Source: a bacterium (lineage in GTDB: Bacteria > Patescibacteriota > Patescibacteriia > Patescibacteriales > UBA12465). From it: a DNA stretch of 64,000 nt. The notes under the pieces are model-generated. The model had not been told where the DNA came from, made no database searches, and saw only the letters and a list, made by a program, of their open reading frames with translations. The stretch is taken from contig DAONDZ010000001.1 of the NCBI GenBank assembly GCA_035402825.1, positions 172,839 through 236,838 on the forward strand. Reading direction: 5' to 3'. Shown here piece after piece: positions 1 through 64,000 of the stretch. A program made the position numbers and the translations under genes. Numbering within the stretch: the first letter of the stretch is position 1; each line of letters begins with the position of its first letter.

Positions 1-2
1 TT

Positions 3-218
3 TATCTCTATGGATTAAGAGGCTTAATTATCGGTCAAAAAGAACCGATTTTCTGCCTTCTGGTGTCCTTAGGGCCGGCGTTAACCTTCCCCCTGGTTCT
101 ATCTGTTCCATTTTGGGGAGTGACGTTTGCTGCCATTTTCTGGGTCGGCCAAGCGCTGTCACTAGTCGCGGTCGGTTTATATCTGTTTAAAACTATAAAG
201 ATTAGGCGCATAGCTTAA
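3..218 (+). CDS. C-terminal end of a hydrophobic membrane protein (5' part outside the window)
   Basis: Frame is open from the window edge to TAA 216-218. Translation ...PFWGVTFAAIFWVGQALSLVAVGLYLFKTIKIRRIA* looks like a TM helix. A terminator follows. Confidence 0.4.
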   Translation, partial: YLYGLRGLIIGQKEPIFCLLVSLGPALTFPLVLSVPFWGVTFAAIFWVGQALSLVAVGLYLFKTIKIRRIA

Positions 219-228
219 TAATTCTCTC

Positions 229-256
229 GCCCCTCCAAAAAGAGGGGCTTTGTTTT
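229..256 (+). terminator. Intrinsic terminator
   Basis: Stem-loop gcccctc / caaaaa / gaggggc followed by tttgtttt. Confidence 0.6.
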
Positions 257-260
257 ACTC

Positions 261-289
261 TTGATTTTTTTATTTATCCCTGCTATATT
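261..289 (+). promoter_or_regulatory. Candidate sigma70-type promoter of the rpsF-ssb-rpsR operon
   Basis: TTGATT, 17 nt spacer, TATATT. A leader of about 200 nt follows, with a hairpin (agtctca/tgagact, 337-359). Confidence 0.45.
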
Positions 290-491
290 GTCACTACAAC
301 TAAGACCTTTCCCATGTCAGAGCCTTGAGCTTTGACAGTCTCACATTTATGATGAGACTAAAGGTATTTCCAAATCCCGCTATTTTTGGAGTACCGGGGT
401 TTTATTTTGTCAATTTTTTATTTAACTAAAAGCGAGTTTGAATTTAACTATTCTTTAGGGGAAATTCAGCATCGCTTTGCTATCATTTTCT

Positions 492-1010
492 ATGTCAAAA
501 TCCAAACCATCCGGAGCCGCTCACTATGAGCTGTTATTCATCATCTCCAACCGCTTCACCGAAGATGAAGCCAAGAAGTGCGTGGCGAAGGTAGAGAACA
601 TTATTACCCAAGGCGAGGGCAAAATTTCTGCCAGCGAATTTTGGGGCAAGAAGCGTTTAGCTTATCCGATTAAGCACGAGACCTATGGCTATTACAATCT
701 AGTGGAGTTTGACCTAGAAAGGACTGCCTTGGCTAAATTAGAAGAAAAATTGCGCTTAGACCATGAAGTTTTGCGCCATTTAATCGTGATCAAAAAATTG
801 AAGACCGACGAACAGTTGCAGAAAGAAAAGAAGATCAGCGAAAAGATCAGCACCAAGAAGGCGGCGGTCTTGAAAGAGCAAAAAACTCAAGAGGAAAAAG
901 TTGCCAAGGACAAGGTTAGCAAAGCTAAAGATAAGGACAAAGATAAGTCTGATATCAATAGCTTGGATGAGAAGTTGGAAGGCATTTTGAATGCCAATGA
1001 TTTATTATAA
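492..1010 (+). CDS. rpsF: 30S ribosomal protein S6 with a K/E-rich C-terminal extension
   Basis: HYELLFIISNRFTEDEA...WGKKRLAYPIKHETYGYYNLVEF is typical bS6. Conserved rpsF-ssb-rpsR order. The ORF track starts at TTG 477; ATG 492 is more likely. Confidence 0.9.
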   Translation: MSKSKPSGAAHYELLFIISNRFTEDEAKKCVAKVENIITQGEGKISASEFWGKKRLAYPIKHETYGYYNLVEFDLERTALAKLEEKLRLDHEVLRHLIVIKKLKTDEQLQKEKKISEKISTKKAAVLKEQKTQEEKVAKDKVSKAKDKDKDKSDINSLDEKLEGILNANDLL

Positions 1011-1035
1011 TTTTTTAATTTAATCATCAAACTAT

Positions 1036-1458
1036 ATGAGCTTAAACAAGGCCATGCTAATCGGTAATTTGACTCGCGATCCGGAAATGAGAAATACTCC
1101 GAACGGTCAAAACGTCGCTTCTTTCTCTGTCGCTACCAACATGAACTGGACTGATGCCGCTGGCGTCAAACAAAGCAAACCGGAGTTTCATAATATTGTC
1201 GCTTGGCGCAAACTGGCCGAAATCTGCGGTCAATATCTGCACAAGGGCACCAAGGTCTATATTGAAGGACGGATTCAGACTCGCGATTGGGTGGGCCAAG
1301 ATGGCCAGAAGAAATATCGTACCGAAATTGTGGCCGATACTATGGAAATTCTTAGCAGCCGCGGCGGTGAACGCCCGGAAGGCGGCGAAGAAGTTCCGAC
1401 CATTGAAGTCGGTGATGAGAGCAACGAAGAAATCAAGATTGAGAATATTCCTTTTTAA
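1036..1458 (+). CDS. ssb: Single-stranded DNA-binding protein
   Basis: OB-fold signature LIGNLTRDPEMRNTPNGQNVASFSVAT...FHNIVAWRKLAE, an acidic tail ending in IPF, and a position between rpsF and rpsR. Confidence 0.9.
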   Translation: MSLNKAMLIGNLTRDPEMRNTPNGQNVASFSVATNMNWTDAAGVKQSKPEFHNIVAWRKLAEICGQYLHKGTKVYIEGRIQTRDWVGQDGQKKYRTEIVADTMEILSSRGGERPEGGEEVPTIEVGDESNEEIKIENIPF

Positions 1459-1492
1459 TATTTTTCCTCTACTAGGAGGTTATTAAGCTAAT

Positions 1493-1723
1493 ATGAACAA
1501 CAACAATAACAACCAATTCAAGAAAACCAAAGAATGCTATTTTTGCGTGAACAATTTGGAGCCGGATTACAAAGATGTGAAATCTTTGAAGCGCTTCATC
1601 AACTACTACCAAAAGATTTTGTCTGCTTCTCGTACCGGCACTTGTGCTTGGCATCAACGCAAGCTGACTTCAGCTGTTAAACGAGCTCGTTTCATGGCTT
1701 TGGTATCTTTCACTCATAAATAA
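1493..1723 (+). CDS. rpsR: 30S ribosomal protein S18
   Basis: CYFC...DYKDVKSLKRFI...ILSASRTGTCAWHQRKLTSAVKRARFMAL matches bS18. Confidence 0.9.
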   Translation: MNNNNNNQFKKTKECYFCVNNLEPDYKDVKSLKRFINYYQKILSASRTGTCAWHQRKLTSAVKRARFMALVSFTHK

Positions 1724-1738
1724 TTTAACTCTTTTTGT

Positions 1739-2296
1739 ATGTTAGGGATCAGCGAAATTAAAATTGGCCGCGTTCTAGTGGTCAACGGTGAACCGTATGT
1801 CGTTAGCCGCACCGACCATCACAAGATGGGCCGCGGGGGAGCGGTGCTCAAAATTAAATTGCGCAATTTAATTAGCGGCAATATCTTGGAACGAACCGTC
1901 CAGGGCAGCGAAAAAGTGGAAGAAGCGCAAACTCAGACTCAGAAAGCTAATTTTCTCTATAAGGACGCTAACGAAGCGAACTTCATGAATAACAATAGCT
2001 TTGAGCAATTCAGTTTGCCTTTGGAAGACCTGGGTGATAAAGCACAGTATTTAAAAGAAGGCACTGATGTGGACGCTCTCTATTTCAATGACAAGCCGGT
2101 AGCAATTAGCTTGCCGATTAAAATGGAGTTTAAGGTTGTTTCCGCTCCGCCAGCCATTAAAGGCAACTCGGTGGGAAGCGTCACTAAAATAGCCGAACTG
2201 GAAACTGGAGCTAAGGTTAATGTGCCGGTTTTTATTTCCGAAGGAGAAATTATCAGAATTAATACCGATACTGGTGAATACGTGGAAAGAGCTTAA
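1739..2296 (+). CDS. efp: Elongation factor P
   Basis: IKIGRVLVVNGEPYVVSRTDHHKMGRGGAVLKIKLRNLISG and three-domain length (185 aa). Confidence 0.9.
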   Translation: MLGISEIKIGRVLVVNGEPYVVSRTDHHKMGRGGAVLKIKLRNLISGNILERTVQGSEKVEEAQTQTQKANFLYKDANEANFMNNNSFEQFSLPLEDLGDKAQYLKEGTDVDALYFNDKPVAISLPIKMEFKVVSAPPAIKGNSVGSVTKIAELETGAKVNVPVFISEGEIIRINTDTGEYVERA

Positions 2297-2306
2297 TAAT
2301 CTGAAA

Positions 2307-2334
2307 ATAGGGGCTTTTTGCCCCTATTTTTTTT
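2307..2334 (+). terminator. Intrinsic terminator after efp
   Basis: ataggggc / ttttt / gcccctat followed by a T run. Confidence 0.7.
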
Positions 2335-2360
2335 GAGCGGTAAAGTGCTATAATTTAAAT

Positions 2361-3731
2361 ATGATTAGTTTTCTCATTTTTGTTTTCGCCATCTTTTATC
2401 TGCTTTTGAGCTTAAAGCGCCTGGACTGGGCTTTAGCTCTTTTAGTATTGGGCCTCCCCAGCTATCTCTTGCGCTTTGATATCGGCGTTTTGCCCACCAC
2501 CATTTTAGAGCTGATGATTCTCATCGCCTTCGGCGCTTGGTTATACCAGACTATTTGTCGTCATGGGTTTAAATTAGGGCGCTATTGGAAATATCGCTTG
2601 TTGCGCCAGCCCTATCCTTTCCGCTATGTTTTGGTTTTGGTATTAATTATCTCTTTCGTCTCCGTGGGGGTGGCTGGTTTTTCTTTGAGCTCTCTGGGTT
2701 TGTGGCGCGCCTATTTTTTTGAACCGATAATGGTGTTTATTCTTTTCATTAATGCCTTCAAGAGACAAAAGGGGGTGGAGAAGATTTTTGTGGCCATGGC
2801 TATTTCTCTCTTGGCCGTTTCTTTGTTGGCCATATATCAATATACCACTGGGAAATTAATCGCCAATCCTTTTTGGGCAGGCTTAGAAACCCGGCGAGCA
2901 GTTTCTTTCTTCGGCTATCCCAACGCCGTGGGGTTATATATCGCTCCTTTGTTTTTTGTAGTTCTGGGTCTGGCGATTAAACGTTTTAAATATCGCAATA
3001 CCTTTCCCAAGTTTATCTACGCCCTCTCTCTGTTCGGCGTTTTAGCCCTAGCTCTCTTGGCTGTCTATACCGCCAAGTCCGAAGGGGCTCTTTTGGCTCT
3101 GGCTTTTGGCTTGTGGCTATATTTCTTGTTGTATAACAGAAAAACTAGAATTGTTTCTTTGGCCCTAGCTTCCGCGGCCATTGTTGCCCTCTTTGTTTTT
3201 CCTCCTTTCAACCACTATGTCCTAGAAAAAGCGCAGTTGCGAGATTTGTCCGGACAAATTAGGAAACAACAATGGAGTGAGACGATGACCATGTTGCAAG
3301 ACGATCATTGGTTCTTAGGCAGCGGATTAAATAACTATCAAGCTGCCATTGCCCCATATCACAAAGAAGGAATAGATATCAAAAACTATACTAATGGCAC
3401 CACCTTCTGGCAGCCGGTGGAAATATATTTATATCCTCATAATTTCTTTTTGAATTTCTGGGTGGAGCTAGGCATCGCCGGATTATTGGTATTCTCTTGG
3501 GTAGCGGTGAAATATCTTTTCTTGGCTTTCAGGAGTTTTAAATATCAGACCAAAAACAAGAAACGGAATCGAGCGGTGGTTTTAGGGCTAGCTATGGCCA
3601 TGGTGGCTATTTTAGTCCAGGGGATGGTAGATGTACCCTACTTCAAAAACGATTTAGCAGTGATGTTTTGGATATTAGTTTCTCTGGTTTCTCTCTTTAG
3701 TCTTTATCGTCAACAAAAAACCTATGAATGA
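2361..3731 (+). CDS. O-antigen ligase / Wzy_C-family polytopic membrane protein
   Basis: More than 10 predicted TM helices, plus a periplasmic loop with YPHNFFLNFWVELGIAGLL as in the Wzy_C/O-antigen ligase family. Confidence 0.55.
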   Translation: MISFLIFVFAIFYLLLSLKRLDWALALLVLGLPSYLLRFDIGVLPTTILELMILIAFGAWLYQTICRHGFKLGRYWKYRLLRQPYPFRYVLVLVLIISFVSVGVAGFSLSSLGLWRAYFFEPIMVFILFINAFKRQKGVEKIFVAMAISLLAVSLLAIYQYTTGKLIANPFWAGLETRRAVSFFGYPNAVGLYIAPLFFVVLGLAIKRFKYRNTFPKFIYALSLFGVLALALLAVYTAKSEGALLALAFGLWLYFLLYNRKTRIVSLALASAAIVALFVFPPFNHYVLEKAQLRDLSGQIRKQQWSETMTMLQDDHWFLGSGLNNYQAAIAPYHKEGIDIKNYTNGTTFWQPVEIYLYPHNFFLNFWVELGIAGLLVFSWVAVKYLFLAFRSFKYQTKNKKRNRAVVLGLAMAMVAILVQGMVDVPYFKNDLAVMFWILVSLVSLFSLYRQQKTYE

Positions 3732-4413
3732 AGTACTGCAGAAAATAATTGCCGAAAGAAGTTCCTATTCTCGCCGCCAAGCCGAGGTTTTTATCCGTCA
3801 GGGGAAAGTGATGGTGAATGGGAAAATTGCTAAGCTGGGTGATCGGGCTAATTTAGATACGAGAATGACAGTCGGTGGCCGGGAGTTGAAATTGCCGGCG
3901 CAGAAAATATATATCATGCTCAACAAACCCAAAGGATATACTTGTACCAATAGGACATTTAAGGCTGAGAAAAACATTTTTGAATTAGTGCGAATAAACG
4001 AAAAACTTTTTGCTGTTGGCCGTCTGGACAAGGATAGTCATGGCTTGATATTATTAACCAATGATGGAGAATTGACCCAGAAACTAGCCCATCCCCGCTA
4101 TGGCAGCCAAAAAGAGTATGAGGTTATCATCAGCGAAGACGCCGATCACTCCCGGAAATTAATGGAAGGCATGAATATTGGTGAAGATGACGGTTTTGTG
4201 AAGGCCGACAAAGCAAAATATTTGGGTAATCGCAAATATTCCATCATTCTTTCCCAGGGCAAGAAAAGACAAATCAGAAGAATGTTTGGAGCGATTGGGG
4301 TGGACGTATTAGACCTAAAGCGCGTTAAGCTGTCTAATTTAGAGCTGGGCACCCTGCCAGAGGGGAAGTGGCGGGAGCTAACCCCGGAGGAAGTGAAGAG
4401 ATTAAAAAAATAG
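3724..4413 (+). CDS. rRNA pseudouridine synthase (RsuA/RluB family) with an S4 domain
   Basis: S4-like N-terminus (RRQAEVFIRQGKVMVNGK), catalytic motif GRLDKDSHGLILLTNDG, and KKRQIRRMF. Confidence 0.8.
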   Translation: MNEVLQKIIAERSSYSRRQAEVFIRQGKVMVNGKIAKLGDRANLDTRMTVGGRELKLPAQKIYIMLNKPKGYTCTNRTFKAEKNIFELVRINEKLFAVGRLDKDSHGLILLTNDGELTQKLAHPRYGSQKEYEVIISEDADHSRKLMEGMNIGEDDGFVKADKAKYLGNRKYSIILSQGKKRQIRRMFGAIGVDVLDLKRVKLSNLELGTLPEGKWRELTPEEVKRLKK

Positions 4414-4419
4414 TATCCT

Positions 4420-4507
4420 GGAGAAGTCGCATAGTTGGTCTAGTGCGCCGCACTCGAAATGCGGTTGCCGGGAAACCGGCACGTGGGTTCGAATCCCACC
4501 TTCTCCG
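4420..4507 (+). tRNA. tRNA-Ser (anticodon CGA)
   Basis: Acceptor ggagaag/cttctcc, anticodon arm ccgca-ctCGAaa-tgcgg, long variable arm, T-loop gttcgaatc, discriminator G. Confidence 0.9.
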
Positions 4508-4588
4508 CAATAGGGTGTTGAAGTGAGGTATCCAGAGAAAAAGCTTGCCTAGACTCCATTTTGTTTGTATTAAATAAATTTTTAAAAT

Positions 4589-5236
4589 ATGAAATTATTT
4601 TTAACTTCAACGGGGCTGGAAAATGAAGATATTTCTTCTCGTTTTGAAATGAGTTTTTTGCCTAAAAAACCTAAAGATTTATCCTTTTTAGTTATTTCTA
4701 TCCAAGATTCAGAACAAGACGCCGTCTATTTAGAAAAAACTTTAAGTGAAATAAGAAATACTGGCGCTCAAGATATTGACGTTTTCAAATTAGGTAATGA
4801 AAAATTTAGCACTGATAAAGAATACGATGTTATTTTCGTTTGTGGTGGCAATACTTTTGATTATTTAGATAGAGTAAGGAAAACTGGTCTTGATAAATTC
4901 ATAGTGGATTTTGCTAAAAAAGAAAATAGTACTTATGTTGGTGTTAGTGCTGGTAGTGTTTTAGCTGGGCCAGATATTGAAATAGCCGGATGGGGTAGTG
5001 AGGGAGACCAAAATAATATAAAGCTACAAAATTTTGAAGGCTTACGATTGACTGATTTTGTGATATCTCCTCATTATAGAAAAGAATTAAAATCAGAATT
5101 AGATGAATTTAAAAAGAGAACAGAACATCAAATTATTGAGATTGAAGACAATCAAGCGGTTATACTTAATTATTCTAACATGGGGAATTTAAAGGGTGTT
5201 TTAAATATGAGTTATATAAATAAAGATTTTTATTAG
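4589..5236 (+). CDS. Peptidase S51 (dipeptidase E-like)
   Basis: VCGGNTFDYLDRVRKTGL...YVGVSAGSVLAGPDIE matches the S51 nucleophile-elbow region. The gene is visibly AT-rich. Confidence 0.55.
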   Translation: MKLFLTSTGLENEDISSRFEMSFLPKKPKDLSFLVISIQDSEQDAVYLEKTLSEIRNTGAQDIDVFKLGNEKFSTDKEYDVIFVCGGNTFDYLDRVRKTGLDKFIVDFAKKENSTYVGVSAGSVLAGPDIEIAGWGSEGDQNNIKLQNFEGLRLTDFVISPHYRKELKSELDEFKKRTEHQIIEIEDNQAVILNYSNMGNLKGVLNMSYINKDFY

Positions 5237-5310
5237 TTTGCGCAGTCCCACGGCTTACTGTTGTCCATTAGCGCAATAAAGTGCAGATATAATTTTAACG
5301 AATAGAGTTT

Positions 5311-6468
5311 ATGGTCTTTCATTTTGACACTGTTGAAGATTTGGCTGGATTTACCGTAGAAAATGCTAAAGGTGGCGACCCCATTAAAATTTTGACGCGC
5401 GCGTCGTTGACTTCAGATGACCTCAGTTTTTATAAATATTTGGAATTAATATCAAATATTTTTTTGAATAAAAAGCTAATACAAATTGATTGCGTTTATC
5501 AATTTTTAATACTAATTCATAAAGATTTATCCGCTGATTTGTATATTAATGATTTTGGCATTGCTGTTGAAGTAAGGACAAAACGTAGTGTGGAAGCCGG
5601 TGAAGTTGTTACACTAGATGACATCGCCGATATTCGTAAAGTGAAGTTTTCAGACATAGAGATAAAAGACTCCGACAAGGTTATTTATTGTTTTAAAGTC
5701 GGATGGCGGTTCGGGCTATTCTTTGATCTTACGCAGCGCTTACAACCAGCTGGAATCACACAACCAGTAGCGACAGAAAAGCTGGATATTGAAAAAATGT
5801 ATGTATCTATTGGAGACTTGCGTCGTTATCTTTCTTTTTATCATATTTATAAAGCGCTTGAGTCTAAAGAGCAATTTGATGAAATGATGAAAGATGGTTG
5901 GTTCCCTTTCGTGGAAATTATTGCCGGAGAGTATAAAAATTTAAGAGAACTATATCAGAATAAATTTGATTTTGAAAATAGAATAAAAACTATTGTTGAT
6001 AGCTTTGTTGATAAAAGGATACAGAGGATAACTGAAAAGTGGTGGAAGAATCAAATTTTTTCCGACAAAAAGTCTTTAATTGAAGCTGGCGTAAACGCTT
6101 ATTTACGGAATAATCAAGAAGGGTTTGTGCATTGTATAAATACTCTTTACCCGCAAGTGGAGGGAATCTTGCGAAAACTTTATCAGGCCGAAACCGGAAA
6201 AGGCAACGGCGTAAAATCGCCTGAGCTGATTTCTTATATTATTAAAAAAGCGAAAATAAAATCCGGGTCTGATTATTCGTTACTCTTGCCGTTGCCTTTT
6301 CTTGAGTATTTAAAAGACGTGGTTTTCTCAAATTTTAATATTGAAACTGGAAAAACAGAAATGTCGCGTAATACTTCAGGCCATGGGATTGCCGAAGTCA
6401 ACCAGTATACGAAAGAGAGGGCATTGCAGTTAATTTTAATTTTAGACCAAATTTATTTTTACACCTAG
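5311..6468 (+). CDS. Hypothetical protein (385 aa)
   Basis: Long ORF in an AT-rich stretch. Only weak clue: C-terminal ...RNTSGHGIAEVNQYTKERALQLILILDQIYF resembles the R-N-x3-H-G helix of Abi_C-type domains. Confidence 0.5.
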   Translation: MVFHFDTVEDLAGFTVENAKGGDPIKILTRASLTSDDLSFYKYLELISNIFLNKKLIQIDCVYQFLILIHKDLSADLYINDFGIAVEVRTKRSVEAGEVVTLDDIADIRKVKFSDIEIKDSDKVIYCFKVGWRFGLFFDLTQRLQPAGITQPVATEKLDIEKMYVSIGDLRRYLSFYHIYKALESKEQFDEMMKDGWFPFVEIIAGEYKNLRELYQNKFDFENRIKTIVDSFVDKRIQRITEKWWKNQIFSDKKSLIEAGVNAYLRNNQEGFVHCINTLYPQVEGILRKLYQAETGKGNGVKSPELISYIIKKAKIKSGSDYSLLLPLPFLEYLKDVVFSNFNIETGKTEMSRNTSGHGIAEVNQYTKERALQLILILDQIYFYT

Positions 6469-6544
6469 CTTTCGCTATATATTAATTCTGAGTGATTAGG
6501 GACTAAAATTTTTTAATGCTTAAATATTTAGCTACTCATAGGAT

Positions 6545-6796
6545 ATGAAAAACAATTTTAAAATGGAGAAATTTTATGAGAGCGATAAAAAATTTACTTT
6601 TATACGTGAAGAGATTTGTTCCGATGGAAGTATTATTATTTTTGAAATCGCTCGTACAGACTTGGTGGGATTAAGAGATGGTTGTATTGATTTTGATGAA
6701 GAATCGGATAAATTGATAAAAAAATACCGAGGAGGATGTGGCGCTAAATTAGTATTTGAGTATGTTCCAAATTTTGGATTTGATCTTAATAGCTAA
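6545..6796 (+). CDS. Hypothetical small protein (83 aa)
   Basis: ORF only, with no recognisable motif. Confidence 0.35.
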   Translation: MKNNFKMEKFYESDKKFTFIREEICSDGSIIIFEIARTDLVGLRDGCIDFDEESDKLIKKYRGGCGAKLVFEYVPNFGFDLNS

Positions 6797-6847
6797 ATTA
6801 AAAGACAAACAAACTAGAAAAATGATTTAGAAAAAGCATTAACCAAT

Positions 6848-7825
6848 ATGACCCACCACGATCGTGTATATGGAGATGTAGAAATAAATGAGCCGGTGAT
6901 TTTAGAGTTGCTGAACTGTGCATCCATGCAGAGGTTGAAGGGGGTGGACCAGGCGGGATATATGGAGCCATATTTTCCTGGTTCGTCTCATTCTCGCTTT
7001 GAACATTCCGTGGGGGTGTATTTGTTGCTTCGAAAATATGGAGCTTCGCTAGAAGAACAGGTAGCCGGGCTCATTCACGATGTCTCTCATTCGGCTTTTT
7101 CTCACACCATAGACTACGTCTTGGCGGTTGGTTCGGAAAAAGAACAGAATCATCAGGATAATGCGTTTAGTGACTTTGTGAAGAAACTGGAGATTCCGGA
7201 AATTTTGAAAAAATATCAGATTGATTTGGACTACATCTTAGACGACCATAATTTTCCTTTGAAGGAAAATAATCTGCCCGATATTTGCGCTGACAGGATA
7301 GACTATTCTCTGCGCGGCGCTTTAGCCTATGGAGAAATTGAAAGCGCCGACTATTTCTTAGATAATTTGATAGTCCAAGACAAGCAGTGGATATTTAAGG
7401 ACTTCACTAGCGCCAAGAAGTATGCGGAGCTGTTTAATAGTATCAATGCTAAATACTACGCCGGTTTGCCTTCGGCCATGATGTTCCGGACTTCCGGCGA
7501 TTGTCTGCGCCACGCCATTTTGCAGGGCTATATCTCCGAAGCCGACCTCTATACCACCGATGCAGTGGTGTTAGGGAAGATCAAGAGTCACCTAACTGAG
7601 GATGCTCAGCTAAAATTGCTTTTTGCCCGGATGAGCGGGGAGACGAACATCAAAAACGACCCCAATAACTACGATGTCCGGATTTTCTGCAAATCACGGA
7701 TGGTGGACCCGCTTTGCCTGACTAACGAGGGCATTAAGAGGGTCTCTGAGGTGGATTCCAGCTGGATTAAGGTAATTCAAGAGGAATCAAGGCCTAAAGA
7801 GTATTTTTTGAAGTTTGAGAGCTAA
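6848..7825 (+). CDS. HD-domain metal-dependent phosphohydrolase
   Basis: RFEHSVGVYLL...GLIHDVSHSAFSH (H...HD...H motif set). Confidence 0.75.
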   Translation: MTHHDRVYGDVEINEPVILELLNCASMQRLKGVDQAGYMEPYFPGSSHSRFEHSVGVYLLLRKYGASLEEQVAGLIHDVSHSAFSHTIDYVLAVGSEKEQNHQDNAFSDFVKKLEIPEILKKYQIDLDYILDDHNFPLKENNLPDICADRIDYSLRGALAYGEIESADYFLDNLIVQDKQWIFKDFTSAKKYAELFNSINAKYYAGLPSAMMFRTSGDCLRHAILQGYISEADLYTTDAVVLGKIKSHLTEDAQLKLLFARMSGETNIKNDPNNYDVRIFCKSRMVDPLCLTNEGIKRVSEVDSSWIKVIQEESRPKEYFLKFES

Positions 7826-7846
7826 TCGGGAGCTATTTTTCCTGAT

Positions 7847-7875
7847 TTGACAAAACTAAAATAAAGCAGTAATAT
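7847..7875 (+). promoter_or_regulatory. Strong candidate promoter upstream of typA
   Basis: TTGACA, 17 nt spacer, TAATAT. Confidence 0.55.
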
Positions 7876-7887
7876 GAGGGGAGCATA

Positions 7888-7919
7888 AAAATTACGCGTG
7901 CGGCGTAATTTTATTTTTT
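7888..7919 (+). promoter_or_regulatory. Terminator-like hairpin in the typA leader (possible attenuator)
   Basis: aaaattacgc / gtgcg / gcgtaatttt followed by attttttg. It lies between the promoter and ATG 7933. Confidence 0.4.
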
Positions 7920-7932
7920 GAATCAAGATTAT

Positions 7933-9720
7933 ATGGAAATTAGAAATATTGCTATCATTGCCCACGTTGACCACGGTAAGACCACCATTACCGATGCTTT
8001 GTTGCGCCAAAACGGCATGACTGAGGAGGGCGCCAGCATGGATAGCAACTCTTTAGAACAAGAGCGCGGCATCACTATTTACGCCAAGAATGCCAGTTTG
8101 TTCTATAAGGATACTAAAATTAACTTAGTAGATACTCCCGGACACGCCGACTTCAGCTCTGAAGTGGAGCGGGTTTTGCGTTCCATTGATTGCGTGTTGT
8201 TGGTAGTGGACGCCCAGGAAGGACCGATGCCGCAGACTAAATTTGTTTTGAAAAAATCTTTGGAATTAGGTTTAAAACCGATAGTGGCGATTAACAAAAT
8301 TGATAAGCCGGCCGCTAAACCGGAAGAAGTGGTGGAAATGGTCTATGAATTATTTTTAGACTTAGGCGCCAGCGATGAACAATTGGATTTTAAAGTGGTC
8401 TATACTATTGGTCGCGGCGGCAAAGCTGGACTGCGCCCGGATAAATTGGCTGATAATCTCAACCCGCTTTTGGATGTGATTTTAGAAAATGTCGCGCCGG
8501 CCTCCACTCCGAAAATGGACTTAGAACCGCTTTTAGCTCAGCCGTTTAACTTAGCTTATGATAATTTCTTGGGTCGCTGCGCTGTTTGCCGCATCTATCG
8601 CGGCACTGTGAAGGTGGCTCAGAATGTCTACACTTTGAAAAATGACGGCACCGTGCAATCAGGCCGCGTTTCCAAACTCTTCACCTTCTCCGGCTTGCGC
8701 CGCCAGGAAGTGGAGTCGGCTTCAGCCGGAGACATTGTGCTTTTAGCCGGTCTGCCGACTATTGATATCGGCGAAACTATCGCTGACAGCGCCACCGCCA
8801 CTCCTTTGCCGGCCATTACCATTGACGAACCGACTATCTGTTTAAATTTTTTGGTTAATAATTCTCCTTTTGCCGGTCAGGAAGGCAGCTTTGTCACCAG
8901 TCGTCAATTAAAAGAACGTTTAGAAAAAGAATTGGAAATCAATGTGGGCTTGAAAATTGATTTTGCCGATCCGAGTTCGTATAAAGTATTTGGTCGCGGT
9001 GAATTACACATCGCCGTGCTTTTAGAGAATATGCGTCGGGAGGGTTATGAAATTCAAGTCTCTCAACCCCAGGTTATTATCAAAGAAGAAAATGGTGAGA
9101 AATTAGAACCGTATGAAGAAGTGATGATTGATATCCCGGAACAATTCACCGGCACGGTAATTGAAAATCTTTCTAAGCGCCGGGGCCAGATGAAGGACAT
9201 GAAGAATCATAATAGCCAGACTAGATTAGTATTTGAAATACCGACTCGCGGTTTGTTGGGCTATCGCAATGATTTCATAGTTGCCACTCGCGGCGAAGGA
9301 ATTCTTTGCTCTCACTTTTTAGGATTTAAGAAACATGCCGGCGATATTGAAAAGAGCGCATTGGGCTCCATGATTTCCATGATGAGCGGCAAGGCTTTGG
9401 CCTTCTCTCTTTGGAACTTGCAGGAGCGCGGCGTCTTATATATTGGCCCTAACACCGAGGTCTATGAAGGCATGGTGATCGGCAACGTAGCCAAGGGCAA
9501 TGATTTGGCGGTTAATCCGATTAAAGGCAAACAGCTGACTAACGTCCGAGCCTCCGGTACCGATGAAGCCATTATTCTCACCCCGCCGTGGGATTTAACC
9601 CTAGAGCGTGGACTCAGTATTATGAACGCCGATGAATACCTAGAAATTACTCCAAAAAGCATTAGACTGCGCAAGCAGATATTAAAAGAAGTTGATCGCA
9701 ATCGCGCTAAACGAAGTTAA
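7933..9720 (+). CDS. typA: Translational GTPase TypA/BipA
   Basis: [28 protein letters not shown]; EF-G-like domain order, about 595 aa. ATG 7933 is preferred over TTG 7918. Confidence 0.9.
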
Positions 9721-9752
9721 AAACAGAGGAACTCCTCTGTTTTTGCTTTTTT
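9721..9752 (+). terminator. Intrinsic terminator after typA
   Basis: aaacagagg...cctctgttt followed by ttgctttttt. Confidence 0.65.
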
Positions 9753-9785
9753 GACGGTCAGCTAGAAAGAGGGTAGAATGGGAAT

Positions 9786-10403
9786 ATGCTAAAAATATAT
9801 CTCACCCGTCATGGGCAAGACAAGGACAATGAACAAGGGATTTTAAACGGTCATCGCGATGAGCCGCTTTCTGATTTGGGCATTTCTCAGGCCGGTGATT
9901 TGGTGATGGGCATCAAGAAAATTGGTTTGACCTTTGAAAAGGTCTATACCTCGCCCTTGCTGCGCACCCGGCAGACCGCTGATATTATCGCTCGGGAATT
10001 AAAACTAGCTGAGCCGGAAGTTTTAGAAGACTTAATTGAAAGAGATTTTGGAACAATGACCGGCCAGAAGATTGCTGATATCAAAACTTTGTGCGCCGGC
10101 AACCTATTATCTGCCGGACCGATTAACTATTTTCTTTCTCCGGAGGGAGCGGAAACCTTCCCGCAGCTTATCGTTCGAGCGCAAAAAATGCTGGCTAAAA
10201 TTGAAGCTTGGCATCAGGACGGAAATGTTTTGCTAGTCACCCATGGAGACATTGGCAAGATGATTTATGCCGCTTACTACAATTTAGACTGGCAAGAGAC
10301 TTTGCTTTTATTCCACTTCGGCAACACCGACTTAATTCTATTGTCTCCGGATTCCACTCCGGCCCAGGCCCATGTTTTAGAGGCTAGGCAGTATAATCCT
10401 TGA
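9786..10403 (+). CDS. Histidine phosphatase family protein (phosphoglycerate mutase-like)
   Basis: LTRHGQ catalytic RHG motif, later VTHGD. Confidence 0.75.
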   Translation: MLKIYLTRHGQDKDNEQGILNGHRDEPLSDLGISQAGDLVMGIKKIGLTFEKVYTSPLLRTRQTADIIARELKLAEPEVLEDLIERDFGTMTGQKIADIKTLCAGNLLSAGPINYFLSPEGAETFPQLIVRAQKMLAKIEAWHQDGNVLLVTHGDIGKMIYAAYYNLDWQETLLLFHFGNTDLILLSPDSTPAQAHVLEARQYNP

Positions 10404-10438
10404 TGAAAGAAATGTTTGGTTAATTCCGTATTATAATT

Positions 10439-10999
10439 ATGGCGGATAATCTAGAAAAATTGACGGATGAAGAGCTGGCCGCTCTGGCATTATCTGATGA
10501 AGCGGCTTTTAAGCTGATTATTTCGCGGTATAAAGACCGCCTTTTTTATTACCTCAAACGCTTGACGCTTTTAAGCTCTGATGACCTGGATGATATTCTC
10601 CAGCAGGTGTTTATCAAAATATACTATAATCTTAACGGCTTTGACTCTAGTTTGAAATTTTCTTCTTGGGCCTATCGCATTGCCCACAATGAGGCCATGA
10701 ACTATTTCCGCAAGAACAAGGTGAAGACAGAAGATTTGGATAAAGCGGTTTTGGCCGATGACTTATCAGACTTGGAAGCCGATATGGATCGTCATTTGGA
10801 AAGTGAGACGGTTAAACTGGTTTTAGCTGAGTTGGATCATAAGTATCGCGAAGTACTATCTTTAAAATATTTTGCGGAAAAAAACTATCAAGAGATTTCT
10901 GATATTTTAGCTAAGCCAATGGGCACTGTGGCCACTTTAGTTAATCGAGCCAAAAAACAATTTCAAGATAAATATAAAATATATGCTGGAAAAAATTGA
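10439..10999 (+). CDS. ECF-type RNA polymerase sigma factor
   Basis: Region 2 (FSSWAYRIAHNEAMNYFRK) and region 4 HTH (YREVLSLKYFAEKNYQEISDILAKPMGTVATLVNRAKKQF). Confidence 0.85.
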   Translation: MADNLEKLTDEELAALALSDEAAFKLIISRYKDRLFYYLKRLTLLSSDDLDDILQQVFIKIYYNLNGFDSSLKFSSWAYRIAHNEAMNYFRKNKVKTEDLDKAVLADDLSDLEADMDRHLESETVKLVLAELDHKYREVLSLKYFAEKNYQEISDILAKPMGTVATLVNRAKKQFQDKYKIYAGKN

Positions 11000-11756
11000 A
11001 GATCAAATAATCTCCAAGATTAAAATTAAAAAGATTAAGCCTCTAGCCAAGACTTGGTTCTCTTTGCGTCGTCTAGGAGTTTGGTTGCTTTCCGGCGCCT
11101 TCATCGTTTTAGGCGCGGTCTCTATCGCTATGCTGATTACCGTTTTGCGTTTCGGCGATTTTGATATCTATCGCCTGGTCAATCAAAACCTCTTGGTTTT
11201 TGTTATTCTAGTTTTCCCCTATTTCTGGCTGCTCCTCTATATAGTTTTTCTTTCTTTTTCTTTCTGGAAATTGCGCCGCAGCCAATATGGCTATCGCTAT
11301 CAAAAAGTTTGGCTCTGGCTATCTTTCTTTTTAGCCTCCTTAGTTTTGGGGGTAGTGTTGGAGGGGGCGGGGCTAGGGCGGAGTATTGAAAACTATTTAG
11401 CCGATAATTTTTCCGGGTATGGAAAGATAAACTACATGCGCGGCATGTGGGACAATCCGGAGAAAGGATTGCTCTCCGGTGAAATTGTCTTAGTGTCAGA
11501 AAACAATTTAGAGATTAAAGATTTTTCCGGCCAAGTTTGGCAGGTTGATTTAAATGCTGCTCAGGTTGATTCGATGGTTCAGTTGAGTCTAGGGAAGAAG
11601 ATTAAGTTAGTTGGTGAGATTGTCGCTCCTAATAAATTTAAAGCCCGAGAAGTCCGTTCCTGGGGCTGTGGCTGCGCTCATTGCCAAGCCGCTACCAGTT
11701 CCAGCTGCGGCTGTGGCGAGTCGGGCGGCTGTTCGGCTACCTCTTGCGGCCAGTGA
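10983..11756 (+). CDS. Putative membrane anti-sigma factor with a Cys-rich C-terminal tail
   Basis: Overlaps the sigma gene stop. Four TM helices, then a soluble domain ending WGCGCAHCQAATSSSCGCGESGGCSATSCGQ. Confidence 0.5.
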   Translation: MLEKIEDQIISKIKIKKIKPLAKTWFSLRRLGVWLLSGAFIVLGAVSIAMLITVLRFGDFDIYRLVNQNLLVFVILVFPYFWLLLYIVFLSFSFWKLRRSQYGYRYQKVWLWLSFFLASLVLGVVLEGAGLGRSIENYLADNFSGYGKINYMRGMWDNPEKGLLSGEIVLVSENNLEIKDFSGQVWQVDLNAAQVDSMVQLSLGKKIKLVGEIVAPNKFKAREVRSWGCGCAHCQAATSSSCGCGESGGCSATSCGQ

Positions 11757-11818
11757 AAGAAAAATTAATCCGGCCTCGTATTACTAGTGTTAGGGCCTTA
11801 ATTACTAATTCAAAATCT

Positions 11819-12055
11819 ATGAATAAAAACATCCTTTGGGGTGGAATGGTTTCAGCGCTCTTTATTGCCGGTGCTATCTTCGCCTTTAATTCTGGATCTC
11901 AGAAGGTGGCGGCTGAAGATGCTAATCCGAGCGTTAAGCCGGCCAGCTGCGCTTGTCAGGGCGGTCCGGCTAAGTGCGGTGCTAACTGCGCTTGCGGCTG
12001 CCAGAACAAGGCGGCTCAAACTGGCGCTTCAACCGGTTGCGGTTGCGGAAAATAA
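11819..12055 (+). CDS. Small membrane-anchored Cys-rich protein (78 aa)
   Basis: ATG 11819. TM helix (GMVSALFIAGAIFAF), then CACQGGPAKCGANCACGCQNKAAQTGASTGCGCGK. The upstream part of track ORF 11681 overlaps the previous gene. Confidence 0.5.
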   Translation: MNKNILWGGMVSALFIAGAIFAFNSGSQKVAAEDANPSVKPASCACQGGPAKCGANCACGCQNKAAQTGASTGCGCGK

Positions 12056-12082
12056 TTATTGCCATCAAGCTTGATTATAAAA

Positions 12083-12113
12083 ATAGAGCCTTAAGTCCGG
12101 GCTCTATTTTTTG
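12083..12113 (+). terminator. Intrinsic terminator
   Basis: atagagcc / ttaagtccg / ggctctat followed by tttttg. Confidence 0.65.
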
Positions 12114-12173
12114 TGCTATAATATTATCATTACTTGCTTTCTTGCTTTAATTTTGTTTAAATAGGGATGTCTT

Positions 12174-12245
12174 GCTCCCATAGTCTAATGGATATAACGC
12201 AAGCTTCCGGAGCTTGAGATAGGGGTTCGATTCCCTTTGGGAGCG
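12174..12245 (+). tRNA. tRNA-Arg (anticodon CCG)
   Basis: Acceptor gctccca/tgggagc, anticodon arm caagc-ttCCGga-gcttg, T-loop ttcgatt. The D stem is weak. Confidence 0.8.
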
Positions 12246-12318
12246 CAGAGCAAGAAACCAGGCTGGTCCTGGTTTTTTGTTTGGCTAATTTTGGTTAAAT
12301 ATTGTATAATATAATTAT

Positions 12319-13221
12319 ATGGCCAATCAAAAAAATGAAATTAAAAAAGAAGAAGTCCAGTTGAATTTAGGGACGGTAGCTAAAACCGTATTAGTCGATT
12401 TGCCTTTAGGTATTTTTGTTTTTGATTCTCTTTCCGGCCAATGTCTGTTTGCCAATCAAGCCGGAGTGGCTGTGATTGGTGCTGACGCTCAGAGCGTCTT
12501 GGCTATAAATTTTTTTAAAGAGTCTTCTTGGAAAAAATCCGGTATGCTGACGATTGCCAAAAAAGCGATAGCAGAAAAGACTAAACAGTTGTTGAGTGTT
12601 TCTTTCACTAGTTCTTTCGGCAAAGAGATTTGGGCAGATTGTGAGTTCATTCCTTTTCAAGAATCCAGTCACGATTATTTGCTTTTAACCATTCATGACG
12701 TGGCTGATTACAAAGCGGCTATCATTGAAGAAGAAGAAAAATCTGGTCTACTCAAGACATTCTTGGAAGCTATTCCCAACCCGGTGTTCTACAAAGACCT
12801 CAAAGGCGTCTATACCGATTGCAACCAGGCCTTCTTGGATTATAGCGGCAAAAAAAGAACCGAAGTGGTGGGGCACACCGCCTATGATGTTGTGATTAAG
12901 GAACAGGCTGATCAGCACAAGAAAATGGATGTCGAATTATTATCCACCGGGAAGGGCTCCGTGGTGGAATCTCATATTGTCACCACTAACGGCCAGGCCT
13001 ATGACATTATTATCAACAAAGCGGTGATCAAAAATATTCATGGCGAAAAAATCGGGATTGTCGGCATCATTTCTGACGTCACTAAAATAAGAACCGCTGA
13101 GCAGGCGCTTAACGAAAAGGTTGAAGAGTTGGAGAGAGTGAACAAGCTAATGGTTGGTCGAGAGTTGAAGATGGTGGAATTAAAAGAGGAAATAGCCCGG
13201 CTGAAAAATTTGCCGCAGTAG
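12319..13221 (+). CDS. Tandem PAS-domain protein with a C-terminal coiled coil (no recognisable output domain)
   Basis: Two PAS-like blocks (e.g. NPVFYKDLKGVYTDCNQAFLDYSGKKRTEVVGHTAYD...GIVGIISDVT), then a heptad-like tail. Confidence 0.6.
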   Translation: MANQKNEIKKEEVQLNLGTVAKTVLVDLPLGIFVFDSLSGQCLFANQAGVAVIGADAQSVLAINFFKESSWKKSGMLTIAKKAIAEKTKQLLSVSFTSSFGKEIWADCEFIPFQESSHDYLLLTIHDVADYKAAIIEEEEKSGLLKTFLEAIPNPVFYKDLKGVYTDCNQAFLDYSGKKRTEVVGHTAYDVVIKEQADQHKKMDVELLSTGKGSVVESHIVTTNGQAYDIIINKAVIKNIHGEKIGIVGIISDVTKIRTAEQALNEKVEELERVNKLMVGRELKMVELKEEIARLKNLPQ

Positions 13222-14400
13222 CTATTTAGTATCTTTGATGATAGAGATGAAATAGAAGCCGCTTAATATTATTAACGCGAAGACTAAGAAGATATAGTTT
13301 ATCGGCAGAACCAAAGTAACCAGCACGCCGAGGCCGGTGCCTAGGATATAGCCTAACGGTATAGAAGTTCTAAAGAAATCAATTAACGACAGATCTTCCG
13401 CGTCCACAATTTTAAAGAAATAGGTTTCCCGCATCGCCTCCACTAAGGCCGCTCCGATGCGGCTGAAGAATAAGACAGCGCCCCAAATCAGGGCGTTTTT
13501 TGTGTCTAAGCCAAAGAAAAGCAGTAGTGAAATGAATAAGATGCTGATGCCAATATAAAGCATTTCTTTTTCTCCCCAGTATTTATCAGCCAATATTCCC
13601 GCCGGCAATTCAAAGAGCACAAAAGGCAGGAGCATGAAGGAGAACATCAGACCCATAGTTTCCCAACAGAAACCGACGTTTTGTAATAAGTGGAGCGGGA
13701 TATAAATCACCGCCAAACTATAAAAGGTGTTTAACAATATCGCCACGGCGAAGATACCGCGCAGGTTCTTGCGGCGACAGATTTTTTTGACTGTTTCTAA
13801 ACCATTCAGTTTCTGATATTTGTTTCTGTCAATTAGCTCTCGATTTTTTTTGATAAACAGGACATAGAATATGGCCAAAGCTAGGGCGGCAGCCAAATAG
13901 ACAATGCGGTAACCGCTTAACTCAATGAAGTAGCTGGAGATAAACGGAGCCACTATCCAACCTAGGTTTAGAAAGGTGAAAAAGAGAGTGCGGGTTTTGC
14001 CGGTGGAAGAGTTAGAACTATAGCTTTCCACAAAGACATCCATGTTTATCCAAATTAAAGTAGAGGCCACTATTAATAGCGCGAAAGCGATAAAGACGCC
14101 CACGGCTGATTGTACCACCGACATCAATACTAAGGCTAAAAAGTAGAAAAAGAGGACGGCTTCCGAAGTACGGTTGTTACGATATTTTTTGATGATTCCC
14201 GGGAAATAGAGAATAGCCACAAAAGTTGCCAGGTTGGCGCCGAGAAAAAACAAGCTGACCCAGCCCACGCCGACAAATTGTTTGATGTAGCTAGATTCAA
14301 CATAAGCTGGCATAGCAGCGGCTAAGGCCAGGACAAAGGCTAGAAAATAAAGAACCTTGAGATGGGCGGATTTTTTCTTGGGGCTATTTTTTGCGGGCAT
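13222..14400 (-). CDS. MFS-type transporter
   Basis: About 12 TM helices in a 6+6 layout with a basic central loop (KKNRELIDRNKYQK). Confidence 0.6.
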   Translation of the reverse strand: MPAKNSPKKKSAHLKVLYFLAFVLALAAAMPAYVESSYIKQFVGVGWVSLFFLGANLATFVAILYFPGIIKKYRNNRTSEAVLFFYFLALVLMSVVQSAVGVFIAFALLIVASTLIWINMDVFVESYSSNSSTGKTRTLFFTFLNLGWIVAPFISSYFIELSGYRIVYLAAALALAIFYVLFIKKNRELIDRNKYQKLNGLETVKKICRRKNLRGIFAVAILLNTFYSLAVIYIPLHLLQNVGFCWETMGLMFSFMLLPFVLFELPAGILADKYWGEKEMLYIGISILFISLLLFFGLDTKNALIWGAVLFFSRIGAALVEAMRETYFFKIVDAEDLSLIDFFRTSIPLGYILGTGLGVLVTLVLPINYIFLVFALIILSGFYFISIIKDTK

Positions 14401-15184
14401 AACGACGGATTAAATAATAAGATAAGGAAGCGAAAATAATAATTAATAAACTAATGATTTGCGGCCAGCGCCAAATGCCGATAGTCGGAGTGTCATCAGT
14501 GCGCCAGAACTCTAAGACAAAACGGAGAACGGAATAAAGGCATAAATATAATAGCACAATTAATTGGTTTTGATGAGTTTTTCCGGAGAAGCGGCGGTGT
14601 AATAAAATTAACAAGATAAATATTAACAGACAGCCCAGAGATTCATACAAGAAAGTCGGTTGAAAGAACTCATAGGAGATGAATTGGTTAGGGCGGTTGA
14701 TTAAATCAATCGGGATCCCCCAAGGAAGATTAGTGGGGCGGCCGAACAATTCTTGATTAAAATAATTGCCGAAGCGGCCAATGGCTTGGCCCAGAGCTAG
14801 AGCAGGAGTGATGATGGCTAGCCAGAGCCAAGTGTTTTGTTTCTTAGTCCAGACAACCACGGTGATCAGTCCGGCGATAATGGCGCCATGAATGGCTAGG
14901 CCGCCTTCCCAGACCGCCAGAATCTTGCCAGGATATTGGAGATAATAGGAGAGATTTAACAACACATCATAGAGTCGGGCTCCTAATAGTCCAAAAATGA
15001 TTAGCCAAAATGATAAGTCTAAGACTCTTTCGCTTTTGATCTGGTATTTCTTAGCCAGCCTAACAGCTACTAAAAGAGCCAGGAGCATAGCTAAAACCAT
15101 AATTAGCCCATACCAATAAATGGTTATCGGACCTAAGAGCAAAGCAATCCTTTGGGGATGGAAAGTATGAAGGAAATTAATCAT
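14384..15184 (-). CDS. lgt: Prolipoprotein diacylglyceryl transferase
   Basis: YWYGLIMVLAM, GGLAIHGAIIAG, GRFGNYFNQELFGRPTNLPWGI. Start moved to ATG 15184 because the longer ORF runs through tRNA-Leu. Confidence 0.85.
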   Translation of the reverse strand: MINFLHTFHPQRIALLLGPITIYWYGLIMVLAMLLALLVAVRLAKKYQIKSERVLDLSFWLIIFGLLGARLYDVLLNLSYYLQYPGKILAVWEGGLAIHGAIIAGLITVVVWTKKQNTWLWLAIITPALALGQAIGRFGNYFNQELFGRPTNLPWGIPIDLINRPNQFISYEFFQPTFLYESLGCLLIFILLILLHRRFSGKTHQNQLIVLLYLCLYSVLRFVLEFWRTDDTPTIGIWRWPQIISLLIIIFASLSYYLIRRYARKK

Positions 15185-15253
15185 AGTATTATTGTATCTT
15201 TTTTGGCGGGTTTTTTCAAATAAAAACCGGCTACAGGATAGTCGGTTTTTTAG

Positions 15254-15335
15254 TGCGGGCGGAGAGACTCGAACTCTCACGCCGTGAGGCACATGCTCCT
15301 AAGGCATGCGTGTATACCAATTTCACCACGCCCGC
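15254..15335 (-). tRNA. tRNA-Leu (anticodon TAG)
   Basis: Reverse complement gcgggcg...catgc-ctTAGga-gcatg, long variable arm, gttcgagtc, cgcccgc-a. Confidence 0.9.
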
Positions 15336-15426
15336 TCTTTTTCGTCTGTTTTGATATTAAAGCATTATTTTTAAAAAGTAAAGATTGTGATATAATTAAG
15401 ATATTATTAATAATTTCATTGATCTT

Positions 15427-17808
15427 ATGTCGCAAATTAAATTTATCAGTTTTTTCAACGAATTAGGGATTAAAGATGTGCCCCAAGTCGGCGGCAAGAA
15501 TGCTTCCTTGGGCGAAATGTACCGCAAGCTGAAAAGCGCCGGAGTTAGAGTGCCCAATGGCTTTGCCACTACTTCCTCAGCCTATCGCTATTTCTTGGAA
15601 CAACAGGGTCTCAAGAAAAGAATTAGAGAGGAATTGAAAGGATTAAACACCCATGACGTCAAAGATTTGATGAAGCGCGGCGAAGCGGTGCGCCAATTGA
15701 TTCTGGAAACCCCGATGCCGAAAGATTTAGAGAAGGCTATTGTCAAAAGCTATGAACGTTTGTCTAAAGAGTATCGGACTAAGAATTTGGCCGTAGCTGT
15801 TCGTTCTTCCGCTACCGCCGAAGATTTGCCGGATGCTTCTTTCGCCGGACAGCAGGAAACTTTCTTAAATATCAAAGGCAGCAAAGAATTATTAATCGCT
15901 GTCCGCAAATGCATCGCTTCTTTGTTTACCAATCGAGCTATTTCCTATCGCGTTGACAAGGGATTTGACCATTTCAAGATTGCTTTGTCAGTCGGTGTCC
16001 AAAAGATGATTCATTCTGAAGCTTCGGGTGTCATGTTCTCCATTGATACCGAATCTGGTTTCCGCAATGCGGCTTTAATTCATTCTATCTATGGCTTAGG
16101 AGAAAACATTGTTCAGGGCCGGGTTAACCCCGATGAGTTCTATTTCTTCAAACCAACCGAAAAAATTATTTCTCGCTCCATTGGTTTGAAACAACTAAAG
16201 ATGATTTACAATTCCGACCCGAAGAACCCGGTAAAGAATATTAAAGTATCTTCGGCTGATCAATTAAAGCAATCAATTACCGATGCCCAGGTTACTCAGT
16301 TAGGCAAATGGGCGATGATTATTGAAGAGCATTATCAAAAGCCGATGGACATGGAATGGGCTTTGGACGAAAAAGATGGTTTGCTCTATATCATTCAAGC
16401 TCGTCCGGAAACCGTAGAGAGCCAGAAAGACTTAAATGTTTTGGAGCGCTATATACTCTCCAAGAAAGGCCAGCTAATAGTTTCCGGCCAAAGCGTCGGC
16501 AATCGTATCGGTTCTGGTTCGGCGCGCAAAATATTGCAGGCCAAAGATATCAGCCAGTTTAAAAAAGGTGAGGTGCTAGTGACCGACATGACTGACCCAG
16601 ATTGGGAACCGATTATGAAAATCGCTTCGGCTATTGTGACAGACAAAGGCGGCCGGACTTGCCATGCGGCCATTGTTTCTCGGGAGCTGGGCATCCCTTG
16701 CGTGGTGGGAACTAACAAGGCGACTGCTAAAATAAAGACCGGCGATAAGATTACCGTTTCCTGCGCCGAAGGTGAAGCCGGTTTTGTCTATCAGGGTATT
16801 ATTCCTTTTAAAGTAGAGAAAACTAATATCAAGAAATTGGGAAAAGCCAAAACCAAGATTATGATGAATTTGGCCGAACCGGATTTAGCTTTCTTAAACT
16901 CCTTTATTCCTAATGACGGAGTGGGGCTAGCTCGTTTGGAATTCATCATCAACAACTATATCAAGATTCATCCTTTGGCTTTGATTAATTTTGATAAACT
17001 AAAAGACCAGAAAGCGAAGGCTCAGATTGCCAAGATTACTAAAGGATATCAGAACAAGTCGCAATTCTTTGTGGACAAACTAGCCGAGGGGGTAGCAACT
17101 ATTGCCGCCGCCTTTTATCCCAAGGATGTTATCGTCCGCTTATCCGATTTCAAAACCAACGAATATGCCAATTTAATCGGCGGTAAAGATTATGAACCGG
17201 TGGAGTCTAACCCGATGATTGGTTTCCGCGGCGCCAACCGCTATTACAGCCCGCTCTTCTTGCCGGCTTTCAAATTGGAATGCCAGGCTTTGAAGCGAGT
17301 GCGCGAACAGATGGGTTTAACCAACTTAAAAATCATGGTGCCTTTCTGCCGCACCGTGGAAGAAGGCAAGAAGGTGCAGGAGATCATGAAGCAAAACGGT
17401 TTAGTGCGCGGCAAGAATGGTCTGCAAATTTATGTCATGGCTGAAATCCCGTCTAACATTATTTTAGCCGACGAGTTCTGCAATATTTTTGACGGCTTTT
17501 CCATTGGCTCCAATGATTTAACCCAATTAGTTTTAGGTATTGATCGTGATACCGGTGATAATCTTAAAGTAGAAGGTCTTTCTAACGAGAAAAATGAAGC
17601 GGTGAAATTAATGATCCGCTATCTCATTGAAACCGCTAAGCGCCGCAATCGCAAAGTTGGTATTTGCGGTCAAGGCCCCAGCGACTTCCCGGACTTTGCT
17701 GAATTCTTGGTGGAGTGCGGTATTGACAGCATCTCTTTGATTCCGGATACGGTTTTGAAAACCACTATGGCCGTGATTAAAAAAGAGAAGAGATTGAGAA
17801 GAAGATAA
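15427..17808 (+). CDS. ppsA: Phosphoenolpyruvate synthase (pyruvate, water dikinase)
   Basis: GGKNASLGEM, phospho-His loop GGRTCHAAIVSRELGIPCVVG, PEP-utilising C-terminal domain, 793 aa. Confidence 0.9.
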   Translation: MSQIKFISFFNELGIKDVPQVGGKNASLGEMYRKLKSAGVRVPNGFATTSSAYRYFLEQQGLKKRIREELKGLNTHDVKDLMKRGEAVRQLILETPMPKDLEKAIVKSYERLSKEYRTKNLAVAVRSSATAEDLPDASFAGQQETFLNIKGSKELLIAVRKCIASLFTNRAISYRVDKGFDHFKIALSVGVQKMIHSEASGVMFSIDTESGFRNAALIHSIYGLGENIVQGRVNPDEFYFFKPTEKIISRSIGLKQLKMIYNSDPKNPVKNIKVSSADQLKQSITDAQVTQLGKWAMIIEEHYQKPMDMEWALDEKDGLLYIIQARPETVESQKDLNVLERYILSKKGQLIVSGQSVGNRIGSGSARKILQAKDISQFKKGEVLVTDMTDPDWEPIMKIASAIVTDKGGRTCHAAIVSRELGIPCVVGTNKATAKIKTGDKITVSCAEGEAGFVYQGIIPFKVEKTNIKKLGKAKTKIMMNLAEPDLAFLNSFIPNDGVGLARLEFIINNYIKIHPLALINFDKLKDQKAKAQIAKITKGYQNKSQFFVDKLAEGVATIAAAFYPKDVIVRLSDFKTNEYANLIGGKDYEPVESNPMIGFRGANRYYSPLFLPAFKLECQALKRVREQMGLTNLKIMVPFCRTVEEGKKVQEIMKQNGLVRGKNGLQIYVMAEIPSNIILADEFCNIFDGFSIGSNDLTQLVLGIDRDTGDNLKVEGLSNEKNEAVKLMIRYLIETAKRRNRKVGICGQGPSDFPDFAEFLVECGIDSISLIPDTVLKTTMAVIKKEKRLRRR

Positions 17809-17825
17809 TTATTTCCTGTTGATAT

Positions 17826-17860
17826 AAAAAACACCGGCTTTCTGAGCCGGTGTTTTTTTT
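17826..17860. terminator. Bidirectional intrinsic terminator between ppsA and the CDF gene
   Basis: aaaaacaccggc / tttctga / gccggtgtttttttt, with A and T runs on both sides. Confidence 0.7.
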
Positions 17861-17863
17861 GGT

Positions 17864-18871
17864 TTAATTTATTTCAATGTCGATAAAGAGTATCTGTGGT
17901 ATTTGTTGTTTGATGTCTGACTCAATGTCATCAATTTCTTGTCCGATGAGCCGCGGTACTCTGTCCATATAGTCAACGCAGAAGCGCATGAACCCTTCAT
18001 AGTTTTCGCTGGCGAATTCATATTCTTTCTTGAGAAAGCGATTTTTTTCCAAGCGTTCAATTAAGGCGCTGGCGTTGAACTCCACTTCGCATTTGATGAG
18101 GTATTTGTTGACATCTAAAACGGTGGATTTGAAAAGCAATACTTTTTCAATGGTCGGTTCGGACTCCAATATCTCAATGGCTTTCTTTTGTAATTCTTTG
18201 GGCATGGCTTTGGAGAGCAGAAAGGAGCGGTTCTTGTTGATGAGTACTATGGCCATGATACCTAGGAGCAAACCAATCAGAATGGAACCGGCGGCATCAA
18301 AGAAGTGCAAGCCGGTAACACGGCTCAAATAGATACTGCCCATAGCGATAGAGACGCCGATGACTGCTAGGCTGTCTTCATAGAAGACGGCTAGAGAAAC
18401 TGGGTCAGCTTCTTTTAAGGTCTGACGCCACTTTTTGCCGCCACTATGTTTTTTGATGTCTCTAATGGCCAAGAACAAGGTGAATGATTCGATAATAAAT
18501 GAGGCTAAGAGGATATAAATGGTAAAGGAGTGGTAAGTAAAAACTTCTTGATGAATAAGAACGCTAATACCATGGTAGACAGTCACGCCGCAACCAATGA
18601 AGAAGATGCCGCAAGCTGAAATTAGCGCCCAAACAAAACGTTCCCGGCCATAGCCATAGGGGAAGAACTTGTCGGCGGCTTTGGTAGATTTTTTCACTCC
18701 AATCAATAACAAAAATTGATTAGCGGTGTCGGCTAAGCTGTGAACAGCTTCGGAAAATAAGGCGCTGGAACCGGAGAAGGCAAAGCCCACGAATTTGCTT
18801 AAGCAGACGATGCTGTTTCCCAGGAAGGCGGCTAGAACCGGCAATAAGCCGGCAGTTTTTGGATCGGTCAT
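17864..18871 (-). CDS. Cation diffusion facilitator family transporter
   Basis: Six TM helices, HSLADTANQ motif in TM2, cytoplasmic C-terminal domain. Confidence 0.65.
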   Translation of the reverse strand: MTDPKTAGLLPVLAAFLGNSIVCLSKFVGFAFSGSSALFSEAVHSLADTANQFLLLIGVKKSTKAADKFFPYGYGRERFVWALISACGIFFIGCGVTVYHGISVLIHQEVFTYHSFTIYILLASFIIESFTLFLAIRDIKKHSGGKKWRQTLKEADPVSLAVFYEDSLAVIGVSIAMGSIYLSRVTGLHFFDAAGSILIGLLLGIMAIVLINKNRSFLLSKAMPKELQKKAIEILESEPTIEKVLLFKSTVLDVNKYLIKCEVEFNASALIERLEKNRFLKKEYEFASENYEGFMRFCVDYMDRVPRLIGQEIDDIESDIKQQIPQILFIDIEIN

Positions 18872-18877
18872 ATATAG

Positions 18878-20482
18878 TTATTTTATCATGTAGCTATCTT
18901 TTAGGCGATATCCCATCTTTTTGTAATATCCCCGCACGCCCACTCCGGAAATAATGGCTATTTTTTTGATGCCCTCTTTTTTGGCTATGGCTTCGGCGGT
19001 TTGTAATAGTTTTTTACCCCAGCCGGAGTGTTGAATAATCTTTTTTTCTCCGGTCGGCACCAATTCGCCATAGACATGCAACTCTCTGATGAGGGCCGGA
19101 GCGATCGGACTGTCTTTGGATAGTCTCAGCCGGCAGAAACCGTATAATACTTTTTTGTCCGGACTGTCGGCACTAATGAAATATTCCGTACCATTACCGG
19201 CCGGGTATTTAGTGATATTTATTTTGGCTTTATTAATTTCTTTATTCTCTTTAGCTTCCCGACAGCGGATGCAGCGGCATTCTACTCCCCGCTGCTGCAT
19301 CACTTGGCGCAGGTTGGTGATTAAATTACCGGCCACAATAGACTCAGCGGGAATATCTCTAATGAGGCGAATGATGCGGACATACTCCGGCACCACTTTT
19401 TTGCATTCGGTGATTAAATCTTGCAGCTGTTTGTCGGTGTATGGTTTGTATTTTCCTTGTTTATACCATCTATACAGCAAACTACCTTTAGTGACAATGG
19501 TGGGATAAAACTTGATTTGGTCGGGCTGATAATCGGAGTCGTTAAATAGTTTTTTAAACCAAGCCAAGTCTTTCCGCGGGCTAGATCCGGGCAAAGCCGG
19601 CATGAGGTGATAGGTGACTTTAAAGCCATAATCGCGCAGCAGCTTGGTAGCTTGAGCAGTTTCTTTATTCCCATGGCCGCGGCGGTTCTTTTTTAAAATT
19701 TCATCATCAATGGCTTGGACACCTATTTCGACGCGAGTGCAGCCCAATTCCCGCATGGTTTTTACTTCCGTCTCATTAATATAGTCCGGCCGGGTTTCCA
19801 GGGTCAGGCCGATTATCTTATACTCCGCTGTTTCATTTTTTTTCTGCTCTTTAGCTAATTCTTTCTTTAATTCTGGCAGCGACAAGTTTTTGGGGTATGG
19901 GGCCTTGGTATTTTTGATGTTTAGATTATGATGCTTAGCTTTGTTGAAATCATTGGCGCCTTTAAAGCAGTTTAAAATATACCAATATTGGTATTTAATC
20001 GGCAAATAACTCCAGGTGCCGCCAATGACGATGATTTCTATTTTCTTTGGTTCATGGCCGTTGTTTTCTAAAGCGTTTAAGCGCAGCATCACTTGGCGAT
20101 AGGGGTCATAGCCGCAACGAATAGCCCGCATGACGGCCGGTTCGTTAGACAAATAGCTGGTGGGAACATTTTTTTCGTTGGGGCAATAAGCGCAATGACC
20201 AGGGCAGGGGTATGGCTTGGTAAGGACTGCCACCGGAGCAATGCCGGACATTGTTCTAATGGCGCGCTTGCGAAATAGCCGCAGCAGCCGATTGAGCTGC
20301 TCTTTCTTTTTTGGATCCCGAGAGTTTTTAATCTGTTTCTTGATTTCCGCTAAAATTTCCGAATGGAGCGGAATGGGCAGGCCGGAAGACTTCGCGACGG
20401 AGCGTTTAATCTGGTTCATGGTCTCTAAATCCATTGGGGAGGCGAGACTGAGGGCGATAATTTTTTTAGTTGCTCCTTCCAT
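18878..20482 (-). CDS. elp3: Elp3-like radical SAM / GNAT acetyltransferase (tRNA U34 modification family)
   Basis: Radical-SAM cluster CPGHCAYCP, TIM-barrel region, and C-terminal GNAT (HSGWGKKLLQTAEAIAKKEG). Confidence 0.8.
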   Translation of the reverse strand: MEGATKKIIALSLASPMDLETMNQIKRSVAKSSGLPIPLHSEILAEIKKQIKNSRDPKKKEQLNRLLRLFRKRAIRTMSGIAPVAVLTKPYPCPGHCAYCPNEKNVPTSYLSNEPAVMRAIRCGYDPYRQVMLRLNALENNGHEPKKIEIIVIGGTWSYLPIKYQYWYILNCFKGANDFNKAKHHNLNIKNTKAPYPKNLSLPELKKELAKEQKKNETAEYKIIGLTLETRPDYINETEVKTMRELGCTRVEIGVQAIDDEILKKNRRGHGNKETAQATKLLRDYGFKVTYHLMPALPGSSPRKDLAWFKKLFNDSDYQPDQIKFYPTIVTKGSLLYRWYKQGKYKPYTDKQLQDLITECKKVVPEYVRIIRLIRDIPAESIVAGNLITNLRQVMQQRGVECRCIRCREAKENKEINKAKINITKYPAGNGTEYFISADSPDKKVLYGFCRLRLSKDSPIAPALIRELHVYGELVPTGEKKIIQHSGWGKKLLQTAEAIAKKEGIKKIAIISGVGVRGYYKKMGYRLKDSYMIK

Positions 20483-20532
20483 GTTTTTCGAGTATAATAT
20501 AAGTAGTTGTATATTATAATAATAATCATTTT

Positions 20533-21657
20533 ATGTCAAAAACAAAGCTTTTTTTAGCGATTTTTTCTCTGGGGCTGATTTCTTTGGCTCCAATTGCCAC
20601 CCTGGCTTATAGCGTCAGAAGCGAAAGCTCTATCTATATCCCCAAGGAGCAAGCAGTGGAAGGCAATTTGTATGCCGCGGCTTCTAGTTTGGTGATTGAC
20701 GGCAATGTCTATGGCGATGTGATAGCGGCTGCTGAGAATATTACCATTAACGGTGAGGTGAATGGCGATGTCATTGGTGTCGCTTCCAATATCACTGTTA
20801 ACGGTCCGGTTTCCGGCAGTATCCGGGTTTTAGGAGAAAATTTGAATTTTAATAATGCAGTCAATCGAAATATTAATGCCTTGGGCAATGTTGTCATCTT
20901 AGGAAACAATTCCAAAGTAGGCGGTGATGTCTTAGCGGCTAGTGGAGCGTTAGAAAGCCGGGGGCAAATTAATGGCAGCCTGCATGGAGTTTCTGATAGG
21001 TGGGTAATTGCCGGCACGGTTTTACAAAATGTTGACGCTCGGATCAGCAATCCGGAAGGAACAGTGACTTTGGTGGACTCTGCCAAGGTGAGCGGTTCTT
21101 TTAAATACATGTCTTTAAAAGAAGGCGGTATTAATTCTTCCTTAGTAGAGGGAGAAGTGATTCGCTTGGTTCCTAAGGATAAAGGCTGGCAGGCTGGACC
21201 TTATTTTTTGCATCGTTTATATGGGTTGTTGTCTTCTCTATTAGTAGCCTTAGTTATTTTAAGCCTTTGGCCGCGACAGATTAGAAAGATAGCTGTGGTG
21301 GAAAAGAATAAATTGGGTTGGCAAGCCTTAATCGGCTTAGCCGCTTTATTCTTGACCCCTTTCGTTTGCTTCCTCTTGCTTTTCACTTTCATCGGTTGGC
21401 CGCTAGCTTTAATTTTAGGAGTTCTTTGGCTAGTGGCAATATACTTAGCTAAAATTTGGGTGGGTATTTCTTTGGGCGCTTGGATTTTCCAGAAGCTGAA
21501 GAAAGCACCGACTAAAAAAGGATTATCCGAAATGGCTTTGGGCCTATTGGCTCTTTGGATCCTTCTAGCTATTCCTTTTGTCGGCATGGCCGTTTCCTTC
21601 TTGGCTATTTGTTGGGGACTGGGCATGATAGTGGGAAGTATAAAAATTAATCGCTAG
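20533..21657 (+). CDS. Membrane protein with bactofilin-like beta-helix repeats
   Basis: Signal/TM N-terminus, repeated G-[DN]-V units (IDGNVYGDVIAAAENITINGEVNGDVIGVASNITVNG...), four C-terminal TM helices. Confidence 0.4.
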   Translation: MSKTKLFLAIFSLGLISLAPIATLAYSVRSESSIYIPKEQAVEGNLYAAASSLVIDGNVYGDVIAAAENITINGEVNGDVIGVASNITVNGPVSGSIRVLGENLNFNNAVNRNINALGNVVILGNNSKVGGDVLAASGALESRGQINGSLHGVSDRWVIAGTVLQNVDARISNPEGTVTLVDSAKVSGSFKYMSLKEGGINSSLVEGEVIRLVPKDKGWQAGPYFLHRLYGLLSSLLVALVILSLWPRQIRKIAVVEKNKLGWQALIGLAALFLTPFVCFLLLFTFIGWPLALILGVLWLVAIYLAKIWVGISLGAWIFQKLKKAPTKKGLSEMALGLLALWILLAIPFVGMAVSFLAICWGLGMIVGSIKINR

Positions 21658-21662
21658 GAGTT

Positions 21663-23039
21663 ATGTTTCAACCGCAAATTTTTAAAGCTTACGATATTCG
21701 CGGCATCTATGGCCAAGATCTTGATGACCAATTTGCTTTTGATCTCGGTCTTGCTTATGTCTCCTTCCGAAGGCAAGAGGCTGATTTGGCCGGAAAAGAA
21801 TTGAAGGATATTAGTATTGTCGTCGGTTCCGATATGCGTTTGTCTTCTCCAATTCTCAAGGAGAATCTGATAGCCGGGTTAGTGGCCGCTGGCGTGAAGG
21901 TTATTGATATCGGTTTAGTTTCCACTCCGACTTTTTATTTCGCTGTGGCTAACTACGGTCATCAAGGCGGCATTATGGTTTCCGCTTCTCATAATCCGAG
22001 CGAATGGAATGGTTTCAAAGTGGTTCGCTCTCGGGCTTTGCCAATTTCCGGAACTAGCGGTTTGGAGACGCTGAAAGAATTAATCAGCTCCGGCAATTTG
22101 TCTCCGGCGACTGAGCCGGGTCAGATAATTTTGCAAAACGATATTTTGAATGATGAATTAGAATATGATTTGGGGTTAGTTGACTGGCAGAAAATAAAAC
22201 CGCTGAAAATAGTGGCTGATGCGGCTAATAGTATGGGGGCGCAATATTTGGAAGTGCTCTTCAACCGTTTGCCGGGGGAATTGATTAAGCTTAATTTTGA
22301 TTTAGACGGAACTTTCCCGGTTCATGAAGCCGATCCGCTCAAAGAAGAAAATGTTAATCTTCTCAGACAACAGGTTGTCGCTGAACAGGCTGATTTGGGT
22401 ATTACCACTGACGGCGATGGCGATCGGGTGTTCTTTGTTGATAATGAAGGGCAGCTAATTTCTCCAGCTTTGGTCAGAGGATTATTGGCTAAGTTGTTTT
22501 TGCTAGATAATCCAGGAGCTAAGATTGGCTACGATGTCCGTCCGGGGAAAATTACCACCGATTTGATAGCCGAACAGGGCGGTCAAGCCATTCCCACCAA
22601 AGTAGGCCATTCTTTGATTAAGGAGCAGATGATTAAAGACGGCATTTATTTCGCCGGTGAGTCTTCCGGTCATTTCTTTTTAAACACTGAAATTGGTTGT
22701 TTCGAAATGCCGATGCTGATGATTGCCAAGATGCTCTTGGTTTTTTCTCAAAGCGGTCAGAGCGCCAGTGATTATTTGCGCCAATACAAAAAATATTTTT
22801 CTTCCGGGGAGATAAATAGCGAAGTGGCTGACAAGGAGGTAATCTTCGCTCGTTTGAGAGAGAAATACAACGATGGAGAAATTAATGATTTAGACGGTTT
22901 ATCCATTTCTTATCCCAACTTTTGGTTTAATGTCCGAGGCTCCAATACGGAAAATAAAATTCGCCTGAACTTGGAGGCGAATGATGCGGCCACGATGGCG
23001 GCCAAGCGTGATGAAGTTTTAGCTTTGATTAGGACCTAG
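21663..23039 (+). CDS. Phosphomannomutase / phosphoglucomutase family
   Basis: Phosphoserine loop SASHNPSEWNG, metal loop TDGDGDR, sugar loop GESSGH. Confidence 0.85.
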   Translation: MFQPQIFKAYDIRGIYGQDLDDQFAFDLGLAYVSFRRQEADLAGKELKDISIVVGSDMRLSSPILKENLIAGLVAAGVKVIDIGLVSTPTFYFAVANYGHQGGIMVSASHNPSEWNGFKVVRSRALPISGTSGLETLKELISSGNLSPATEPGQIILQNDILNDELEYDLGLVDWQKIKPLKIVADAANSMGAQYLEVLFNRLPGELIKLNFDLDGTFPVHEADPLKEENVNLLRQQVVAEQADLGITTDGDGDRVFFVDNEGQLISPALVRGLLAKLFLLDNPGAKIGYDVRPGKITTDLIAEQGGQAIPTKVGHSLIKEQMIKDGIYFAGESSGHFFLNTEIGCFEMPMLMIAKMLLVFSQSGQSASDYLRQYKKYFSSGEINSEVADKEVIFARLREKYNDGEINDLDGLSISYPNFWFNVRGSNTENKIRLNLEANDAATMAAKRDEVLALIRT

Positions 23040-23737
23040 AGTTTTTTGCCCGGCCGCGGTTTTATAAACCGCCAGACAAATTTAATTATTTCTATTATCT
23101 CTTTAGGACGGCTGACATTTTGCAGCTGTCCTTTTTTGATAGCGGCAATGATGTCTGTTGGGCGGTTAGACTGGCAATTTATCAAGCAATAGTCATCTTT
23201 CAAATAGCGGTTGTCGTGCATATCGCTGGTGGCTACTAATGGTTTATTCAATTTTTTTGCTACCCGAGCTGCCTGGCGATTTTGATTGAAGAGTTTGGTA
23301 TAAAACCAGCTGTGTTCTACGGCATCAAATATTTCCGCGTTTCGTTTCAAGGTTTTTAACCCTAAAGACTGCACTAAAAAATTGGGGTGAGGTGCCATGA
23401 CTAAAGGTTGGGGGTTATTTTTTCGCCAAGCCTTTAATTCGGCTAAAGTTTTGAGACTAGGCAAGGACTCAGCGCCGATAATTAGGACGTGGGCATTGTG
23501 CCAGCGGCTTTTCTGCAGGCTGATTTCTATACCCGGCAACAAGGTGATGCCTCTTTGGGCGGCATAGTCCTTAATTTCCGGAGGGAAATAAAGACGATTA
23601 TGAAGCGTCAAAGCCAAGACTTGAAAATCAAGCTGTTTGGCTTGATTGATTAAATCTCGAGCAGTGTATTTAATTAGAGTGCCGTCTTCCGGATCTTCGT
23701 GGGTATGAAGATGAAGACTGGCTTTTAATATGGGCAT
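23036..23737 (-). CDS. PHP-domain phosphoesterase
   Basis: N-terminal LHLHTHEDPEDG and later histidines (APHPN, SDMHD), typical of PHP. Confidence 0.5.
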   Translation of the reverse strand: MPILKASLHLHTHEDPEDGTLIKYTARDLINQAKQLDFQVLALTLHNRLYFPPEIKDYAAQRGITLLPGIEISLQKSRWHNAHVLIIGAESLPSLKTLAELKAWRKNNPQPLVMAPHPNFLVQSLGLKTLKRNAEIFDAVEHSWFYTKLFNQNRQAARVAKKLNKPLVATSDMHDNRYLKDDYCLINCQSNRPTDIIAAIKKGQLQNVSRPKEIIEIIKFVWRFIKPRPGKKL

Positions 23738-23746
23738 GAGGGTAGA

Positions 23747-24883
23747 TTAATCTCTGACGCATCTTATAGAAAGTCCTTGGGGATGGAGGATATAATTGCG
23801 CCAGACAGCATAGCCGGGAACAAAGTTTCTCTGCCAGGCTTTGTTGGTGTCAATTAAAGACGATGTCCAAAGCGTTGGCTCAGCTCCTAGATATCTAAAA
23901 AATGGTGAGGCGGTATAACGAGTACCGGAGAGGAGAACGTCAAAACCGGATGAGCCGCCGATTAATAGTTTGGTTCCTTCATCGGTGCCGCGAAATCCGG
24001 TGGTGGTGTTGTCATAGGGGAAGTCAGTGGCGCAAGTGCCGGAGGTGCAAACCGCTCTTTCTAAAGTAGTCCATTCGTCATGGGAAGGAATATGCCAACC
24101 ATCAGGGCAAATGCCTTGAGCGCTGGGGGTGAGGGAATATTGCATGGCTTCGTCCCATTGGTATAAGCCGCCGTGGAGCTGGCAATAGGTATAATCACTC
24201 AAATCTCCGTCGGGATCATAGCAGTATTTTTCCAATATTGGCGTGGGGCTGTTATCGGTTTGATCGACTGAACCATCTATAATAGTGCCGATATTCATGT
24301 TTTCTTTTAACCAGCATTGATTGCCGATTTTTATGGTTGCATATTCACAGGTGTCATAATTGGGAGCGTCAGCATTGCAGGTATATCCCAGCAGATTATC
24401 AGAGTTAAGGGTCAAGGTGTCGCCGCAGATAAAACAGCTGCCGCTGCTAATAGTATCCTGGTTGGCACAGTTATTCCCAGCCGCTATTTCCCCGGTTTTG
24501 TTGCCTAAACAGAAATTAATAGTATATTTTTGGTTGTTGTTAGTGGCTTCATAAGTATAGGCGTTAGTGGTGGTAGAGCAGCCGCCATCATTAGGAGTGG
24601 TTGGCGCCGGGACATTGAGGTAAGTGATGCCGGAAGAGCCCACCAAAGGCTGTCCGAAGGTTAGGGTAGCGGGGTAGGACCCTTCTTGACGGTGGTAGCG
24701 TTCCAAAGCTTGTTGGATAGAAATGATATCGCTCGCTCTTTTGTTATCACGGCTTTTAACTCGAGATTGATTATAGGCCACCGTAGCTAGCGCAGTGATG
24801 AGGCCAATGGTCGCCAAGACTAATAATATTTCGATTAGCGTAAAAGCAGAACGATTTTTAGTTTTAGATAAATTTCTGAACAT
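23747..24883 (-). CDS. Type IV pilin-like protein with a C-terminal FISUMP-type domain (paralogue 3)
   Basis: Prepilin-type N-terminus SAFTLIEILLVLATIGL. C-terminus GGLYQWDEAMQY...GICPDGWHIPSHDEW...GFDVLLSGTRY...LSIRCVRD. Confidence 0.75.
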   Translation of the reverse strand: MFRNLSKTKNRSAFTLIEILLVLATIGLITALATVAYNQSRVKSRDNKRASDIISIQQALERYHRQEGSYPATLTFGQPLVGSSGITYLNVPAPTTPNDGGCSTTTNAYTYEATNNNQKYTINFCLGNKTGEIAAGNNCANQDTISSGSCFICGDTLTLNSDNLLGYTCNADAPNYDTCEYATIKIGNQCWLKENMNIGTIIDGSVDQTDNSPTPILEKYCYDPDGDLSDYTYCQLHGGLYQWDEAMQYSLTPSAQGICPDGWHIPSHDEWTTLERAVCTSGTCATDFPYDNTTTGFRGTDEGTKLLIGGSSGFDVLLSGTRYTASPFFRYLGAEPTLWTSSLIDTNKAWQRNFVPGYAVWRNYILHPQGLSIRCVRD

Positions 24884-24910
24884 GGTTTTATTATATCATA
24901 GAATGAAGAC

Positions 24911-24938
24911 AAAAAAAATCACGAGGTTTCCCTCGTAA
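24911..24938 (-). terminator. Intrinsic terminator of the 24942-25340 gene
   Basis: On the minus strand, acgaggg-aaac-ctcgt followed by a T8 run. Confidence 0.55.
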
Positions 24939-24941
24939 TTT

Positions 24942-25340
24942 TTATTGACAGTCATTAATCATTTCAGCTGGTAGCTTATACTGAGCCAAATCGGCGCAAG
25001 TATATTTCTTTTCTCCATTCCAAATTATTTGCCACTCGCCGTTTTGCTTGGCGGCGAAAAATATTCCTTCGTATTTGTCGGTAATCGTCACTATGCCTTT
25101 AATGAATTGGCTATTTTCTCGAGCCACTTTGACGTCCACTTTGTCCAAGGACTGGCCGCTTTGTTTAGCGAATAGTTTTTGGATAGTGCTGAGGCGATCT
25201 TCATAGCTCATAGTCTGCCCGGCCGGAGTCTGATTTTGATTCTGATTGGTTTGGCGACGGGAGAAAATGAAAAAAGCAGTGATAATCGCGGCTATAACTA
25301 TAATGGCTATAATTAGCCAGATAATATATCGGCGGTTCAT
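24942..25340 (-). CDS. Hypothetical membrane-anchored protein
   Basis: N-terminal TM (IIWLIIAIIVIAAIITAFFIF), Q/N-rich linker, small globular domain. Confidence 0.5.
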   Translation of the reverse strand: MNRRYIIWLIIAIIVIAAIITAFFIFSRRQTNQNQNQTPAGQTMSYEDRLSTIQKLFAKQSGQSLDKVDVKVARENSQFIKGIVTITDKYEGIFFAAKQNGEWQIIWNGEKKYTCADLAQYKLPAEMINDCQ

Positions 25341-25359
25341 ATTTTTAGATATAAATTAA

Positions 25360-25385
25360 GCTCTCTAGAATCTGGGGAGGAGTCC
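25360..25385. repeat. Left arm of a 26-nt imperfect inverted repeat (partner 25630-25656)
   Basis: The reverse complement of gctctctagaatctggggaggagtcc matches ggacctcctccccagattttaaagagc, apart from one inserted c and three substitutions. Confidence 0.7.
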
Positions 25386-25392
25386 GACGCTA

Positions 25393-25530
25393 CTATTTCT
25401 TTTTAGCAGTCTTTTTGGCAGTTTTCTTCTTGGCAACTTTCTTGACGGCCTTTTTCACAACCTTCTTCACGGCCTTCTTTGCCACTTTCTTTTTTGCTAC
25501 TTTCTTGGTAGCTTTTTTCTTAGTAGCCAT
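25393..25530 (-). CDS. Lysine/alanine-rich basic protein, 45 aa (histone H1-like composition); absent from the ORF track
   Basis: Minus-strand ATG 25530 to TAG 25393: MATKKKATKKVAKKKVAKKAVKKVVKKAVKKVAKKKTAKKTAKKK. Confidence 0.55.
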   Translation of the reverse strand: MATKKKATKKVAKKKVAKKAVKKVVKKAVKKVAKKKTAKKTAKKK

Positions 25531-25629
25531 AATAATAAAATTAATATAGTTTATTAACAGGAAAACCGACCTTTATTTTCCTGTGTCAAAGCAAATGCCT
25601 TGACCTAGAAAAATAAAGCCAAAAAAATT

Positions 25630-25656
25630 GGACCTCCTCCCCAGATTTTAAAGAGC
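25630..25656. repeat. Right arm of the inverted repeat bracketing the Lys-rich ORF
   Basis: See 25360-25385. Confidence 0.7.
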
Positions 25657-25787
25657 TTTAACAAACTAGGGAAATAAATTTTTAAAAAACTTTTTTATCT
25701 AATTATATTTTATCAAATTTTAGAAAACTTGGCAATGATTTTTTCACTTTTTTGTTTTTTTATCAACTAAAATATTTTTTGCGCAAT

Positions 25788-28226
25788 TTAGATTCCATCG
25801 TGGCGATAAATGCGGCGATAGAAAAATCTTTTTACAATTTCCGTGACTAATAGATAACTCAACACGATGATAATAATGCTGCCGATAACCTTAAAAGGTA
25901 GCGGGGTGAAATCAAAGACATTGCCCAAGGGCGTCATGGCCACTAGCCAGCCGATGGCGATGATTAAGAGGGTAGCGCCGGCTAAATATTTGCTGGGCCA
26001 AGATTGGATGAAGGGCAGTTTTTTGGTACGGATAATATAGACCACTAATACTTGGGTAGCCAATGATTCCATGAACCAACCAGTCTGGAAAAGACTGTCT
26101 TTTAGGCCGAAAATTGCGAATAATACGTAAAAAGTGATTAAATCAAAGACCGAGCTAATGGGCCCGAAGACATACATAAAACGCTTGATAAACTTCATAT
26201 CCCAATGCTTGGGTTTCTTTAAATAGTCTTCATCTACCCGGTCGGTGGGAATAGCTAATTGCGAGGTATCATAGAGCAGGTTATTGAACAAAATTTGTCC
26301 CGGGAGCATTGGGAAAAAGGGCAGAAAAAGGGAGGCGCCGATGAGGGAAAACATGTTGCCGAAGTTGGAGCTGAGACCCATCATCAAGTACTTCATGGTG
26401 TTGCCGAAAGTCTTCCGACCTTCCAGAACTCCGTCCATCAGCTCTTGGAGTCCTTTCTTCATCAAGATGATATCAGCGGTCTTTTTGGCAACATCGACTG
26501 CGTTATCCACAGATATCCCCACGTCAGCCATTTTTAGAGAAGGAGCGTCATTGATGCCATCACCCATATAGCCGACTACTGAGCCGTCATTTTTTAAAGT
26601 TTCAATTATTTTTTCTTTTTGCATCGGGGAGAGGCGAGCGAAGATATTGTTTTGCCGCGCCCGTAGAGCTAACTCCTGATGGCTGAGCTTATCAATATCT
26701 AATTCGTCTCCGGAAATGATGCCGGTGATGGTAATATTCAAGTCGCGGCAAATTTTTTCCGTTACCAAAGGACTATCACCGGTGAGGATCTTAATCTCAA
26801 TGCCATGCTCTTTCATGAAGCGAATAGTTTCGGAAGCGCTTTTCTTGGGCGGGTCATAGAAGGCGACAAAACCGTGGAGAGTTAGGCCCTTTTCTTCGCT
26901 AATTTGGTATTTTGGCTTGTGTTTGGCTATTTTTCGGGTGGCAATTGCCAAAACTCGAAATCCTTCTCGGCTCAAAGATTGATATAAAGCATTAGCTTTT
27001 TTCTTGTCGACCAGATGACAGATTTTAAACACTTCTTCCGGTGCGCCTTTGGTGATAATTATTTCTTCGCCCTTTTCTGAACAAATAATGGAAGAGCGGC
27101 GGCGGGTAAAGTCATAGGGAATCTCGGCAACTTTTTTAGCGCCGCGGATATCTATCTTTTTAAAATCTAATATTGCTTTGTCCAGCAAGCTCTTAATTCC
27201 AGTTTCAAAAGCGCCATTGAGATAGGCGAGGCGCAGGACTTGTTCGTCTGTCTCTCCTTTTAAGTTGAGGTGTTTAACAACGGTAATCTTGTCTTGAGTC
27301 AAGGTTCCGGTTTTGTCAGTGCATAAGATGTCCATACTGCCGAAGTCTGGAATAGCATTCAATCTTTTAACAATAACGCCCCCTTTGGCCATCTTAATGG
27401 CTCCTCTAGCCATATTAACACTCATAATCATGGGCAAAAGTTCAGGGGTAACGCCCACAGCGACGGCAATAGCGAAAACTAAAGAGTCAATAAGATCTTT
27501 GTGGTATAAGGCGTTGATGATGAAAATGATTAAAACAATGAAGGTGATGATTTTGATAATCAGCATGCCGAAACTTTTGATGTCTAGTTCAAAAGCATTA
27601 GGGGTATCATTTTCTCTCAGGTGGCTGGCAATTTGGCCGTACTCGGTACTTAATCCGGTTTTGACAACCAAGGCTCTGGCAAAACCGGAGACTACGTTGG
27701 TGCCGGAAAATATTAAACGGCCCTTTTTGTCATCTGGGTCTTTTTGAACCGGAAAACTTTCGCCGGTGAGGATTGATTCATTAATATAGAAATCATCAGC
27801 CTCTAATAGTTCAGCGTCGGCCGGGATGATATCGCCGGCGGAGAGGATTAGTAGGTCTCCGGGGACTAAATAACGGGTTAAAATCTCTTGTTGCTTGCCG
27901 CCGCGAATGATTAGAGCCTTAGTGGCCAGCTTTTTAGCGATTTTTTCAGCGGCTTGGCCGGATTTATGCTCTTGATAGAAGTTGAGGACTACACTTAAAA
28001 AAACCATGAATAATATAACAGCCATACTTTTGAATTCTCCGGTCAGCCCTGAGATGATAGCGGAAATAATCAACATGATAATCAAAGGGTTCTTAAAATA
28101 GGAGAGGAATTTCAAAATCCCCGGCATCTTTTTTTTGTGAGCCAGTTCGTTGTAGCCGTATTGCTTGAGTCGCGCCTTAGCTTCGGATTCGCTGAGGCCG
28201 CATTGAGACGGTATTTTCTTTTTCAT
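25788..28226 (-). CDS. mgtA: Mg2+-importing P-type ATPase
   Basis: DKTGTLT, TGDS, GDGINDAPSLKMADVGISV, and the MgtA-type C-terminus LPFFPMLPGQILFNNLLYDTSQLAIPTDRVDEDYLKKPKHWD. Confidence 0.85.
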   Translation of the reverse strand: MKKKIPSQCGLSESEAKARLKQYGYNELAHKKKMPGILKFLSYFKNPLIIMLIISAIISGLTGEFKSMAVILFMVFLSVVLNFYQEHKSGQAAEKIAKKLATKALIIRGGKQQEILTRYLVPGDLLILSAGDIIPADAELLEADDFYINESILTGESFPVQKDPDDKKGRLIFSGTNVVSGFARALVVKTGLSTEYGQIASHLRENDTPNAFELDIKSFGMLIIKIITFIVLIIFIINALYHKDLIDSLVFAIAVAVGVTPELLPMIMSVNMARGAIKMAKGGVIVKRLNAIPDFGSMDILCTDKTGTLTQDKITVVKHLNLKGETDEQVLRLAYLNGAFETGIKSLLDKAILDFKKIDIRGAKKVAEIPYDFTRRRSSIICSEKGEEIIITKGAPEEVFKICHLVDKKKANALYQSLSREGFRVLAIATRKIAKHKPKYQISEEKGLTLHGFVAFYDPPKKSASETIRFMKEHGIEIKILTGDSPLVTEKICRDLNITITGIISGDELDIDKLSHQELALRARQNNIFARLSPMQKEKIIETLKNDGSVVGYMGDGINDAPSLKMADVGISVDNAVDVAKKTADIILMKKGLQELMDGVLEGRKTFGNTMKYLMMGLSSNFGNMFSLIGASLFLPFFPMLPGQILFNNLLYDTSQLAIPTDRVDEDYLKKPKHWDMKFIKRFMYVFGPISSVFDLITFYVLFAIFGLKDSLFQTGWFMESLATQVLVVYIIRTKKLPFIQSWPSKYLAGATLLIIAIGWLVAMTPLGNVFDFTPLPFKVIGSIIIIVLSYLLVTEIVKRFFYRRIYRHDGI

Positions 28227-28295
28227 TATTAATATTATACCGTAAATTTTACAATTAGGAAATAAAAAATCCGCTGGAGGCGGATTTAATATAGT

Positions 28296-28574
28296 TTAGT
28301 AACCTTGTTTTTCTAGATCTTCTTTCTCCTCCTGTAATCTTTGAATTTCAGCAGGGGAAAGATCTTTCTGCAGCATTCGGATTAATCCATTTAACTCCAC
28401 GGTCTGGGAGACATTCTCTAAGCAAAAGTCTTTGAGGGTAGTAGCTTCGGCCAAATTTTTGGGACGAGCGATGACGTTGCAGAGGCTGACGTCGTATTCA
28501 ATATGTTGGATGCTTAAAAAATGTGTTAATCCCTGAAACTCAGGATAGGTTAGGTTCTTAATTAGATAATGCAT
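28296..28574 (-). CDS. Hypothetical protein (92 aa)
   Basis: ORF only. Confidence 0.4.
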   Translation of the reverse strand: MHYLIKNLTYPEFQGLTHFLSIQHIEYDVSLCNVIARPKNLAEATTLKDFCLENVSQTVELNGLIRMLQKDLSPAEIQRLQEEKEDLEKQGY

Positions 28575-28647
28575 TTTCGAGGTTTTAGGTTAGCTTTAAT
28601 GAACAACCGAACAGCATAACGGAAATTACTCTTTTTGTCAATTCTGA

Positions 28648-29310
28648 TTATTTATGTTTTTCTTGTTTGTAGGCCAGATAAGAATAGACAATTGGGCCTA
28701 AAACAGCGATGGCCACGCCAGCCAGGAAGAGCCAACCGGCTAGAACCATAGGCAAATAAGGGGCGATAATAATAATGATGCCGAAAATGATGAAGCTATA
28801 GGTGCTTAGCTTATGAGTTTTCTTCCACACTGTCGGAGAAGACATGGTCCAGGGGGTGCGAACGCCGACAAACCAATTGTCTTTCAAGTTTTGCATGGTT
28901 ATGCCAATAATGATCATCATAATACCAATCACTGCGGCGATGGTTTTGCCGATATTAATATTGTAACCCAGGTTGGCCAAGGTAGTGGCGGCAAAAACTA
29001 TAGTTAGGGTGCCAATGATTAAGGCCTTAATAACATGATAGGTATTAGCAAATTTAGTATAGTTTTCTTTTTTAGGATCTAAGGCCGGCAAAACCCAGAA
29101 GAGAACATACATTATTAAGAGCAAGGAGGGTAAGAAAATTGTCTGAAACATTTTAGAGCTATAACCATCAGCCACGCCCTGGAAGTTCCAGTGGCTGGCG
29201 ACTCTATCCGGCAAAGCTGAATAGCTAACTGCGGCTAGGACGATGGCCCCCACTACGAATAGCAAAGGGATAATCTCGGTTTTTAGGCTCATTTTTAGAG
29301 GCATTTTCAT
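28648..29310 (-). CDS. SdpI/YhfL-family membrane protein (DUF1648 + SdpI)
   Basis: PDRVASHWNFQGVADGYSSK, then NWFVGVRTPWTMSSPTVWKKTHK; six TM helices. Confidence 0.55.
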   Translation of the reverse strand: MKMPLKMSLKTEIIPLLFVVGAIVLAAVSYSALPDRVASHWNFQGVADGYSSKMFQTIFLPSLLLIMYVLFWVLPALDPKKENYTKFANTYHVIKALIIGTLTIVFAATTLANLGYNINIGKTIAAVIGIMMIIIGITMQNLKDNWFVGVRTPWTMSSPTVWKKTHKLSTYSFIIFGIIIIIAPYLPMVLAGWLFLAGVAIAVLGPIVYSYLAYKQEKHK

Positions 29311-29361
29311 ATTATTGATTATTATTAATTTATGCTATATTCATTATAGAGCATTACTATT

Positions 29362-30045
29362 ATGGATACAATAACCCCTAAAACCGGATTTATTTTGATT
29401 GATAAGCCCCAGCACATCAGTTCACATGCGGTGGTTAGTATTTTGCGCCGCATTACCAACACTAAGCGCATCGGCCATGCCGGTACTTTGGATCCGTTAG
29501 CCACCGGCTTGCTCATTTTAGCTATTGGCCGCGAGGCGACTAAAAGATTAGATGAGTTCGCTAAGCAAGATAAAGAATATATTGCCGCTATCCGTTTCGG
29601 TTTTGAAAGTGTCAGCTACGATGCCGAAGGCCCGATTACCCAAATATATTCTGGACTTGGCTTGGAAAAAGAAAAAATTATGGACGCCCTGTCTTCTTTC
29701 TTGGGAAAAATTGAACAATATCCGCCTAAGTATAGCGCCAAAAAACAAAATGGCAAACGACTATATCAATTGGCTAGAAAGAACCAACCGATAGAATTAA
29801 AGCCTAGCCTAGTGGAGATTAAAGGTTTGGACATTTTAGACTATAGCTGGCCGGATTTAAAGGTCAAAGTTAATTGTGGCACCGGTACCTATATCCGATC
29901 TTTGGCCCATGATTTAGGAAAGAAATTAGGTTGTGGCGCCTATCTCAGCGATTTGCGCCGAACTAGAATTGGTGCACAGACTATTGACCGAGCCGTGGAA
30001 TTGGATACAATGGATAGGGATAATTGGGTAAAATATCTCTTTTAG
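29362..30045 (+). CDS. truB: tRNA pseudouridine(55) synthase
   Basis: GHAGTLDPLATGLLILAIG catalytic Asp motif. The last base of the stop codon is the first base of the next tRNA. Confidence 0.9.
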   Translation: MDTITPKTGFILIDKPQHISSHAVVSILRRITNTKRIGHAGTLDPLATGLLILAIGREATKRLDEFAKQDKEYIAAIRFGFESVSYDAEGPITQIYSGLGLEKEKIMDALSSFLGKIEQYPPKYSAKKQNGKRLYQLARKNQPIELKPSLVEIKGLDILDYSWPDLKVKVNCGTGTYIRSLAHDLGKKLGCGAYLSDLRRTRIGAQTIDRAVELDTMDRDNWVKYLF

Positions 30046-30128
30046 CCGAAGTGGCGAAATTGGTAGACGCGCTAGTTTCAGGTACTAGTCCCAGCGATGG
30101 GTTGGGGGTTCGAGTCCCCCCTTCGGCA
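30045..30128 (+). tRNA. tRNA-Leu (anticodon CAG)
   Basis: Acceptor gccgaag/cttcggc, anticodon arm ctagt-ttCAGgt-actag, long variable arm, gttcgagtc. Confidence 0.9.
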
Positions 30129-30349
30129 CTGCAGAAAACGGGCAATAGCCCGTTTTTGTTTTGCTCTTGATGTGATATAATTAGGATATAAATAGATAAA
30201 ATATATGAGATCTAAAAAAACCGCGAGCGTTTCTGAGACTGAAAAAAATATTAAGCAGCTGATTGCCGATTATCAAAATCGCCTTTTGATGTTGCAAGCC
30301 GAACAGCAGAAGATAATTGACGCTAATTCTTCTTCTCAAACTTAAAGAT

Positions 30350-33300
30350 ATGAATGATAAAAATAATTTTGAAAATTTAAATAATCAGCCCAGTCCAGAA
30401 TCTGCAGAAAAAACTCCGGAGCAATTATTGGAGAAATTGGAACCGTTGTTGGACGGCTTGTCTCAGGTTGAGGAAGCTATTGAAGATCGAGGGTTGGAGT
30501 ACATTGATAACCAGCCGGATAAGAAATCAAAATCGGCGGTTAAAATGCAGCAGATTATTGAAACCCTACAAAAGGAAAGTCTAGTGCTTTTAAAAAAGAT
30601 TTCTAAAGAACTGGCCAGCTATCCTCGGGCAGTGGCCGATACTTTTCGAGATAACTATATTAATAACAGCGCGGCTCGCAAGAATCGCAAGTTTTCCAAA
30701 AATGATTTTTCAAATCAAGAAAAAAGTTCCACTAATCAAACTGATGAAGAGGCTTCCGCTGATTGGATTAAGTCCAATAAAATATTTGAAGCTAATTTGC
30801 GGGAAGCCAAAGGATTAATAACCATGATGAACTCTCAGAATTGGGGAAATTCGGCTAAAGCCGATGCGGCGTTTTTGAGTTCCCAGCGCTTGCTGGAAAC
30901 CTTGATTAATCAGGCTAATTTTTTGTACCGCAATGCAGAAATTTCGAGATTATTAGAAATTTTAGAAAAAAACTCTACTACCGTTCTTAGCCCTATTTCT
31001 CATCTGGATAAGATTATAGAAACCCAATGTACCCATTTTACCGTTGCCGGAGGCATCCCTTCCTATTATAACATTGAATATGACAATCCGACTGACCAGA
31101 AAATTAAAGAGGTTTTTTCTGATGATCCCTTTTTGATTTTGAATTATTTAAAAAATGCGCCTGACTCAGTTCGCAATTTACGAAGTGGGTTGTTGTTGGG
31201 ACAGCTGGATGTTTTAATGGAAAAATACCCTAGTCCTGGAGTTTGGCCGGTTTTTATTGGCCAGGCTTTTAAGCGGGCGATTAATATTAACCCGGAGAAA
31301 TATTTAAATGATCCGGACAAGCGAGCTTATCTGTTTTCTGTTTTTAAAAATAGTTTTGCTAAAGGAGAAACCAGAGAATTCGGGGATCTTTATCGTTTCT
31401 ATGACGAGTTCCAGGGAGTTGATAAACAAGAACGGGAAGAACTAATTGACCGCATGCGTCATACTAACGAAGAAGACATTAAATTATCAATGTTGCCCTT
31501 GACCCCGGCGGAAATTAAAAAGTTAGCGCCGGAAAATCCTGGTCTTCAATTTTTCTTTCATAAAGAATTAGGACTAACCGCTGATGAAAGGCTGGTGATT
31601 TTGCAGGAACAAATTCAAAAGACTACTACTAGTCGCGCCTATTGTTTCCTGGTTCGTTTAGCTAGCTCTTTTTCTGATTGCCTAGCGGGGTTAGATTCGG
31701 CTAAAGTGGAGGAATCACTTAACAAATTAATTGCCATAACCTCTAGAGGGTCTCAATTAGAAGATTTGCAAGAATTATTAATATTATTTGAGAAAAATAA
31801 TATTCCGGCGCAATATCGCGACAGCTTAATTTCCGCTTACGCTGGAAATTTTAATAACCCCGGTGTCTTGTTGGACGTGATGAATAAAAATATTGATGCT
31901 TCCGGAGCGGCTAGGTGGGTTCAAAAGCAACCGGGATTGGCGGATAAGTTAGAACCAGCTTTTTATCGCACGGCTAAGTTTGACGATTTGCGCCATTTTT
32001 TCTTTCAAGTGCTAGACGGCCGCCCCGCAGCCGATATGGATTTATTAACCAAGACCTATGCTGAACAAATTGCCTTTTTGCCCGCCCAGGATTTTATTGA
32101 TCTTTTCTTGGTGAGCAAGAAGATTGATAAGCGCTATGCTCCGCTGTTTATTCTCAAAACCAGTAGTCTTCGTGATCAATTAACTGAAGCCTTGAATGTG
32201 GGTTCTATTACCCAAGATGATTATGATTGGACGGCCCAGGAGTTTTTTAAGCTCGGTTCGGCTGAGACGGCTAATAAGTTTTTGAATGATTGTTTCGCTC
32301 CTGGGAAGATGAGCCCGGAATCTCGGCTAGAGGCTTTAGAGAGCTATGGAGTTTCTCGGGCCCATCGGGACCCGTCTATACTGGAGGCCATTAACAGCAA
32401 TTTTCTTAAGTTCGAGGAAAAGAAGGTTCTGGCGGCCAGTTTTTTTAATGAATTTGTTAAATATAAGGAGAACTATCTTTATATACTTCAAGATATTAGG
32501 GCTTTCAGAACTTTTGAAATATTTTTCACCCCGGAAGAGCGAAAAGAATATTTCAAAAAAATAGTTGCTGACCCAGAGCCCGCGGTAATTATCCGGTTGT
32601 TACTTGATTATTTCAATGATGCTCAAAGAGAGCGAATAATAACGGCTAATATAGCGCCGGAAGATTGGCAACAATTCTTCGCGGCGGCTTTGAATACCGA
32701 AGACTTGGGAGTTGAAGAAATATTTTTAGCCAATATCAATTCACTATCCGCAGGCGAACGCGAGCTATTTTCTAAACGGATAACTTCTCGGGACAATATT
32801 TTGGTTCCCCGGGGCGCCAAGGAGGATAATAGCAGTAGCTCCGCGTTTTTAAGTAGATTATTAAATAATTTACAAGAAGATGCTTCCGATCAAGATAATT
32901 CTCAGTCTTTATCCCGTGAACTATTGGCTAAGATTTTTTCCGGACCAAACTTGTCTGCCTCAGTTCTTAATTCTTTAATTGATCGTAGCGATAAATTAAA
33001 AATTGCCGGTCAGGATGTTTTTGATGAGTACATTGATCAATGCGCCCAGGCCGATGGCGGGGTCTATACTTTGCGAATTTTGGATCATCTGGGCCGGCTA
33101 GATCTGGATATTCTGTCCGCTGAACAAATTAAGACGCTGTCCTATAAATTTCTGCGAGAGAAAGGTATGAGTTTTGAGGTTTATGGATTATATTTTAATT
33201 CTGACCCGGAGCGGCCGATTTTCTATTTAGACCAAGCGGGAATGGATCTGGCTTTGCAGAAAGCTGTCATCGGCGATGGCAACGATCAAATTAAATTTTT

Positions 33301-35413
33301 GCGTTTGCAAAGAGAGGCGCGCGGTCGGGGACTGGTGGCTTGCAGTCCGGAACAAGAACAACAGACTATTTTAGGCATTATGAGTTATAATAGCTCCTGG
33401 GTTTCGGCGCGGGAACTGTTTGATTTTGATAATGAGATGTTTTTAAACGGCGCCCGGGAGTTAATAACGAGGAATAAGGCTAGTCGAGAGTTAGTGAAGT
33501 CCATTTTAACTTCAGGCATTGAGATTTCGGGTTCTTTGGCGCCAGAAATTATTGCTCATAGTTTTGGCGACCGGCTTGAATTCTTTTTGCCTTATCTCTG
33601 CCAGGCCTATGGTCAGGATCCTAAATTGCGAGAGCAGATTAAAGATCAAGTTAAAGGAGTTGAGGGCTCGGATGCCAAAACAAGACTGAACACTATTCTT
33701 TTACAAGAAGACTTCTTAAGCCCAGCCGAATTAAAAGCTCTTTATGACGAAGTTCGGGAAAGGAAGAGCCCCCGCGAACAAGTTTTGGCTAATGCGGAAA
33801 TTTTTGGGTCGTTTGTGACGGCTAATAAAATGGAAGAAATCAGCGCTTTTATCGAAGGCGAAGACCGAGAGGCCGAAGCCGCCGTCAAGAATATTTCCGA
33901 GTTTGTCGCTCGCTATCCTTTGCAGAGCAAGGGAAGAACGATAGCAGTAATGCTCTTTGCCAGAGAATATCTGCCGGAGCTCGGCGTGGGAGAGATTATC
34001 AAAAGAGTGGGACGGAGTTTGAACAAGTATGAAAAGATTTTGGCTGACTTTGAATATAATAATATTCCCGCCGGTTTGCAGGCTTCTATTGGTATGGAGT
34101 ATGAAATCACTGATTCCACCGCTTCCGGGTACAAAGAATTAACCGAAGGTAATTTGGCCACTGATATTTCTCGTTTAAGCGCGGCTGCTCATATTGGCTC
34201 CGGCAATGATGCTGTCCACGAAATTGCTACTCGTCCAGCCACTAATCCCTATTTATTACTTTTAGAGATGAAGCTTCTAAATGATATTGAATATGTGGAC
34301 TTCAACTTTGATCGCTCTCCATTATATCAGAAAGGTTCTCGCGGTTATCACTTAACTATTGGCGGCGAGAGCGGCTTAAATGTTAATGCTAATACCTTCT
34401 TTATCCAAAACGCTCTATTGGCCGCTTCTTGGGGCGGAGTCCATGCCGGTGAGCTGGGCAAAAAAACTTCCGGCGGCCGCGGCGTCACTTTGCGCCAGCG
34501 TGATGCCAGCCAGACTCATAATGTGAAGATATTTGAAAAGACAACTCCGTCGGTGGAATTGCGTTCTTTGTCTATTGATAAGATGGAATCATTTCAGCGC
34601 TCAGTGCTCAGCGCCTACAACAGCGCTATCGCCATTCAAGCCTTAGAAAAATATACCGCTCTTTCTTCTTATCAACTCCCTGAAGTTTTTGGTGAGAGTA
34701 AAAATGCAGAGGAGTTTTTCTTAAAGTTGAGTGAGGAGGTTCATGGCTTGATGCCCGAAACTTTTGGTGAAAGCAAAGCAAAAATTGAAACAGCTAGCGC
34801 TGAAGTTAAAGAGATTATATATTCTTGGGCTAAATTGGTTACCGATGTCCAGAAGGCCGTGGAATATCATAATAATGAATTTTTGAGCGGCGAGACCTAT
34901 GGCTACTTAGATAAAGAGATTTGGGTGGATACACAATCTTTTGGCGGCGAATATAATCAGAAACGTTTTGAAGAAGTGGTGAGCTCTATTGATCCCACAT
35001 TATCGGTGGAAGAATATACTAATACCACTAAGATTAAGTTTAATGATTTATTTGCCAGCTTCAGCAAGGAATTAGCCGATAGTTTTACCAAAATAAATAA
35101 TTTATACCTCAAGCCCACCACTAAAAGCCGAGAACAGGGGAAGGATGGAACAAAAGAGCAAAATATTTTTGCCGGCGATCAGGCTAACGCTATCGCTATG
35201 TTACGCACCACGAAGATGAATAATGAAACCCTGGAAGGCCGCAATGATAGGGTCTATTTAGAGGGCACGATTTTTGATACGGTCGGCGACAAACGGCAGG
35301 GATATTATTACATCCAAGGAGCCAGCGAGAAGATGCTGACCCATGCCGTTCAGATTGCTCTTTTGGAGTTTAATCGGAGCATGGAGAAAATACTGCATAA
35401 GCGGGCAGCCTAA
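30350..35413 (+). CDS. Giant protein (1687 aa from ATG 30350): long helical N-terminal region plus a C-terminal glutamine-synthetase-like amidoligase-type domain
   Basis: Uninterrupted ORF. Ordered motifs near the C-terminus: SIGMEYEI, AVHEIATRP, RGYHLTIGG, GRGVTLRQR, SVELRSLS (nt about 34070-34640). Confidence 0.7.
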   Translation: MNDKNNFENLNNQPSPESAEKTPEQLLEKLEPLLDGLSQVEEAIEDRGLEYIDNQPDKKSKSAVKMQQIIETLQKESLVLLKKISKELASYPRAVADTFRDNYINNSAARKNRKFSKNDFSNQEKSSTNQTDEEASADWIKSNKIFEANLREAKGLITMMNSQNWGNSAKADAAFLSSQRLLETLINQANFLYRNAEISRLLEILEKNSTTVLSPISHLDKIIETQCTHFTVAGGIPSYYNIEYDNPTDQKIKEVFSDDPFLILNYLKNAPDSVRNLRSGLLLGQLDVLMEKYPSPGVWPVFIGQAFKRAININPEKYLNDPDKRAYLFSVFKNSFAKGETREFGDLYRFYDEFQGVDKQEREELIDRMRHTNEEDIKLSMLPLTPAEIKKLAPENPGLQFFFHKELGLTADERLVILQEQIQKTTTSRAYCFLVRLASSFSDCLAGLDSAKVEESLNKLIAITSRGSQLEDLQELLILFEKNNIPAQYRDSLISAYAGNFNNPGVLLDVMNKNIDASGAARWVQKQPGLADKLEPAFYRTAKFDDLRHFFFQVLDGRPAADMDLLTKTYAEQIAFLPAQDFIDLFLVSKKIDKRYAPLFILKTSSLRDQLTEALNVGSITQDDYDWTAQEFFKLGSAETANKFLNDCFAPGKMSPESRLEALESYGVSRAHRDPSILEAINSNFLKFEEKKVLAASFFNEFVKYKENYLYILQDIRAFRTFEIFFTPEERKEYFKKIVADPEPAVIIRLLLDYFNDAQRERIITANIAPEDWQQFFAAALNTEDLGVEEIFLANINSLSAGERELFSKRITSRDNILVPRGAKEDNSSSSAFLSRLLNNLQEDASDQDNSQSLSRELLAKIFSGPNLSASVLNSLIDRSDKLKIAGQDVFDEYIDQCAQADGGVYTLRILDHLGRLDLDILSAEQIKTLSYKFLREKGMSFEVYGLYFNSDPERPIFYLDQAGMDLALQKAVIGDGNDQIKFLRLQREARGRGLVACSPEQEQQTILGIMSYNSSWVSARELFDFDNEMFLNGARELITRNKASRELVKSILTSGIEISGSLAPEIIAHSFGDRLEFFLPYLCQAYGQDPKLREQIKDQVKGVEGSDAKTRLNTILLQEDFLSPAELKALYDEVRERKSPREQVLANAEIFGSFVTANKMEEISAFIEGEDREAEAAVKNISEFVARYPLQSKGRTIAVMLFAREYLPELGVGEIIKRVGRSLNKYEKILADFEYNNIPAGLQASIGMEYEITDSTASGYKELTEGNLATDISRLSAAAHIGSGNDAVHEIATRPATNPYLLLLEMKLLNDIEYVDFNFDRSPLYQKGSRGYHLTIGGESGLNVNANTFFIQNALLAASWGGVHAGELGKKTSGGRGVTLRQRDASQTHNVKIFEKTTPSVELRSLSIDKMESFQRSVLSAYNSAIAIQALEKYTALSSYQLPEVFGESKNAEEFFLKLSEEVHGLMPETFGESKAKIETASAEVKEIIYSWAKLVTDVQKAVEYHNNEFLSGETYGYLDKEIWVDTQSFGGEYNQKRFEEVVSSIDPTLSVEEYTNTTKIKFNDLFASFSKELADSFTKINNLYLKPTTKSREQGKDGTKEQNIFAGDQANAIAMLRTTKMNNETLEGRNDRVYLEGTIFDTVGDKRQGYYYIQGASEKMLTHAVQIALLEFNRSMEKILHKRAA

Positions 35414-35430
35414 AATATTGTTAACTACCA

Positions 35431-35459
35431 AAAACAGCTCCTTGCGGAGCTGTTTTTTC
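35431..35459. terminator. Intrinsic terminator after the giant gene
   Basis: aaaacagctcc / ttgc / ggagctgtttt followed by ttct. Confidence 0.7.
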
Positions 35460-35465
35460 TTGCTG

Positions 35466-35538
35466 GGCGGGGTACGGGAATCGAACCCGTAACTCAAGTG
35501 CCACAAACTTGCGTGATAACCGTTTCACCAACCTCGCC
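35466..35538 (-). tRNA. tRNA-His (anticodon GTG) with genomically encoded G-1
   Basis: Reverse complement g-gcgaggt...caagt-ttGTGgc-acttg...acggg-ttcgatt-cccgt-accccgc-c. The extra 5' G sits opposite the C discriminator. Confidence 0.85.
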
Positions 35539-35547
35539 ATGTCAATA

Positions 35548-36075
35548 TTAAACCTCGTAAAAATAAACACTGTTTCCGTTTATATCTAATTTTTTGCTGA
35601 TTGTCAAGTTAGGGATAGAAAAAAGATAGCTGATAATTATGGTTTTAGGCCGGCATTCCTTGGTAATTCTCTCTGATAATTTAGCCATCATTGTTGGAAC
35701 TAGGTAGACATAAATTAGGTCAGCTTTTTTGATGTCGGTTTTGAATAAGTCTTCTCGAATCAGGTTAATGCGGCTTTTCTTTTTGTTTAACATCATTTTA
35801 GAGAAAAAATAGAGCCAGCGAGAATGTTCTATGCCAATTAGTTTAGCTTTGGGGTATTTTTTTTCCATGATTTGCAAAAAGTCGGCTTGACCGGCGCCTA
35901 GTTCATAAATAGTCTCGGTCCCTTTTAGTTTGATTTCGGGAACGATTAAAGCCAATATCTTTTGGCCGGCTCTCATGAAAGGAGCCGCGCCGCGAAAAAC
36001 AATGTGGAAGAAATCAACCGCCGCTAGGACAAGAATGGCGGCTAAAATTATTTCTAGGATTATGAGCCAAATCAT
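35548..36075 (-). CDS. Class I SAM-dependent methyltransferase with an N-terminal TM helix
   Basis: Motif I IYELGAGQADF and post-I acidic residue. 175 aa. Confidence 0.6.
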   Translation of the reverse strand: MIWLIILEIILAAILVLAAVDFFHIVFRGAAPFMRAGQKILALIVPEIKLKGTETIYELGAGQADFLQIMEKKYPKAKLIGIEHSRWLYFFSKMMLNKKKSRINLIREDLFKTDIKKADLIYVYLVPTMMAKLSERITKECRPKTIIISYLFSIPNLTISKKLDINGNSVYFYEV

Positions 36076-36193
36076 AGGTTTAAAATTAATGGTTATTATC
36101 TTTATTATACCATAGTTAATTGTTTTGTCCTACTTGGTTTTTTATAAATAAAAAACCCGGATGATTCCGGGTTTGGGGTTGAGACTAAAGTCT

Positions 36194-36541
36194 TTAAAAT
36201 GAAATAATAACCAGACTGTCAGGGTGGTGGCCCATTTCTCGGGGATGTATGGCTCTTCTTAGCGCCCAAGATTGTTCATCTGGGAAATAAGCAATTCGGA
36301 AAGCTTCATCTTTATCGGTTATTAATAAATTAACGCCCATCTCCAGCACGGTTATTTTTTTGCTGGTGCTGTCTTTTTGAATGATGAAATACTCAATTTT
36401 GCAACAAGCCAAGAACTGACTTTTTTTCTCGGTGTTGACTCCAGTCAATTTGATAACCTTACCGATTAGTTTTTCGGGCTTGGCTACCTTGGCTTTTTCT
36501 AATAAAGCCTTCAAGGCTTGTTCATTACTCATTGTACTCAT
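36194..36541 (-). CDS. Hypothetical protein (115 aa)
   Basis: ORF with a terminator hairpin downstream (36151-36175). Confidence 0.45.
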   Translation of the reverse strand: MSTMSNEQALKALLEKAKVAKPEKLIGKVIKLTGVNTEKKSQFLACCKIEYFIIQKDSTSKKITVLEMGVNLLITDKDEAFRIAYFPDEQSWALRRAIHPREMGHHPDSLVIISF

Positions 36542-36656
36542 GGCGAATTGTTTAAGGTTCGTGTTTAATCAATTGATAAAAAATTATATGATATCCCCGA
36601 TTCTCTGTCAATGGAGCAATAAAAAAAGAGCCCGGAGCTCTTTTTGGTAAAATTGT

Positions 36657-36848
36657 TTAATCCTTGTAAACAATTTCTGCTTGCACGAACTTAGCCGCCT
36701 TAATGACGAATGTTTGATCTTTTTTGATAGCATCGCGCAGCTCCTCTTCTTTGATATTTAAGAAAGCGGAGCCTGTCTGGCGGCGGTTAAGTATGGATTG
36801 GATGGTTGCTTCCACATCCACTGTTTCAATGTCTACTTTTGGTGTCAT
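36657..36848 (-). CDS. Hypothetical small protein (63 aa)
   Basis: ORF only. It is the last chromosomal gene before the island's left junction. Confidence 0.35.
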   Translation of the reverse strand: MTPKVDIETVDVEATIQSILNRRQTGSAFLNIKEEELRDAIKKDQTFVIKAAKFVQAEIVYKD

Positions 36849-36887
36849 TACGAACTCTCCTATATTTAATAAATGAAATCAAATTAC

Positions 36888-36992
36888 GTGCTCTTCCGAG
36901 AGAGGATATATAAACAATTAAATTATTAATGAAACAAAGCAACGGACAATATTTTCGGCATTGATAAATTAATATTACTTTTTATAAAAAAA
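36888..36992 (+). repeat. Junction J1 (attL-like): degenerate core, element left arm and promoter
   Basis: gtgctct-tccgagagaggatatataaacaa...cattgataaattaatattactttttataa aligns with 38310-38416, including an identical 29-mer. Contains TTGATA, 16 nt spacer, TATAAA (36961-36988). Confidence 0.6.
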
Positions 36993-37118
36993 AGTCAATT
37001 AATTTAAAATTATAGTTTTATAAAATAATTATCTCTATTTTTAGAGATTTTCTCAGTTCTCGCTATTACTGAGTGGCATGTGTTATAATATGAATACTAA
37101 GTATTAATTTTGTTTTAT

Positions 37119-38216
37119 ATGAAATCTAAAAAAGCCTTTACTCTCATTGAACTCCTCGTTGTGATTGCCATCATTGGCATCCTCGCTACTATTTCCGTTA
37201 TTGCTTTAAACAATGCTCGCGCTAAATCGCGTGATGCTAAAAGAATTGGAGATATCAAGCAAGTCTCAACTGCTTTAGAGCTTTTCTTTAATGATAAAAA
37301 TCGTTATCCGACTGTGGAAGAATGGAATACCGGACAGATTTTTTCTACTACTACCGGCGCTACCTCGACTTATATGCAAATCATTCCAGCCGCCCCAACG
37401 CCTAACGATGGCTCTTGCACAACTGGACAAAACACTATTAGCTATACTCCAACACTCGATGGAGCTTCCTATACTGTCTCTTTTTGTTTAGGCAATACTA
37501 CTGGGGCCCTTGATTCCGGACCGAAGTGCTTGACTCCTGGAGGCGTTTTGGATGTAGATTGTTCAATCACTATTCCTGCCGCCCCTAGCTTTGCTTGTGG
37601 CACTGATAGTGTGACTTATGAAGGTGAAGTCTATCCTACTGTTTATATTGATAATACTGGTGGCCACAATTTGAGCCTTCCTGGCCAATGTTGGTTCGCC
37701 AAAAACCTCAATGTGGGAACTATGGTTGCTGGTGCTGCCAATCAAGCTGATAACGGTATTATAGAAAAGTATTGTTATAATGATAATACTTCCAATGAAT
37801 GTGCTACTGATGGCGGTTTGTATCAATGGGATGAAGCTATGCAATATTCCGTGGCTGAATCGGCTCAGGGCATTTGCCCTGACGGGTGGCATTTGCCGAC
37901 TGACGCAGAACAAAATACCTTGGATCAAAATTTAAATGACACCACTTGTAATGCTAATAGAACTGGAGATTGGGGTTGTGCTAACGCCGGTACTAAATTA
38001 CAGGACGGTGGGACTTCTGGACTTAATGTTCTCCGAGCCGGCACTCGTTATATCAATGCGGCGTTCTACGCTCGAGGGGTGTACACGATTTTTTGGTCAT
38101 CGTCTATTAGCGGTTCGGCCGCCTGGGGTCGGAATGTGACCACTAACAACGCTGCCGTTTACCGCAATTCTTATGACCGAACCACCGGCTATTCTGTGCG
38201 TTGTCTTCAGGACTAA
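37119..38216 (+). CDS. Type IV pilin-like protein with a C-terminal FISUMP-type domain (paralogue 1, not matched by the TR)
   Basis: KAFTLIELLVVIAIIGILA prepilin-type N-terminus. GGLYQWDEAMQY...GICPDGWHLPTDAEQNTL...YSVRCLQD. ATG 37119 preferred. Extended -10 TGtTATAAT at 37081-37089. Confidence 0.8.
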   Translation: MKSKKAFTLIELLVVIAIIGILATISVIALNNARAKSRDAKRIGDIKQVSTALELFFNDKNRYPTVEEWNTGQIFSTTTGATSTYMQIIPAAPTPNDGSCTTGQNTISYTPTLDGASYTVSFCLGNTTGALDSGPKCLTPGGVLDVDCSITIPAAPSFACGTDSVTYEGEVYPTVYIDNTGGHNLSLPGQCWFAKNLNVGTMVAGAANQADNGIIEKYCYNDNTSNECATDGGLYQWDEAMQYSVAESAQGICPDGWHLPTDAEQNTLDQNLNDTTCNANRTGDWGCANAGTKLQDGGTSGLNVLRAGTRYINAAFYARGVYTIFWSSSISGSAAWGRNVTTNNAAVYRNSYDRTTGYSVRCLQD

Positions 38217-38248
38217 TTCGACTATTTTGATCTTTTGGAAGGCCGAAT

Positions 38249-38267
38249 CACTAGAATATTTCTAGTG
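38249..38267 (+). terminator. Hairpin downstream of paralogue 1
   Basis: cactagaa / tat / ttctagtg. No strong T run, so terminator function is uncertain. Confidence 0.35.
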
Positions 38268-38273
38268 GTATAA

Positions 38274-38399
38274 ACAAAAAGAGAACTGGCACAGGCCAGT
38301 TCTCAGAAAGTACTCCTCCGAGAAGAAATATCGAAACATTTAAACGAAATTGTTGAGGAAATTAAACTTTGGTCGATGTTTTTGACATTGATAAATTAA
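38274..38399 (+). pseudogene. 3'-terminal remnant of a serine recombinase gene spanning junction J2
   Basis: Reads TKRELAQASSQKVLLREEISKHLNEIVEEIKLWSMFLTLIN*, compared with NKRELATASSPKVPLREKISKRFNEIIGEIKRWARFLDECPF* at the end of the 43659-45236 recombinase. Nothing upstream of it is recombinase-like. Confidence 0.65.
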
Positions 38400-38415
38400 T
38401 ATTACTTTTTATAAC
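38388..38415 (+). promoter_or_regulatory. Candidate promoter in the element left arm
   Basis: TTGATA, 16 nt spacer, TATAAC. Identical 29-mer at 36958-36986. A perfect TTGACA also sits at 38382-38387. Confidence 0.4.
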
Positions 38416-38489
38416 TATAAAAGTCAACAAAGTTAAAATCCTCTTTTGTTTATTCAAAAACCTAATTAAAATTTACTCCCACTATTGTC

Positions 38490-38499
38490 GGGGGGGGGG
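38490..38499 (+). repeat. G10 homopolymer tract in the promoter region of the DGR target gene
   Basis: tcGGGGGGGGGGcagaaaaTGtTATAAT. The tract ends 10 nt upstream of the -10 hexamer. Confidence 0.9.
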
Positions 38500-38506
38500 C
38501 AGAAAA

Positions 38507-38515
38507 TGTTATAAT
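38507..38515 (+). promoter_or_regulatory. Extended -10 element (TGtTATAAT) upstream of the DGR target gene
   Basis: The same TGtTATAAT is found upstream of paralogue 1 (37081-37089). Confidence 0.5.
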
Positions 38516-38551
38516 AAAACTAGATTAAGCTAATTATTAATTTATTTTAAT

Positions 38552-39697
38552 ATGTTAAAGAGAAAAGCCTTCACTCTAGTAGAACTATTGGTAGTAATAG
38601 CCATCATTGGCCTATTAGCTACTCTATCAGTCATTGCTCTAAATAGTGCTAGAGCTAAGTCTAGAGATGCTAAGAGAGTAGCTGATGTTAAACAGATCTC
38701 TACGGCTCTAGAGCTATTCTTCAATGATGCTGGCAGATACCCCACTGATCTAGAATGGGCTAGTGGCTCTTTAGAGTATAATGGTCAGACCTATCTCTCT
38801 ATTATCCCTTCTGCCCCTACCCCTGCTGATGGTAGCTGTGACTCTACTACCAACTCTTTTTCTTATACCCAGGATAATAGTGGTGAATCATATACTCTCA
38901 CCTTCTGTACTGGTGGAGTAGTGGGTTCTCTTACTGCTGGTGAGCTTTGTGCTACCCCGGGTGGGATGGCGGGGTGTGGGGGAGGCGGGGGCTGTATTCT
39001 TGATTGTACTAACAAAAACTGTGGTGATGATGGCTGCGGTGGTAGCTGTGGTGTTTGTACCGGCAATGATGTCTGTACTAATGGTACCTGTACTACTCCT
39101 CCTTTTGCTTGCGGAGACTCTGTCTCCTATGGCGGTGAATCATATCCCACGGTTCTGATCGGAGCCCAGTGTTGGTTTGCTAAGAATTTAAATGTTGGGG
39201 ATATGGTGACCGGGGTCACCCCTCAGTCAAACAACGCTATTGTAGAAAAATATTGTTATAATGATGACGCTTCTCATGAATGCGCCACCTACGGTGGCCT
39301 ATACCAATGGGATGAAGCTATGCAATATTCTGTCACCGAAGGGGCCCAAGGTATTTGTCCTGACGGTTGGCATATCCCAACTGACGCTGAACAAAATACT
39401 TTAGACCAAGGTTTAAATGATACTACTTGTAATGCTAATAGAATTTTAGCTTGGGACTGTGCCAATGCCGGTACCAAATTACAGGCTGGAGGTACTTCTC
39501 ATTTTGAAGGCCTCTTGGCCGGCTACCGCAATACCAATGGGTCGTTCAACGATCAAGGGACGTACGCGCTCTTCTGGTCATCTACTATTAGTGGACCGGA
39601 TGCCTGGGATCGGCTCTTGTACACTGGCTACGCGACCGTTCGCCGCGGTCATGATGACCGAGCCTACGGCTTTTCCGTGCGTTGCCTTCAGGACTAA
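38552..39697 (+). CDS. DGR variable (target) protein: type IV pilin-like N-terminus, Cys/Gly-rich linker, FISUMP-type C-terminal domain
   Basis: KAFTLVELLVVIAIIGLLA; CGGGGGCILDCTNKNCGDDGCGGSCGVCTGNDVCTNGTCT; GGLYQWDEAMQY...GFSVRCLQD. The last 178 nt form the VR. Confidence 0.9.
   Translation: MLKRKAFTLVELLVVIAIIGLLATLSVIALNSARAKSRDAKRVADVKQISTALELFFNDAGRYPTDLEWASGSLEYNGQTYLSIIPSAPTPADGSCDSTTNSFSYTQDNSGESYTLTFCTGGVVGSLTAGELCATPGGMAGCGGGGGCILDCTNKNCGDDGCGGSCGVCTGNDVCTNGTCTTPPFACGDSVSYGGESYPTVLIGAQCWFAKNLNVGDMVTGVTPQSNNAIVEKYCYNDDASHECATYGGLYQWDEAMQYSVTEGAQGICPDGWHIPTDAEQNTLDQGLNDTTCNANRILAWDCANAGTKLQAGGTSHFEGLLAGYRNTNGSFNDQGTYALFWSSTISGPDAWDRLLYTGYATVRRGHDDRAYGFSVRCLQD
39518..39695 (+). other. 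DGR variable region (VR)
   Basis: 178 nt aligned without gaps to TR 40277-40454. There are 16 mismatches, each opposite a TR adenine. Confidence 0.9.
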
Positions 39698-39700
39698 TTC

Positions 39701-39727
39701 GACTATTTTGACTATTTTGACTATTTT
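39701..39727 (+). repeat. Three tandem copies of gactatttt just after the target stop codon
   Basis: gactatttt gactatttt gactatttt. Paralogue 1 has one copy in the same place (taattcgactattttga is shared). Confidence 0.85.
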
Positions 39728-39752
39728 TCCGCCTCGTGTAAGCGAGGCGGAA
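39727..39752 (+). promoter_or_regulatory. GC-rich hairpin downstream of VR (candidate DGR target-recognition cruciform and/or terminator)
   Basis: ttccgcctcg / tgtaag / cgaggcggaa: a 10-bp perfect stem. With a t-g closing pair the loop becomes GTAA (GNRA-type). Confidence 0.55.
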
Positions 39753-39768
39753 TTAATTAAATTTTTCT

Positions 39769-40113
39769 ATGGCTACCTATGATAATTTGCCGGTGTATAA
39801 AGCCAGTTATGATTTACTGCTAGAAATATTCACTTTCAGTAAGAACATGGACAAAGAATATAAATATACCATTGGAGAAGATTTGAAAAAAGAAACCACG
39901 GCCATGATTACCAATATCTATCGCGCCAACTGCAACCAAAATAAAAAAGAGTTAATTCAAAGTGGTCGGGAAAATTTGGAAGTCATCAGATTATATTTAC
40001 GCCTAATTAAAGATTTGAAACAAATAAATTTGTTAAAATTTGTAAAGATTAATGAAATTATTGAGTCAATTTCCAAGCAATTAAATTTTTGGCAAAGTGC
40101 CATGAAATCATAA
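39769..40113 (+). CDS. avd: DGR accessory variability determinant (four-helix-bundle, 23S rRNA IVS protein family)
   Basis: 114 aa helical protein (PVYKASYDLLLEIFTFSKNMDKEYKYTIGEDLKKETTAMITNIYRAN...) sitting between target and TR as in canonical DGRs. Confidence 0.75.
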   Translation: MATYDNLPVYKASYDLLLEIFTFSKNMDKEYKYTIGEDLKKETTAMITNIYRANCNQNKKELIQSGRENLEVIRLYLRLIKDLKQINLLKFVKINEIIESISKQLNFWQSAMKS

Positions 40114-40276
40114 TGGGCCAGAGTCGTCATCGGTTACGGCCAGGGCGAGCGTGCCTCACTAGTCCAATAGTCCACTAAATTTTCTAAATTTAGTAATTGA
40201 CGGGGCAACCTGTCATTCTGCTGATTTTTTAGATAATATCAAATCAGCCGAAGAGGTTAGCGATTATTATAAAAGA

Positions 40277-40454
40277 GCCGGCAACCGCAATACCAATGGG
40301 TCGTTCAACAATCAAGGGACGAACGCGAACTTCTGGTCATCTACTATTAGTGGACCGGATGCCTGGAATCGGAACTTGAACACTGGCAACGCGACCGTTA
40401 ACCGCAATCATAATGACCGAGCCAACGGCTTTTCCGTGCGTTGCCTTCAGGACT
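40277..40454 (+). other. DGR template region (TR)
   Basis: Encodes AGNRNTNGSFNNQGTNANFWSSTISGPDAWNRNLNTGNATVNRNHNDRANGFSVRCLQD in the VR frame, with 15 AAY codons. Flanked by hairpins at 40178-40198, 40220-40248 and 40461-40487. Confidence 0.9.
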
Positions 40455-40508
40455 GGTCAAAAGGAGCCATATATCAATGGCTTCTTTTATTTTACTAAAA
40501 TATTTTTT

Positions 40509-41684
40509 ATGTCCGACAAACTTCTGGTTGACCTTTTTCAAGCCTATTACGACGCCCGACGCTATAAAAGAAATACAATGAGCGCTCTTAACTTTGAGAT
40601 TAATTTGGAGCAAAATATATTTGAATTGTATCGGGAGATAAAAAATAATACTTATCAAATTAGTCCCAGCCTAGCTTTTATTATCTTTGACCCGGTGCAG
40701 AGAGAAATTATCGCCTCGCCCTTTCGGGATCGAGTCGTGCATCACCTGGTTTTTAATTATATCAACCCCATTCTTGAAAATCTCTTTATTTCTGACAGTT
40801 ATAGCTGTCGCCAAGGCAAGGGTATTAGCTACGGAGTTAAGCGAGTCGCTCATTTTGTCCGCTCCAGTTCGCAAAATTATAGAGTTGATAATTATATTCT
40901 CAAATTGGATATTTCCGGCTATTTTATGAGTATTAACCAATCTGTTTTATATGATAAGGTAGAAAATTATTTATTAAGGCATAATGTTGATTACCCCTTT
41001 GACCTAAAATTAATTTCAGCCCTGCTAAAGAGAATTGTTTTTCACGATTATATTAAAGATTGCGTTATAAGAGGTGGAAAGACCAACTGGAAAAAATTAC
41101 CCCGCAACAAGAGTCTATTTTTCACGCCCCCGGGTTTTGGTTTGCCCATTGGCAATTTAACCTCGCAATTATTTAGTAATGTTTATTTAAATGATTTTGA
41201 CCATTATATTAAGCGGACTTTGAAATTTAAGTATTATGGTCGTTATGTCGATGACTTAATCATTATTGACGGTAGTAAAGAAAGGCTCCAAATAGCTATG
41301 GCCAAAATTGCGGAATATTTATCAACGAATCTAAACTTAAAAATTCACCCCAGAAAAATCTATTTACAGCCCTATGCCAAAGGCGTTAATTTTTTAGGCG
41401 GGATTATTAAACCCCACAGAATTTATGTCCGCCACCGGACTAAAACCAGTTTTTATCGCTCAGCGACTAAGGCTAATAATATTCTGAAGAATGTAGATGT
41501 AGAAAGGAAAGCCCTCAGGAAAATTTTATCCAGTTTTAATTCCTATTTAGGGGTGTTTGGGCAATATCAGACCTATAATTTACGCCGTAAAATATTGGAC
41601 AACAAGCTATCCTCGGATTTTTGGCGTTATTTTAGACTTGGGAAAGGTGAGTCAAGATATAGAAAAATTGTTTTAAGAAAATAA
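40509..41684 (+). CDS. DGR reverse transcriptase
   Basis: LPIGNLTSQLFSNVYLNDFD (the IGxxxSQ motif typical of DGR RTs) and YGRYVDDLIII (YxDD). ATG 40509 chosen because the longer track ORF (40413) starts inside the TR. Confidence 0.9.
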   Translation: MSDKLLVDLFQAYYDARRYKRNTMSALNFEINLEQNIFELYREIKNNTYQISPSLAFIIFDPVQREIIASPFRDRVVHHLVFNYINPILENLFISDSYSCRQGKGISYGVKRVAHFVRSSSQNYRVDNYILKLDISGYFMSINQSVLYDKVENYLLRHNVDYPFDLKLISALLKRIVFHDYIKDCVIRGGKTNWKKLPRNKSLFFTPPGFGLPIGNLTSQLFSNVYLNDFDHYIKRTLKFKYYGRYVDDLIIIDGSKERLQIAMAKIAEYLSTNLNLKIHPRKIYLQPYAKGVNFLGGIIKPHRIYVRHRTKTSFYRSATKANNILKNVDVERKALRKILSSFNSYLGVFGQYQTYNLRRKILDNKLSSDFWRYFRLGKGESRYRKIVLRK

Positions 41685-41690
41685 TTATAC

Positions 41691-42306
41691 TTATCCCCAG
41701 CAAAATGCTAGCAAATTTAAATATTTAAAAAAGTTTTTCAAATTCCCAATAAATTCACCCCTTAACCTTACCGCTAATTTATGCTATGATACATTCAGAC
41801 TTAATCAATAAAAATATATAACCTCGGGACCCATTGTTGAATAGATGTCGCTCGCATGAAACGCAAAATAAAAAAATAAAACTCATAAAATAATATCCCC
41901 TGTAAATTAGCAAAGTCTTTCTTTGCCAATTGAAACTAATTAACCAGCATTTGTCCGTGCTCGGTTTTTTTGTTTTGGCAAAGACTATTAAATTTCGTCG
42001 TCGCCTGTTTAGATAGCGAAACAGGTTAGTTGATTTCTTTGGTGTAAACATAAGCGTGTAGTTTGGTTTTAGCCTATTAGTGGTACTTGCCCGTCGCTAA
42101 TGGCTAGTTCTGTTATTAATTTCTCATTTTTGACCGTCCCCCAAGCATTGTTTTTTAGTTTTTTTTCGGCGAGGCTTGTCCGCTCGCCGAAAAAATAAAA
42201 ACAAGCTGGGGGCGGTAAATGAGATTTTAGACAAAAGTAGTGTCCGTTTGTCGTGTGCCTCTATTAGACTTGACTATAGGCACACTTAACGCCGTTATTA
42301 AACTCT
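41691..42306 (+). other. Conserved structured non-coding region upstream of Rep (copy 1): promoter, terminator-like hairpin, nested stem-loops, candidate replication origin
   Basis: Aligns with 47040-47682. TTAACC, 17 nt, TATGAT at 41762-41790. Hairpin plus T run at 41944-41976. Nested structure 42122-42224 (tctcattt...aaatgaga enclosing ttttttcggcgag/ctcgccgaaaaaa). Hairpin gtgtgcct...aggcacac at 42253-42285. Confidence 0.55.
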
Positions 42307-43098
42307 ATGGAAATTAAACCACGAGTTTATCGGCAGAAGCTGGTAGAGTCGGGTGATTATGTGGAAATATATGATTATGAGAATTTCATTAAAATTAATC
42401 AAAAGAGAAAACGAAGAAGAAATACAACCAAGAGACCTAAATTTATCGGCCCACCTACTTATTTAGATGTGCTTTGTCGAGAAACAAAAAATGGTTTTTC
42501 TCTAAGGCGAACTCGGTCAAATATTGTTAGATTGGTAAATTCTAACCCCGATTTAAAAGTATTTATTACTCTCACCTTTGATAGCCATAAATTCGGGGAT
42601 AAGCCGTTTACTGATTTTAAGGAATGTAATTTGATATTTTCTAATTTCATTAAACGACTAAAAAGGAAATATCCCGATTTAAAATATTTGGCCGTGCCTG
42701 AATTTCAGAGCGACTATTATCACCGCACCAATATTAGAAAAGAATTTGGCGGTAATATTCACTATCATTTATTGTCTAATTTGCCGTTTATTGAAAATAC
42801 TCAATTAGAAAAAATCTGGGGCTACGGATTTATTAAAATCAATAATATCCGACAGGTGTCTGCTGTCGGTCCGTATGTGGCTAAATATGTCGGCAAAGAA
42901 TTGTTTGACGGTCGTTTAAATGGGAAAAAGAAATTGTTTTATTCTCGCACTCTTAATCGCTCTAAAATCATTATTACCTACTCAAAAATAAAAGAATATT
43001 TAAACAACTTAAAATCACCCCTCAAGCTTTTGCACGAGACAACTTACAAGTCCGAGTATCTCAGCAGAGCTCGCTATCGGCTCTATAAACAAGGATAG
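42307..43098 (+). CDS. HUH-superfamily rolling-circle replication initiator (two-tyrosine type), copy 1
   Basis: Motif 1 VFITLTF, motif 2 NIHYHLLS (HUH), motif 3 GPYVAKYVGKE (Y-x3-Y). Confidence 0.7.
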   Translation: MEIKPRVYRQKLVESGDYVEIYDYENFIKINQKRKRRRNTTKRPKFIGPPTYLDVLCRETKNGFSLRRTRSNIVRLVNSNPDLKVFITLTFDSHKFGDKPFTDFKECNLIFSNFIKRLKRKYPDLKYLAVPEFQSDYYHRTNIRKEFGGNIHYHLLSNLPFIENTQLEKIWGYGFIKINNIRQVSAVGPYVAKYVGKELFDGRLNGKKKLFYSRTLNRSKIIITYSKIKEYLNNLKSPLKLLHETTYKSEYLSRARYRLYKQG

Positions 43099-43138
43099 CA
43101 AAACTGATTTTGTTAATCATACGTTCATCTAAAATATA

Positions 43139-43288
43139 ATGACTATTGAGGCTCTTAAAAAATCAATAGTAGGTCGTGGGCGACAGTATTCCGATGACGA
43201 ATTGGAGACAATTAGACGCGACTTATACCAACTGGCTCATCTGCTAGTCGAATATTATTTTAATCAGCAAAAAATATTAATAAAATAA
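43139..43288 (+). CDS. Small helical protein (49 aa), YSDDELE-RRDLY family
   Basis: MTIEALKKSIVGRGRQYSDDELETIRRDLYQLAHLLVEYYFNQQKILIK. Conserved in E_C (48518-48673). Confidence 0.5.
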   Translation: MTIEALKKSIVGRGRQYSDDELETIRRDLYQLAHLLVEYYFNQQKILIK

Positions 43289-43298
43289 ATAAAAAATT

Positions 43299-43454
43299 AT
43301 GATGAGTATAAGTAAATTAAGAAAATTGTTAAGCGAAAAGGCAAATGAATACAGCGAAGAAGAACTAGAAGAAATGCGGCGAGATATTTATACATTTGCT
43401 AATCTAGCCTTTGATATTTATAAAGAGAATCCCAGGATATTAGATAAATATTAA
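43299..43454 (+). CDS. Small helical protein (51 aa), paralogue of the preceding ORF
   Basis: MMSISKLRKLLSEKANEYSEEELEEMRRDIYTFANLAFDIYKENPRILDKY shares the YS-EELE-x-RRD-Y-x-A-L core. Confidence 0.45.
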   Translation: MMSISKLRKLLSEKANEYSEEELEEMRRDIYTFANLAFDIYKENPRILDKY

Positions 43455-43461
43455 AGCGATA

Positions 43462-43658
43462 TTGTAAAAATAAAAATATATGTTATTATCCTTAATGGAC
43501 ATAACTTATAATAGCGGAAAGCTACTATTTTCTTACATCATAATGACGGCAGATAAGTCGTTTTGATATAAAGGGAGCAGTGGCTGTTTCAACAAGGCTT
43601 TCCGCTAAGTTGTGTCCAACAGTTCACTGCTCTCTTTTTATTATTAACTTTTAACCCT
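43462..43658 (+). promoter_or_regulatory. Promoter plus about 165-nt structured leader of the recombinase gene (copy 1)
   Basis: TTGTAA, 16 nt, TGtTATTAT (43462-43489). P1 ggacataactta/taagttgtgtcc; P2 agcggaaagc/gctttccgct; long-range gagcagtg (43575-82)/cactgctc (43625-32) followed by tctcttttta. Confidence 0.5.
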
Positions 43659-45236
43659 ATGCAAAAAGGAATAATCTATTACCGAGTTTCAACCGAAGAT
43701 CAGGCTCAAACTGGTGTTAGTTTGGAGCAACAGAAAAACGCTTGTCTTGATTACGCTCAAAAGAATGATATTGAAATACTAAAATTATTTCACGATGACG
43801 GAGTGTCTGCTAAAACTACCAAAAGAGCAGGACTTCAAGAACTATTGGCGTATTGTAAAAAGAATCATAAAGAGATTGATTGTTTGATAGTCTATAAAAT
43901 TGACCGGCTATCTCGAAATGTAAAAGACTACGCCACGCTATTAATGGCTTTGGGCGAATTTAACATTAAATTCATATCTACCACTGAAACCGTTAACGAA
44001 ACTTCTAGCGGAAAATTAATTGGCACAATTATGGCCTCGTTCGCTCAATTTGATAATGATGTTAGGAGCGAAAGAGTGTCGGTCTGTATGCTCGAAAAAG
44101 CCAAGCAGGGAATCTGGTGCTTCAAGGCCCCATTCGGTTATCTAAACAGCCGTGATGAGCAAAATAGAGCCATTATAACCATTGATAAGAGTAGGGCCGA
44201 GATTATTAAAATGGCCTTTGAAAAGTTTGCTACAGGATTATATAAAATGGAGGAAATACGGATAATGATGATTAAGGCCGGATTTAAAACCTGGCGAGAT
44301 AAAGAAATAAGCATCCAAAGTGTATTTAGAATTTTGATTGATAAGTTTTATATTGGAGTTATGACGATTAAAGGTCAAGAATATCAGGGGAGCCACGAGG
44401 TTTTTATTAATGAAAACACTTTTTATAAATGTCAAAAATTAATCCGCACTTCTAAACGAGGCGACAATATTGCTTTTAAACGCACTAATGAAATGTTCCC
44501 TCTCAGAAATTTTATTTTATGCCCCTCCTGTGGTCGTCCTTTTACTGCTTGCTTGTCCCGCAACTCCCGGGGTAATTATTACCCGTATTATAGATGTTAT
44601 AACAAAAACTGCCGAGGTTATAAATCAATATCTAAAGATAAATTGGAAAATAAGTTCAGCGATTATCTTAAAAGTATAGCGCCTGATCCTTATTTTGCCA
44701 AAGATTTAAGATTAATAGTTATTGAGGAATGGGAGAAAAAAATTAAAAACTATAAAGGCAGTTTGGTTGATGCCAAAAATCAGTTAGAAGTATTGGAATT
44801 AGAAAAGTCCAAATTGATAGAAATGAAGAAAAAGGACCTGCTTGACGACAATGATTTTAAAGAAGAAATGTCTAAAGTGAAGATTAAAATTGCTGAGAAA
44901 CAGTCTACCCCAGCTGAGAATATTCCTAATAATTTTGACATTAAGAAACAATCCAAAAAAGTTTTTGATATCATTCCCGACCTTGATAAATTTTATAATA
45001 GTCTTGGTTATTATGACAAACTTAAATTTCAGAGTTTGATTTTTCCCGAAAAGGTCTATTTTGATTTTTCAGAAAGTCGAACAGCTAAAATGTCGCTAAT
45101 ATTACAGAATAAAAGAGAACTGGCGACTGCCAGTTCCCCGAAAGTACCCCTCCGAGAGAAGATATCTAAACGATTTAACGAAATTATTGGGGAAATTAAG
45201 CGGTGGGCGAGGTTTTTGGACGAATGCCCATTTTGA
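43659..45236 (+). CDS. Large serine recombinase (integrase), copy 1
   Basis: Resolvase-type catalytic domain (IYYRVSTEDQ...VYKIDRLSRN), recombinase domain, zinc ribbon (CPSCGRPFTAC...YYRCYNKNC), coiled coil. Confidence 0.85.
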   Translation: MQKGIIYYRVSTEDQAQTGVSLEQQKNACLDYAQKNDIEILKLFHDDGVSAKTTKRAGLQELLAYCKKNHKEIDCLIVYKIDRLSRNVKDYATLLMALGEFNIKFISTTETVNETSSGKLIGTIMASFAQFDNDVRSERVSVCMLEKAKQGIWCFKAPFGYLNSRDEQNRAIITIDKSRAEIIKMAFEKFATGLYKMEEIRIMMIKAGFKTWRDKEISIQSVFRILIDKFYIGVMTIKGQEYQGSHEVFINENTFYKCQKLIRTSKRGDNIAFKRTNEMFPLRNFILCPSCGRPFTACLSRNSRGNYYPYYRCYNKNCRGYKSISKDKLENKFSDYLKSIAPDPYFAKDLRLIVIEEWEKKIKNYKGSLVDAKNQLEVLELEKSKLIEMKKKDLLDDNDFKEEMSKVKIKIAEKQSTPAENIPNNFDIKKQSKKVFDIIPDLDKFYNSLGYYDKLKFQSLIFPEKVYFDFSESRTAKMSLILQNKRELATASSPKVPLREKISKRFNEIIGEIKRWARFLDECPF

Positions 45237-45240
45237 TAAT
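45111..45240 (+). repeat. Junction J3 (attP-like hybrid between units E_B and E_C)
   Basis: aaaagagaactggcgactgccagttccccgaaa-gtacccc-tccgagagaagatatctaaacga.... The left half matches 50311-50350 and the right half matches 38317-38399. Confidence 0.65.
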
Positions 45241-45250
45241 TTTTTGGTGC

Positions 45251-45279
45251 TTGACTTTTCCTCAGAAAAGTGGTATTAT
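45251..45279 (+). promoter_or_regulatory. Candidate cargo promoter of unit E_C
   Basis: TTGACT, 17 nt, TATTAT. Confidence 0.5.
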
Positions 45280-45366
45280 TATATATTCAACAAATTAGAC
45301 TTACTGTTTAATTTTAGCTATAATAAAGGAATAATACAAGAGTAAATTTATACTAAAATTAACAAT

Positions 45367-45552
45367 ATGTTAAAAAATCAAGTGAATTCCAACGAAAATA
45401 AAGTTAACCTGATAAATGATATATATAATCAGGCTTTAAACGACATTGAAAAAATTAAAAAGGAAAGGGATAAGAAAATTAAGAATGTTCTGAAAGAAAT
45501 AGATAAAAAGCACGTAGCCAAGGCTCTCAGGGATATAAAAAATTCAAAATAA
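45367..45552 (+). CDS. Hypothetical K/N-rich small protein (61 aa)
   Basis: ORF only, with coiled-coil-like composition. Confidence 0.35.
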   Translation: MLKNQVNSNENKVNLINDIYNQALNDIEKIKKERDKKIKNVLKEIDKKHVAKALRDIKNSK

Positions 45553-45583
45553 TTTTTAATATTAAAAAATAACAATCAATTAT

Positions 45584-46969
45584 ATGAATATGGAAAATCA
45601 AGTCAAGGAATCCCCATTAGAAAAAGCTAAACGGCTAAAAGCCGAAAAAGAAAGCAAAGATCAGGCCAAAATCGAGGCTGAATCTTCCGCTAAAGCTGAA
45701 AAATTGGGGGCTCTTAATAGCCAAAAACAAGGACTAGAAAATCAGCTCGATGAAATTAATTCTAAAATTGAAGCCTCGAGGGGCGAAGCTCATGAAACTA
45801 GGGACACCATGCAAGAGGCTGGCCTAAATAAAGACGAGGAATTTAAAGGTGAATATAATTCCACCATTTCTGAAGTGGCTGGAAATTTAAATGAATTGAG
45901 AAATGAAAGAAATAGAATTAAGGCCGAGTTAGAGCAAATTAATTCTAATATTGAAAATTTTGAAGTCAACGAAGCTATTTCGGAGGGCAAAGAAGCTACT
46001 CAGGAAGCGGTTGAAACTGTTAATCAGGAAAACGAGCAGGCTATAACCCAAGTAGAAAATTATCCCGGTGCTGAAGCTGGGGATATTAAGGCTTCTCAGG
46101 AAATAGTGTCCGAAATAAACCAGGAGGTTAATCAGGTTGTTAAAAATTCTGAGAATAATGTTAAAGAAGTATCCGGTGAAAAAAAAGAGGAAAAAAAGGA
46201 AAAAACATTTGATTTTGATGATATTGCCAAAGAAATCACGTCTGACGTCGCCCATCTTTTAAATGAAGAAGATAAAAGACTGAAGATAGTAAAAGAAAAT
46301 ATTTTAAAAATGCCTAAAGCGAGCAAGGGAGATTATGAAAAAATTTTCGCGGAGGAAGCTGTTAAATTTGAAAGACGCCTCTATACCGTTAACAATTTAT
46401 TAGCTAAGTTAGAATATCCGATTAATAGACTTGCATATCAAGGGAAGTATGACCAAGATCGTGATAAAAATTTGAAGAGGCAGGAAGAATTGGTTAATTA
46501 CATTAATAATATCGCCAACACTAGCCCGGCTAGCCAAAAAGAAACGGAAATATTCAATATTTTGAGAGAAAAAATTGCAAAGGCATCAGACAAGGAGACT
46601 GCGGGAGAAAAAAAAGAAAAAACATTCGAAGAGGTTAGACAGGAAGTGGCGGTAGAAGTCGGTAATCTTGTCAACGCAGAAAGAAATAAATTAAGCGACG
46701 CAGAACTAAGAGTGCGTAATTTTCAAGGAGGCAAGGAAGAATATGAAAAATTAAGACATGATATTTATGGCATTCAATGGGATGCTCGCTACCTCGTAGA
46801 TATTGATGAAAAATTGGAACCTTTAAAAATTATTGCTACACAATCTGGGAAGTTGAAAGAATTTGACAAGATGCATCAGGATCAAACTATTTCTGATTAT
46901 AAAAATTTCAATAAAGTAGCTGGAGAATTGATAGAAGATTTGGACAAAAAGATGTCAAAAACATCCTAG
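45584..46969 (+). CDS. Acidic coiled-coil protein (461 aa) with an internal duplication
   Basis: E/K/N/Q-rich N-terminal half. Two related modules each begin GEKKE(E)K..KTF(D/E) (nt about 46176 and 46604). Confidence 0.6.
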   Translation: MNMENQVKESPLEKAKRLKAEKESKDQAKIEAESSAKAEKLGALNSQKQGLENQLDEINSKIEASRGEAHETRDTMQEAGLNKDEEFKGEYNSTISEVAGNLNELRNERNRIKAELEQINSNIENFEVNEAISEGKEATQEAVETVNQENEQAITQVENYPGAEAGDIKASQEIVSEINQEVNQVVKNSENNVKEVSGEKKEEKKEKTFDFDDIAKEITSDVAHLLNEEDKRLKIVKENILKMPKASKGDYEKIFAEEAVKFERRLYTVNNLLAKLEYPINRLAYQGKYDQDRDKNLKRQEELVNYINNIANTSPASQKETEIFNILREKIAKASDKETAGEKKEKTFEEVRQEVAVEVGNLVNAERNKLSDAELRVRNFQGGKEEYEKLRHDIYGIQWDARYLVDIDEKLEPLKIIATQSGKLKEFDKMHQDQTISDYKNFNKVAGELIEDLDKKMSKTS

Positions 46970-46999
46970 ATAAATTTTACAGGATTATAAAAAAACTAC

Positions 47000-47030
47000 A
47001 AAAACGCTTTTAAAAGGGCGTTTTTGTGTT
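47000..47030 (+). terminator. Intrinsic terminator after the E_C cargo
   Basis: aaaaacgc / ttttaaaagg / gcgttttt followed by gtgttt. Confidence 0.5.
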
Positions 47031-47039
47031 TAATAATAT

Positions 47040-47682
47040 TTATCCACAGCGAAATATTAGCAAAACTAATTATTTTAAAAAATTGTTAAAATCACTCGCA
47101 AAACCAGCCCTTAACCCGCCCTCAAAAATATGGTATAATATAGTTGGACTAAAATAAAAATAAACTAACGCTGGGAACCACGGTTGAAACGGTATAAAGA
47201 TTATTGTATGCGCTTCTAAATAAAATAAAACTCAAAAAATATTATCCCTTGCAAAAATTAGCAAAGTCCAGTCTTTGCCAATTTAAACTTTAAACCAACA
47301 TTAGGCCGATGTTCGGTTTTTTTGTTTTGGTAAAGAGTAGTCGTCGGTTAGCAGTCTTGCCGTTGCTAGCCGACGACCATGCCTGTTTAGTCTCTCGTCT
47401 TTGGCTAAGCAGGTTGGTAATTCCTTTTAGGTGAACATAAGCGTATGATCTTGATTTAGCCCATTAGCGGCGTTTGCCCCGTTGCTAGTGGCTTGTTCTG
47501 TTCTTTTAATTTCTCATTATTGACGCCGCCGGACTGGATTTTTTCTTTTTTCGGCGAGTTGTCTGCGAGCCGAAAAAGAAAAACCAGCCGAGGCGGTAAA
47601 TGAGATTTTAGACAGAATAGTTCCCAGTGTGCCGTCGTCATATTAGACTTGACTATAGGCACACTTAACGCCGTGATAACTT
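47040..47682 (+). other. Conserved structured non-coding region upstream of Rep (copy 2)
   Basis: TTAACC, 17 nt, TATAAT (47111-47139, with TG). Hairpin plus T run at 47295-47329. Nested structure 47512-47608. Hairpin gtgtgcc...ggcacac at 47627-47664 with the same loop, tattagacttgactat. Confidence 0.55.
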
Positions 47683-48468
47683 ATGGAGATTAAACCACGA
47701 GTTTATCGGCAAAAGCTGATAGAGTCGGGTGATTATGTAGAAATATATGACTTTGAGAATTTCATTAAAATCAATCAAAAAAGAAAAAAGAGAAGAAATA
47801 AAAATAAAATTAAAAAAGATACTAATGACGAGGATAAAGAAAACGAGCAAAACTTAAAAAGCCATTTTTCATTGAGGCGGAGCCGATCAAATATTATTCG
47901 GTTGGTAAATTCCAACCCCGATTTAAAAGTATTTATCACCTTAACTTTTGATAGCCATAAATTTGGGGATAAGCCATTTACTGATTTTAAGGAATGTAAT
48001 TTGATATTTTCTAATTTCATTAAGCGGTTAAAACGGAAATACCCTGAATTAAAATATCTGGCCGTTCCCGAATTTCAAAGCGATTATTATCACCGCACTA
48101 ACATCAGAAAAGAATTTGGCGGTAATATTCACTATCATTTGCTGTCTAATTTGCCATTTATTCAGAGCGAAGAATTAGAGAAAATTTGGGGCTACGGATT
48201 CATTAAAATCAATAATATCCGACAGGTGTCTGCTGTCGGGCCGTATGTCGCCAAATATATCGGCAAAGAATTATTTGACGGTCGCTTAAATGGAAAGAAA
48301 AAATTGTTTTATTCGAGGACTCTTAATCGCTCTAAAATTGTTATTACTTATTCAAGAATAAAAGAATATCTCAACAACTTAAAATCACCTCTCCAGCTTT
48401 TGCACGAGACAACTTATCAGGCCGAATATGTCGGCAGAGTTCGCTATCGGCTCTATAAACAAAGGTAG
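47683..48468 (+). CDS. HUH rolling-circle replication initiator, copy 2
   Basis: Same three motifs as copy 1 (VFITLTF, NIHYHLLS, GPYVAKYIGKE). Differs mainly in the basic, low-complexity residues 30-65. Confidence 0.7.
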   Translation: MEIKPRVYRQKLIESGDYVEIYDFENFIKINQKRKKRRNKNKIKKDTNDEDKENEQNLKSHFSLRRSRSNIIRLVNSNPDLKVFITLTFDSHKFGDKPFTDFKECNLIFSNFIKRLKRKYPELKYLAVPEFQSDYYHRTNIRKEFGGNIHYHLLSNLPFIQSEELEKIWGYGFIKINNIRQVSAVGPYVAKYIGKELFDGRLNGKKKLFYSRTLNRSKIVITYSRIKEYLNNLKSPLQLLHETTYQAEYVGRVRYRLYKQR

Positions 48469-48517
48469 CCTAGTTAATAAACTAAAGTTGAATACCGACC
48501 CATTCAATATTCAACTC

Positions 48518-48673
48518 ATGATTAGTTTGACAGTCCTTAAAAAATTAATAGTAAGCCGTGGCCGACAGTATTCCGATGACGAATTGGAGACAATCAGGCG
48601 CGACTTATACCAACTGGCTCATCTTTCGTTCAAGTATTATCTTAATCAGCAAAAAAAGCTATTGTCAAAATAA
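48518..48673 (+). CDS. Small helical protein, YSDDELE-RRDLY family (E_C copy)
   Basis: MISLTVLKKLIVSRGRQYSDDELETIRRDLYQLAHLSFKYYLNQQKKLLSK. The track ORF 48428 starts inside Rep; ATG 48518 is preferred. Confidence 0.45.
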   Translation: MISLTVLKKLIVSRGRQYSDDELETIRRDLYQLAHLSFKYYLNQQKKLLSK

Positions 48674-48852
48674 AAATATATGCTAATATCCTTAATGGAC
48701 ACAATTAAATTAAGGCATAGCAACTATTCTCAAATCATAATGACGGCAGATGAGTCGTTTTGATATAAAGGGAGCAGTGGCTGTTTCAGTTATGCCTTGC
48801 ATAATTGTGTCCGACAGTTCACTGCTCTCTTTTTATTATTAACTTTAAATTT
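48662..48852 (+). promoter_or_regulatory. Promoter plus structured leader of the recombinase gene (copy 2)
   Basis: TTGTCA...TAATAT. P1 ggacacaatta/taattgtgtcc; P2 aaggcata/tatgcctt (a different sequence from copy 1, but still paired); same conserved loop and same cactgctc-tctcttttt end. Confidence 0.5.
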
Positions 48853-50382
48853 ATGGCCAAGCAAAAAGGTATTGTTTATTACCGAGTTTCTACCGAAGAT
48901 CAAGCTCAAACTGGCATTAGCTTAGAACAGCAGAAAAATGCCTGCCTTGATTATGCTCAAAAGAATGAAATTGAAATCTTGAAATTATTTCACGATGACG
49001 GCGTGTCCGCCAAAACTACCAAAAGGGCAGGCCTTCAAGAGTTGCTGGCGTATTGTAAAAAGAATTACAAAGAGATTGATTGTCTGATAGTTTATAAAAT
49101 TGACCGCTTGTCCCGAAATGTAAAAGACTACGCTACCTTGCTTATGGTTCTTGGCGAATTAAACATTAAATTCATTTCCACCACCGAAACAGTCAACGAT
49201 ACATCGAGCGGAAAGCTTATTGGCACGATTATGGCCTCATTTGCTCAATTTGATAATGATGTGCGAAGTGAAAGGGTGTCGGTTTGTATGCTGGAAAAGG
49301 CCAAGCAGGGGATTTGGTGCTTCAAAGCCCCATTTGGTTATCTAAACAGTCGAGATGGGCAAAATAGAGCCATTATAACCGTTGATAAGGAGCGTATGCC
49401 CATTATAAAAATGGCCTTTGAAAAGTTTGCCACGGGTTTATACAAAATGGAGGAAATTAGGCAGATGATGATTAAGGCCGGATTTAAAACATGGCGAGAT
49501 AAGGAAATAAGTATTCAAAGCGTATTCAGGATTTTAATTGATAAGTTCTATATTGGCGTTATGACGATTAAGGGCCAAGAATATCAAGGCAGTCATGAGA
49601 TATTTATTAATGAAAATACTTTTTATAAATGCCAAAAATTAATCCGTACTTCCAAGCGAGGCGACAATATTTCCTTTAAACGCACTAACGAATTATTCCC
49701 CTTGCGAAATTTTATTTTATGTCCCTCTTGCGGTCGGCCTTTCACCGCCTGCTTATCAAAAAATCACCAAGGCAAGCTCTACCCCTATTATATGTGCTAT
49801 AACAAACTCTGCCGAGGCTATAAGTCCATATCCAAAGATAAGCTGGAAAATCAGTTCAGCGATTATTTGAAAAATATATCGCCTGATCCTGATTTTGCTA
49901 AAGCTTATCAAGTAATTGTGGTCGAGGAATGGGAAAAAGGCTTGAAAAACTATCAAAGCAGTCTGGCTAATATAAAAAATGAATTAGATCAGTTGGAAAT
50001 AGAAAAATCTAAATTAATTGAAATGAAGAAAAAAGAGCTTTTAGATGACGAGGATTTTAAAGAGGAAATGTATAGAGTAAAAGTTAAAATAGCTGATAAA
50101 CAAAATTTTCCAGCCGACAATATCGCCGATGATTTTGATGTTAAAAAAGAATCTAAAAAAATTTTTACCATTATCCCTAATTTGGATAAATTCTATAATG
50201 GATTAAATTATTACGAAAAAATTAAACTACAAGGTTTGATTTTTCCTGAAAAGCCGGTGTTTGATTTTTCCGAAAATCGAACCCACAAAATCTCGCTAAT
50301 ATTACAAAACAAAAGAGAGCTGGCAAGTGCCAGTTCTCCGAAAGTACCCCCAAGAGGAATCGAACCTCTATGGTCAGCTTAG
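48853..50382 (+). CDS. Large serine recombinase (integrase), copy 2; its 3' end runs antisense into tRNA-Arg
   Basis: MAKQKGIVYYRVSTEDQ..., collinear with copy 1 up to ...SSPKVP, then PRGIEPLWSA* encoded opposite the tRNA. ATG 48853 preferred. Confidence 0.85.
   Translation: MAKQKGIVYYRVSTEDQAQTGISLEQQKNACLDYAQKNEIEILKLFHDDGVSAKTTKRAGLQELLAYCKKNYKEIDCLIVYKIDRLSRNVKDYATLLMVLGELNIKFISTTETVNDTSSGKLIGTIMASFAQFDNDVRSERVSVCMLEKAKQGIWCFKAPFGYLNSRDGQNRAIITVDKERMPIIKMAFEKFATGLYKMEEIRQMMIKAGFKTWRDKEISIQSVFRILIDKFYIGVMTIKGQEYQGSHEIFINENTFYKCQKLIRTSKRGDNISFKRTNELFPLRNFILCPSCGRPFTACLSKNHQGKLYPYYMCYNKLCRGYKSISKDKLENQFSDYLKNISPDPDFAKAYQVIVVEEWEKGLKNYQSSLANIKNELDQLEIEKSKLIEMKKKELLDDEDFKEEMYRVKVKIADKQNFPADNIADDFDVKKESKKIFTIIPNLDKFYNGLNYYEKIKLQGLIFPEKPVFDFSENRTHKISLILQNKRELASASSPKVPPRGIEPLWSA
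50311..50350 (+). repeat. Junction J4 (attR-like): element right arm plus core, fused to the tRNA-Arg acceptor stem
   Basis: aaaagagagctggcaagtgccagttctccgaaa-gtacccc, then caagaggaatcgaacc (the tRNA T arm, antisense). Confidence 0.65.
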
Positions 50383-50416
50383 AAGGCTGGTGTTCTATCC
50401 ATTGAACTATGGGGGC
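50345..50416 (-). tRNA. tRNA-Arg (anticodon TCT)
   Basis: Reverse complement gccccca-ta-gttc...ccagc-ctTCTaa-gctga...agagg-ttcgatt-cctct-tgggggt-a. Position 72 gives a G1-U72 pair, and this end coincides with the island junction. Confidence 0.85.
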
Positions 50417-50439
50417 AAAACAGCTCTAACTTAGCAGAG

Positions 50440-51234
50440 CTAGGCGTCAATGTCAACGAAATCTCTTTGTCGCAGAGCTTCATAGGCGATAATGGCGGCG
50501 GAAACGGAAACATTTAAGGAATCTAAATCAGCTTGCATCGGAATCTTGATAGCCGCATCGGCTCCGGTTAGCCACTGGTCGCTGAGCCCTTCCGCTTCGG
50601 TTCCCAACACAATAGCGCTGGCTTTTTGCCAATCTATTTCTTGGTAGTTTTTAGCGGCTTGAGTGGAGGCGGCATAGCTCTTGATTTTGTTCTTTTTTAG
50701 CCAGGCCATGATAGCCGGAGTTGAGGCTGAGGCGGTTTGGACTTTAAAAACATTTCCTTGGCTGGCGCGTATCACATTAGGGTGATAGATATCAGTCTGT
50801 TCATCGGCGATAATGACAGCATCAATATTTCCCGCGGCAGCAGTGCGGATGATAGCGCCTAAGTTACCCGGCTTCTCAACGGTTTCTAGAATAATTAGCA
50901 AAGGATTTGGTTTTAGTTTTAAATCTTCCAGCGCAGTATTTTTTATTTTCGCCACCGCCAGATAACCATCCGGATTTTCTTTTTGGGAAATAAGGTTAAA
51001 TATTTTCAGTGACACCGGAATGAGGATGGTTTTAGTGGTGAGCAGATCTTGGCTCTTAACCAATTCGGGGCAATAGAAAATTTCTTGGAGCGGCCAATGA
51101 TTAGCCAGCGCCATCTTAATTTCTCGTTCACCATCAATGATAGTCAAGCCATTTTTCTGTCTGACGCGGTGTTTATTGAGCTTGACTAATTGCTTGATTT
51201 TTTCGTTTTGCGGACTAATTATGGTTTCGGTCAT
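50440..51234 (-). CDS. TrmH/SpoU-family RNA 2'-O-methyltransferase (RlmB-like)
   Basis: LLIILETVEKPGNLGAIIRTAAAGNIDAVII and SLNVSVSAAIIAYE (SPOUT knot motifs). Confidence 0.8.
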   Translation of the reverse strand: MTETIISPQNEKIKQLVKLNKHRVRQKNGLTIIDGEREIKMALANHWPLQEIFYCPELVKSQDLLTTKTILIPVSLKIFNLISQKENPDGYLAVAKIKNTALEDLKLKPNPLLIILETVEKPGNLGAIIRTAAAGNIDAVIIADEQTDIYHPNVIRASQGNVFKVQTASASTPAIMAWLKKNKIKSYAASTQAAKNYQEIDWQKASAIVLGTEAEGLSDQWLTGADAAIKIPMQADLDSLNVSVSAAIIAYEALRQRDFVDIDA

Positions 51235-51331
51235 ATTATCTCCATTTTACAAGGGCTTTTATATATTGTCAAAAGACCATAATCTAGCTATAATAGGAAT
51301 ACTATTTAACATTCCCGTGCTAAATTTATTT

Positions 51332-52810
51332 ATGCTTAGTTGCGACTTTAAAGACAAAATTGATCGGGAGGAAGGCCATCGCTATCCACCTTTAAATAAT
51401 CAACCTAAACCAGCTAAAGGCTGGTATATTTTAGGGTTTTTAGTGGCCGGTATTATCCTTTTTTCCGCTACTTTGCTCATTGGCGGCGAAGGCCAACAGT
51501 CTTGGGCCAATATTCCTTTCTTAGGCCGGTTGCTGGGCGGAGACAAAGCACTGCAAGGAGAGAATGAAGACAGAATAAATATTTTGCTTTTAGGTATGGG
51601 CGGCAAGAATCATGATGGCGGACTGCTGACCGATACTATTATCTTAGCCAGTCTCAAGCCATCTACCCAAGAAGGCGTCCTATTGTCCTTGCCCCGCGAT
51701 ATGGCTGTCCCCACTCAGAATGGTAATTGGCAAAAAGTTAATTCCATTAATGCCTATGCCGAATCTCGGAAAGAAAATGGCAGTCAGGTTTTAGCGGATA
51801 ATCTTAGCAATCTATTGGAGGTGCCGATAAACTATTATGTCCGAGTGGATTTTGACGGTTTTGTGAAGATGATTGATGACATTGGCGGCATTGATATTGA
51901 GGTGGATAATACTTTAGATGATTATCAATATCCTATCCGCGGCGAAGAAGACAACCCCAGTTATAATGCCCGCTATGAACACTTGCATATTGATAAAGGC
52001 TGGCAGCATATGGACGGCACCTTGGCTTTAAAGTATGTTCGTAGCCGTCATGGTATCAATGGCGAAGGTTCAGATTTCGCTCGCAGCCGCAGACAGCAGA
52101 AAGTTATCTCGGCAGGCAAAGAGAAATTATTAAAAAGTGAAAATTTACTCAAACCTGGCATGATTGCCCGGGTGATTGCCGATTTGAATCAGAATATTAG
52201 TACCAATTTAGGCGTTTGGGAAATTGCTCGACTTTGGAATTTGTTTAAAGATATTAATCAGGACAAAATAGTGAACAAAGTTTTAGATGACGGTCCGACT
52301 AACTATCTCTCGGCCACCATCGGCGTTGATGGCGCCTATCTGCTAGTCCCCAAGACCGGAAATTTCTCCGCTATCCGCGCTTTTGTGCAAACCCTCATGG
52401 CACCGGCGCAGAAGACGGACAATAATACTGAGGCTAAGACCGAAGAAAATAAACTGAGCTCAGCTAATTTAAGCAATGTTAATTTTGTCGCTCCGGCCTT
52501 AGTGGAAATAAAGAACGGCACCACCATTAAAGGTTTAGCCACTCAAGTAGCTAACGAAATGAAGGAAGCTAACTTCTCCGTGACTAGAATTAGCAATGCC
52601 AGTCAGCAAGACTTTATCCAGACTGTAATTTTTGATTTAACCTATGGCGCCAAGCCCGAGGCTTTGAAAGGTTTGCAAAAACTGACTAAAGCTAAGATTG
52701 AGAAAACCTTGCCTGATTGGTTGACTCAGGAAATTAAAGATAGCGTTAAAGCCGATCCCAGCCAGCGTCGCCCTGATTTCATTGTAATTTTGGGCAGCGA
52801 TAACCAATAA
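51332..52810 (+). CDS. LytR-CpsA-Psr (LCP) family protein with a LytR_C domain
   Basis: INILLLGMGG...LTDTIILASL...LSLPRDMAV...NYYVRVDFDGFVKMIDDIGGIDIEV. ATG 51332 chosen because the longer ORF overlaps the antisense trmH-like gene. Confidence 0.8.
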   Translation: MLSCDFKDKIDREEGHRYPPLNNQPKPAKGWYILGFLVAGIILFSATLLIGGEGQQSWANIPFLGRLLGGDKALQGENEDRINILLLGMGGKNHDGGLLTDTIILASLKPSTQEGVLLSLPRDMAVPTQNGNWQKVNSINAYAESRKENGSQVLADNLSNLLEVPINYYVRVDFDGFVKMIDDIGGIDIEVDNTLDDYQYPIRGEEDNPSYNARYEHLHIDKGWQHMDGTLALKYVRSRHGINGEGSDFARSRRQQKVISAGKEKLLKSENLLKPGMIARVIADLNQNISTNLGVWEIARLWNLFKDINQDKIVNKVLDDGPTNYLSATIGVDGAYLLVPKTGNFSAIRAFVQTLMAPAQKTDNNTEAKTEENKLSSANLSNVNFVAPALVEIKNGTTIKGLATQVANEMKEANFSVTRISNASQQDFIQTVIFDLTYGAKPEALKGLQKLTKAKIEKTLPDWLTQEIKDSVKADPSQRRPDFIVILGSDNQ

Positions 52811-52814
52811 TAAT

Positions 52815-54293
52815 ATGAGCATGAAGCCCTGGAGAATTGAAGAGCAATATGATGATCTACCGGTGGTGGCTTTAGTGGGCCGGACCAATGTGGGGAAATC
52901 AACTTTATTCAATCGTTTGACGGAAAATAATCAAGCGCTAGTTTCGGATATTGAGAACACCACCCGCGACAGCAATTTAGGAGTGGTGAAGTGGCGACGC
53001 GCTAAATTTCTGTTAGTGGATACCGCCGGCGTCATTGATAGCCGGTTTTTGTCTGATAAGAAATTCAGCACTCCGCAAACCGGAGCGATAGAAGCTAAGA
53101 CCCAGAAGCAAGTCGTGGACTTTTTTAAAAAAGCCGCGGTAATTATCTTTTTAGCTGATGGCAAGACCGGTTTAATGGCTCAAGACAAGGAAATAGTGAA
53201 GTTTTTGCAGCGTCGACCGTTGTATCAGAAGAAAACCATTTTGGTGGTTAACAAGGTAGACGGCCAGCGCCAGGCTTGGAGTTCCTCGGAATTTAATCGC
53301 TTGGGCTTAGGCGAACCGCATTTGGTTTCTGCTTTGACCGGTCGTGGCACCGGAGATTTTTTGGATGTGGTTTCGGAGCGATTGAAAAATAATGATCAAG
53401 AAAAATTAGATATTACCGAAGCAGTGACTGACCATCCGATTAATGTCTGCATTATCGGCCAGCCTAATGTCGGCAAATCTTCTTTGTTAAATTCCATTTT
53501 GGGATATGAAAGAGTGATTGTCAGCCCAGTGCCGCACACTACTCGCGAACCGCAACACACCGAAATAGTCTATCAAGGCCAAAGGATTAGATTTGTGGAT
53601 ACCGCTGGTATTAGCAAACACGGTCATAAAGGGGAAGGATTGACTAAGGAAGGCATTTCTAAGTCTTTGAAGGTTTTGAAAAAAGCGGATATTGCGCTTT
53701 TAGTTTTAGATATTAGCGCTGGCATCACTCATCAAGACGCGAAAATCGTGGAAGAGATTATGGACTCTCGCAAGAGCTTCATGATTCTAGCTAATAAATG
53801 GGATTTGGTTAATCCGCGCGATACTAAGCAATGGACTAATTATGTTTTCCGTTATCTGCCTTTTGCCACTTGGGCGCCTTTGCAGTTTATTTCCGCTAAG
53901 ACCGGAGCGAAGGTAGAAAAAATCATGGAGCTGATTAAGGAAATGGATCAGGCCCGGCACAGAGAGGTTAGCGATTCGCAATTAGATAAGTTTTTAAATA
54001 GAATTGTCAAAATTCATTTGCCTACCAAGGGCAAGGGACAGAAAAAACCGCGCATCTATGAAATCCGCCAGAGCGGAGTGCGGCCGCCGCGCTTTGAGGT
54101 GCGTATCGGCTCTCGGGAGGATTTAGATTATTCCTATCTTCGTTTTATTGAGAACCAACTTCGCCAGCAGTTTGCATTGACCGGCATTCCAATTCGGGTG
54201 AGGGTGATTAAAAAAAGTTTGACTCCGAAAGAATTATCCGAGCAAAGAGAAGAAAAAGAAGCGGTAGCTAAGAAGAAAAAATTGGCTGCTTAA
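52815..54293 (+). CDS. der: Ribosome biogenesis GTPase Der (EngA)
   Basis: Two G domains (GRTNVGKSTLFN; GQPNVGKSSLLN) plus a KH-like C-terminus. Confidence 0.9.
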   Translation: MSMKPWRIEEQYDDLPVVALVGRTNVGKSTLFNRLTENNQALVSDIENTTRDSNLGVVKWRRAKFLLVDTAGVIDSRFLSDKKFSTPQTGAIEAKTQKQVVDFFKKAAVIIFLADGKTGLMAQDKEIVKFLQRRPLYQKKTILVVNKVDGQRQAWSSSEFNRLGLGEPHLVSALTGRGTGDFLDVVSERLKNNDQEKLDITEAVTDHPINVCIIGQPNVGKSSLLNSILGYERVIVSPVPHTTREPQHTEIVYQGQRIRFVDTAGISKHGHKGEGLTKEGISKSLKVLKKADIALLVLDISAGITHQDAKIVEEIMDSRKSFMILANKWDLVNPRDTKQWTNYVFRYLPFATWAPLQFISAKTGAKVEKIMELIKEMDQARHREVSDSQLDKFLNRIVKIHLPTKGKGQKKPRIYEIRQSGVRPPRFEVRIGSREDLDYSYLRFIENQLRQQFALTGIPIRVRVIKKSLTPKELSEQREEKEAVAKKKKLAA

Positions 54294-54309
54294 TTAGAGA
54301 AATATTAAT

Positions 54310-54852
54310 ATGAAAATAATTGTCGGCCTAGGCAATCCAGAGCAAAAATATAACGGCACCAGACATAACGCCGGCTTTATGATTTTGGATAAATTGTCTA
54401 GACCGGAAGAATGGAAAGAGAACAAAAAGTTTAAGGCTTTAGTTTTAGAGCGAAATGGCGACCTCTGGCTAAAACCCCTCACCTACATGAATCTTTCCGG
54501 AACCAGCGTTCGGGCCGCTTTAGACTATTATCACCTCATCCCGAGGAAATTAGGGCTATTTAAAGCTAAGGATAGCGACTTGAGTGACGTTTTAACCGTT
54601 ATCCACGATGATTTGGATGTTGATCTAGGAAAATACAAGACTACGACTGATTCCAGAAGCGCCGGCCATCGCGGCATTGATTCAATTATTAACCAACTTA
54701 AGACCCAGAAATTTAAACGAATTAGAGTCGGAGTCCGCAGCGAATCGCGTGGTGCTATTCCGGCGGAGAAATTTGTTTTGCAGAAATTCGGAGCTAATGA
54801 ATGGGAGAAAATAGAAAAATTGATTCCGGAAATATCACAAGAAATTAAATAG
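54310..54852 (+). CDS. pth: Peptidyl-tRNA hydrolase
   Basis: IVGLGNPEQKYNGTRHNAGF signature. Confidence 0.9.
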   Translation: MKIIVGLGNPEQKYNGTRHNAGFMILDKLSRPEEWKENKKFKALVLERNGDLWLKPLTYMNLSGTSVRAALDYYHLIPRKLGLFKAKDSDLSDVLTVIHDDLDVDLGKYKTTTDSRSAGHRGIDSIINQLKTQKFKRIRVGVRSESRGAIPAEKFVLQKFGANEWEKIEKLIPEISQEIK

Positions 54853-54963
54853 AACGAAAGAGACAAGATGCCCTAATGATATTGGGCATTTTTGTTTTTA
54901 ACTTGACAGAGTGGGAATAATTAGTACACTAGGTACTGTAACTATTCATCTTTCTTCCTAAAT

Positions 54964-57171
54964 ATGAACCTAATCATAGTAGAGTCCCCCACTAAAGCTA
55001 AGACCATCAGCAAATTTCTGGACCGCGAATACGTGGTGGAGTCTTCTTTTGGGCATGTGCGCGATTTGCCGAAATCCAAAATGGGCGTAGATATTGAACA
55101 TGAGTTTCAGCCGGAATATATTGTGCCGCTTAAATCTAAAAAAACTATCACTAAACTTAAAGGCTTAGCCAAGAAAGCCGATGAGGTTATTCTGGCTTCC
55201 GATGAAGACCGTGAAGGGGAAGCGATTGCTTGGCACTTAAGTGAGAGCTTAGGGCTAGACGCCAAGAAAGCTAAGCGGATTGTTTTTCATGAAATTACCA
55301 AGCCGGCTATTTTGGAAGCTCTCAGTCATCCGCGCCATATTGATTCTAAATTGGTTGACGCTCAGCAAGCGAGAAGAATATTGGATCGCTTAGTGGGCTA
55401 TGAGCTCTCTCCCTTTCTATGGAAAAAAGTGGCTAAAGGATTGTCGGCCGGTCGGGTGCAAAGCGTGGCGGTCCGATTGATAGTGGAGAGAGAAAGAGAA
55501 ATTCAAGCTTTCAAACAAGAAGAATATTGGAGTATCAAAGGAGATTTCTCCACGGCCTCAGAAAAAGAAAAATTTGAAGCTCAACTACAAAAAGTGTCGG
55601 ACAAAAGTTTAGACAAGTTAGCTATCAAGAGTCAGGCAGAAGCCGATGACTTAATTGTCGCTATCAAAAAAGAACAATATAGTATTTTAAATATTGAGAA
55701 CAAGCGTTCCAAGAAAAATCCGCCCACTCCTTTCACCACTTCTACTTTGCAACAGACCGCCAATAATCTTTTGGGTTTCAGCGCTAAGCAAACCATGACT
55801 TTGGCTCAGAAATTATATGAATTGGGGCATATCACTTACATGCGTACCGATTCTTTGAACTTATCAGACAAATTTTTAACCGAGTCTAAAGAATATCTAT
55901 TATCCGAACTAGGAGAGAAATATGTTTTAGATTCTCCGCGCCGTTTCAAGACTAAAAGCAAGGGGGCACAAGAAGCTCATGAAGCTATTCGTCCCACAGC
56001 GGCTCACAACAGTCCGGAAAGCTTGAAGGACAAGTTAGAGCCCGGTCAGTATCGTTTATATCGTCTAATCTGGCAGAGATCTATGGCTACTCAGATGCCG
56101 GAGGCTATTTTAGATGTCACAGTGGTGGATATTGCTGCCGGTGATAAATATACTTTCCGTTCCAATGGTCAAATATTGCAATTCGATGGCTATTTAAAGA
56201 TCTATCCGGAAAAAACTAAGGAGCAAACTTTGCCGCTTTTAGAAAAGGGTCAGGATTTGAATCTCTTGGCTATTTCTGGCGAACAGCATTTTACTAATCC
56301 GCCGGCTCGCTATTCTGATGCCAGCTTGGTGAAAGAGTTGGAAAAGCACGGCATCGGTCGGCCTTCCACCTATGCTCCGACCATTTCCACTATTATTGAT
56401 CGCAATTATGTCTTTAGAGATGAAAAAAAGAAATTAGGTCCGACTGATATCGCTTTCGTGGTAATTGATTTATTGGTAGCGCACTTTAAAGAAATTGTGG
56501 ACTATCAATTCACGGCTGATATGGAAGGCAACTTAGATGAGATTGCCGAGGGCAAAAGAGAATGGGTGCCGGTGATTGATGATTTCTATAACCACTTCCA
56601 CAAGAATTTAGAAAATAAATATAAGGAAATTATGAAAACCGATATTGTGCCGGAAGAAAAATCAACTGAGGTTTGTGAGAAATGCAACTCGCCGATGATT
56701 ATCAAAACTGGCCGCTATGGCAAATTCTTGGCCTGCAGCAATTTTCCCGAATGTCGCAATATCCGTTCCATGAAAGGGAAACTAGAATCGCCTAAAGACG
56801 AAACTCATTTGAAAGAGTTAGCGGAGAAATATAAAGATCAGGTTTGCGAGAAATGCGGTGAGCCGATGGCGGTAAAAAATGGCAAGTTCGGCCCCTTCTT
56901 GGGATGTTCCGGATATCCGAAGTGCAAGAATATCAAGAATATCGGCGATAGTGATCAGCCGGAAATTATCTGTCCGAAATGTAAAGAGGGCAAGATTGTA
57001 AAGAAGTTTTCCCGCCGCGGCGCTTTCTACGCTTGTTCCAGCTATCCGGCCTGCAAGAATGCTTATTGGGGCCGGCCGACCGGTGAGAAATGCCCGGACT
57101 GCGGCGCTCTCTTAATTGATGACAAGGGCGGTATTAAATGCAGCGACAAGGGCTGCGGCTATGAAGCTTAA
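54964..57171 (+). CDS. topA: DNA topoisomerase I
   Basis: TOPRIM LIIVESPTKAKTISKFL, active-site region ITYMRTDS, and four C-terminal C4 zinc ribbons. Confidence 0.9.
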   Translation: MNLIIVESPTKAKTISKFLDREYVVESSFGHVRDLPKSKMGVDIEHEFQPEYIVPLKSKKTITKLKGLAKKADEVILASDEDREGEAIAWHLSESLGLDAKKAKRIVFHEITKPAILEALSHPRHIDSKLVDAQQARRILDRLVGYELSPFLWKKVAKGLSAGRVQSVAVRLIVEREREIQAFKQEEYWSIKGDFSTASEKEKFEAQLQKVSDKSLDKLAIKSQAEADDLIVAIKKEQYSILNIENKRSKKNPPTPFTTSTLQQTANNLLGFSAKQTMTLAQKLYELGHITYMRTDSLNLSDKFLTESKEYLLSELGEKYVLDSPRRFKTKSKGAQEAHEAIRPTAAHNSPESLKDKLEPGQYRLYRLIWQRSMATQMPEAILDVTVVDIAAGDKYTFRSNGQILQFDGYLKIYPEKTKEQTLPLLEKGQDLNLLAISGEQHFTNPPARYSDASLVKELEKHGIGRPSTYAPTISTIIDRNYVFRDEKKKLGPTDIAFVVIDLLVAHFKEIVDYQFTADMEGNLDEIAEGKREWVPVIDDFYNHFHKNLENKYKEIMKTDIVPEEKSTEVCEKCNSPMIIKTGRYGKFLACSNFPECRNIRSMKGKLESPKDETHLKELAEKYKDQVCEKCGEPMAVKNGKFGPFLGCSGYPKCKNIKNIGDSDQPEIICPKCKEGKIVKKFSRRGAFYACSSYPACKNAYWGRPTGEKCPDCGALLIDDKGGIKCSDKGCGYEA

Positions 57172-57195
57172 TTAATATTTAGATTACCAATAAAT

Positions 57196-57232
57196 AAAAC
57201 CCCCGTTTTTACAGCGGGGGTTTTATTTATTT
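57196..57232. terminator. Bidirectional terminator between topA and the 57250 gene
   Basis: aaaacccccg / tttttacag / cgggggtttt with flanking A and T runs. Confidence 0.6.
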
Positions 57233-57249
57233 ATTGCTAGAGAGGCTTA

Positions 57250-57660
57250 TTATTTTTTTCTGGTGCGGCTGGTTTTGGGAGCGGCCGGTTCGGAATATTC
57301 TTCGCGCTCATATTTCTTCTCTTGTTTGGTTTGCATGAAGTCAAAGATACGTCGCAGCACTTCGCCGATGATCATGAGATATGACCCGGTATTGTTGAGG
57401 CGATCTTTCAAGGTATGGAAAAGATTGTTCACCTTCTCATTTAATCCTTCCACCATTTGGGCGCCGGCCTCAATTTTCTCTTGAATATACTTGGTCAATT
57501 CGCTGACTTTCTGAATAGTGGCTTCAACTTGCTTGATTACCCGATAGACGCTGCGCAAGGTAGCGATGAGGTAATATAGGGACCAGCAGACGAAAACGGT
57601 AAATCCCGTGATACATAAAGCGAGAACTAAATTTAAAATATCGCGGCTAGAGTCAAACAT
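57250..57660 (-). CDS. Hypothetical membrane-anchored coiled-coil protein
   Basis: One N-terminal TM helix, then a helical region and a basic tail. Confidence 0.45.
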   Translation of the reverse strand: MFDSSRDILNLVLALCITGFTVFVCWSLYYLIATLRSVYRVIKQVEATIQKVSELTKYIQEKIEAGAQMVEGLNEKVNNLFHTLKDRLNNTGSYLMIIGEVLRRIFDFMQTKQEKKYEREEYSEPAAPKTSRTRKK

Positions 57661-57677
57661 AATTATATAATTAATTA

Positions 57678-60101
57678 TTAAAAGTCTCTTAAGACGGCTT
57701 CAAATTTGTCTTGGAGTCGTTTGATCAACTCAGCTTGCAAGGTGTCTATCTCTTCCGAGGTTAGAGTTCGGGTCTGGTCTTGATAGTTGACGTGGAAAGC
57801 CAGGCTTTTTTGGCCGGCCGCTAAATTGGTGCCTTCATAGACATCAAACAGTTCCACGTTGGCTATTAAGGAGTTGAAGTTCTTAATCTCCTGATATAAA
57901 TCATTATACAATATTTTTTGGCTAACGACAAAAGCTAGGTCGCGGACCACGGGCGGATATTTGGAGTTTTCTCGGTAGGTTTTGGCGGCGGTGCTTTCCT
58001 TGAGCTTTAAAATTTGGTTCAAACTTAATTCGGCGCAGACTACCATTTTTTTGAGGCCGTTATTTTTTTGTACCAAATCGGCGATTTTAGCAATCAGGCC
58101 CAATTCTTTGTGATCAACTTTGATTATCGCCCGCATTTTGCTGTCGGCATAGCCGGGAGTGAGATCGGTGGGAACAAAGATTACTTCCCATTGATCTTGG
58201 CTGATATGGCCGATTAATCTGGTGATGATGCTCTTTAATTTAGCGAATAGTTCGCCGGCGTTGTTTCCGGCCAGCATAATGCCTAATTTCTTTTCTTGAT
58301 AGGGAAGACGTTCTTCCTTGTTTTTAGTTTCGTAGAAATCACCGGGCAAGTCCTGGAAGATAGAGCCGATTTCAAAGATGCCAATCTCATCATATTTATA
58401 TTGATTGGTTTTGATATTGCCCAAGAGATTAACCACTAGGTTCTGACGCAACAAAGTGTGCTGCTGGGAAATGGGGTTGGCTAGGCGCAAATATCCCTGA
58501 GTGTTCAAGTTAGCTTTTTCTAAGTCAGTTTCATTAACGAAGGAGTAGTTATAGACCTCAAAAAGCTTGGCATCTAGGCTGAGGGCATCTTTGATTTGCC
58601 ATTCCAGCGCTCGAGCCAAATTATCTTCCGGCAAAGCCATTTTGCTTTCCGGCAATTCGCCCGGGAAATTATTATATCCATAGATGCGCATGATTTCTTC
58701 GGCGATATCTTCTTTAATTGCCACGTCCTTAGCGGCTCGCCAGCTGGGGACGATGACGGTCAAAGCCTCCTTGCTTTCTTCGCTAATTTCAAAACCGAGA
58801 TGGTTCAATATTTTTTTAATTTCTTTCTTCTCCATTTCCACGCCCATCAAGTTTCTGAGCCAAGCCCAAGGCATCACAATGGTTTTTGTTTCTGGCAACG
58901 GAGTGCTTTGGATATTTAATTCGCTGCTGATTTTGGCGCTCGGAACTAATTCTTTGATTAAGCTGACTACGGCCTTCAAGGCTAGGTCGGTTAGTTGCGG
59001 GTCTAAAGATTTTTCAAAGCGCATAGAAGCTTCGGTACGCAGAGCCAAGTTCTGAGAACTCTTTCTGATACTGGAAGCTTGGAAGTTGGCGGATTCAATG
59101 ATAATGGCAGTGGTCTCCGGGTTGATGGCGCTATTTTGGCCGCCGATAATACCAGCTATGGCGATGGGATCTTTGCCGTCGGTAATGAGCAAGGTGTCGG
59201 AGTTGAGTTTTCTTTCTTGGCCGTCTAGACACAGCAGCTCCTCATTCTTTTTGGCGCAACGCACTACAATTTTTTTGATATTTTTGGCATCAAAAGTATG
59301 GAGCGGCTGGCCTAATTCCAACATGATGTAGTTGGCGGCATCTACGATATTATTAATCGGCTTTTGGCCGACCGCCATTAATCTGTCTTTCAGCCATTTA
59401 GGTGATTCGGCCACTTCAATGCCTTCCAGTTTAATAGCTAAATAGCGCGGACAGAGTTTGGCGTCTTCTACTTTTATATTCAGAGTCTCCGCCGGATTAT
59501 TTTCAGGAGTTAATTCACTGGTGCGACTATAGGGTTTGAGTTTGATGTCTAAGAGAGCAGAAAGTTCGCGGGCCAGGCCATAATGTCCCCAAAGATCGGA
59601 GCGATGGGATAGTGACTTATTGTCCACCTCTAAGATTACATCATCAGATTTCAGATAGTCGGCAAAGTTCTGGCCGATTTTGGCTTTTTCTAAAACCATA
59701 ATTCCGCTATGGTCTTGGCCTAGGCCCAATTCATCGGCCGCACAAATCATACCGGATGATTTTTCTCCTCTGACTTCAGCTTCTTTGATCTCTAGCCCGT
59801 TAGGCAAGATAGCGCCGACTAAAGCCACCGGTACTAATTGGCCCACAGCGACATTGGGAGCGCCACAAACTATGCGCAGAGTTTCGGCACCGACGTTGAC
59901 AGTGGTAATTTGCAAGCGGTCGGCGTTGGGATGTTTTTCCACGCTCAGCACCTGACCCACGACTACGTTTTTAAAACGGTCGCCGGGTCTTTCTATTTTT
60001 TCCACCTCCACGGTATGCAGAGTGAGTTCGGAGGCAATGGTTTCGGGAGTGATTCCTTTGAGGCTCAAGAATTCTTGCAGCCAATTGATTGAAAGCAGCA
60101 T
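57678..60101 (-). CDS. pheT: Phenylalanine-tRNA ligase beta subunit
   Basis: N-terminal tRNA-binding OB fold (HPNADRLQITTVNVG), B3/4, B5 and FDX-ACB regions. 807 aa, directly downstream of pheS. Confidence 0.9.
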   Translation of the reverse strand: MLLSINWLQEFLSLKGITPETIASELTLHTVEVEKIERPGDRFKNVVVGQVLSVEKHPNADRLQITTVNVGAETLRIVCGAPNVAVGQLVPVALVGAILPNGLEIKEAEVRGEKSSGMICAADELGLGQDHSGIMVLEKAKIGQNFADYLKSDDVILEVDNKSLSHRSDLWGHYGLARELSALLDIKLKPYSRTSELTPENNPAETLNIKVEDAKLCPRYLAIKLEGIEVAESPKWLKDRLMAVGQKPINNIVDAANYIMLELGQPLHTFDAKNIKKIVVRCAKKNEELLCLDGQERKLNSDTLLITDGKDPIAIAGIIGGQNSAINPETTAIIIESANFQASSIRKSSQNLALRTEASMRFEKSLDPQLTDLALKAVVSLIKELVPSAKISSELNIQSTPLPETKTIVMPWAWLRNLMGVEMEKKEIKKILNHLGFEISEESKEALTVIVPSWRAAKDVAIKEDIAEEIMRIYGYNNFPGELPESKMALPEDNLARALEWQIKDALSLDAKLFEVYNYSFVNETDLEKANLNTQGYLRLANPISQQHTLLRQNLVVNLLGNIKTNQYKYDEIGIFEIGSIFQDLPGDFYETKNKEERLPYQEKKLGIMLAGNNAGELFAKLKSIITRLIGHISQDQWEVIFVPTDLTPGYADSKMRAIIKVDHKELGLIAKIADLVQKNNGLKKMVVCAELSLNQILKLKESTAAKTYRENSKYPPVVRDLAFVVSQKILYNDLYQEIKNFNSLIANVELFDVYEGTNLAAGQKSLAFHVNYQDQTRTLTSEEIDTLQAELIKRLQDKFEAVLRDF

Positions 60102-60109
60102 ATAGTTAT

Positions 60110-61138
60110 TTAAAATTGTTCTAAAAAGCGTAAGTCACCGCTATTGAAAAGTCTAATATCATCAATGCCATATTGGAGCATGGTCAAACGGTTCAATCCG
60201 AAACCGAAAGCGAAGCCGGTATATTCATCCGGGTTAATGCCGCCGGCTCTCAATACTTCGGGATGGATCATGCCGCAACCGACAATTTCCAGCCAGCCGG
60301 TATGTTTGCAGAGCTTGCAGCCTTTGCCCTGGCAGAGAAAACAGGTGTATTCACCGTTAGCTCCTGGCTCCACGAAAGGATAAAATTTGGGGCGCAGACG
60401 GAGCTTGGTTTGAGGGCCATATAATTTTTGTCCGACTAATTCCAGCAGGCCTTTCAGGTGGTTGAAGTTAATATTCTTGTCGACAATAATGCCTTCCATT
60501 TGCAAAAAGGTATGTTCGTGGCGGACATCGGTAGCTTCGCTTCTAAATACTCGGCCGGGAATGATTCCTTTCAGCGGCGCACCGTATTTTTCTAGTGATC
60601 TAACTTGAACCGAAGAGGTGTGAGTGCGCAAAACTAAGTTCATTTTTCCAGGCTGATCTTTTTCGCCGACATAGAAAGTGTCTTGCATATCGCGAGCCGG
60701 GTGATCGGCTGGAATGTTAATAGCCTCAAAGTTGTAGTATTCGCTTTCCAGTTCCGGGCCGTCCAAAATAGAGAAGCCTAAGGAAGTAAAAATATCTTCT
60801 AATTGTTTTTGAGTTTGAGACAAGGGATGGAGATGGCCGCGATTTTGGTCGCTGCCCGGCAAGGTGGGGTCAATAGTTTCCGATTTATTCTTGCTGCCCT
60901 CCAGAGCGTTTCTCACTTCATTGTACCTTTCAGTCACTTCCTGTTTCATTTGGTTGGCTAGCTGTCCGGCTTCTTTGCGGGCATCTTCACTTAAATCTTT
61001 GATATTTTTGAGGACTTGGCTCAGCTCACCTTGGCGAGAAAAATATTTTTGTTCCACATTTTTCAGCCAAGCGCTGTCTTTAGCTTGGTTGAGCTGGTCT
61101 AAAATTTCTTTTTTGAGATTTTCTAATTTTTTTTGCAT
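60110..61138 (-). CDS. pheS: Phenylalanine-tRNA ligase alpha subunit
   Basis: Class II motifs (HPARDMQDTFY; LRTHTSSVQ; GFAFGFGLNRLTML). Confidence 0.9.
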   Translation of the reverse strand: MQKKLENLKKEILDQLNQAKDSAWLKNVEQKYFSRQGELSQVLKNIKDLSEDARKEAGQLANQMKQEVTERYNEVRNALEGSKNKSETIDPTLPGSDQNRGHLHPLSQTQKQLEDIFTSLGFSILDGPELESEYYNFEAINIPADHPARDMQDTFYVGEKDQPGKMNLVLRTHTSSVQVRSLEKYGAPLKGIIPGRVFRSEATDVRHEHTFLQMEGIIVDKNINFNHLKGLLELVGQKLYGPQTKLRLRPKFYPFVEPGANGEYTCFLCQGKGCKLCKHTGWLEIVGCGMIHPEVLRAGGINPDEYTGFAFGFGLNRLTMLQYGIDDIRLFNSGDLRFLEQF

Positions 61139-61142
61139 ATGA

Positions 61143-61523
61143 TTATTCAGTTTTTTTAGAGCCCAAAAGGAAGAACTCTAAGACTGAAATGATAATGATT
61201 AAAAGGATGAGATTAAGCCAGCTAAATAAGTTCTGGGAAAGCAGCCAGAGAACGGCTACTATCAAAAAAGCGAAAAGGAAGGATTGGCGGAAAGCAGTTT
61301 TGACGGAATGGAGAATTAGAGCTTGGCCTTTCACTTTAAAACGGATGAGAAAGCCCAAGATGGCGATAATACCGGCTAAAGCCAAGAAGAGAGAAAGATA
61401 GAAAAGCAAGAATCCCAGCCAGTTGGTATTTTCCGGGTTGATGAGAAACATCACGGCGATAAAAAGTCCCCAGAGAACCGCGGTCAAACCGCCCATGACG
61501 GAAAGATAGTTTTTGAGAGTCAT
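61143..61523 (-). CDS. Hypothetical integral membrane protein (4 TM)
   Basis: Hydrophobic ORF, tightly packed between valS and pheS. Confidence 0.5.
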   Translation of the reverse strand: MTLKNYLSVMGGLTAVLWGLFIAVMFLINPENTNWLGFLLFYLSLFLALAGIIAILGFLIRFKVKGQALILHSVKTAFRQSFLFAFLIVAVLWLLSQNLFSWLNLILLIIIISVLEFFLLGSKKTE

Positions 61524-61528
61524 ATGAA

Positions 61529-64000
61529 TTAACGATTATTTAATTTGTCTAATTCTTGGCGATAGTTTTCTAACTTAGCCTTTTCAACGGCCACTATTTT
61601 TTCCGGGGCTTTAGCAACAAATTCAGCATTGTTTAATTTGCTCTCTAAAGAAGCAATCATTTTATTTAAGTTTTCTTTTTCTTTGGCGATTCTTTGGGCT
61701 TCTTTAGCCGGATCAATTTCGGCTACTAAATATATTTCCATATCGCCTAAGGCGATGAAAATAGCGTCAGCGATTTTTTCGCCCTGAGCGGCAATCGTCA
61801 GTTCGGAAATGCCGGTTTTTAATCCTTTAATAATTTCGGCCTGAGAAGAAATCAATTCTTGATTAGTCGGGGCATAGATTAGAGCCTTAATCTTTTGAGC
61901 CGGTTCTATCTTGTTCTCGGAGCGAGCGTTTCTGATGCTGGCCACTAAATCGGTTATCAATTTAAACTCCGCGTTGTCTTCTAGCTCGGTAGTTTGGGGC
62001 CAGGAAGAAACTAACAGCAAATCCTTTTGAGCTAATTTGCCCCAAATGACTTCCGTAACAAACGGAATAAAGGGGTGATAGGCGCGCAAGAGGTTCTTTA
62101 GGATATAGGCCAGAATAGCTTCTTTGTCTTTTTCTATTTTGGCGATTTCTAAATACCAATCGGCTAATTCGTTCCAAGTGAAATAATTCAATTCTTCTAC
62201 GGCCAAAGAGAATTCATAGTTGTCCAATTTTTGTCCGACCGCTTTCATGGTTTGATTGAAACGAGACAAAATCCATTTATCAGCTAAAGTTTTAGCGGCG
62301 GGAATATCGTCGGCGGCAAAATATTTTTGTTCAACATCGCTTAAAATATAGCGGCTGATGTTCCAGAGCTTATTGATGAAATTTCTTTGGGCGGTAATTT
62401 TCTCTTCGCTCAAGCGAGCATCGTTTCCGGGGGTGGTGCCATAGAGCAAGCTGAGACGAACGGCATCAGTCCCGAATTCATCAGATACCGTTACCGGGTC
62501 AATGCCGTTGCCTTTAGATTTAGACATTTTCTTGCCGTCTTTATCCAAAATCATGCCATGGAGATAGACGGTTTGGAAAGGGATTTCTTGCAAGGCAAAC
62601 AAGGACATCATAATCATGCGGGATACCCAGAGGGTGATGATTTCATAGCCGGTTTCTAAAACTTGAGTCGGGTGGAACTTGGCTAAGTCGCCGGTCTTTT
62701 GGCCGTTAACATAATTTTCCGGCCAGCCTAGAGTGGAAAAGGTCCACATTGATGACGAGAACCAAGTATCCAAAGTATCGGGATCCTGAGTCCAGCCGGA
62801 TTCAGTGGGGGCAGTGGTACCGACATAGATTTCTTCGCCTTTATACCAGACCGGGATGCGATGGCCGAACCAAATTTGGCGAGAGATGCACCAATCATGA
62901 AGATTATTAACCCAATCAGTATATTTTTTATAGAATCTTTCCGGAACGAATTTTACTGAGCCGTTTTCGGCGGCCTCTAAAGCTTTTTCCTTCAAGGATT
63001 TATTGTCTAGTCTTTCCAGCTTCTTATCTACGGCCACAAACCATTGCTTAGAGGGCAGCGGTTCAATCGGAGTATCACAGCGATAGCAGACGGATAGATT
63101 GTTTTCCATATCCTCTTCGCTGATTAACAAGCCGGTCTCTCTTAATTTAGCCACCACTTTCTCTCTGGCTTCTAATCCGGTTAGTCCGTTATATTCCGGG
63201 GAGACATTATAGATCAAACCATCTTCGTTGATGATTTTTTTAATTTCTAAATTATTTTTTTCAGCCATTTGCCAATCCACTGCCGAGTGAGCCGGAGTGA
63301 CGCCCAAAGCGCCGGTACCAAATTCCATCTCCACATTATGATCGGCGATTATTTTGATATGCAAAGGCTGGCCGACAAAGTTAATGTCATATTCTTGGCC
63401 GATATATTGTTTATACCGTTCATCTTTAGGGTTAACCGCTATCGCCGTGTCGCCCAATTTAGTTTCCGGCCGAGTGGTGGAAATAGCGATAGGGAAATCG
63501 GAGGAATATTTGAAAGTATAGATTTTAGCGGTTTGAGCTTTGTATTCCACTTCGTCATCGGCTAAAGTGGAGTGGCAACGCGGGCACCAATTGACTATTC
63601 TTTCGCCGCGATAGATGGCGCCGCCCTCATACATGTCGCAAAACATTTTAGCCACGGCTGCTTGACGCGGTTCGTCTAAGGTAAAAGCTTGGCGGGACCA
63701 ATCTAGAGATCCGCCTAAGCGTCTGATTTGATAGAGAATAGTGCTTTGAGTTTCTTGCAAAAAACTCCAGACTTTTTCTAGGAATTTTTCCCGTCCTAAA
63801 TCATGGCGGCTGAGGTTTTCTTCTTTTTTAATCTTTTTTTCCACTACATTTTGAGTGGCAATGGCCGCATGGTCGGTTCCGGGAAGCCAAAGAGCGCGAT
63901 ATCCCTTGAGGCGGTGATAGCGGATGAGGAGATCTTCAATGGCGACCGTGGAGGCATGGCCCAAATGAAGCTTGTCGGTGATGTTGGGCGGCGGCAGGAT
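61529..64000 (-). CDS. valS: Valine-tRNA ligase (5' end beyond the window)
   Basis: The frame stays open to the window edge (…PPPNITDKLHLGHA, HIGH region). Also KMSKSKGN, a CP1 editing domain and a C-terminal coiled coil. Confidence 0.9.
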   Translation of the reverse strand: MLPPPNITDKLHLGHASTVAIEDLLIRYHRLKGYRALWLPGTDHAAIATQNVVEKKIKKEENLSRHDLGREKFLEKVWSFLQETQSTILYQIRRLGGSLDWSRQAFTLDEPRQAAVAKMFCDMYEGGAIYRGERIVNWCPRCHSTLADDEVEYKAQTAKIYTFKYSSDFPIAISTTRPETKLGDTAIAVNPKDERYKQYIGQEYDINFVGQPLHIKIIADHNVEMEFGTGALGVTPAHSAVDWQMAEKNNLEIKKIINEDGLIYNVSPEYNGLTGLEAREKVVAKLRETGLLISEEDMENNLSVCYRCDTPIEPLPSKQWFVAVDKKLERLDNKSLKEKALEAAENGSVKFVPERFYKKYTDWVNNLHDWCISRQIWFGHRIPVWYKGEEIYVGTTAPTESGWTQDPDTLDTWFSSSMWTFSTLGWPENYVNGQKTGDLAKFHPTQVLETGYEIITLWVSRMIMMSLFALQEIPFQTVYLHGMILDKDGKKMSKSKGNGIDPVTVSDEFGTDAVRLSLLYGTTPGNDARLSEEKITAQRNFINKLWNISRYILSDVEQKYFAADDIPAAKTLADKWILSRFNQTMKAVGQKLDNYEFSLAVEELNYFTWNELADWYLEIAKIEKDKEAILAYILKNLLRAYHPFIPFVTEVIWGKLAQKDLLLVSSWPQTTELEDNAEFKLITDLVASIRNARSENKIEPAQKIKALIYAPTNQELISSQAEIIKGLKTGISELTIAAQGEKIADAIFIALGDMEIYLVAEIDPAKEAQRIAKEKENLNKMIASLESKLNNAEFVAKAPEKIVAVEKAKLENYRQELDKLNNR

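Follow-up and report, generated by a model that had tools for sequence, protein, structure and literature searches.

Positions 36888-50350 of the window, the 64,000-nt stretch of Patescibacteria DNA analysed here, very probably consist of three plasmid-like integrative elements that were site-specifically integrated at the 3′ end of a tRNA-Arg(TCT) gene. The evidence supports an array of two intact elements and one gutted element, arranged head to tail and bounded by attL, two attP-like junctions and attR. Their insertion appears to be the work of serine recombinases from a little-known family, in which the recombinase gene itself spans the site of integration. This reading draws on the anatomy of the junctions, empty sites in related genomes, the same element at another tRNA, horizontal spread, domain content, a family-wide overlap of the recombinase reading frame with tRNA genes, and a circular relative.

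The four junctions, J1-J4, are located at 36888, 38310, 45144 and 50344 and share a core and arms far above chance. Their alignment gives the order B-O-P′ / P-O-P′ / P-O-P′ / P-O-B′, with the P arm absent at J1 and the P′ arm absent at J4. A repeat search of the window recovered the left (P) arm three times (38226-38316, 45060-45150 and 50260-50350, with spacings of 6834 and 5200), as well as the right (P′) arm three times (starting at 36888, 38310 and 45144, with spacings of 1422 and 6834). These spacings exactly reproduce the unit sizes of 1422, 6834 and 5200 bp predicted in an earlier note on this DNA, which had also placed the left arm at the last three cores. The 21-nt P′ consensus has 3 matches against 0.00 expected, and the P-arm hairpin pattern occurs at 3 sites, each matching on both strands, against 0.11 expected. 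The similarity of the P arm, which is coding sequence from the 3′ end of the large serine recombinase (LSR) gene, extends over ~90 nt. The P′ arm, previously taken to be ~100 nt long at three cores, is indeed repeated, but only J1 and J2 share that length, while J2 and J3 share ~75 nt.

The cores were confirmed at all four positions proposed earlier, but that of J1 (attL, 36888-36894), GTGCTCT, is degenerate and agrees with GTACCCC at only 4 of 7 positions. The flank to its left shows no similarity to the P arms and no match to the empty site of a close relative; this chromosomal B arm is the promoter region of a 63-aa gene at 36657-36848(-). J2 (38310-38316, GTACTCC) and J3 (45144-45150, GTACCCC) have attP-like cores and mark the unit 1/unit 2 and unit 2/unit 3 boundaries, respectively, while the attR core at J4 (50344-50350, GTACCCC) corresponds to tRNA nucleotides 74-68. 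No clear dyad symmetry was seen in attP. The GC content is 0.32-0.37 in the element backbone (40000-50500) versus 0.40-0.44 in the flanks.

The target tRNA-Arg(TCT) gene, located at 50344-50416(-) by ARAGORN and Rfam, is identical in sequence to the tRNA at empty sites, which were found in four related metagenome contigs (L016, L017, L018 and L020) with unrelated left flanks. Homology between the array locus and the empty sites breaks exactly at the core, and the alignment of occupied L019 with empty L016, 82% identical rightward, ends exactly at the tRNA 3′ end. In L017, the order is TrmH, tRNA-Arg, 148 bp, a 175-aa gene and tRNA-His, and the same interval spans 14.2 kb in the window; comparison with genomes lacking the island, which the earlier note had suggested, thus yielded a relative that keeps the flanking synteny. 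The region 36076-36887, containing a 115-aa and a 63-aa gene, is likewise missing from L017, so the variable region may in fact begin to the left of J1. All four empty sites read ...GTA|CCCCC, so U72, A73 and C74 are native; since attB and attP have the same 7-nt core, GTACCCC, the tRNA sequence is not altered by integration. The idea that the element supplies the 3′ acceptor strand of the tRNA and thereby creates a G1-U72 pair was rejected, because every empty site already has this pair.

Serine recombinase and HUH Rep genes had been assigned to two units and described as lost from the leftmost one, and the Pfam domains agree. Unit 1 (1422 bp) has a P′ arm at 36895-36990(+) with a recombinase-tail remnant interrupted by a stop codon (FRERIYKQLNY, then stop), and its cargo, at 37110-38216(+), is a pilin-like gene encoding an N-terminal methylation motif and a Fib_succ_major domain. 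Its P arm (38222-38309(+), hairpin at 38281-38304) is what remains of a lost recombinase gene, namely the final ~90 nt, and is fused to the region downstream of the pilin gene through 9 nt of microhomology, CTATTTTGA. Unit 1 arose by a ~5.3-kb deletion at this microhomology, which left its two arms and the pilin-like gene. This gene is a paralogue of the target of the diversity-generating retroelement (DGR) in unit 2, with 74-76% nucleotide identity, but is not a target of the present template repeat (TR).

Unit 2 (6.8 kb) carries the DGR, a rolling-circle Rep and an LSR. Its P′ arm at 38317-38414(+) contains an open LSR-tail frame, LLREEISKHLNEIVEEIKLWSMFLTLIN, closed by a stop codon, which would join the unit 2 LSR in the circular form. 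The DGR comprises a pilin-like Fib_succ_major target at 38552-39697(+), with the variable repeat (VR) at 39518-39695, the TR at 40277-40454(+) and, by domain matches, the accessory protein bAvd at 39769-40113(+) and the reverse transcriptase at 40413-41684(+). All TR/VR mismatches (16/16) fall at TR adenines, and a sub-threshold RT-7 RNA match lies directly upstream of the TR (40117-40274). The Rep gene at 42307-43098(+) belongs to PF23343 (REP_ORF2-G2P; motifs FITLTF, HYH and YVAKYVGK), and it is followed by a conserved ~49-aa protein at 43139-43288(+), a second small ORF at 43299-43454, and a promoter-like site with a conserved structured leader at 43462-43658(+). The LSR ORF, 43659-45236(+), crosses J3 and ends in the unit 3 P′ arm, so its protein is in the attP-type, tail-bearing form. 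The P-arm hairpin at 45114-45139(-), an 11-bp stem followed by a U-tract, is terminator-like.

Unit 3 (5.2 kb) contains Rep, LSR and cargo other than a DGR. Its P′ arm at 45151-45236(+) encodes the tail LREKISKRFNEIIGEIKRWARFLDECPF, and its cargo at 45367-46969(+) consists of a 61-aa ORF and a 461-aa Glu/Lys-rich protein, neither of which gave a family match. The rolling-circle Rep (PF23343) is encoded at 47683-48468(+), the unit's copy of the small conserved protein ahead of the LSR at 48518-48673(+), where the start codon is uncertain and the ORF opens at 48428, and the promoter-like site with the conserved structured leader is found at 48662-48852(+). The 509-aa LSR (P0004; 48853-50382(+), ATG at 48853) is encoded by an ORF that passes J4 and stops within the tRNA gene (…PRGIEPLWSA). 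The P-arm hairpin at 50315-50338(-) is located 8 nt past the 3′ end of the tRNA and precedes UUUUGUUUUG on that strand.

An intact element carries a rolling-circle Rep, the small conserved protein, which is a candidate regulator or directionality factor, the structured leader and the LSR. The attP site lies within the last ~100 nt of the LSR gene, and integration severs this gene about 28 codons from its end, exchanging the conserved tail encoded by P′ (…EI[KR]xW…) for 11 tRNA-antisense codons. Among 120 LSR homologues, 107 end in a peptide derived from a tRNA T arm, with the motif starting 8 residues from the end in 97 of these, and 4 have the alternative conserved tail. The invariant LSR residues R9, S11, Q15, R83 and R86 and four Cys are present, and a coiled coil is predicted. 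In the model of the tail, pLDDT is below 50 at residues 488-506 (linker and tail start) and 520-525, and the rest of the predicted helix has low-confidence block means of about 50-58. Of 4 short comparisons, 3 gave a pN/pS below 1 for the tail and one did not. The tail swap may have a function. A T-arm-like motif lies ~5 bp further out in P′ than in B′, a weak signal (7/13). Ten of 11 family members have the 11-bp hairpin with its U-tract 8 nt from the core, and compensatory changes are seen among them. After integration, this P-arm hairpin, on the strand opposite the LSR, sits 8 nt behind the tRNA and would replace its native terminator; that of unit 3 is likely an element-derived terminator for the tRNA gene. 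The excised form would presumably replicate by the rolling-circle mode.

The elements have spread horizontally. A Patescibacteria MAG (L008) contains a single DGR+Rep+LSR element at tRNA-Glu(CTC), which is 87% identical to unit 2 and bounded by the same P′ and P arms, with homology ending exactly at the core. This single element, the junction alignment and the empty sites together back the earlier B-O-P′/P-O-P′/P-O-P′/P-O-B′ reading. The L009 element is 93.7% identical to unit 2, the host flank just 73.9%, and the L015 element is ~87% identical. In L021, a circular relative of 10.8 kb whose ends overlap by 30 nt, there is no tRNA, P is joined to P′, and attP lies within the LSR gene. It is extremely improbable that the repeats simply reflect conservation at the 3′ ends of paralogous recombinase genes and upstream of pilin-like genes: the P arm does encode protein and a gene follows the P′ arm in every unit, but homology with both the empty sites and the tRNA-Glu element stops exactly at the core, the two arms are joined in the circle, and 107/120 family members end inside a tRNA.

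The same relatives bear on an origin by tandem duplication in situ, in which copies of one ancestral island would have diverged and had their cargo replaced. The backbone order of units 2 and 3 (Rep, small ORF, leader, LSR) and the paralogous pilin-like genes of units 1 and 2 would fit such an origin, which we nevertheless regard as very improbable, because unit 2 is nearer to the L009 and L008/L015 elements than to unit 3 (only ~81% identity), the hosts of those nearer elements are only ~74% identical or use another tRNA, and cargo differs between units. It is also rather improbable that the units represent small ssDNA phages (inovirus- or plectrovirus-like) or their satellites in integrated form, instead of plasmid-like elements. 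Inoviruses often integrate and form tandem arrays, the Rep falls in PF23343 (ORF2/G2P of filamentous phages) and PHROG replication-initiator families, and no function could be assigned to the 461-aa, 61-aa and other small ORFs; however, Pfam and PHROGs revealed no virion gene, whether for a morphogenesis ATPase, a coat protein or anything else, the non-backbone genes of unit 2 form a DGR cassette, and IMG/VR held no close relative. Moreover, the same LSR module is elsewhere tied to quite different cargo (a restriction-modification-like set in L021, radical SAM in L011 and HTH/M78 in L013).

As for the growth of an array of plasmid-like elements, we infer successive integrations. Since attR keeps the core and the whole tRNA half-site, later arrivals would most likely integrate again at this tRNA-proximal junction, displacing older units outward. 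On this model, unit 1 would have arrived first and later shrunk by the deletion at CTATTTTGA, followed by unit 2 with its DGR cargo and lastly by unit 3. Canonical serine integrases use only attP x attB as substrates, and attP x attR is not a reaction of canonical LSRs; repeated integration therefore requires an unproven tolerance for the B half-site, which is suggested by the B arms of the four empty sites having only GTA in common. Alternatively, the array could stem from a single integration of a co-integrate, with two circles fused via ~81-87% identical Rep/LSR segments or attP x attP, or from homologous recombination between chromosomes carrying different elements at the same tRNA. These routes would avoid the need for attB, none of which is left after the first integration, and the units have long homologous stretches in common. 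Intermediate configurations were not seen: the checks proposed earlier produced the four empty sites but no circular or reduced forms of these units, as 10 contigs, which come from at least 5 samples, showed neither an excised circle nor a partly occupied site nor a reduced array of units 1-3. All 10 contigs carrying both Rep proteins have the same unit order, and flank-gene look-ups recovered only the same strain. We nonetheless consider these routes unlikely. The decay gradient, from gutted unit 1 with its degenerate core to intact, tRNA-adjacent unit 3, fits stepwise arrival on the tRNA side; all three units are mutually divergent (70-81%); the B half-site seems tolerant; and SCC elements provide a known case of tandem arrays produced by serine recombinases.

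In SCC/SCCmec composite islands of staphylococci, Ccr LSRs insert at the 3′ end of rlmH (orfX), leaving the gene intact, and intact and decayed units stand in tandem, separated by repeated integration-site sequences. SCC elements, which often have two recombinases (CcrA and CcrB), thus resemble this array in the serine recombinase, the preserved housekeeping-gene end and the tandem of intact and decayed units; they differ in targeting rlmH and not a tRNA, in their larger size (20-60 kb) and in att sites outside the recombinase gene. Phage serine integrases (phiC31, Bxb1, A118/LI) have the domain architecture of the LSRs described here (catalytic domain, recombinase domain, and zinc ribbon with coiled coil) and short att sites, and the motif offset between P′ and B′ matches their half-site model, weakly (7/13). 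To our knowledge, their targets are protein-coding or intergenic and attP lies beside int, whereas here attP is inside the LSR gene and the target is a tRNA. An attP within coding sequence is known from cluster G/N/P mycobacteriophages, with integration-dependent immunity, an interrupted repressor gene and a tyrosine integrase, and from SSV1-type archaeal viruses, whose tyrosine integrase gene is split in the middle. Such a position makes the integrated and free C-termini differ, or splits the gene, and so would provide a built-in sensor of the integration state; here, the exchange is confined to the ~28 terminal codons of a serine recombinase gene.

Once excised, pSAM2 is replicated by a rolling-circle Rep. 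Together with SLP1, it represents the AICEs, which measure about 10-17 kb and integrate in the 3′ end of specific tRNA genes (PMC2440964). AICEs share with the present elements the tRNA 3′-end sites and the combination of integration and replication modules with cargo, but they reside in actinomycetes and use a tyrosine integrase with Xis and FtsK-like Tra transfer, while the elements in Patescibacteria are half their size and have an LSR and no transfer gene. The available part of the report on Prochlorococcus tycheposons describes small cargo elements with replication genes that target tRNAs and pile up in tandem, newcomers driving older ones into the island and degenerate remnants being left, much as proposed for this array; their recombinases are tyrosine enzymes in 910 of 937 cases and LSRs in the remainder (10.1101/2020.12.28.424599). 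In that part, the direct repeats are partial tRNAs of about 40 nt, in contrast to the 7-nt core here, and no integrase ORF spanning attP is described (10.1101/2020.12.28.424599). The unit 2 DGR resembles clade 2 DGRs of CPR, described as almost entirely cellular-encoded, in its reverse transcriptase, bAvd, adenine-specific TR/VR changes, pilin-like surface target and Patescibacteria host (PMC8144416). Unlike in that clade, the entire cassette is here the cargo of a 6.8-kb mobile element found at two tRNAs in different genomes.

Three integrated units stand in tandem beside a tRNA-Arg(TCT) gene, which ARAGORN and Rfam both place at 50344-50416 on the minus strand. A repeat search over positions 35500-51500 recovered a left (P) arm of ~91 nt in three copies (38226-38316, 45060-45150 and 50260-50350), spaced by 6834 and 5200 nt, and a right (P') arm in three copies starting at 36888, 38310 and 45144, spaced by 1422 and 6834 nt. 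These spacings are exactly the unit sizes of 1422, 6834 and 5200 bp that an earlier note had forecast. In a four-way alignment of the junctions (J1 at 36888, J2 at 38310, J3 at 45144 and J4 at 50344), J1 has no left arm and J4 has no right arm, the tRNA running on there; alignment and repeat search together bear out the order B-O-P' / P-O-P' / P-O-P' / P-O-B' claimed in that note, where O is the core and B and B' are the chromosomal arms. The junction similarities stand far above expectation, with three matches to a 21-nt right-arm consensus in the 64-kb window against 0.00 expected, and three sites matching the left-arm hairpin pattern against 0.11. The elements end at repeated cores, one of them within the 3' end of the intact tRNA, and the J1 core (GTGCTCT) is degenerate, agreeing with GTACCCC at four of seven positions. 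The element backbone (40000-50500) has a GC content of 32-37%, lower than the 40-44% of the flanks.

Scanning metagenomes with 30 nt from the body of the tRNA returned six contigs. Four of them (L016, L017, L018 and L020) carry the identical tRNA and then unrelated sequence, and all four read …[C/A]GTA followed by CCCCCAAGAGG at the empty site; the remaining two, L015 and L019 (the same sequence), hold a unit-2-like element with the same P arm. Occupied L019 aligns with empty L016 over 1.1 kb at 82% identity, and the alignment stops exactly at the tRNA 3' end. In L017, the gene order is TrmH-like gene, tRNA-Arg, 148 bp, a 175-aa gene and tRNA-His, and the equivalent gap in the window measures 14.2 kb. 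In these four island-free relatives, then, homology ends at the core, as the site-specific integrations proposed in the earlier note would have it. A genome scan with the large serine recombinase (LSR) of the array found, in a Patescibacteria MAG (L008), a single element comprising a diversity-generating retroelement (DGR), a Rep and an LSR, which is 87% identical to unit 2, begins with the same P' arm (…GTAGTCCTCCGAGAGGAGATATCTAAAC), finishes with the same P arm and has tRNA-Glu(CTC) as its target. The elements of the related contigs L009 and L015 are located at tRNA-Arg of other genomes, and L009 is 73.9% identical to the window over 11.8 kb of flank and 93.7% identical in the element. The identity between units 2 and 3 is only ~81%. 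At the level of sequence comparison, the empty sites, the synteny, the L008 and L009 elements and the divergence of units 2 and 3 together show discrete, horizontally mobile elements that end at the predicted cores and arrived independently rather than by duplication in situ.

The core common to attB and attP is only GTACCCC (7 nt; AGTAG in L008), and because both sites share it, the tRNA is unaltered by integration. The earlier note had taken the G1-U72 pair of the tRNA as a product of the element; the pair is real but native, as all four empty sites have GTA (C74, A73, U72). The GTG of J1 might hint at an ancestral C72, yet those four sites led us to reject an element-made pair. Across the six tRNAs of the window (4420, 12174, 15253, 30045, 35465 and 50344), C74 is encoded in every one and a full CCA in none. 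The G1-U72 wobble is found only in tRNA-Arg(TCT), one of the six. Every target tRNA with a GTA core seen in relatives has U72-A73-C74, namely Arg-TCT, Glu-CTC, two Glu-TTC (read by ARAGORN in contig L014; partial and read by eye in contig L013) and the tRNA of contig L032. Shared by all these targets, U72 points to a choice of target by the recombinase, rather than a change made to the tRNA, as the probable cause of the pattern. A dyad-symmetry scan of five attP-type sites gave no convincing inverted repeat around the core. In P', a T-arm-like motif lies ~5 bp farther from the core than in the tRNA, a weak signal (7 of 13 matches) for which the 5-bp offset was best or joint-best in four comparisons, three of them non-independent. 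Such an outward shift is weakly consistent with the prediction of the serine-integrase half-site model.

The contents of the units differ, and gene content and domain matches agree with the earlier note that two units encode both a serine recombinase and an HUH Rep and that the leftmost has neither. Unit 2 (38317-45150) carries a complete DGR, a rolling-circle Rep, two small ORFs and an LSR. Its DGR comprises a pilin-like target gene with a Fib_succ_major domain (38552-39697), bAvd (39769-40113), a template repeat (TR, 40277-40454) and a reverse transcriptase (40413-41684), with the variable repeat (VR, 39518-39695) at the 3' end of the target gene; all 16 TR/VR mismatches fall at TR adenines. 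The VR is identical in the eight contigs that cover it, which come from several samples. Between avd and TR (40117-40274), Rfam gave a sub-threshold match to RT-7 RNA (43 bits; gathering score 116.8). The Rep genes of units 2 (42307-43098; motifs FITLTF, HYH and YVAKYVGK) and 3 (47683-48468) encode motifs I (uuTu), II (HUH) and III (Y-x-x-K/Y) in order and match PF23343 (E 1e-15) as well as PHROG replication initiators. Conserved intergenic blocks were seen at 42033-42092 and 47420-47479. Unit 3 (45151-50350) contains a 61-aa ORF, a 461-aa Glu/Lys-rich protein without a family match, the Rep, a small ORF and an LSR.

All that is left of unit 1 (36895-38316) is a pilin-like paralogue (37110-38216), flanked by a P' arm and by the final ~90 nt of an LSR gene. 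The sequence GACTAATTCGACTATTTTGA after the pilin gene is identical to that following the unit 2 target gene, and the 9-mer CTATTTTGA occurs both after the pilin gene and in the LSR 3' end (45056-45064); unit 1 is therefore best read as the probable product of a ~5.3-kb deletion at a microhomology. Its pilin paralogue was rejected as a current DGR target, as it differs from TR at non-adenine positions too. Immediately before the -10-like TATAAT of the unit 2 target gene runs a G10 tract (38494-38503), which is G11 in L008 (~5027-5037) and has no counterpart in the unit 1 copy; contig L006 stops just short of the tract, at window position 38490. The tract could mediate phase variation by slipped-strand mispairing or merely be an assembly hazard.

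Both LSRs (43659-45236 in unit 2, 48853-50382 in unit 3) have the resolvase-type catalytic domain PF00239 (E 1e-35 and 3e-36), with R9, S11, Q15, R83 and R86 invariant across 48 homologues, and match PF07508 and PF13408, the recombinase and zinc-ribbon domains, above the cut-offs, with C288, C291, C313 and C318 invariant in the same set. In an AlphaFold2 model, residues 344-391 and 397-415 form long helices, which fit an inserted coiled coil. The LSR coding sequence has the P arm as its 3' end, and in both units the ORF runs across a junction (J3 in unit 2, J4 in unit 3). The unit 3 ORF stops after 11 codons of antisense tRNA sequence (…PRGIEPLWSA), and that of unit 2 continues into the P' arm of unit 3 (…LREKISKRFNEIIGEIKRWARFLDECPF). 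A C-terminal peptide encoded by the T arm of a tRNA (G[IFV]EP, RIEL or similar) occurs in 107 of the 120 best homologues, drawn from 244 matches at E<1e-20, and in 97 of those 107 the motif begins 8 residues before the end; where a source is named, it is a Patescibacteria (CPR) lineage or simply 'bacterium'. The tail of the unit 2 type, [ED]-I-[KR]-x-W, was found in four homologues with an overall identity of only 45-48%. One of the four, a family member 47% identical, lies on the 10.8-kb contig L021, which has a 30-nt terminal overlap, no tRNA and, within the LSR gene, a P-O-P' attP; the contig represents either a circle or identical copies in an array, which would assemble alike. Five of six P' arms have an open tail ORF; it shows synonymous substitutions, and its pN/pS is below 1 in three of four comparisons, on sequences too short for this to be decisive. 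AlphaFold2 models the core of the tail-bearing LSR well (mean pLDDT 83) and the tail as a low-confidence helix after a disordered linker, and the confidence of tail and linker is too low to infer a docking site. With attP located within the LSR coding sequence, integration alters the encoded protein throughout the family.

The LSR is accompanied by further conserved parts. On the tRNA strand, the P-arm palindrome forms an 11-bp hairpin followed by a U-tract, beginning 8 nt past the core. A terminator scan detected all three copies, folding z-scores range from -2.4 to -3.7, and compensatory changes (CUGGC/GCCAG, UUAGC/GCUAA, UUGGC/GCCAA, UUUGC/GCAAA) preserve the stem in 10 of 11 family members. 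The hairpin being terminator-like and conserved, the element most likely provides the tRNA with a new terminator. Upstream of every LSR, an ORF of ~49 aa (…GRGRQYSDDELETIRRDLYQLAHL…) precedes a structured leader of up to ~170 nt. The ORF (43139-43288 and 48518-48673; a second small ORF lies at 43299-43454) is conserved beside family LSRs in seven relatives (L008, L009, L011, L013, L014, L015 and L023) and has no family match; its product is the sole candidate for a directionality factor and may instead be a regulator.

The leader itself (~140-170 nt) lies between a sigma-70-like promoter and the start codon of every LSR. The window copies (43490-43658 and 48690-48852) are 87-96% identical between units, as compared with ~81% for the surrounding DNA, and the leader also occurs before an LSR that is only 58% identical. 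Among related contigs it was located in L008 (~9830-9995), L012 (1-222) and L014 (~3425-3590), and in a second subgroup with the same layout and different sequences, L021 (~1185-1320), L023 (~1705-1840) and L013 (~3975-4130). Its long outer stem shows compensatory changes (GGACAUAACUUA/UAAGUUGUGUCC versus GGACACAAUUA/UAAUUGUGUCC versus GGACACAACC/GGUUGUGUCC) and encloses a conserved hairpin (UCAUAAUGACGG…GUCGUUUUGA), and the inner helices retain pairing in unrelated sequences. A second, interleaved helix of 16 bp ends in a U-tract and is a candidate terminator or pseudoknot. Rfam has no family for the leader, and mir-6 matches in the scan were dismissed as chance. The leader resembles an attenuator or a pseudoknotted RNA that regulates the recombinase gene, in either case undescribed, and is a candidate for a new cis-regulatory RNA of serine-integrase genes.

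The LSR module is joined to diverse cargo: an N6/N4 methyltransferase, a ResIII helicase and DUF5655, a restriction-modification or defence-like set, in the circular 10.8-kb L021; radical SAM and PEP-utilising proteins and TrmB in L011; an HTH protein and an M78 peptidase in L013; and a CHAP-domain protein in L022, a 25-kb contig that is possibly phage and whose P arm has no hairpin. In IMG/VR, neither the LSR nor the patterns for attP and the leader retrieved anything close, and a profile search gave one LSR, 43% identical, likewise ending in a tRNA.

These features suggest how the elements may operate. Once excised, an element would form a circle of 5-7 kb and replicate by means of its HUH Rep, a role that we infer from the domain only. 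The LSR of the circle, with its P'-encoded tail, is predicted to recombine attP with a tRNA 3' end that offers C74-A73-U72 and a T arm, crossing over somewhere within GTAC/GTAG. Integration would leave the tRNA intact, add a new terminator and truncate the LSR tail. That this tail swap serves as a regulatory switch is a tentative idea, which we consider rather doubtful. In the simplest model of array growth, a further element would re-integrate at attR (J4), which retains the core and the whole tRNA half-site. The B arms of the four empty sites share nothing beyond GTA, which suggests a B half-site that may well be tolerant. Well-studied serine integrases follow a strict attP x attB rule, and because re-integration at attR breaks it, an array derived from an integrated co-integrate or from homologous recombination stays a live alternative, one to which we assign a low probability. 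Re-integration at attR would place the oldest unit farthest from the tRNA, and the gutted unit 1 with its degenerate core fits this order of ages. The order in L012 is the opposite of that expected under attR re-integration: its LSR P0031 ends (1700-2000) at a 17-nt copy of a tRNA-Ala 3' end (GTGGACCCTAAGGGATT), and the real tRNA-Ala lies ~200 nt away with its own terminator, so that the intact element is distal and a short spacer proximal.

In ten contigs from at least five samples (JGI 3300009692, 3300009694 and 3300025867; ENA ERZ795026 and ERZ27257449; NCBI GCA_035353275.1), the order unit 2, unit 3, tRNA is the same in all ten, and no circle or reduced array of units 1-3 is assembled among them. 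Exact-protein look-ups with both flank genes and both Reps, meant to reveal circles and empty or partly occupied sites within this population, returned only the same configuration. Two Logan contigs (L004 and L005) break off within the tRNA, close to its anticodon, which reflects k-mer sharing among tRNAs and is uninformative. The absence of circles and the invariant VR speak weakly against present activity, assemblies being consensus sequences.

Patescibacteria make up a large share of bacterial diversity and, to our knowledge, hardly any of their mobile elements have been described. Tandem islands at tRNAs are an ordinary phenomenon; the integration module that produced this one is unusual and apparently undescribed, and its phylum is poorly known. 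In behaviour, the nearest analogues include SCC composite islands, which are serine-recombinase arrays at the 3' end of rlmH, elements of the pSAM2 type, with a rolling-circle Rep in pSAM2, and tycheposons. Attachment sites inside a coding sequence, with a protein changed on integration, occur in the repressor of some mycobacteriophages and in SSV-type integrases; our literature search found no such description for a serine integrase, and a full-text search turned up no paper on elements with serine recombinases at the tRNAs of CPR bacteria. pSAM2 and other integrative elements of actinomycetes share the tRNA target but use a tyrosine integrase (PMC2440964). Tycheposons target tRNAs, are replicative and stack in arrays as here, but mostly use tyrosine recombinases. 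We rejected membership in that group, which has a tyrosine recombinase and long partial-tRNA direct repeats, in contrast to the serine recombinase and 7-nt core found here; the elements work like a tycheposon and are not members.

The analysis defines a compact and recognisable integration module (small protein, structured leader, attP-spanning LSR gene and antisense terminator), and LSR proteins with a …GIEP… end provide a sequence signature for finding such elements. CPR DGRs have been described as almost entirely cellular-encoded (PMC8144416), and here a DGR of this type, previously taken to be cellular, is carried by a mobile element of 6.8 kb. The attB/attP pairs that occur naturally at several tRNAs might serve as orthogonal serine-integrase tools and give a handle on LSR-built tandem arrays. 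In its most far-reaching form, which we advance as speculation and think less than likely as a whole, the picture would be that of an undescribed, Patescibacteria-wide family of tRNA-targeting serine integrases with attP in their own 3' end and a C-terminal helix swapped for tRNA-derived residues. The swap, the leader and the ~49-aa protein would act as a sensor of integration state that sets directionality or integrase stability, tolerance of attR would lead to arrays, and the family would be a main vehicle for DGRs and other cargo between CPR genomes.

Variation around the site is broader than the array. In L020, an unrelated insert of 2.1 kb, encoding a TrmB-like regulator and two further ORFs, precedes the conserved 175-aa gene, and the tRNA-Arg site is a turnover hot spot even without an LSR element. 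L018 and L020 are 96.7% identical over the TrmH-like gene and the tRNA, and unrelated directly past the tRNA 3' end. The region between J1 and the 175-aa gene (36076-36887) holds two small minus-strand genes without a family match, at 36194-36541 (115 aa) and 36657-36848 (63 aa), each with its own terminator-like hairpin; the syntenic L017 and L020 lack both genes. An older insertion may have left them behind, and the variable region may therefore extend to the left of J1. Farther left, a 1698-aa ORF without a Pfam match (30317-35413) separates tRNA-Leu(CAG) from tRNA-His, two genes that are ~740 nt apart in L017.

Follow-up and report, generated by a model that had tools for sequence, protein, structure and literature searches.

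In the stretch of Patescibacteria (CPR) chromosome analyzed here (64,000 nucleotides; the window), three small mobile units are stacked next to a tRNA gene. We think it likely that these are site-specific integrative units at tRNA-Arg(TCT) and that the DGR of the middle one is swappable cargo on a phage-derived backbone. The 3' end of tRNA-Arg(TCT) (50344-50416, minus strand), the integration target at the end of the array, is abutted by three direct units that occupy 36888-50343 as follows: E_A is at 36888-38309 (1422 bp), E_B at 38310-45143 (6834 bp) and E_C at 45144-50343 (5200 bp), all on the plus strand like their features described below unless noted. GTA or GTG junction cores are present at 36888, 38310, 45144 and 50344. 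The right arm of E_B ends (45114-45146) with the hairpin GGGGAACTGGC-AGTC-GCCAGTTCTCT on the minus strand, then CCGAAAGTA and then the crossover, and the same feature is found at 38281-38312 and 50315-50346; in its minus-strand reading this hairpin is an intrinsic terminator for the tRNA. The tRNA at the array end, the coding nature of the left arm and the decayed third unit E_A were absent from the first-pass annotation of this DNA.

Self-BLASTN matches 41682-43289 to 47031-48674 (77% identity, E = 0), 43453-45150 to 48655-50350 (81%, E = 0), 38222-38384 to 45056-45218 (75%) and 38226-38316 to 50260-50350 (71%). These blocks bear out the first-pass proposal that E_B and E_C have a left arm, a backbone and a right arm in common: the left arm is 84-90 nt and the backbone 3.3-3.5 kb (77-81% nucleotide identity), and the latter has genes for an HUH Rep (PF23343) and a large serine recombinase as well as small ORFs, a long hairpin and a covarying hairpin in the leader. 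Alignment of the two units, a check set beforehand, showed that their homology breakpoints coincide, and the only part that differs is, as had been claimed, a slot between left arm and backbone (38400-41681 in E_B and 45237-47030 in E_C), which holds the expected contents, a complete DGR in E_B and 61-aa and 461-aa proteins in E_C. The backbone starts originally assigned, 41691 and 47040, fall on a common TTATCC[A/C]CA motif, 9 nt inside the homology. E_B and E_C have diverged but are both intact, and they belong to a single family of small Patescibacteria elements that carry cargo. Direct, adjacent repeats of similar length could also be made by tandem copying of one segment in place and later replacement of its inner part, but this idea is already contradicted and has almost no chance of being right: synonymous divergence is 0.67 (Rep) and 1.26 (recombinase) with ORFs intact, so that E_B and E_C are independent arrivals and not a recent duplication; each is closer to relatives elsewhere (E_B to loci L087, L190 and L192, at 87-91% nucleotide identity, and the E_C cargo to L024); and L087 has the E_B type alone beside its tRNA.

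The DGR of E_B is a complete, standard cassette. Its target gene (38552-39697) encodes a prepilin-type N-terminus (N_methyl) and Fib_succ_major (Pfam, 8.6e-31 and 8.8e-07) and contains the VR (39518-39695). Three tandem copies of GACTATTTT (39701-39727) precede the hairpin CCGCCTCG-TGTAAG-CGAGGCGG (39729-39750), which lies 33 nt downstream of the VR and which we take to be the putative target-site hairpin of DGRs. The Avd accessory protein (39769-40113; bAvd, Pfam 4.8e-11) is followed by a structured spacer (40117-40274) with a sub-threshold match to the RT-7 RNA family (RF03028; 43.3 bits against a gathering score of 116.8, E 1.5e-7), the template repeat (TR, 40277-40454) and the reverse transcriptase (40413-41684; RVT_1 2.9e-15, PHROG 1423 4.3e-94). 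Other annotations start the reverse transcriptase at 40509. TR and VR have 16 mismatches and the TR base is adenine at all 16. Avd and reverse transcriptase would make copies of TR RNA that have adenine-specific errors and go into the VR of the prepilin-type surface protein. All six contigs of the window population have one and the same VR, which therefore gives no sign of ongoing diversification.

The cargo of E_C (45367-46969) consists of a 61-aa ORF and a longer one (45584-46969) for an acidic coiled-coil protein of 461 aa, with promoter-like sites at 45251-45279 and 45296-45324; neither ORF has a match in Pfam or PHROG, and both recur in L024 (64% and 71% identity). E_A, which is homologous to E_B, consists of a left arm that has degenerated, a gene for a pilin-like Fib_succ_major protein (37110-38216) and 88 nt of right arm (38222-38309). 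The orphan VR-like end of that gene (38037-38214) differs from the TR at 43 positions, 23 of which are not adenines. The switch from post-VR sequence to recombinase 3' region occurs inside the common sequence CTATTTTGA (38222; in E_B at 39703/39712 and 45056). E_A is a deletion remnant of a DGR-bearing unit, from which everything from avd through the recombinase would have been lost by deletion at this 9-nt microhomology.

The first-pass annotation also described an outward promoter in the left arm; the common segment stands, but its identity does not, since it consists of an att half-site and a recombinase 3' end. In E_B (38310-38399) it comprises the crossover GTA, the att half-site (P'), coding sequence for the recombinase C-terminus VLLREEISKHLNEIVEEIKLWSMFLTLIN and a stop codon, and encodes the last ~28-29 residues of a recombinase (58 bits with a profile HMM of tails); in E_C (45144-45236) it is an att half-site plus the tail VPLREKISKRFNEIIGEIKRWARFLDECPF. 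A promoter-like sequence 3' of the left arm is common to E_A, E_B and L008 and absent from E_C. Upstream of Rep, and on its strand, the tail peptide also occurs in L008, L010-L015, L017, L019, L022-L025, L027 and L037. It is a valid marker: an exact direct repeat of 47 nt falls at the same place in L023. The recombinase ORF reads across the attachment site: the last 30 codons of the E_B recombinase (45144-45233) come from the E_C left arm, and the E_C recombinase ORF extends 39 nt into tRNA-Arg(TCT) on the opposite strand, giving the tail PPRGIEPLWSA. We infer the role of the tail as follows: the ORF would span attP, in a circle or tandem array it would acquire the conserved ~28-residue tail from the left arm, and in the tRNA-adjacent copy it would end in a shorter tail read off the tRNA antisense strand. 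A point against the integrative-unit model is that each of the 118 close homologues of the recombinase in the protein collection has the integrated-form tail.

Is the DGR truly part of the unit, or is it an ordinary chromosomal cassette enclosed by integrations on either side? CPR DGRs (clade 2) have been classed almost entirely as cellular-encoded (Roux et al., PMC8144416), and the facts that a window-type backbone is present in only one of 47 informative related DGR loci and that a pilin-like paralogue lies elsewhere in the chromosome (23747-24883) agree with such an origin. However, the target gene has the recombinase-tail left arm upstream of it, the reverse transcriptase stop codon is where the backbone begins, and units whose reverse transcriptase is 89-95% identical to the window's lie at tRNA-Arg (L087), tRNA-Glu(CTC) (L008) and tRNA-Ala (L192) in other genomes. 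L087 directly abuts its tRNA-Arg with no E_C-type unit intervening. L008, at its own tRNA and with its own left arm (at 6047), is collinear with window 39291-43294 (87% nucleotide identity), a block that L087 and L192 have too; the L008 VR has 13 non-adenine mismatches and this copy may therefore be inactive. Identity between L192 and the window falls from 91% to 68% directly after the Rep stop codon, and its recombinase has 95% identity with the L030 type and ~60% with that of the window, so two different recombinase modules occur among the DGR-plus-Rep units at three tRNAs. Enclosure of a resident cassette is already contradicted by L008, L087 and L192, and we judge it very improbable. These loci support movement of the DGR together with the backbone, as expected of the swappable passenger proposed at first, in an association that is narrow (four sequences with reverse transcriptases at least 89% identical).

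The second check set beforehand likewise came out in favor of the proposal: backbone homologues elsewhere carry variable cargo at the same position, with methylases, Abi, transporters or regulators in the slot at ~15 other loci. The right edge of the slot is at window 41682-41807 in E_C, L190, L027 and L009, and in 15 or more loci its left edge is marked by this recombinase-tail segment; the left ends of the more distant ones are defined by a 25-28-residue marker, and some genes listed there as cargo could be older island DNA. Of 80 genome loci, ~50 keep the order Rep, recombinase, antisense tRNA gene; the tRNAs are those for Glu, Ala, Trp, Gln, Asn, Ser, Asp and Arg.

The E_B backbone begins with a non-coding, origin-like region upstream of Rep (41682-42306) that contains a DnaA-box-like TTATCCCCA at 41691, a ~100 nt hairpin (42122-42224; DNA fold z = -8.4) and the invariant box CGGTAAATGAGATTTTAGAC (42213-42232). 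A minus-strand ORF at 41779-42051 is probably no gene. The rolling-circle HUH Rep (42307-43098; PF23343, 1.1e-15) has all of the motifs FITLTF, HYH and YVAKY, and is followed by two paralogous small ORFs (49 and 51 aa; 43139-43454), whose role, at a guess, would be that of a regulator or a recombination directionality factor. No directionality factor was identified. The recombinase-gene leader (43462-43655) has a promoter-like site (43462-43489) and a hairpin of 35 pairs (43566-43641), then a T-run; the hairpin has compensatory changes in 8 of its 35 pairs over nine elements and fold z values of -3.7 and -4.8. The large serine recombinase (43659-45236) has the catalytic YYRVSTEDQ and Resolvase, Recombinase and Zn_ribbon domains. 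The E_C backbone (47031-50343) begins with TTATCCACA at 47040 and contains the long hairpin and invariant box (47594), Rep (47683-48468; PF23343), a small ORF (48428-48673), the leader hairpin (48763-48836) and a serine recombinase with the same three domains (48853-50382). RCR motifs and the catalytic Ser are present in both backbones, and dN/dS values between them of 0.15 for Rep and 0.08 for the recombinase indicate that they are intact and under strong purifying selection.

CPR filamentous-phage-like prophages, a parent family already published (PMC6813254), have this backbone as their replication-integration module; in E_B and E_C the module for morphogenesis and coat is absent. Zot (PF05707, 2.3e-9) and a CTXphi-Cep-like coat protein are encoded by relatives whose Reps are ~45% identical, and the IMG/VR relatives are Zot-positive in 14 of 14 cases. 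The hairpin and invariant box upstream of Rep match those of Zot-positive relatives at 72-89% nucleotide identity, although the Reps of these relatives are only ~40% identical; for example, the E_B backbone head is 82% identical over 167 nt to that of Zot-positive L060 (Rep ~40%). Zot is absent from the whole Rep clade at 57-95% identity, and the Zot-less state is therefore stable; the ~25 loci of this clade have intact Rep and recombinase wherever the contig covers them. In L088/L031, a distant relative, a Zot-positive prophage has a DGR inside its att repeats (23 bp, tRNA-Leu), which makes an independent second case.

E_B and E_C might instead be decaying prophages that lost their structural module, with the slot a product of chance deletions and insertions and the DGR not functionally mobile cargo; relatives with the full structural module exist, E_A shows deletion happening in the array, and no evidence of current mobility was found. 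We consider this unlikely, given that many elements whose cargo is unrelated have both slot edges in common, that the backbones are under strong purifying selection, that one DGR-plus-backbone unit is present at three tRNAs with two recombinase modules, and that the clade is uniformly Zot-less with Rep and recombinase preserved. A special version of the preferred model, which we hold possible but rather less than even in probability, is that filamentous phages in the same cell serve as helpers to the Zot-less units, which would be satellites as RS1 is to CTXphi: the units would excise and replicate by their own Rep, helper morphogenesis proteins would package and export them, and the DGR would spread as single-stranded DNA in borrowed virions. 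It accords with the absence of Zot and coat genes from elements with intact, selected Rep and recombinase, with the conserved hairpin and box, with the stability of the Zot-less clade, and with the presence together of Zot-less and Zot-positive elements in at least three MAGs (L009, L014 and L042 in CAZYNT01; L019, L021 and L038 in CAZCQW01; L007, L027, L030 and L060 in JBAYNC01). On the other hand, no helper was found in the 64-kb window, IMG/VR and the assemblies have no packaged or circular copies, the common box may be a mere Rep nick site expected from common descent, and co-residence could reflect binning or the general abundance of the elements.

In the preferred model of integrative units stacked at tRNA-Arg(TCT), with or without helpers, new arrivals would integrate beside the tRNA and push older units outward, which would then decay; the right arm would restore the tRNA 3' end and provide a terminator, and accessory genes would be located between the recombinase stop codon and the origin-like region. 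The units would be self-replicating and self-integrating, as first suggested, and would presumably excise, replicate as rolling circles and have a route of transfer from cell to cell. The searches turned up neither a circular form nor an empty attB nor a population variant. Reuse of attR as a target is not known for large serine recombinases, a difficulty for the formation of the tandem stack.

The integrated CPR inoviruses (Tubulavirales; Roux et al. 2019, PMC6813254) have the same Rep family (PF23343, ORF2/G2P type), serine or tyrosine recombinases that integrate at tRNA genes, and the same origin-like box upstream of Rep. The relatives with Rep ~45% identical, which are listed in IMG/VR, encode Zot/pI, a Cep-like coat and a ~600-aa protein, whereas E_B, E_C and the 57-95% Rep clade have cargo in place of Zot, coat and adsorption genes and would escape pI-based inovirus detection. 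The tycheposons of Prochlorococcus (Hackl et al., bioRxiv 10.1101/2020.12.28.424599) are likewise small integration and replication modules with swappable cargo that integrate at tRNA genes, push older elements inward by repeated integration, leave degenerate remnants and partial tRNAs, and swap integrase modules. They belong to another phylum and have other hallmark genes: a primase, helicase or polymerase in place of the HUH rolling-circle Rep, and mostly a lineage-specific tyrosine recombinase in place of the large serine recombinase as main integrase. The units described here differ also in their filamentous-phage ancestry and in that their mobility is a prediction from sequence.

RS1, the satellite next to CTXphi in Vibrio cholerae, combines functions for replication and integration with a lack of morphogenesis genes, forms tandem arrays with related elements at one chromosomal site, and has cis-acting sequences in common with its filamentous helper, on which its dependence is proven; it integrates by host XerCD at dif and has no variable cargo slot. 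E_B and E_C use their own serine recombinase at a tRNA, and helper dependence is only conjectured. Broussard et al. in 2013 reportedly described integration-dependent control in mycobacteriophages, in which attP lies inside a gene and integration alters the C-terminus of its product. The att site within an ORF and the different tails of integrated and circular forms are similar here, but the ORF is the recombinase itself, and we intend an analogy only that does not imply a degradation tag or regulation.

DGRs are known on phages, prophages, plasmids and integrative islands, including Bordetella BPP-1, a Legionella genomic island and Bacteroides conjugative elements. These have in common with E_B a target with C-terminal VR, Avd, TR, reverse transcriptase, adenine-specific mutagenesis and a mobile carrier. 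E_B differs in the prepilin-type N-terminus of its target and in its carrier, a 6.8-kb element with Rep and serine recombinase but without genes for transfer or virions. The first-pass statement that this context was undescribed was therefore too broad, in that DGRs on integrative mobile elements were already known; what is new is the kind of carrier, together with its presence in CPR, whose DGRs had been classed as cellular-encoded (PMC8144416).

Self-BLASTN of the 34-54 kb stretch resolves the relationship of E_B and E_C, two of the three direct mobile units (E_A, E_B and E_C) that are stacked at tRNA-Arg(TCT), as follows: 41682-43289 matches 47031-48674 at 77% identity and 43453-45150 matches 48655-50350 at 81%, both collinearly, and two short matches, 38222-38384 with 45056-45218 (75%) and 38226-38316 with 50260-50350 (71%), tie the ends of the units together. 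The two units differ only at 38400-41681 in E_B and 45237-47030 in E_C, the slot for variable cargo that lies between the left arm and the backbone (hairpin, Rep, small ORFs, leader and serine recombinase). The first-pass annotation had proposed the DGR of E_B as a swappable passenger at this place, and its coordinates are correct to within about 10 nt. The window is chromosomal DNA from a member of the Patescibacteria (CPR), and the G+C content of the region is 33-38%, compared with 40-46% in its surroundings.

Alignment of the four junctions shows a right arm common to three of them, made up of the hairpin GAGAACTGGC-N4-GCCAGTTCTC followed by CCGAAAGTA, and a left arm, likewise common to three of the four, that begins with C(T/C)CCTCCGAGAG. 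The crossover trinucleotides are at 36888, 38310, 45144 and 50344, so E_A, E_B and E_C are 1422, 6834 and 5200 bp long, respectively. The attL and attR junctions are defined by the point at which the common sequence stops, a GTA beside the tRNA 3' end, and the same junction geometry is present at other tRNAs in about 50 loci. ARAGORN and Rfam place a tRNA-Arg(TCT) gene at 50344-50416 (minus strand), and the last junction coincides with its 3' end. When read on the minus strand, the right-arm hairpin and the TTTTGTTTTG that comes after it have the form of an intrinsic terminator for the tRNA gene, and thus the element restores both the tRNA-Arg 3' end and its terminator, as elements that integrate at tRNA genes usually do. 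Rfam gave nothing besides tRNAs at threshold; its matches to mir-6, mir-606 and Plastid-ycf2 were dismissed as fortuitous, being due to hairpins and the antisense strand of the tRNA. Independent assemblies of the window population (contigs L002-L006 and L184-L189) are interrupted at three places: where the pilin-like gene starts, at the E_A/E_B junction and at the tRNA. All three are repeats of the array, which means that elements of this kind will often be split or lost in short-read MAGs.

The E_B slot contains a complete DGR, and the cassette itself is ordinary. Its target gene (38552-39697) encodes a prepilin-type N_methyl motif and a Fib_succ_major domain, and downstream of it come Avd (39769-40113; bAvd 4.8e-11, which exceeds the gathering score), the template repeat (TR, 40277-40454) and the RT, which ends at 41684 (RVT_1 2.9e-15; PHROG 1423, 4.3e-94). 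The variable repeat (VR, 39518-39695) ends 2 nt before the stop codon of the target gene. Homologues of the RT number in the thousands, and several of those that bear a name are from Patescibacteria; RTs 45-58% identical to it lie in the same target-avd-TR-RT cassette in other contigs. TR and VR differ at 16 of 178 nt, and all 16 mismatches are at TR adenines, of which there are 47. The repeats part directly after ...CAGGACT, and no IMH/IMH* pair is definable; a GC-rich 8-bp hairpin is present at 39729-39750, 33 nt past the VR. Three tandem copies of GACTATTTT occupy 39701-39727, directly after the VR, and the avd-TR spacer (40117-40274, plus strand) matches RT-7 RNA (RF03028) with 43 bits and an E value of 1.5e-7, below the gathering score of 116.8. 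The VR does not vary among six contigs, which are consensus assemblies from different samples, and for this reason current DGR activity is not indicated. Outside the array, at 23747-24883 (minus strand), is a third pilin-like Fib_succ_major paralogue that shares 38% identity with the DGR target, so the target family is also an ordinary chromosomal family in this genome.

Both backbones have been kept under selection. The Rep of E_B and E_C is an HUH protein (PF23343) in which FxTLT, HYH and YxxKY are invariant across 20 homologues; it is of the rolling-circle G2P/ORF2 type and has an origin-like region beside it, and its named homologues are mostly labelled Patescibacteria. A hairpin of about 100 nt upstream of Rep has DNA fold z values of -8.4 in E_B and -6.4 in E_C, and the invariant box CGGTAAATGAGATTTTAGAC forms its 3' base. 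The large serine recombinase (Pfam Resolvase 1e-35, Recombinase 2.1e-11, zinc-ribbon 1e-08) keeps the catalytic YYRVSTEDQ with its nucleophilic Ser in both copies. The leader upstream of its gene includes a promoter-like site and a long hairpin followed by a T-run; 35 pairs of this hairpin are kept across nine elements, eight of them by compensatory changes. In protein sequence the two copies are 85% identical. Between the two units dN/dS is 0.15 for Rep (dS 0.67) and 0.08 for the recombinase (dS 1.26); the low ratios indicate purifying selection on both copies since they diverged, and the dS values show that the pair did not originate in a recent in-place duplication. A DnaA-box-like motif stands 9 nt inside the cargo/backbone boundary (TTATCCCCA at 41691-41699 in E_B, TTATCCACA at 47040-47048 in E_C) and is also present in the related locus L027. 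A minus-strand ORF at 41779-42051 is probably not a gene: its translation is of low complexity, and the region is conserved at the DNA level and has large palindromes in it. No recombination directionality factor was found, and the small ORFs at 43139-43454 have no assigned function.

What, then, is the left arm? The first-pass annotation had taken it for a shared outward promoter, and this reading has to be given up, as the common part stops at the recombinase stop codon. The TTGATA-N16-TATAAC-like sequence that might have served as the promoter is found only in units with pilin cargo and failed a promoter scan. The left arm is instead the recombinase's own C-terminus: the E_B recombinase ORF (43659-45236) crosses the junction at 45144 and stops 90 nt into the E_C left arm, ending in the tail VPLREKISKRFNEIIGEIKRWARFLDECPF (about 28 residues), and the left arm of E_B codes for a similar tail. 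A tail profile search found the peptide VVLKSEISQNFNEIIGEIEKWAEIL and its variants in no fewer than 15 further loci; in every case the peptide is encoded upstream of Rep on the same strand and is closed by a stop codon. Codon differences among the tails number 554, 350 and 688 at positions 1, 2 and 3, and are thus most frequent at the third. In the related locus L023 an exact direct repeat of 47 nt, a copy of the tRNA-proximal junction, falls together with the tail marker, and this validates the marker for left ends. Left ends were called with a recombinase-tail HMM in place of tRNA-derived direct repeats, which worked only in L011, L019 and L023.

The tRNA-adjacent recombinase (48853-50382) has a different end, PPRGIEPLWSA, which is read from the tRNA antisense strand (antisense of the T-arm). 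This integrated-form ending (...PRGIEPL...) is present in all 118 close recombinase homologues in the protein collection, and the attP-type tail that would mark circular forms is in none of the 118. Judging from these reading frames, the long tail would be made only from a circle or from an internal copy in an array, and a recombinase ORF that spans attP predicts integration-dependent control.

That the slot is variable was borne out by the cargo of backbone homologues, which occupies the same position in each. In a closer set (backbone at least 76% identical in nucleotide sequence to the window) the E_C cargo recurs in L024, and the slot otherwise contains a 238-aa protein with a TrmB-type regulator (L027), four unknown ORFs (L190) or a radical SAM/SPASM enzyme with a 296-aa protein (L009). 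The right edge of the slot falls at positions corresponding to 41682-41807 of the window in E_C, L190, L027 and L009. In a wider set (Rep 57-68% identical, units delimited by the tail marker) the cargo includes D12 and Eco57I-type DNA methyltransferases, Abi_2, DUF4145 with HNH, PIN with sigma-70 region 4, a Macro domain protein, an acyltransferase, an amino-acid ABC transporter and secreted repeat proteins. The slot ORFs of E_C encode hydrophilic coiled-coil proteins, and the E_B slot holds the DGR only. The 461-aa protein of E_C was considered as a remote homologue of slot proteins of 400-550 aa, and jackhmmer found its L024 orthologue only.

Two or three tail markers, separated by cargo-only units, occur in several other tRNA-linked loci (L011:928-4651, L019:1298-4386, L010:2757-6772, L015:184-2716 and L023:3462-5209; one such unit, in L011, carries a SpoU-like methylase and a 643-aa protein). 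They are stacks of decayed units like E_A, and so stacks and remnants are common. E_A itself is a deletion derivative: its sequence matches E_B until shortly after the stop codon of the target gene and then continues with the last 88 nt of the recombinase gene, the switch lying inside a shared CTATTTTGA; avd, TR, RT and Rep are lost, as is the greater part of the recombinase. The microhomology of this deletion is the 9-mer GACTATTTT, which is also present in the recombinase 3' region (45056). The idea that VR_A, the VR-like end of the E_A pilin-like gene, is another live target on which the DGR of E_B acts was rejected: VR_A differs from the TR at 23 non-adenine positions and the downstream hairpin is missing, and on both grounds it is an orphan. 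The decay path seen in E_A thus leaves a diversified gene in the chromosome.

The DGR travels with the backbone, since the same unit is present at three tRNAs and with two recombinase modules. In the metagenome contig L087 (RT 91%, Rep 95% and recombinase 89% identical to the window) the DGR unit abuts an identical tRNA-Arg(TCT), and no E_C intervenes. In L008 (MAG RA.bin4) it is at tRNA-Glu(CTC), with its own left arm at 6047 and a native terminator just outside that arm. In L192 the TR-RT-Rep part is 91% identical in nucleotide sequence to the window and the unit is at tRNA-Ala(TGC); the identity falls to 68% just past the Rep stop codon, and the recombinase shares 95% identity with that of L030 and about 60% with that of the window, so the integrase module is also exchangeable. 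The L008 VR (7209-7390) differs from its TR (7972-8151) at 38 positions, 13 of which are not adenines, and its renewal from the TR may have ceased. The locus in the window shows how CPR DGRs can be carried: a 6.8-kb Rep and serine-recombinase element takes the complete cassette to no fewer than three tRNA sites.

How general is this association? An RT profile was used to scan metagenomes, and the analysis covered the 80 relatives closest to the window RT (identity 45-91%). At least 1.5 kb of sequence is available downstream of the RT in 47 of these, and the Rep-recombinase backbone is there in L087 only, so the capture of the DGR was recent and narrow. This agrees with the published classification of CPR DGRs as mostly cellular-encoded, CPR bacteria being the richest cellular reservoir of DGRs (PMC8144416).

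L088 and L031, which overlap at 99.9% and represent the same population (Falkowbacteria MAG ELA379), are a case of a DGR linked to a mobile element that is independent of the window units. At tRNA-Leu(TAG) they form a Zot-positive, filamentous-phage-like prophage of about 13.3 kb (Zot/pI being the filamentous-phage morphogenesis ATPase), whose genes encode a tyrosine integrase and Rep as well as Zot, a coat protein and a LexA-like repressor. The DGR is inside 23-bp direct repeats of the tRNA 3' end (L088:7428-11167) and consists of a 589-aa PG_binding, InlB-repeat and Fib_succ_major target, avd, TR and RT; 16 of its 17 TR/VR mismatches are at adenines, and a conserved Trp codon of the RT is TGA here (10580-10582). 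The literature searched describes neither DGRs in inoviruses nor the element family of the window, and as far as it goes this may be the first filamentous-phage DGR to be reported. Backbone-less DGRs lie 90-470 nt from a tRNA in L147 and L149 (tRNA-Phe), L152 (tRNA-Val) and L090 (tRNA-Ser), the tRNA 3' end facing the RT in the first three, and those of L120, L135 and L156 are beside a serine or tyrosine recombinase gene. Such DGRs might be remnants of other integrative carriers.

The backbone is of phage ancestry. Relatives with a Rep about 45% identical keep the order of Rep, recombinase and tRNA, and have a conserved upstream module of about 6 kb that encodes a Zot/pI ATPase (PF05707, 2.3e-9), a protein of 82 aa that matches the core-encoded pilin (coat) family of CTXphi, a protein of about 600 aa and, in some only, a LexA-like repressor; all 14 IMG/VR relatives have this layout. 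CPR inoviruses with serine or tyrosine recombinases and tRNA att sites have been published (PMC6813254). Between the window units and Zot-positive relatives whose Rep is only about 40% identical, the origin-like region retains 72-89% nucleotide identity. The clade of the window units (Rep 57-95% identical, about 25 loci) has no Zot: the cargo ORFs of the clade include no member of cluster c6 and no Pfam Zot match, and the only match in the window is a chance-level one of 57 residues (56968-57138). The slots of E_B and E_C have no coat or adsorption genes. The units have genes for replication and integration and none for morphogenesis. Zot-less and Zot-positive units co-reside in three other MAGs, JBAYNC01 (L007, L027, L030, L060), CAZYNT01 (L009, L014, L042) and CAZCQW01 (L019, L021, L038), which is no more than suggestive as to the presence of helper phages. 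JBAYNC01 has two Zot-less units with nearly identical Rep and different recombinases, one at tRNA-Trp and the other at tRNA-Ala.

A unit of this kind would integrate at a tRNA 3' end by means of its serine recombinase, and would replicate as a rolling circle from the hairpin and box. Stacks would build up by successive arrivals next to the tRNA and decay by deletion, and transfer might be by helper filamentous phages or by natural transformation. Two points speak against current mobility. Serine recombinases are not known to reuse attR, which leaves the formation of the stack without a ready explanation, and the assemblies searched contain no circles, empty sites or variants; the contigs of the same population that matched the two flanking genes exactly either follow the window or end at the repeats. 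A broader reading, which we consider tentative and rather doubtful, is that Patescibacteria host a stable lineage of Zot-less shuttles derived from filamentous phages, which integrate at tRNA 3' ends, switch the recombinase tail between circular and integrated form, are exported by co-resident filamentous helper phages and, as their backbones decay, leave their cargo, DGRs included, in tRNA-linked islands. If so, part of the "cellular" CPR DGR clade would have been seeded by shuttles. Filamentous phages themselves can carry DGRs as well, as in L088/L031.

Among known systems, the CPR inoviruses are those from which the window units descend, and the units lack the pI/Zot that defines that group; detection of inoviruses based on pI would miss them for the same reason. 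The units possibly work like RS1, the satellite of CTXphi, of which they are not members. They form a cargo-carrying family without pI/Zot that resembles the tycheposons in streamlined genomes (bioRxiv 10.1101/2020.12.28.424599) and works alike; however, tycheposons have their own tyrosine recombinase lineage and hallmark genes, which are absent from the window units, whereas the latter have an HUH Rep and a large serine recombinase, replaced in some relatives by a phage-type tyrosine integrase, and so are not members of that group.

Follow-up and report, generated by a model that had tools for sequence, protein, structure and literature searches.

Within a 64,000-nucleotide stretch of bacterial DNA (hereafter the window), a run of ten G residues (G10) is, as judged by the comparison of related loci, a real and mutable tract, linked to a single promoter position within a single gene family. 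We consider it moderately probable that this G10 is a hypermutable tract that modulates the promoter output of a DGR-diversified, pilin-like FISUMP gene. Within that reading, the alignments make hypermutability and promoter linkage of the tract highly probable; the strict version, in which spacer length turns the promoter ON or OFF, is tentative, and, with a perfect extended -10, a graded, rheostat-like dial would be at least as likely as an ON/OFF switch. An effect of the tract on expression is what we infer from these sequences. The gene served by the predicted promoter encodes a surface pilin-like protein and is an active DGR target, and is thus of the kind that is usual for such switches.

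The G10 tract and its promoter

The preliminary description had reported a G10 homopolymer at 38490-38499, and these coordinates were borne out by a direct read of the window, in which positions 38485-38515 are TTGTCGGGGGGGGGGCAGAAAATGTTATAAT. The tract and the predicted promoter elements near it are listed below.

38490..38499, + strand: G10 homopolymer, candidate slipped-strand hypermutable tract (direct read; relatives with like flanks have G8 or G9)
38507..38515, + strand: extended -10 TGTTATAAT, with TATAAT at 38510-38515 (consensus prediction; the identical 9-mer is found before the paralogue and in the L018 orthologue)
38485..38490, + strand: -35-like TTGTCG, with four of six matches to TTGACA and a 19-nt spacer; use uncertain (direct read)

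The TATAAT of the extended -10 begins 10 nt past the end of the G10, and the predicted promoter is separated by 36 nt from the ATG of the pilin-like target gene. If transcription starts approximately 7 nt after TATAAT, the tract would occupy roughly positions -23 to -32. Because an in-frame TAA (38531-38533) stands between the tract and the ATG at 38552, the G10 is non-coding, and a switch of coding frame by the tract is ruled out by the same stop codon. No Rfam match to a known RNA element was found over the G10.

Such a run is exceptional in this genome. The G10 is the only G/C run of at least 7 nt in the 64,000 bases of the window, the next longest being a single C6; at the window's G+C content of 41%, the number of G/C runs of at least 10 nt expected per window is 0.02 under an independent-base model and 0.09 under a first-order Markov model. 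A further 21 kb from the same genome contained no G/C run of at least 7 nt. A contingency-locus strategy spanning the whole genome is not indicated, as the 85 kb sampled from it contain only one such tract.

All five assemblies that cover the tract among other assemblies of the window's lineage (L001, L002, L003, L004 and L012, found by exact protein look-up) carry G10. An artefact of poly-G reads is unlikely, as the G10 and its identical flanks recur in assemblies made by different pipelines and from different samples. The loci of this lineage are, however, 100% identical to the window, including the VR (L001 has one mismatch in 12,345 nt), and near-total identity of this degree indicates a single clone, so that the repeated recovery of G10 says nothing on the stability of the tract either way. 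Several contigs of the lineage end (L014 at 38474, L015 at 38475, L013 at 38490) or start (L003 and L004 at 38476, L006 at 38545, L005 at 38571) near the tract; the start of L005 is Illumina adapter sequence joined to the gene. As a sign of heterogeneity these breaks are ambiguous, because those at 38474, 38475, 38476 and 38490 mostly fall off the sites at which differing tract lengths would open a bubble in a de Bruijn graph, and low coverage of AT-rich intergenic DNA explains them equally well.

It had also been proposed that the tract lies within a -35/-10 spacer. The components of that proposal (TTGTCG, TGTTATAAT and the 19 nt between them) are all correct, but the role that it gave to the -35 hexamer is weak: most of the intergenic TGnTAnAAT promoters in the window, including that of the tract-less paralogue, are without a clear -35, and no -35-like hexamer was found in the poly-C lineage (L121 and L122, discussed later), where the C tract itself fills the -35 position. 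These two observations render the geometry of a TTGTCG -35 and a 19-nt spacer doubtful. The site was absent from the output of the promoter scan, which accepted spacers of 16-18 nt. In relatives TTGTCG is replaced by TTGCGG, with a spacer of 16 nt where the tract is G8, 17 nt where it is G9, and 19 nt in L123. A strict spacer model is still tenable for the lineages that carry G tracts, because their spacers of 16, 17 and 19 nt (G8; G9; window and L123) straddle the optimum of 17 nt. Perfect extended -10 promoters usually depend little on a -35 element; given this, and the scarcity of clear -35 elements in the window, changes in spacing may matter little.

An invertible promoter was considered and rejected, as the sole inverted repeat at the tract matches at 13 of 15 nt and has one arm in coding sequence, and all assemblies show one orientation. 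The repeat pairs 38490-38504 (the G tract plus CAGAA) with 38809-38823 (codons of the conserved SAPTP motif of the gene), and is probably a coincidence of a Pro/Ala-rich coding segment. The promoter of the paralogue has, where the target has its G tract, a 6-bp inverted repeat formed by CTCAGT (37052-37057), 10 nt and ACTGAG (37068-37073), which could be an operator.

The DGR target gene and its surroundings

The features of the DGR, of the paralogue and of the upstream region are as follows.

38270..38400, + strand: fossil 3' end of a serine recombinase gene, in the distal upstream region of the target (translates to KRELAQASSQKVLLREEISKHLNEIVEEIKLWSMFLTLIN, then a stop)
37119..38216, + strand: tandem paralogue of the target, with extended -10 TGTTATAAT at 37081-37089 and no G tract (internal contrast)
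38552..39697, + strand: DGR target gene, 381 aa, with a type IV pilin-like N-terminal methylation motif and Fib_succ_major (FISUMP) (Pfam)
39518..39695, + strand: variable region (VR), a 178-nt repeat with the TR (repeat comparison)
39729..39750, + strand: GC-rich hairpin, CCGCCTCG, 6-nt loop, CGAGGCGG, approximately 30 nt after the VR (direct read)
39769..40113, + strand: bAvd accessory protein gene (Pfam bAvd, 4.8e-11)
40117..40274, + strand: RT-7 RNA motif, a weak match directly upstream of the TR and after bAvd (Rfam RF03028, 43.3 bits, E 7e-08, below the gathering score of 116.8)
40277..40454, + strand: template region (TR) (repeat comparison)
40413..41684, + strand: DGR reverse transcriptase (Pfam RVT_1, 2.9e-15)

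The gene downstream of the tract had been called a pilin-like DGR target, and both parts of that statement hold: the protein matches N_methyl (8.8e-07) and Fib_succ_major (8.6e-31), and each of the 16 mismatches between TR and VR falls at a TR adenine (16/16). In sister strains with the same bAvd protein, the differences in the VR lie at TR-A positions in 21 of 22 (L008) and 22 of 23 (L009) cases. The restriction of TR/VR mismatches to adenines, together with the VR differences among sister strains, establishes that the DGR is real and has been active in the population. Homologues of the target bear the database names of FISUMP domain proteins of Falkowbacteria or of the Patescibacteria group.

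The paralogue beginning at 37119 has, as previously described, the same extended -10 and lacks the G tract. Its VR-like region differs from the TR at 43 positions, only 20 of them at A, and it is therefore not a current target of this TR. The stretch resembling RT-7 may be the structured 5' part of the DGR RNA. The hairpin at 39729-39750 is placed where DGR targets carry one, and has a presumed role in the DGR. Three tandem copies of GACTATTTT follow the stop codon of the target (39692-39729) and lead into this hairpin, and the 3' end of the non-target paralogue (38211-38230) has one copy of GACTATTTT and no hairpin; this arrangement fits the hairpin as a putative mark of an active DGR target.

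The last ~40 codons of a serine recombinase gene are preserved as fossils in the window at 38270-38400 and 36880-36960 (compare 45100-45236, within the intact gene), and a like fossil lies upstream in L017 (~1267-1330), L019 (1-50) and L120 (1-50). The C-terminus of the intact recombinase (43659-45236) reads NKRELATASSPKVPLREKISKRFNEIIGEIKRWARFLDECPF and then a stop, and is the counterpart of the fossil KRELAQASSQKVLLREEISKHLNEIVEEIKLWSMFLTLIN; the fossil includes a hairpin, GAGAACTGGCACAGGCCAGTTCTC (38281-38304). Taken together, these positions suggest repeated insertion, or duplication, of a cassette beside the end of a recombinase gene. A module of Rep (REP_ORF2-G2P) and a large serine recombinase occupies 42016-45236 and is present in a second, ~81% identical copy at 47404-50350, and the DGR may thus lie within or beside tandem integrated mobile elements. 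In L123, a tRNA-Ser (GGA) gene (2141-2228) is located upstream of the G8 promoter and is followed, over the next ~200 nt, by CAGTTCGAACCCTGC and CAGTTCGAGTCCAATG, which are similar to tRNA 3' ends; these resemble integration scars, and the target gene may have arrived on an integrative element. In L017, a 300-nt direct repeat (599-898 and 2841-3140, 92% identical) flanks the pilin-like gene, and no ORF of the size of bAvd (at least 60 aa) was found after that gene; this arrangement could reflect an IS-like event in which the contig lost its DGR accessory genes.

Tract length among related loci

Comparison of the tract across related genomes, which the preliminary description had offered as a check, gave a positive result: G8, G9 and G10 occur on the same promoter block, and C8 and C9 occur elsewhere. 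The lengths listed below are those of consensus assemblies, three of them from Logan, in which a homopolymer miscall in any single contig is possible. Each line gives the tract, the nucleotides between tract and TG, the extended -10, and the distance from the end of the tract to the -10 hexamer.

Window: G10; CAGAAAA; TGTTATAAT; 10 nt
L017 (JGI metagenome contig from the DNA scan): G8; CAGAAAA; TGTTATAAT; 10 nt
L120 (Logan, protein P0032): G8; CAGAAAA; TGTTATAAT; 10 nt
L019 (Logan, protein P0002, 82% identical): G9; CAGAAAA; TGTTATAAT; 10 nt
L123 (protein P0006, 63% identical orthologue): G8, uninterrupted; TAATA (5 nt); TGGTATAAT; 8 nt
L121 (protein P0043): C9; ATAATCATTTA; TGATATAAT; 14 nt
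L122 (protein P0043, from a different sequencing run than L121): C8; ATAATCATTTA; TGATATAAT; 14 nt
38500..38606, + strand of the window: shared block, running from the 3' edge of the tract across the untranslated leader as far as the first codons; no differences among the window, L017 and L120, and one change in L019

Two pairs of loci differ by a single unit of the tract. Between L017 (G8) and L019 (G9), 135 nt upstream and ~75 nt downstream are identical and one G is the sole difference, yet the coding regions are only 85% identical; between L121 and L122, 1583 of 1584 aligned positions match, and the sole difference is an indel of one C in the tract. The gain or loss of one G between otherwise identical DNAs is the signature of slipped-strand mispairing in replication, and, as far as these alignments can be read, single-unit indels in the tract are much faster than change in its flanks. 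The gene bodies that follow the common block at 38500-38606 are 13-15% diverged despite it.

The more distant loci extend the pattern. The leader of L123 is homologous to that of the window, and of the 23 differences between the VR-like region of L123 and the TR of the window, 18 are at adenines. The promoter shared by L121 and L122 has flanks unrelated to those of the G-tract promoters, and a tract of the opposite base (C). The tract-bearing gene is followed by bAvd in L019 and by bAvd and a TR in L120, where all seven TR/VR mismatches are at TR adenines; in those lineages too, therefore, the predicted tract-bearing promoter would drive DGR targets. Seven further members of the family (the paralogue, L018, L100, L101, L124, L125 and L126) have no G/C tract. 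The window and ~66 kb of related loci, together ~130 kb, contain seven G/C runs of at least 7 nt; every one of them sits 8-14 nt upstream of the family's -10 hexamer (7/7), and no such run was found elsewhere in the same ~130 kb. A tract that is real, fast-mutating, retained in an orthologue of 63% identity, matched by a poly-C counterpart and confined to one promoter position has the comparative hallmarks of a contingency locus.

Several searches for additional relatives were made. A scan of metagenome DNA with a 21-nt downstream anchor returned two matches, one of them unrelated and the other L017, the first length variant. When the first 142 aa of the protein served as the query, the matches were mostly generic pilins of small size, and P0030 alone proved informative; the gene that encodes it is without the tract. 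Viral contigs scanned with the downstream anchor gave no match, and the pattern G8-N(8-12)-TGTTATAAT was found in 16 viral contigs. As a control, 256 kb from the contig scan with the family alignment contained three G/C runs of at least 8 nt, one of which adjoins a pilin-like gene; among the matches listed, the control contigs carry pilin N-termini or FISUMP domains of Bacteroidota, Planctomycetota and Verrucomicrobiota, and include no close relatives.

Two further loci merit description. In L084 (a MAG labelled Planctomycetaceae, 47% G+C), a G11 run followed by CAGTATAAG occupies positions 8-18, approximately 14 nt before a match to a pilin-like N-terminus, with 7 nt of contig left on its upstream side; this may be another homopolymer-controlled pilin gene, with the tract in coding sequence or in a promoter, in an unrelated or mis-binned genome. 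L101 belongs to the same genome as the window (contig Ga0116171_10000002, ~40 kb beyond the window) and has six or seven small genes of the T4SS_pilin family (12505-12900 and 18324-20971) beside a FISUMP pilin-like paralogue, none with a G/C tract of at least 7 nt.

Alternative explanations, proposed mechanism and known systems

We weighed four other accounts of the tract. It is conceivable, and in our view unlikely, that the tract slips and yet is functionally neutral, with the strong extended -10 firing regardless of tract length and the tract persisting only through a recent spread of the block between lineages. Consistent with neutrality, promoters in the window are mostly of the TGnTAnAAT type without a clear -35, the paralogue and six relatives have promoters of a similar kind without the tract, and the 100% identity of the block among the window, L017 and L120, set against gene bodies that are 13-15% diverged, indicates recent exchange rather than long retention. 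Neutrality would not, however, lead one to expect the survival of an uninterrupted G8 in the 63%-identical L123 orthologue, a repeat origin as poly-C at the equivalent position of a non-homologous promoter, or the absence of other G/C runs of at least 7 nt from ~130 kb. We give little credence to the idea that the tract is fixed and that the differences among G8, G9 and G10, and between C8 and C9, are miscalls of sequencing or assembly. Errors are frequent in homopolymers, contigs from several assemblies of the lineage to which the window belongs stop or start no more than 15 nt from the tract in what is evidently a region that is hard to assemble, and coverage, judged by contig name, was ~5x in at least one data set; yet five assemblies made by different pipelines agree exactly on G10, and two, L017 (JGI) and L120 (Logan), agree on G8, and miscalls would leave unexplained the restriction of tracts to one promoter position. 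Consensus errors of plus or minus 1 nt are, moreover, uncommon in short-read assemblies for runs of 8-10 nt.

Very little weight falls on the tract as a boundary of recombination or of a cassette, that is, a junction scar or recombination hotspot at which target cassettes, each with a constant promoter and leader, would be swapped or integrated beside fossil recombinase gene ends. The setting invites this account: similarity between the window and L017 starts at the tract (L017 1422 corresponds to window 38492) and is perfect for ~100 nt, with diverged upstream flanks; fossil serine recombinase 3' ends lie upstream of both paralogues and in L017, L019 and L120; an intact module of Rep and large serine recombinase, with a second copy 81% identical, lies downstream; and a tRNA-Ser gene and apparent tRNA 3'-end fragments precede the L123 promoter. 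The upstream flanks are nevertheless weakly alignable (CTATTGTC with CTATTTGC, GTCAACAAAG with GACCAACAAAG), so there is no clean junction; no att-like repeat is paired with the tract, the sole inverted repeat matching at 13 of 15 nt and having its other arm in coding sequence; and the distance to the -10, which stays at 8-14 nt whichever of three sequence contexts surrounds the tract, is better explained by a promoter role. Scarcely any weight can be given to the tract as an element of DNA structure or of protein binding, for example the operator of a regulator that binds G/C tracts, in which case its exact length would be incidental. The CTCAGT/ACTGAG repeat at the equivalent position in the paralogue is in its favour; on the other side, no candidate regulator was found, binding sites seldom vary in length, as the tract does, among near-identical relatives, and a single G10 cannot form an intramolecular quadruplex.

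We favour a hypermutable tract that modulates the promoter of the DGR target. From established knowledge of such repeats, slipped-strand mispairing would alter the tract by plus or minus 1 nt, and every 1-nt change would both shift and rotate the upstream DNA relative to the extended -10, moving such determinants as the weak TTGNCG -35-like hexamer and the AT-rich, UP-like DNA at ~38440-38480. Binding of RNA polymerase, and hence transcription of the pilin-like gene, would then change between cell lineages, with an output that could be ON/OFF or, as is more probable for a strong extended -10, stepwise, in the manner of a rheostat. One gene would thereby be varied at two levels: the amount made, through tract length, and what is bound, through DGR mutagenesis of the VR. 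With greater reserve, we suggest a Patescibacteria-like two-tier module on a pilin-like adhesin, in which the slippage-prone G/C promoter tract would determine if, and how strongly, the protein is made and the DGR rewrites the binding surface, and in which the tract would be a selected contingency locus; selection is proposed because the 63%-identical orthologue has kept the tract and because poly-C represents an independent origin. If that is true, it is possibly the first contingency locus described in the Patescibacteria radiation, and one that would gate attachment to a host or particle. If the tract tunes expression at all, a single surface protein is varied in two independent ways, which would be relevant to the means by which these very small bacteria, probably attached to hosts, protect themselves against a turnover of partners or phages. 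The positional rule, by which G/C runs of at least 7 nt precede the family's extended -10 hexamer by 8-14 nt, is, further, a simple search pattern for more cases.

The class of mechanism is a textbook one, homopolymer promoter switches being classic in Bordetella, Neisseria and Helicobacter. As far as our literature search shows, the setting is new: the tract occurs in a Patescibacteria-like genome and at a pilin-like gene that is diversified by a DGR, and its poly-G and poly-C forms are convergent. That search found no link between a DGR target and a homopolymer promoter switch; on Patescibacteria and phase variation it returned only a methylation study of an archaeal consortium, and a paper on a Bacteroides DGR made no mention of phase variation. 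As a DGR, the locus is comparable to those of the candidate phyla radiation with pilin-like or lectin-fold targets, since the window has all of the standard parts (TR/VR mismatches at adenines, a reverse transcriptase, bAvd, and a target with a C-terminal VR). In Neisseria meningitidis, the length of a poly-G or poly-C between the -35 and -10 of porA or opc sets the spacer and gives high, intermediate or no expression of the surface protein, an arrangement like that proposed in the preliminary description. That model needs a functional -35, whereas the hexamer here (TTGTCG or TTGCGG) is weak, and is absent from the poly-C lineage.

By gene type and tract chemistry, the C-stretch of the Bordetella fim promoters is the closest analogue, and in fimX the difference between C7 and C8 corresponds to an approximately fourfold change in transcript (PMC1891110). 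In fim2, fim3 and fimX of Bordetella pertussis and B. bronchiseptica, as is predicted for the window, a G/C homopolymer lies upstream of the -10 and over the -35 region of a gene for a pilus or fimbrial subunit, and length alleles differ by single bases between strains; in Bordetella, the level of transcript changes with tract length. The fim promoters require the activator BvgA and a conserved 'fim box'. The likeness is one of functional analogy, with no sequence similarity, and the tracts are 8-10 nt here and 10-19 nt there. Unlike the fim promoters, the promoter described here has a perfect extended -10, belongs to a Patescibacteria-like organism, and serves a gene that is also a DGR target. 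In the sabA promoter of Helicobacter pylori, slipped-strand changes in the length of a T-tract produce a graded, 'rheostat' output (Aberg et al. 2014, PMC4081817). This homopolymer is promoter-proximal, as is the G10, but is a T/A tract beside the -35 rather than a G/C tract, and its effect on expression has been proven experimentally, whereas that in the window is inferred. If the -35 is dispensable here, sabA would be the better mechanistic analogue.
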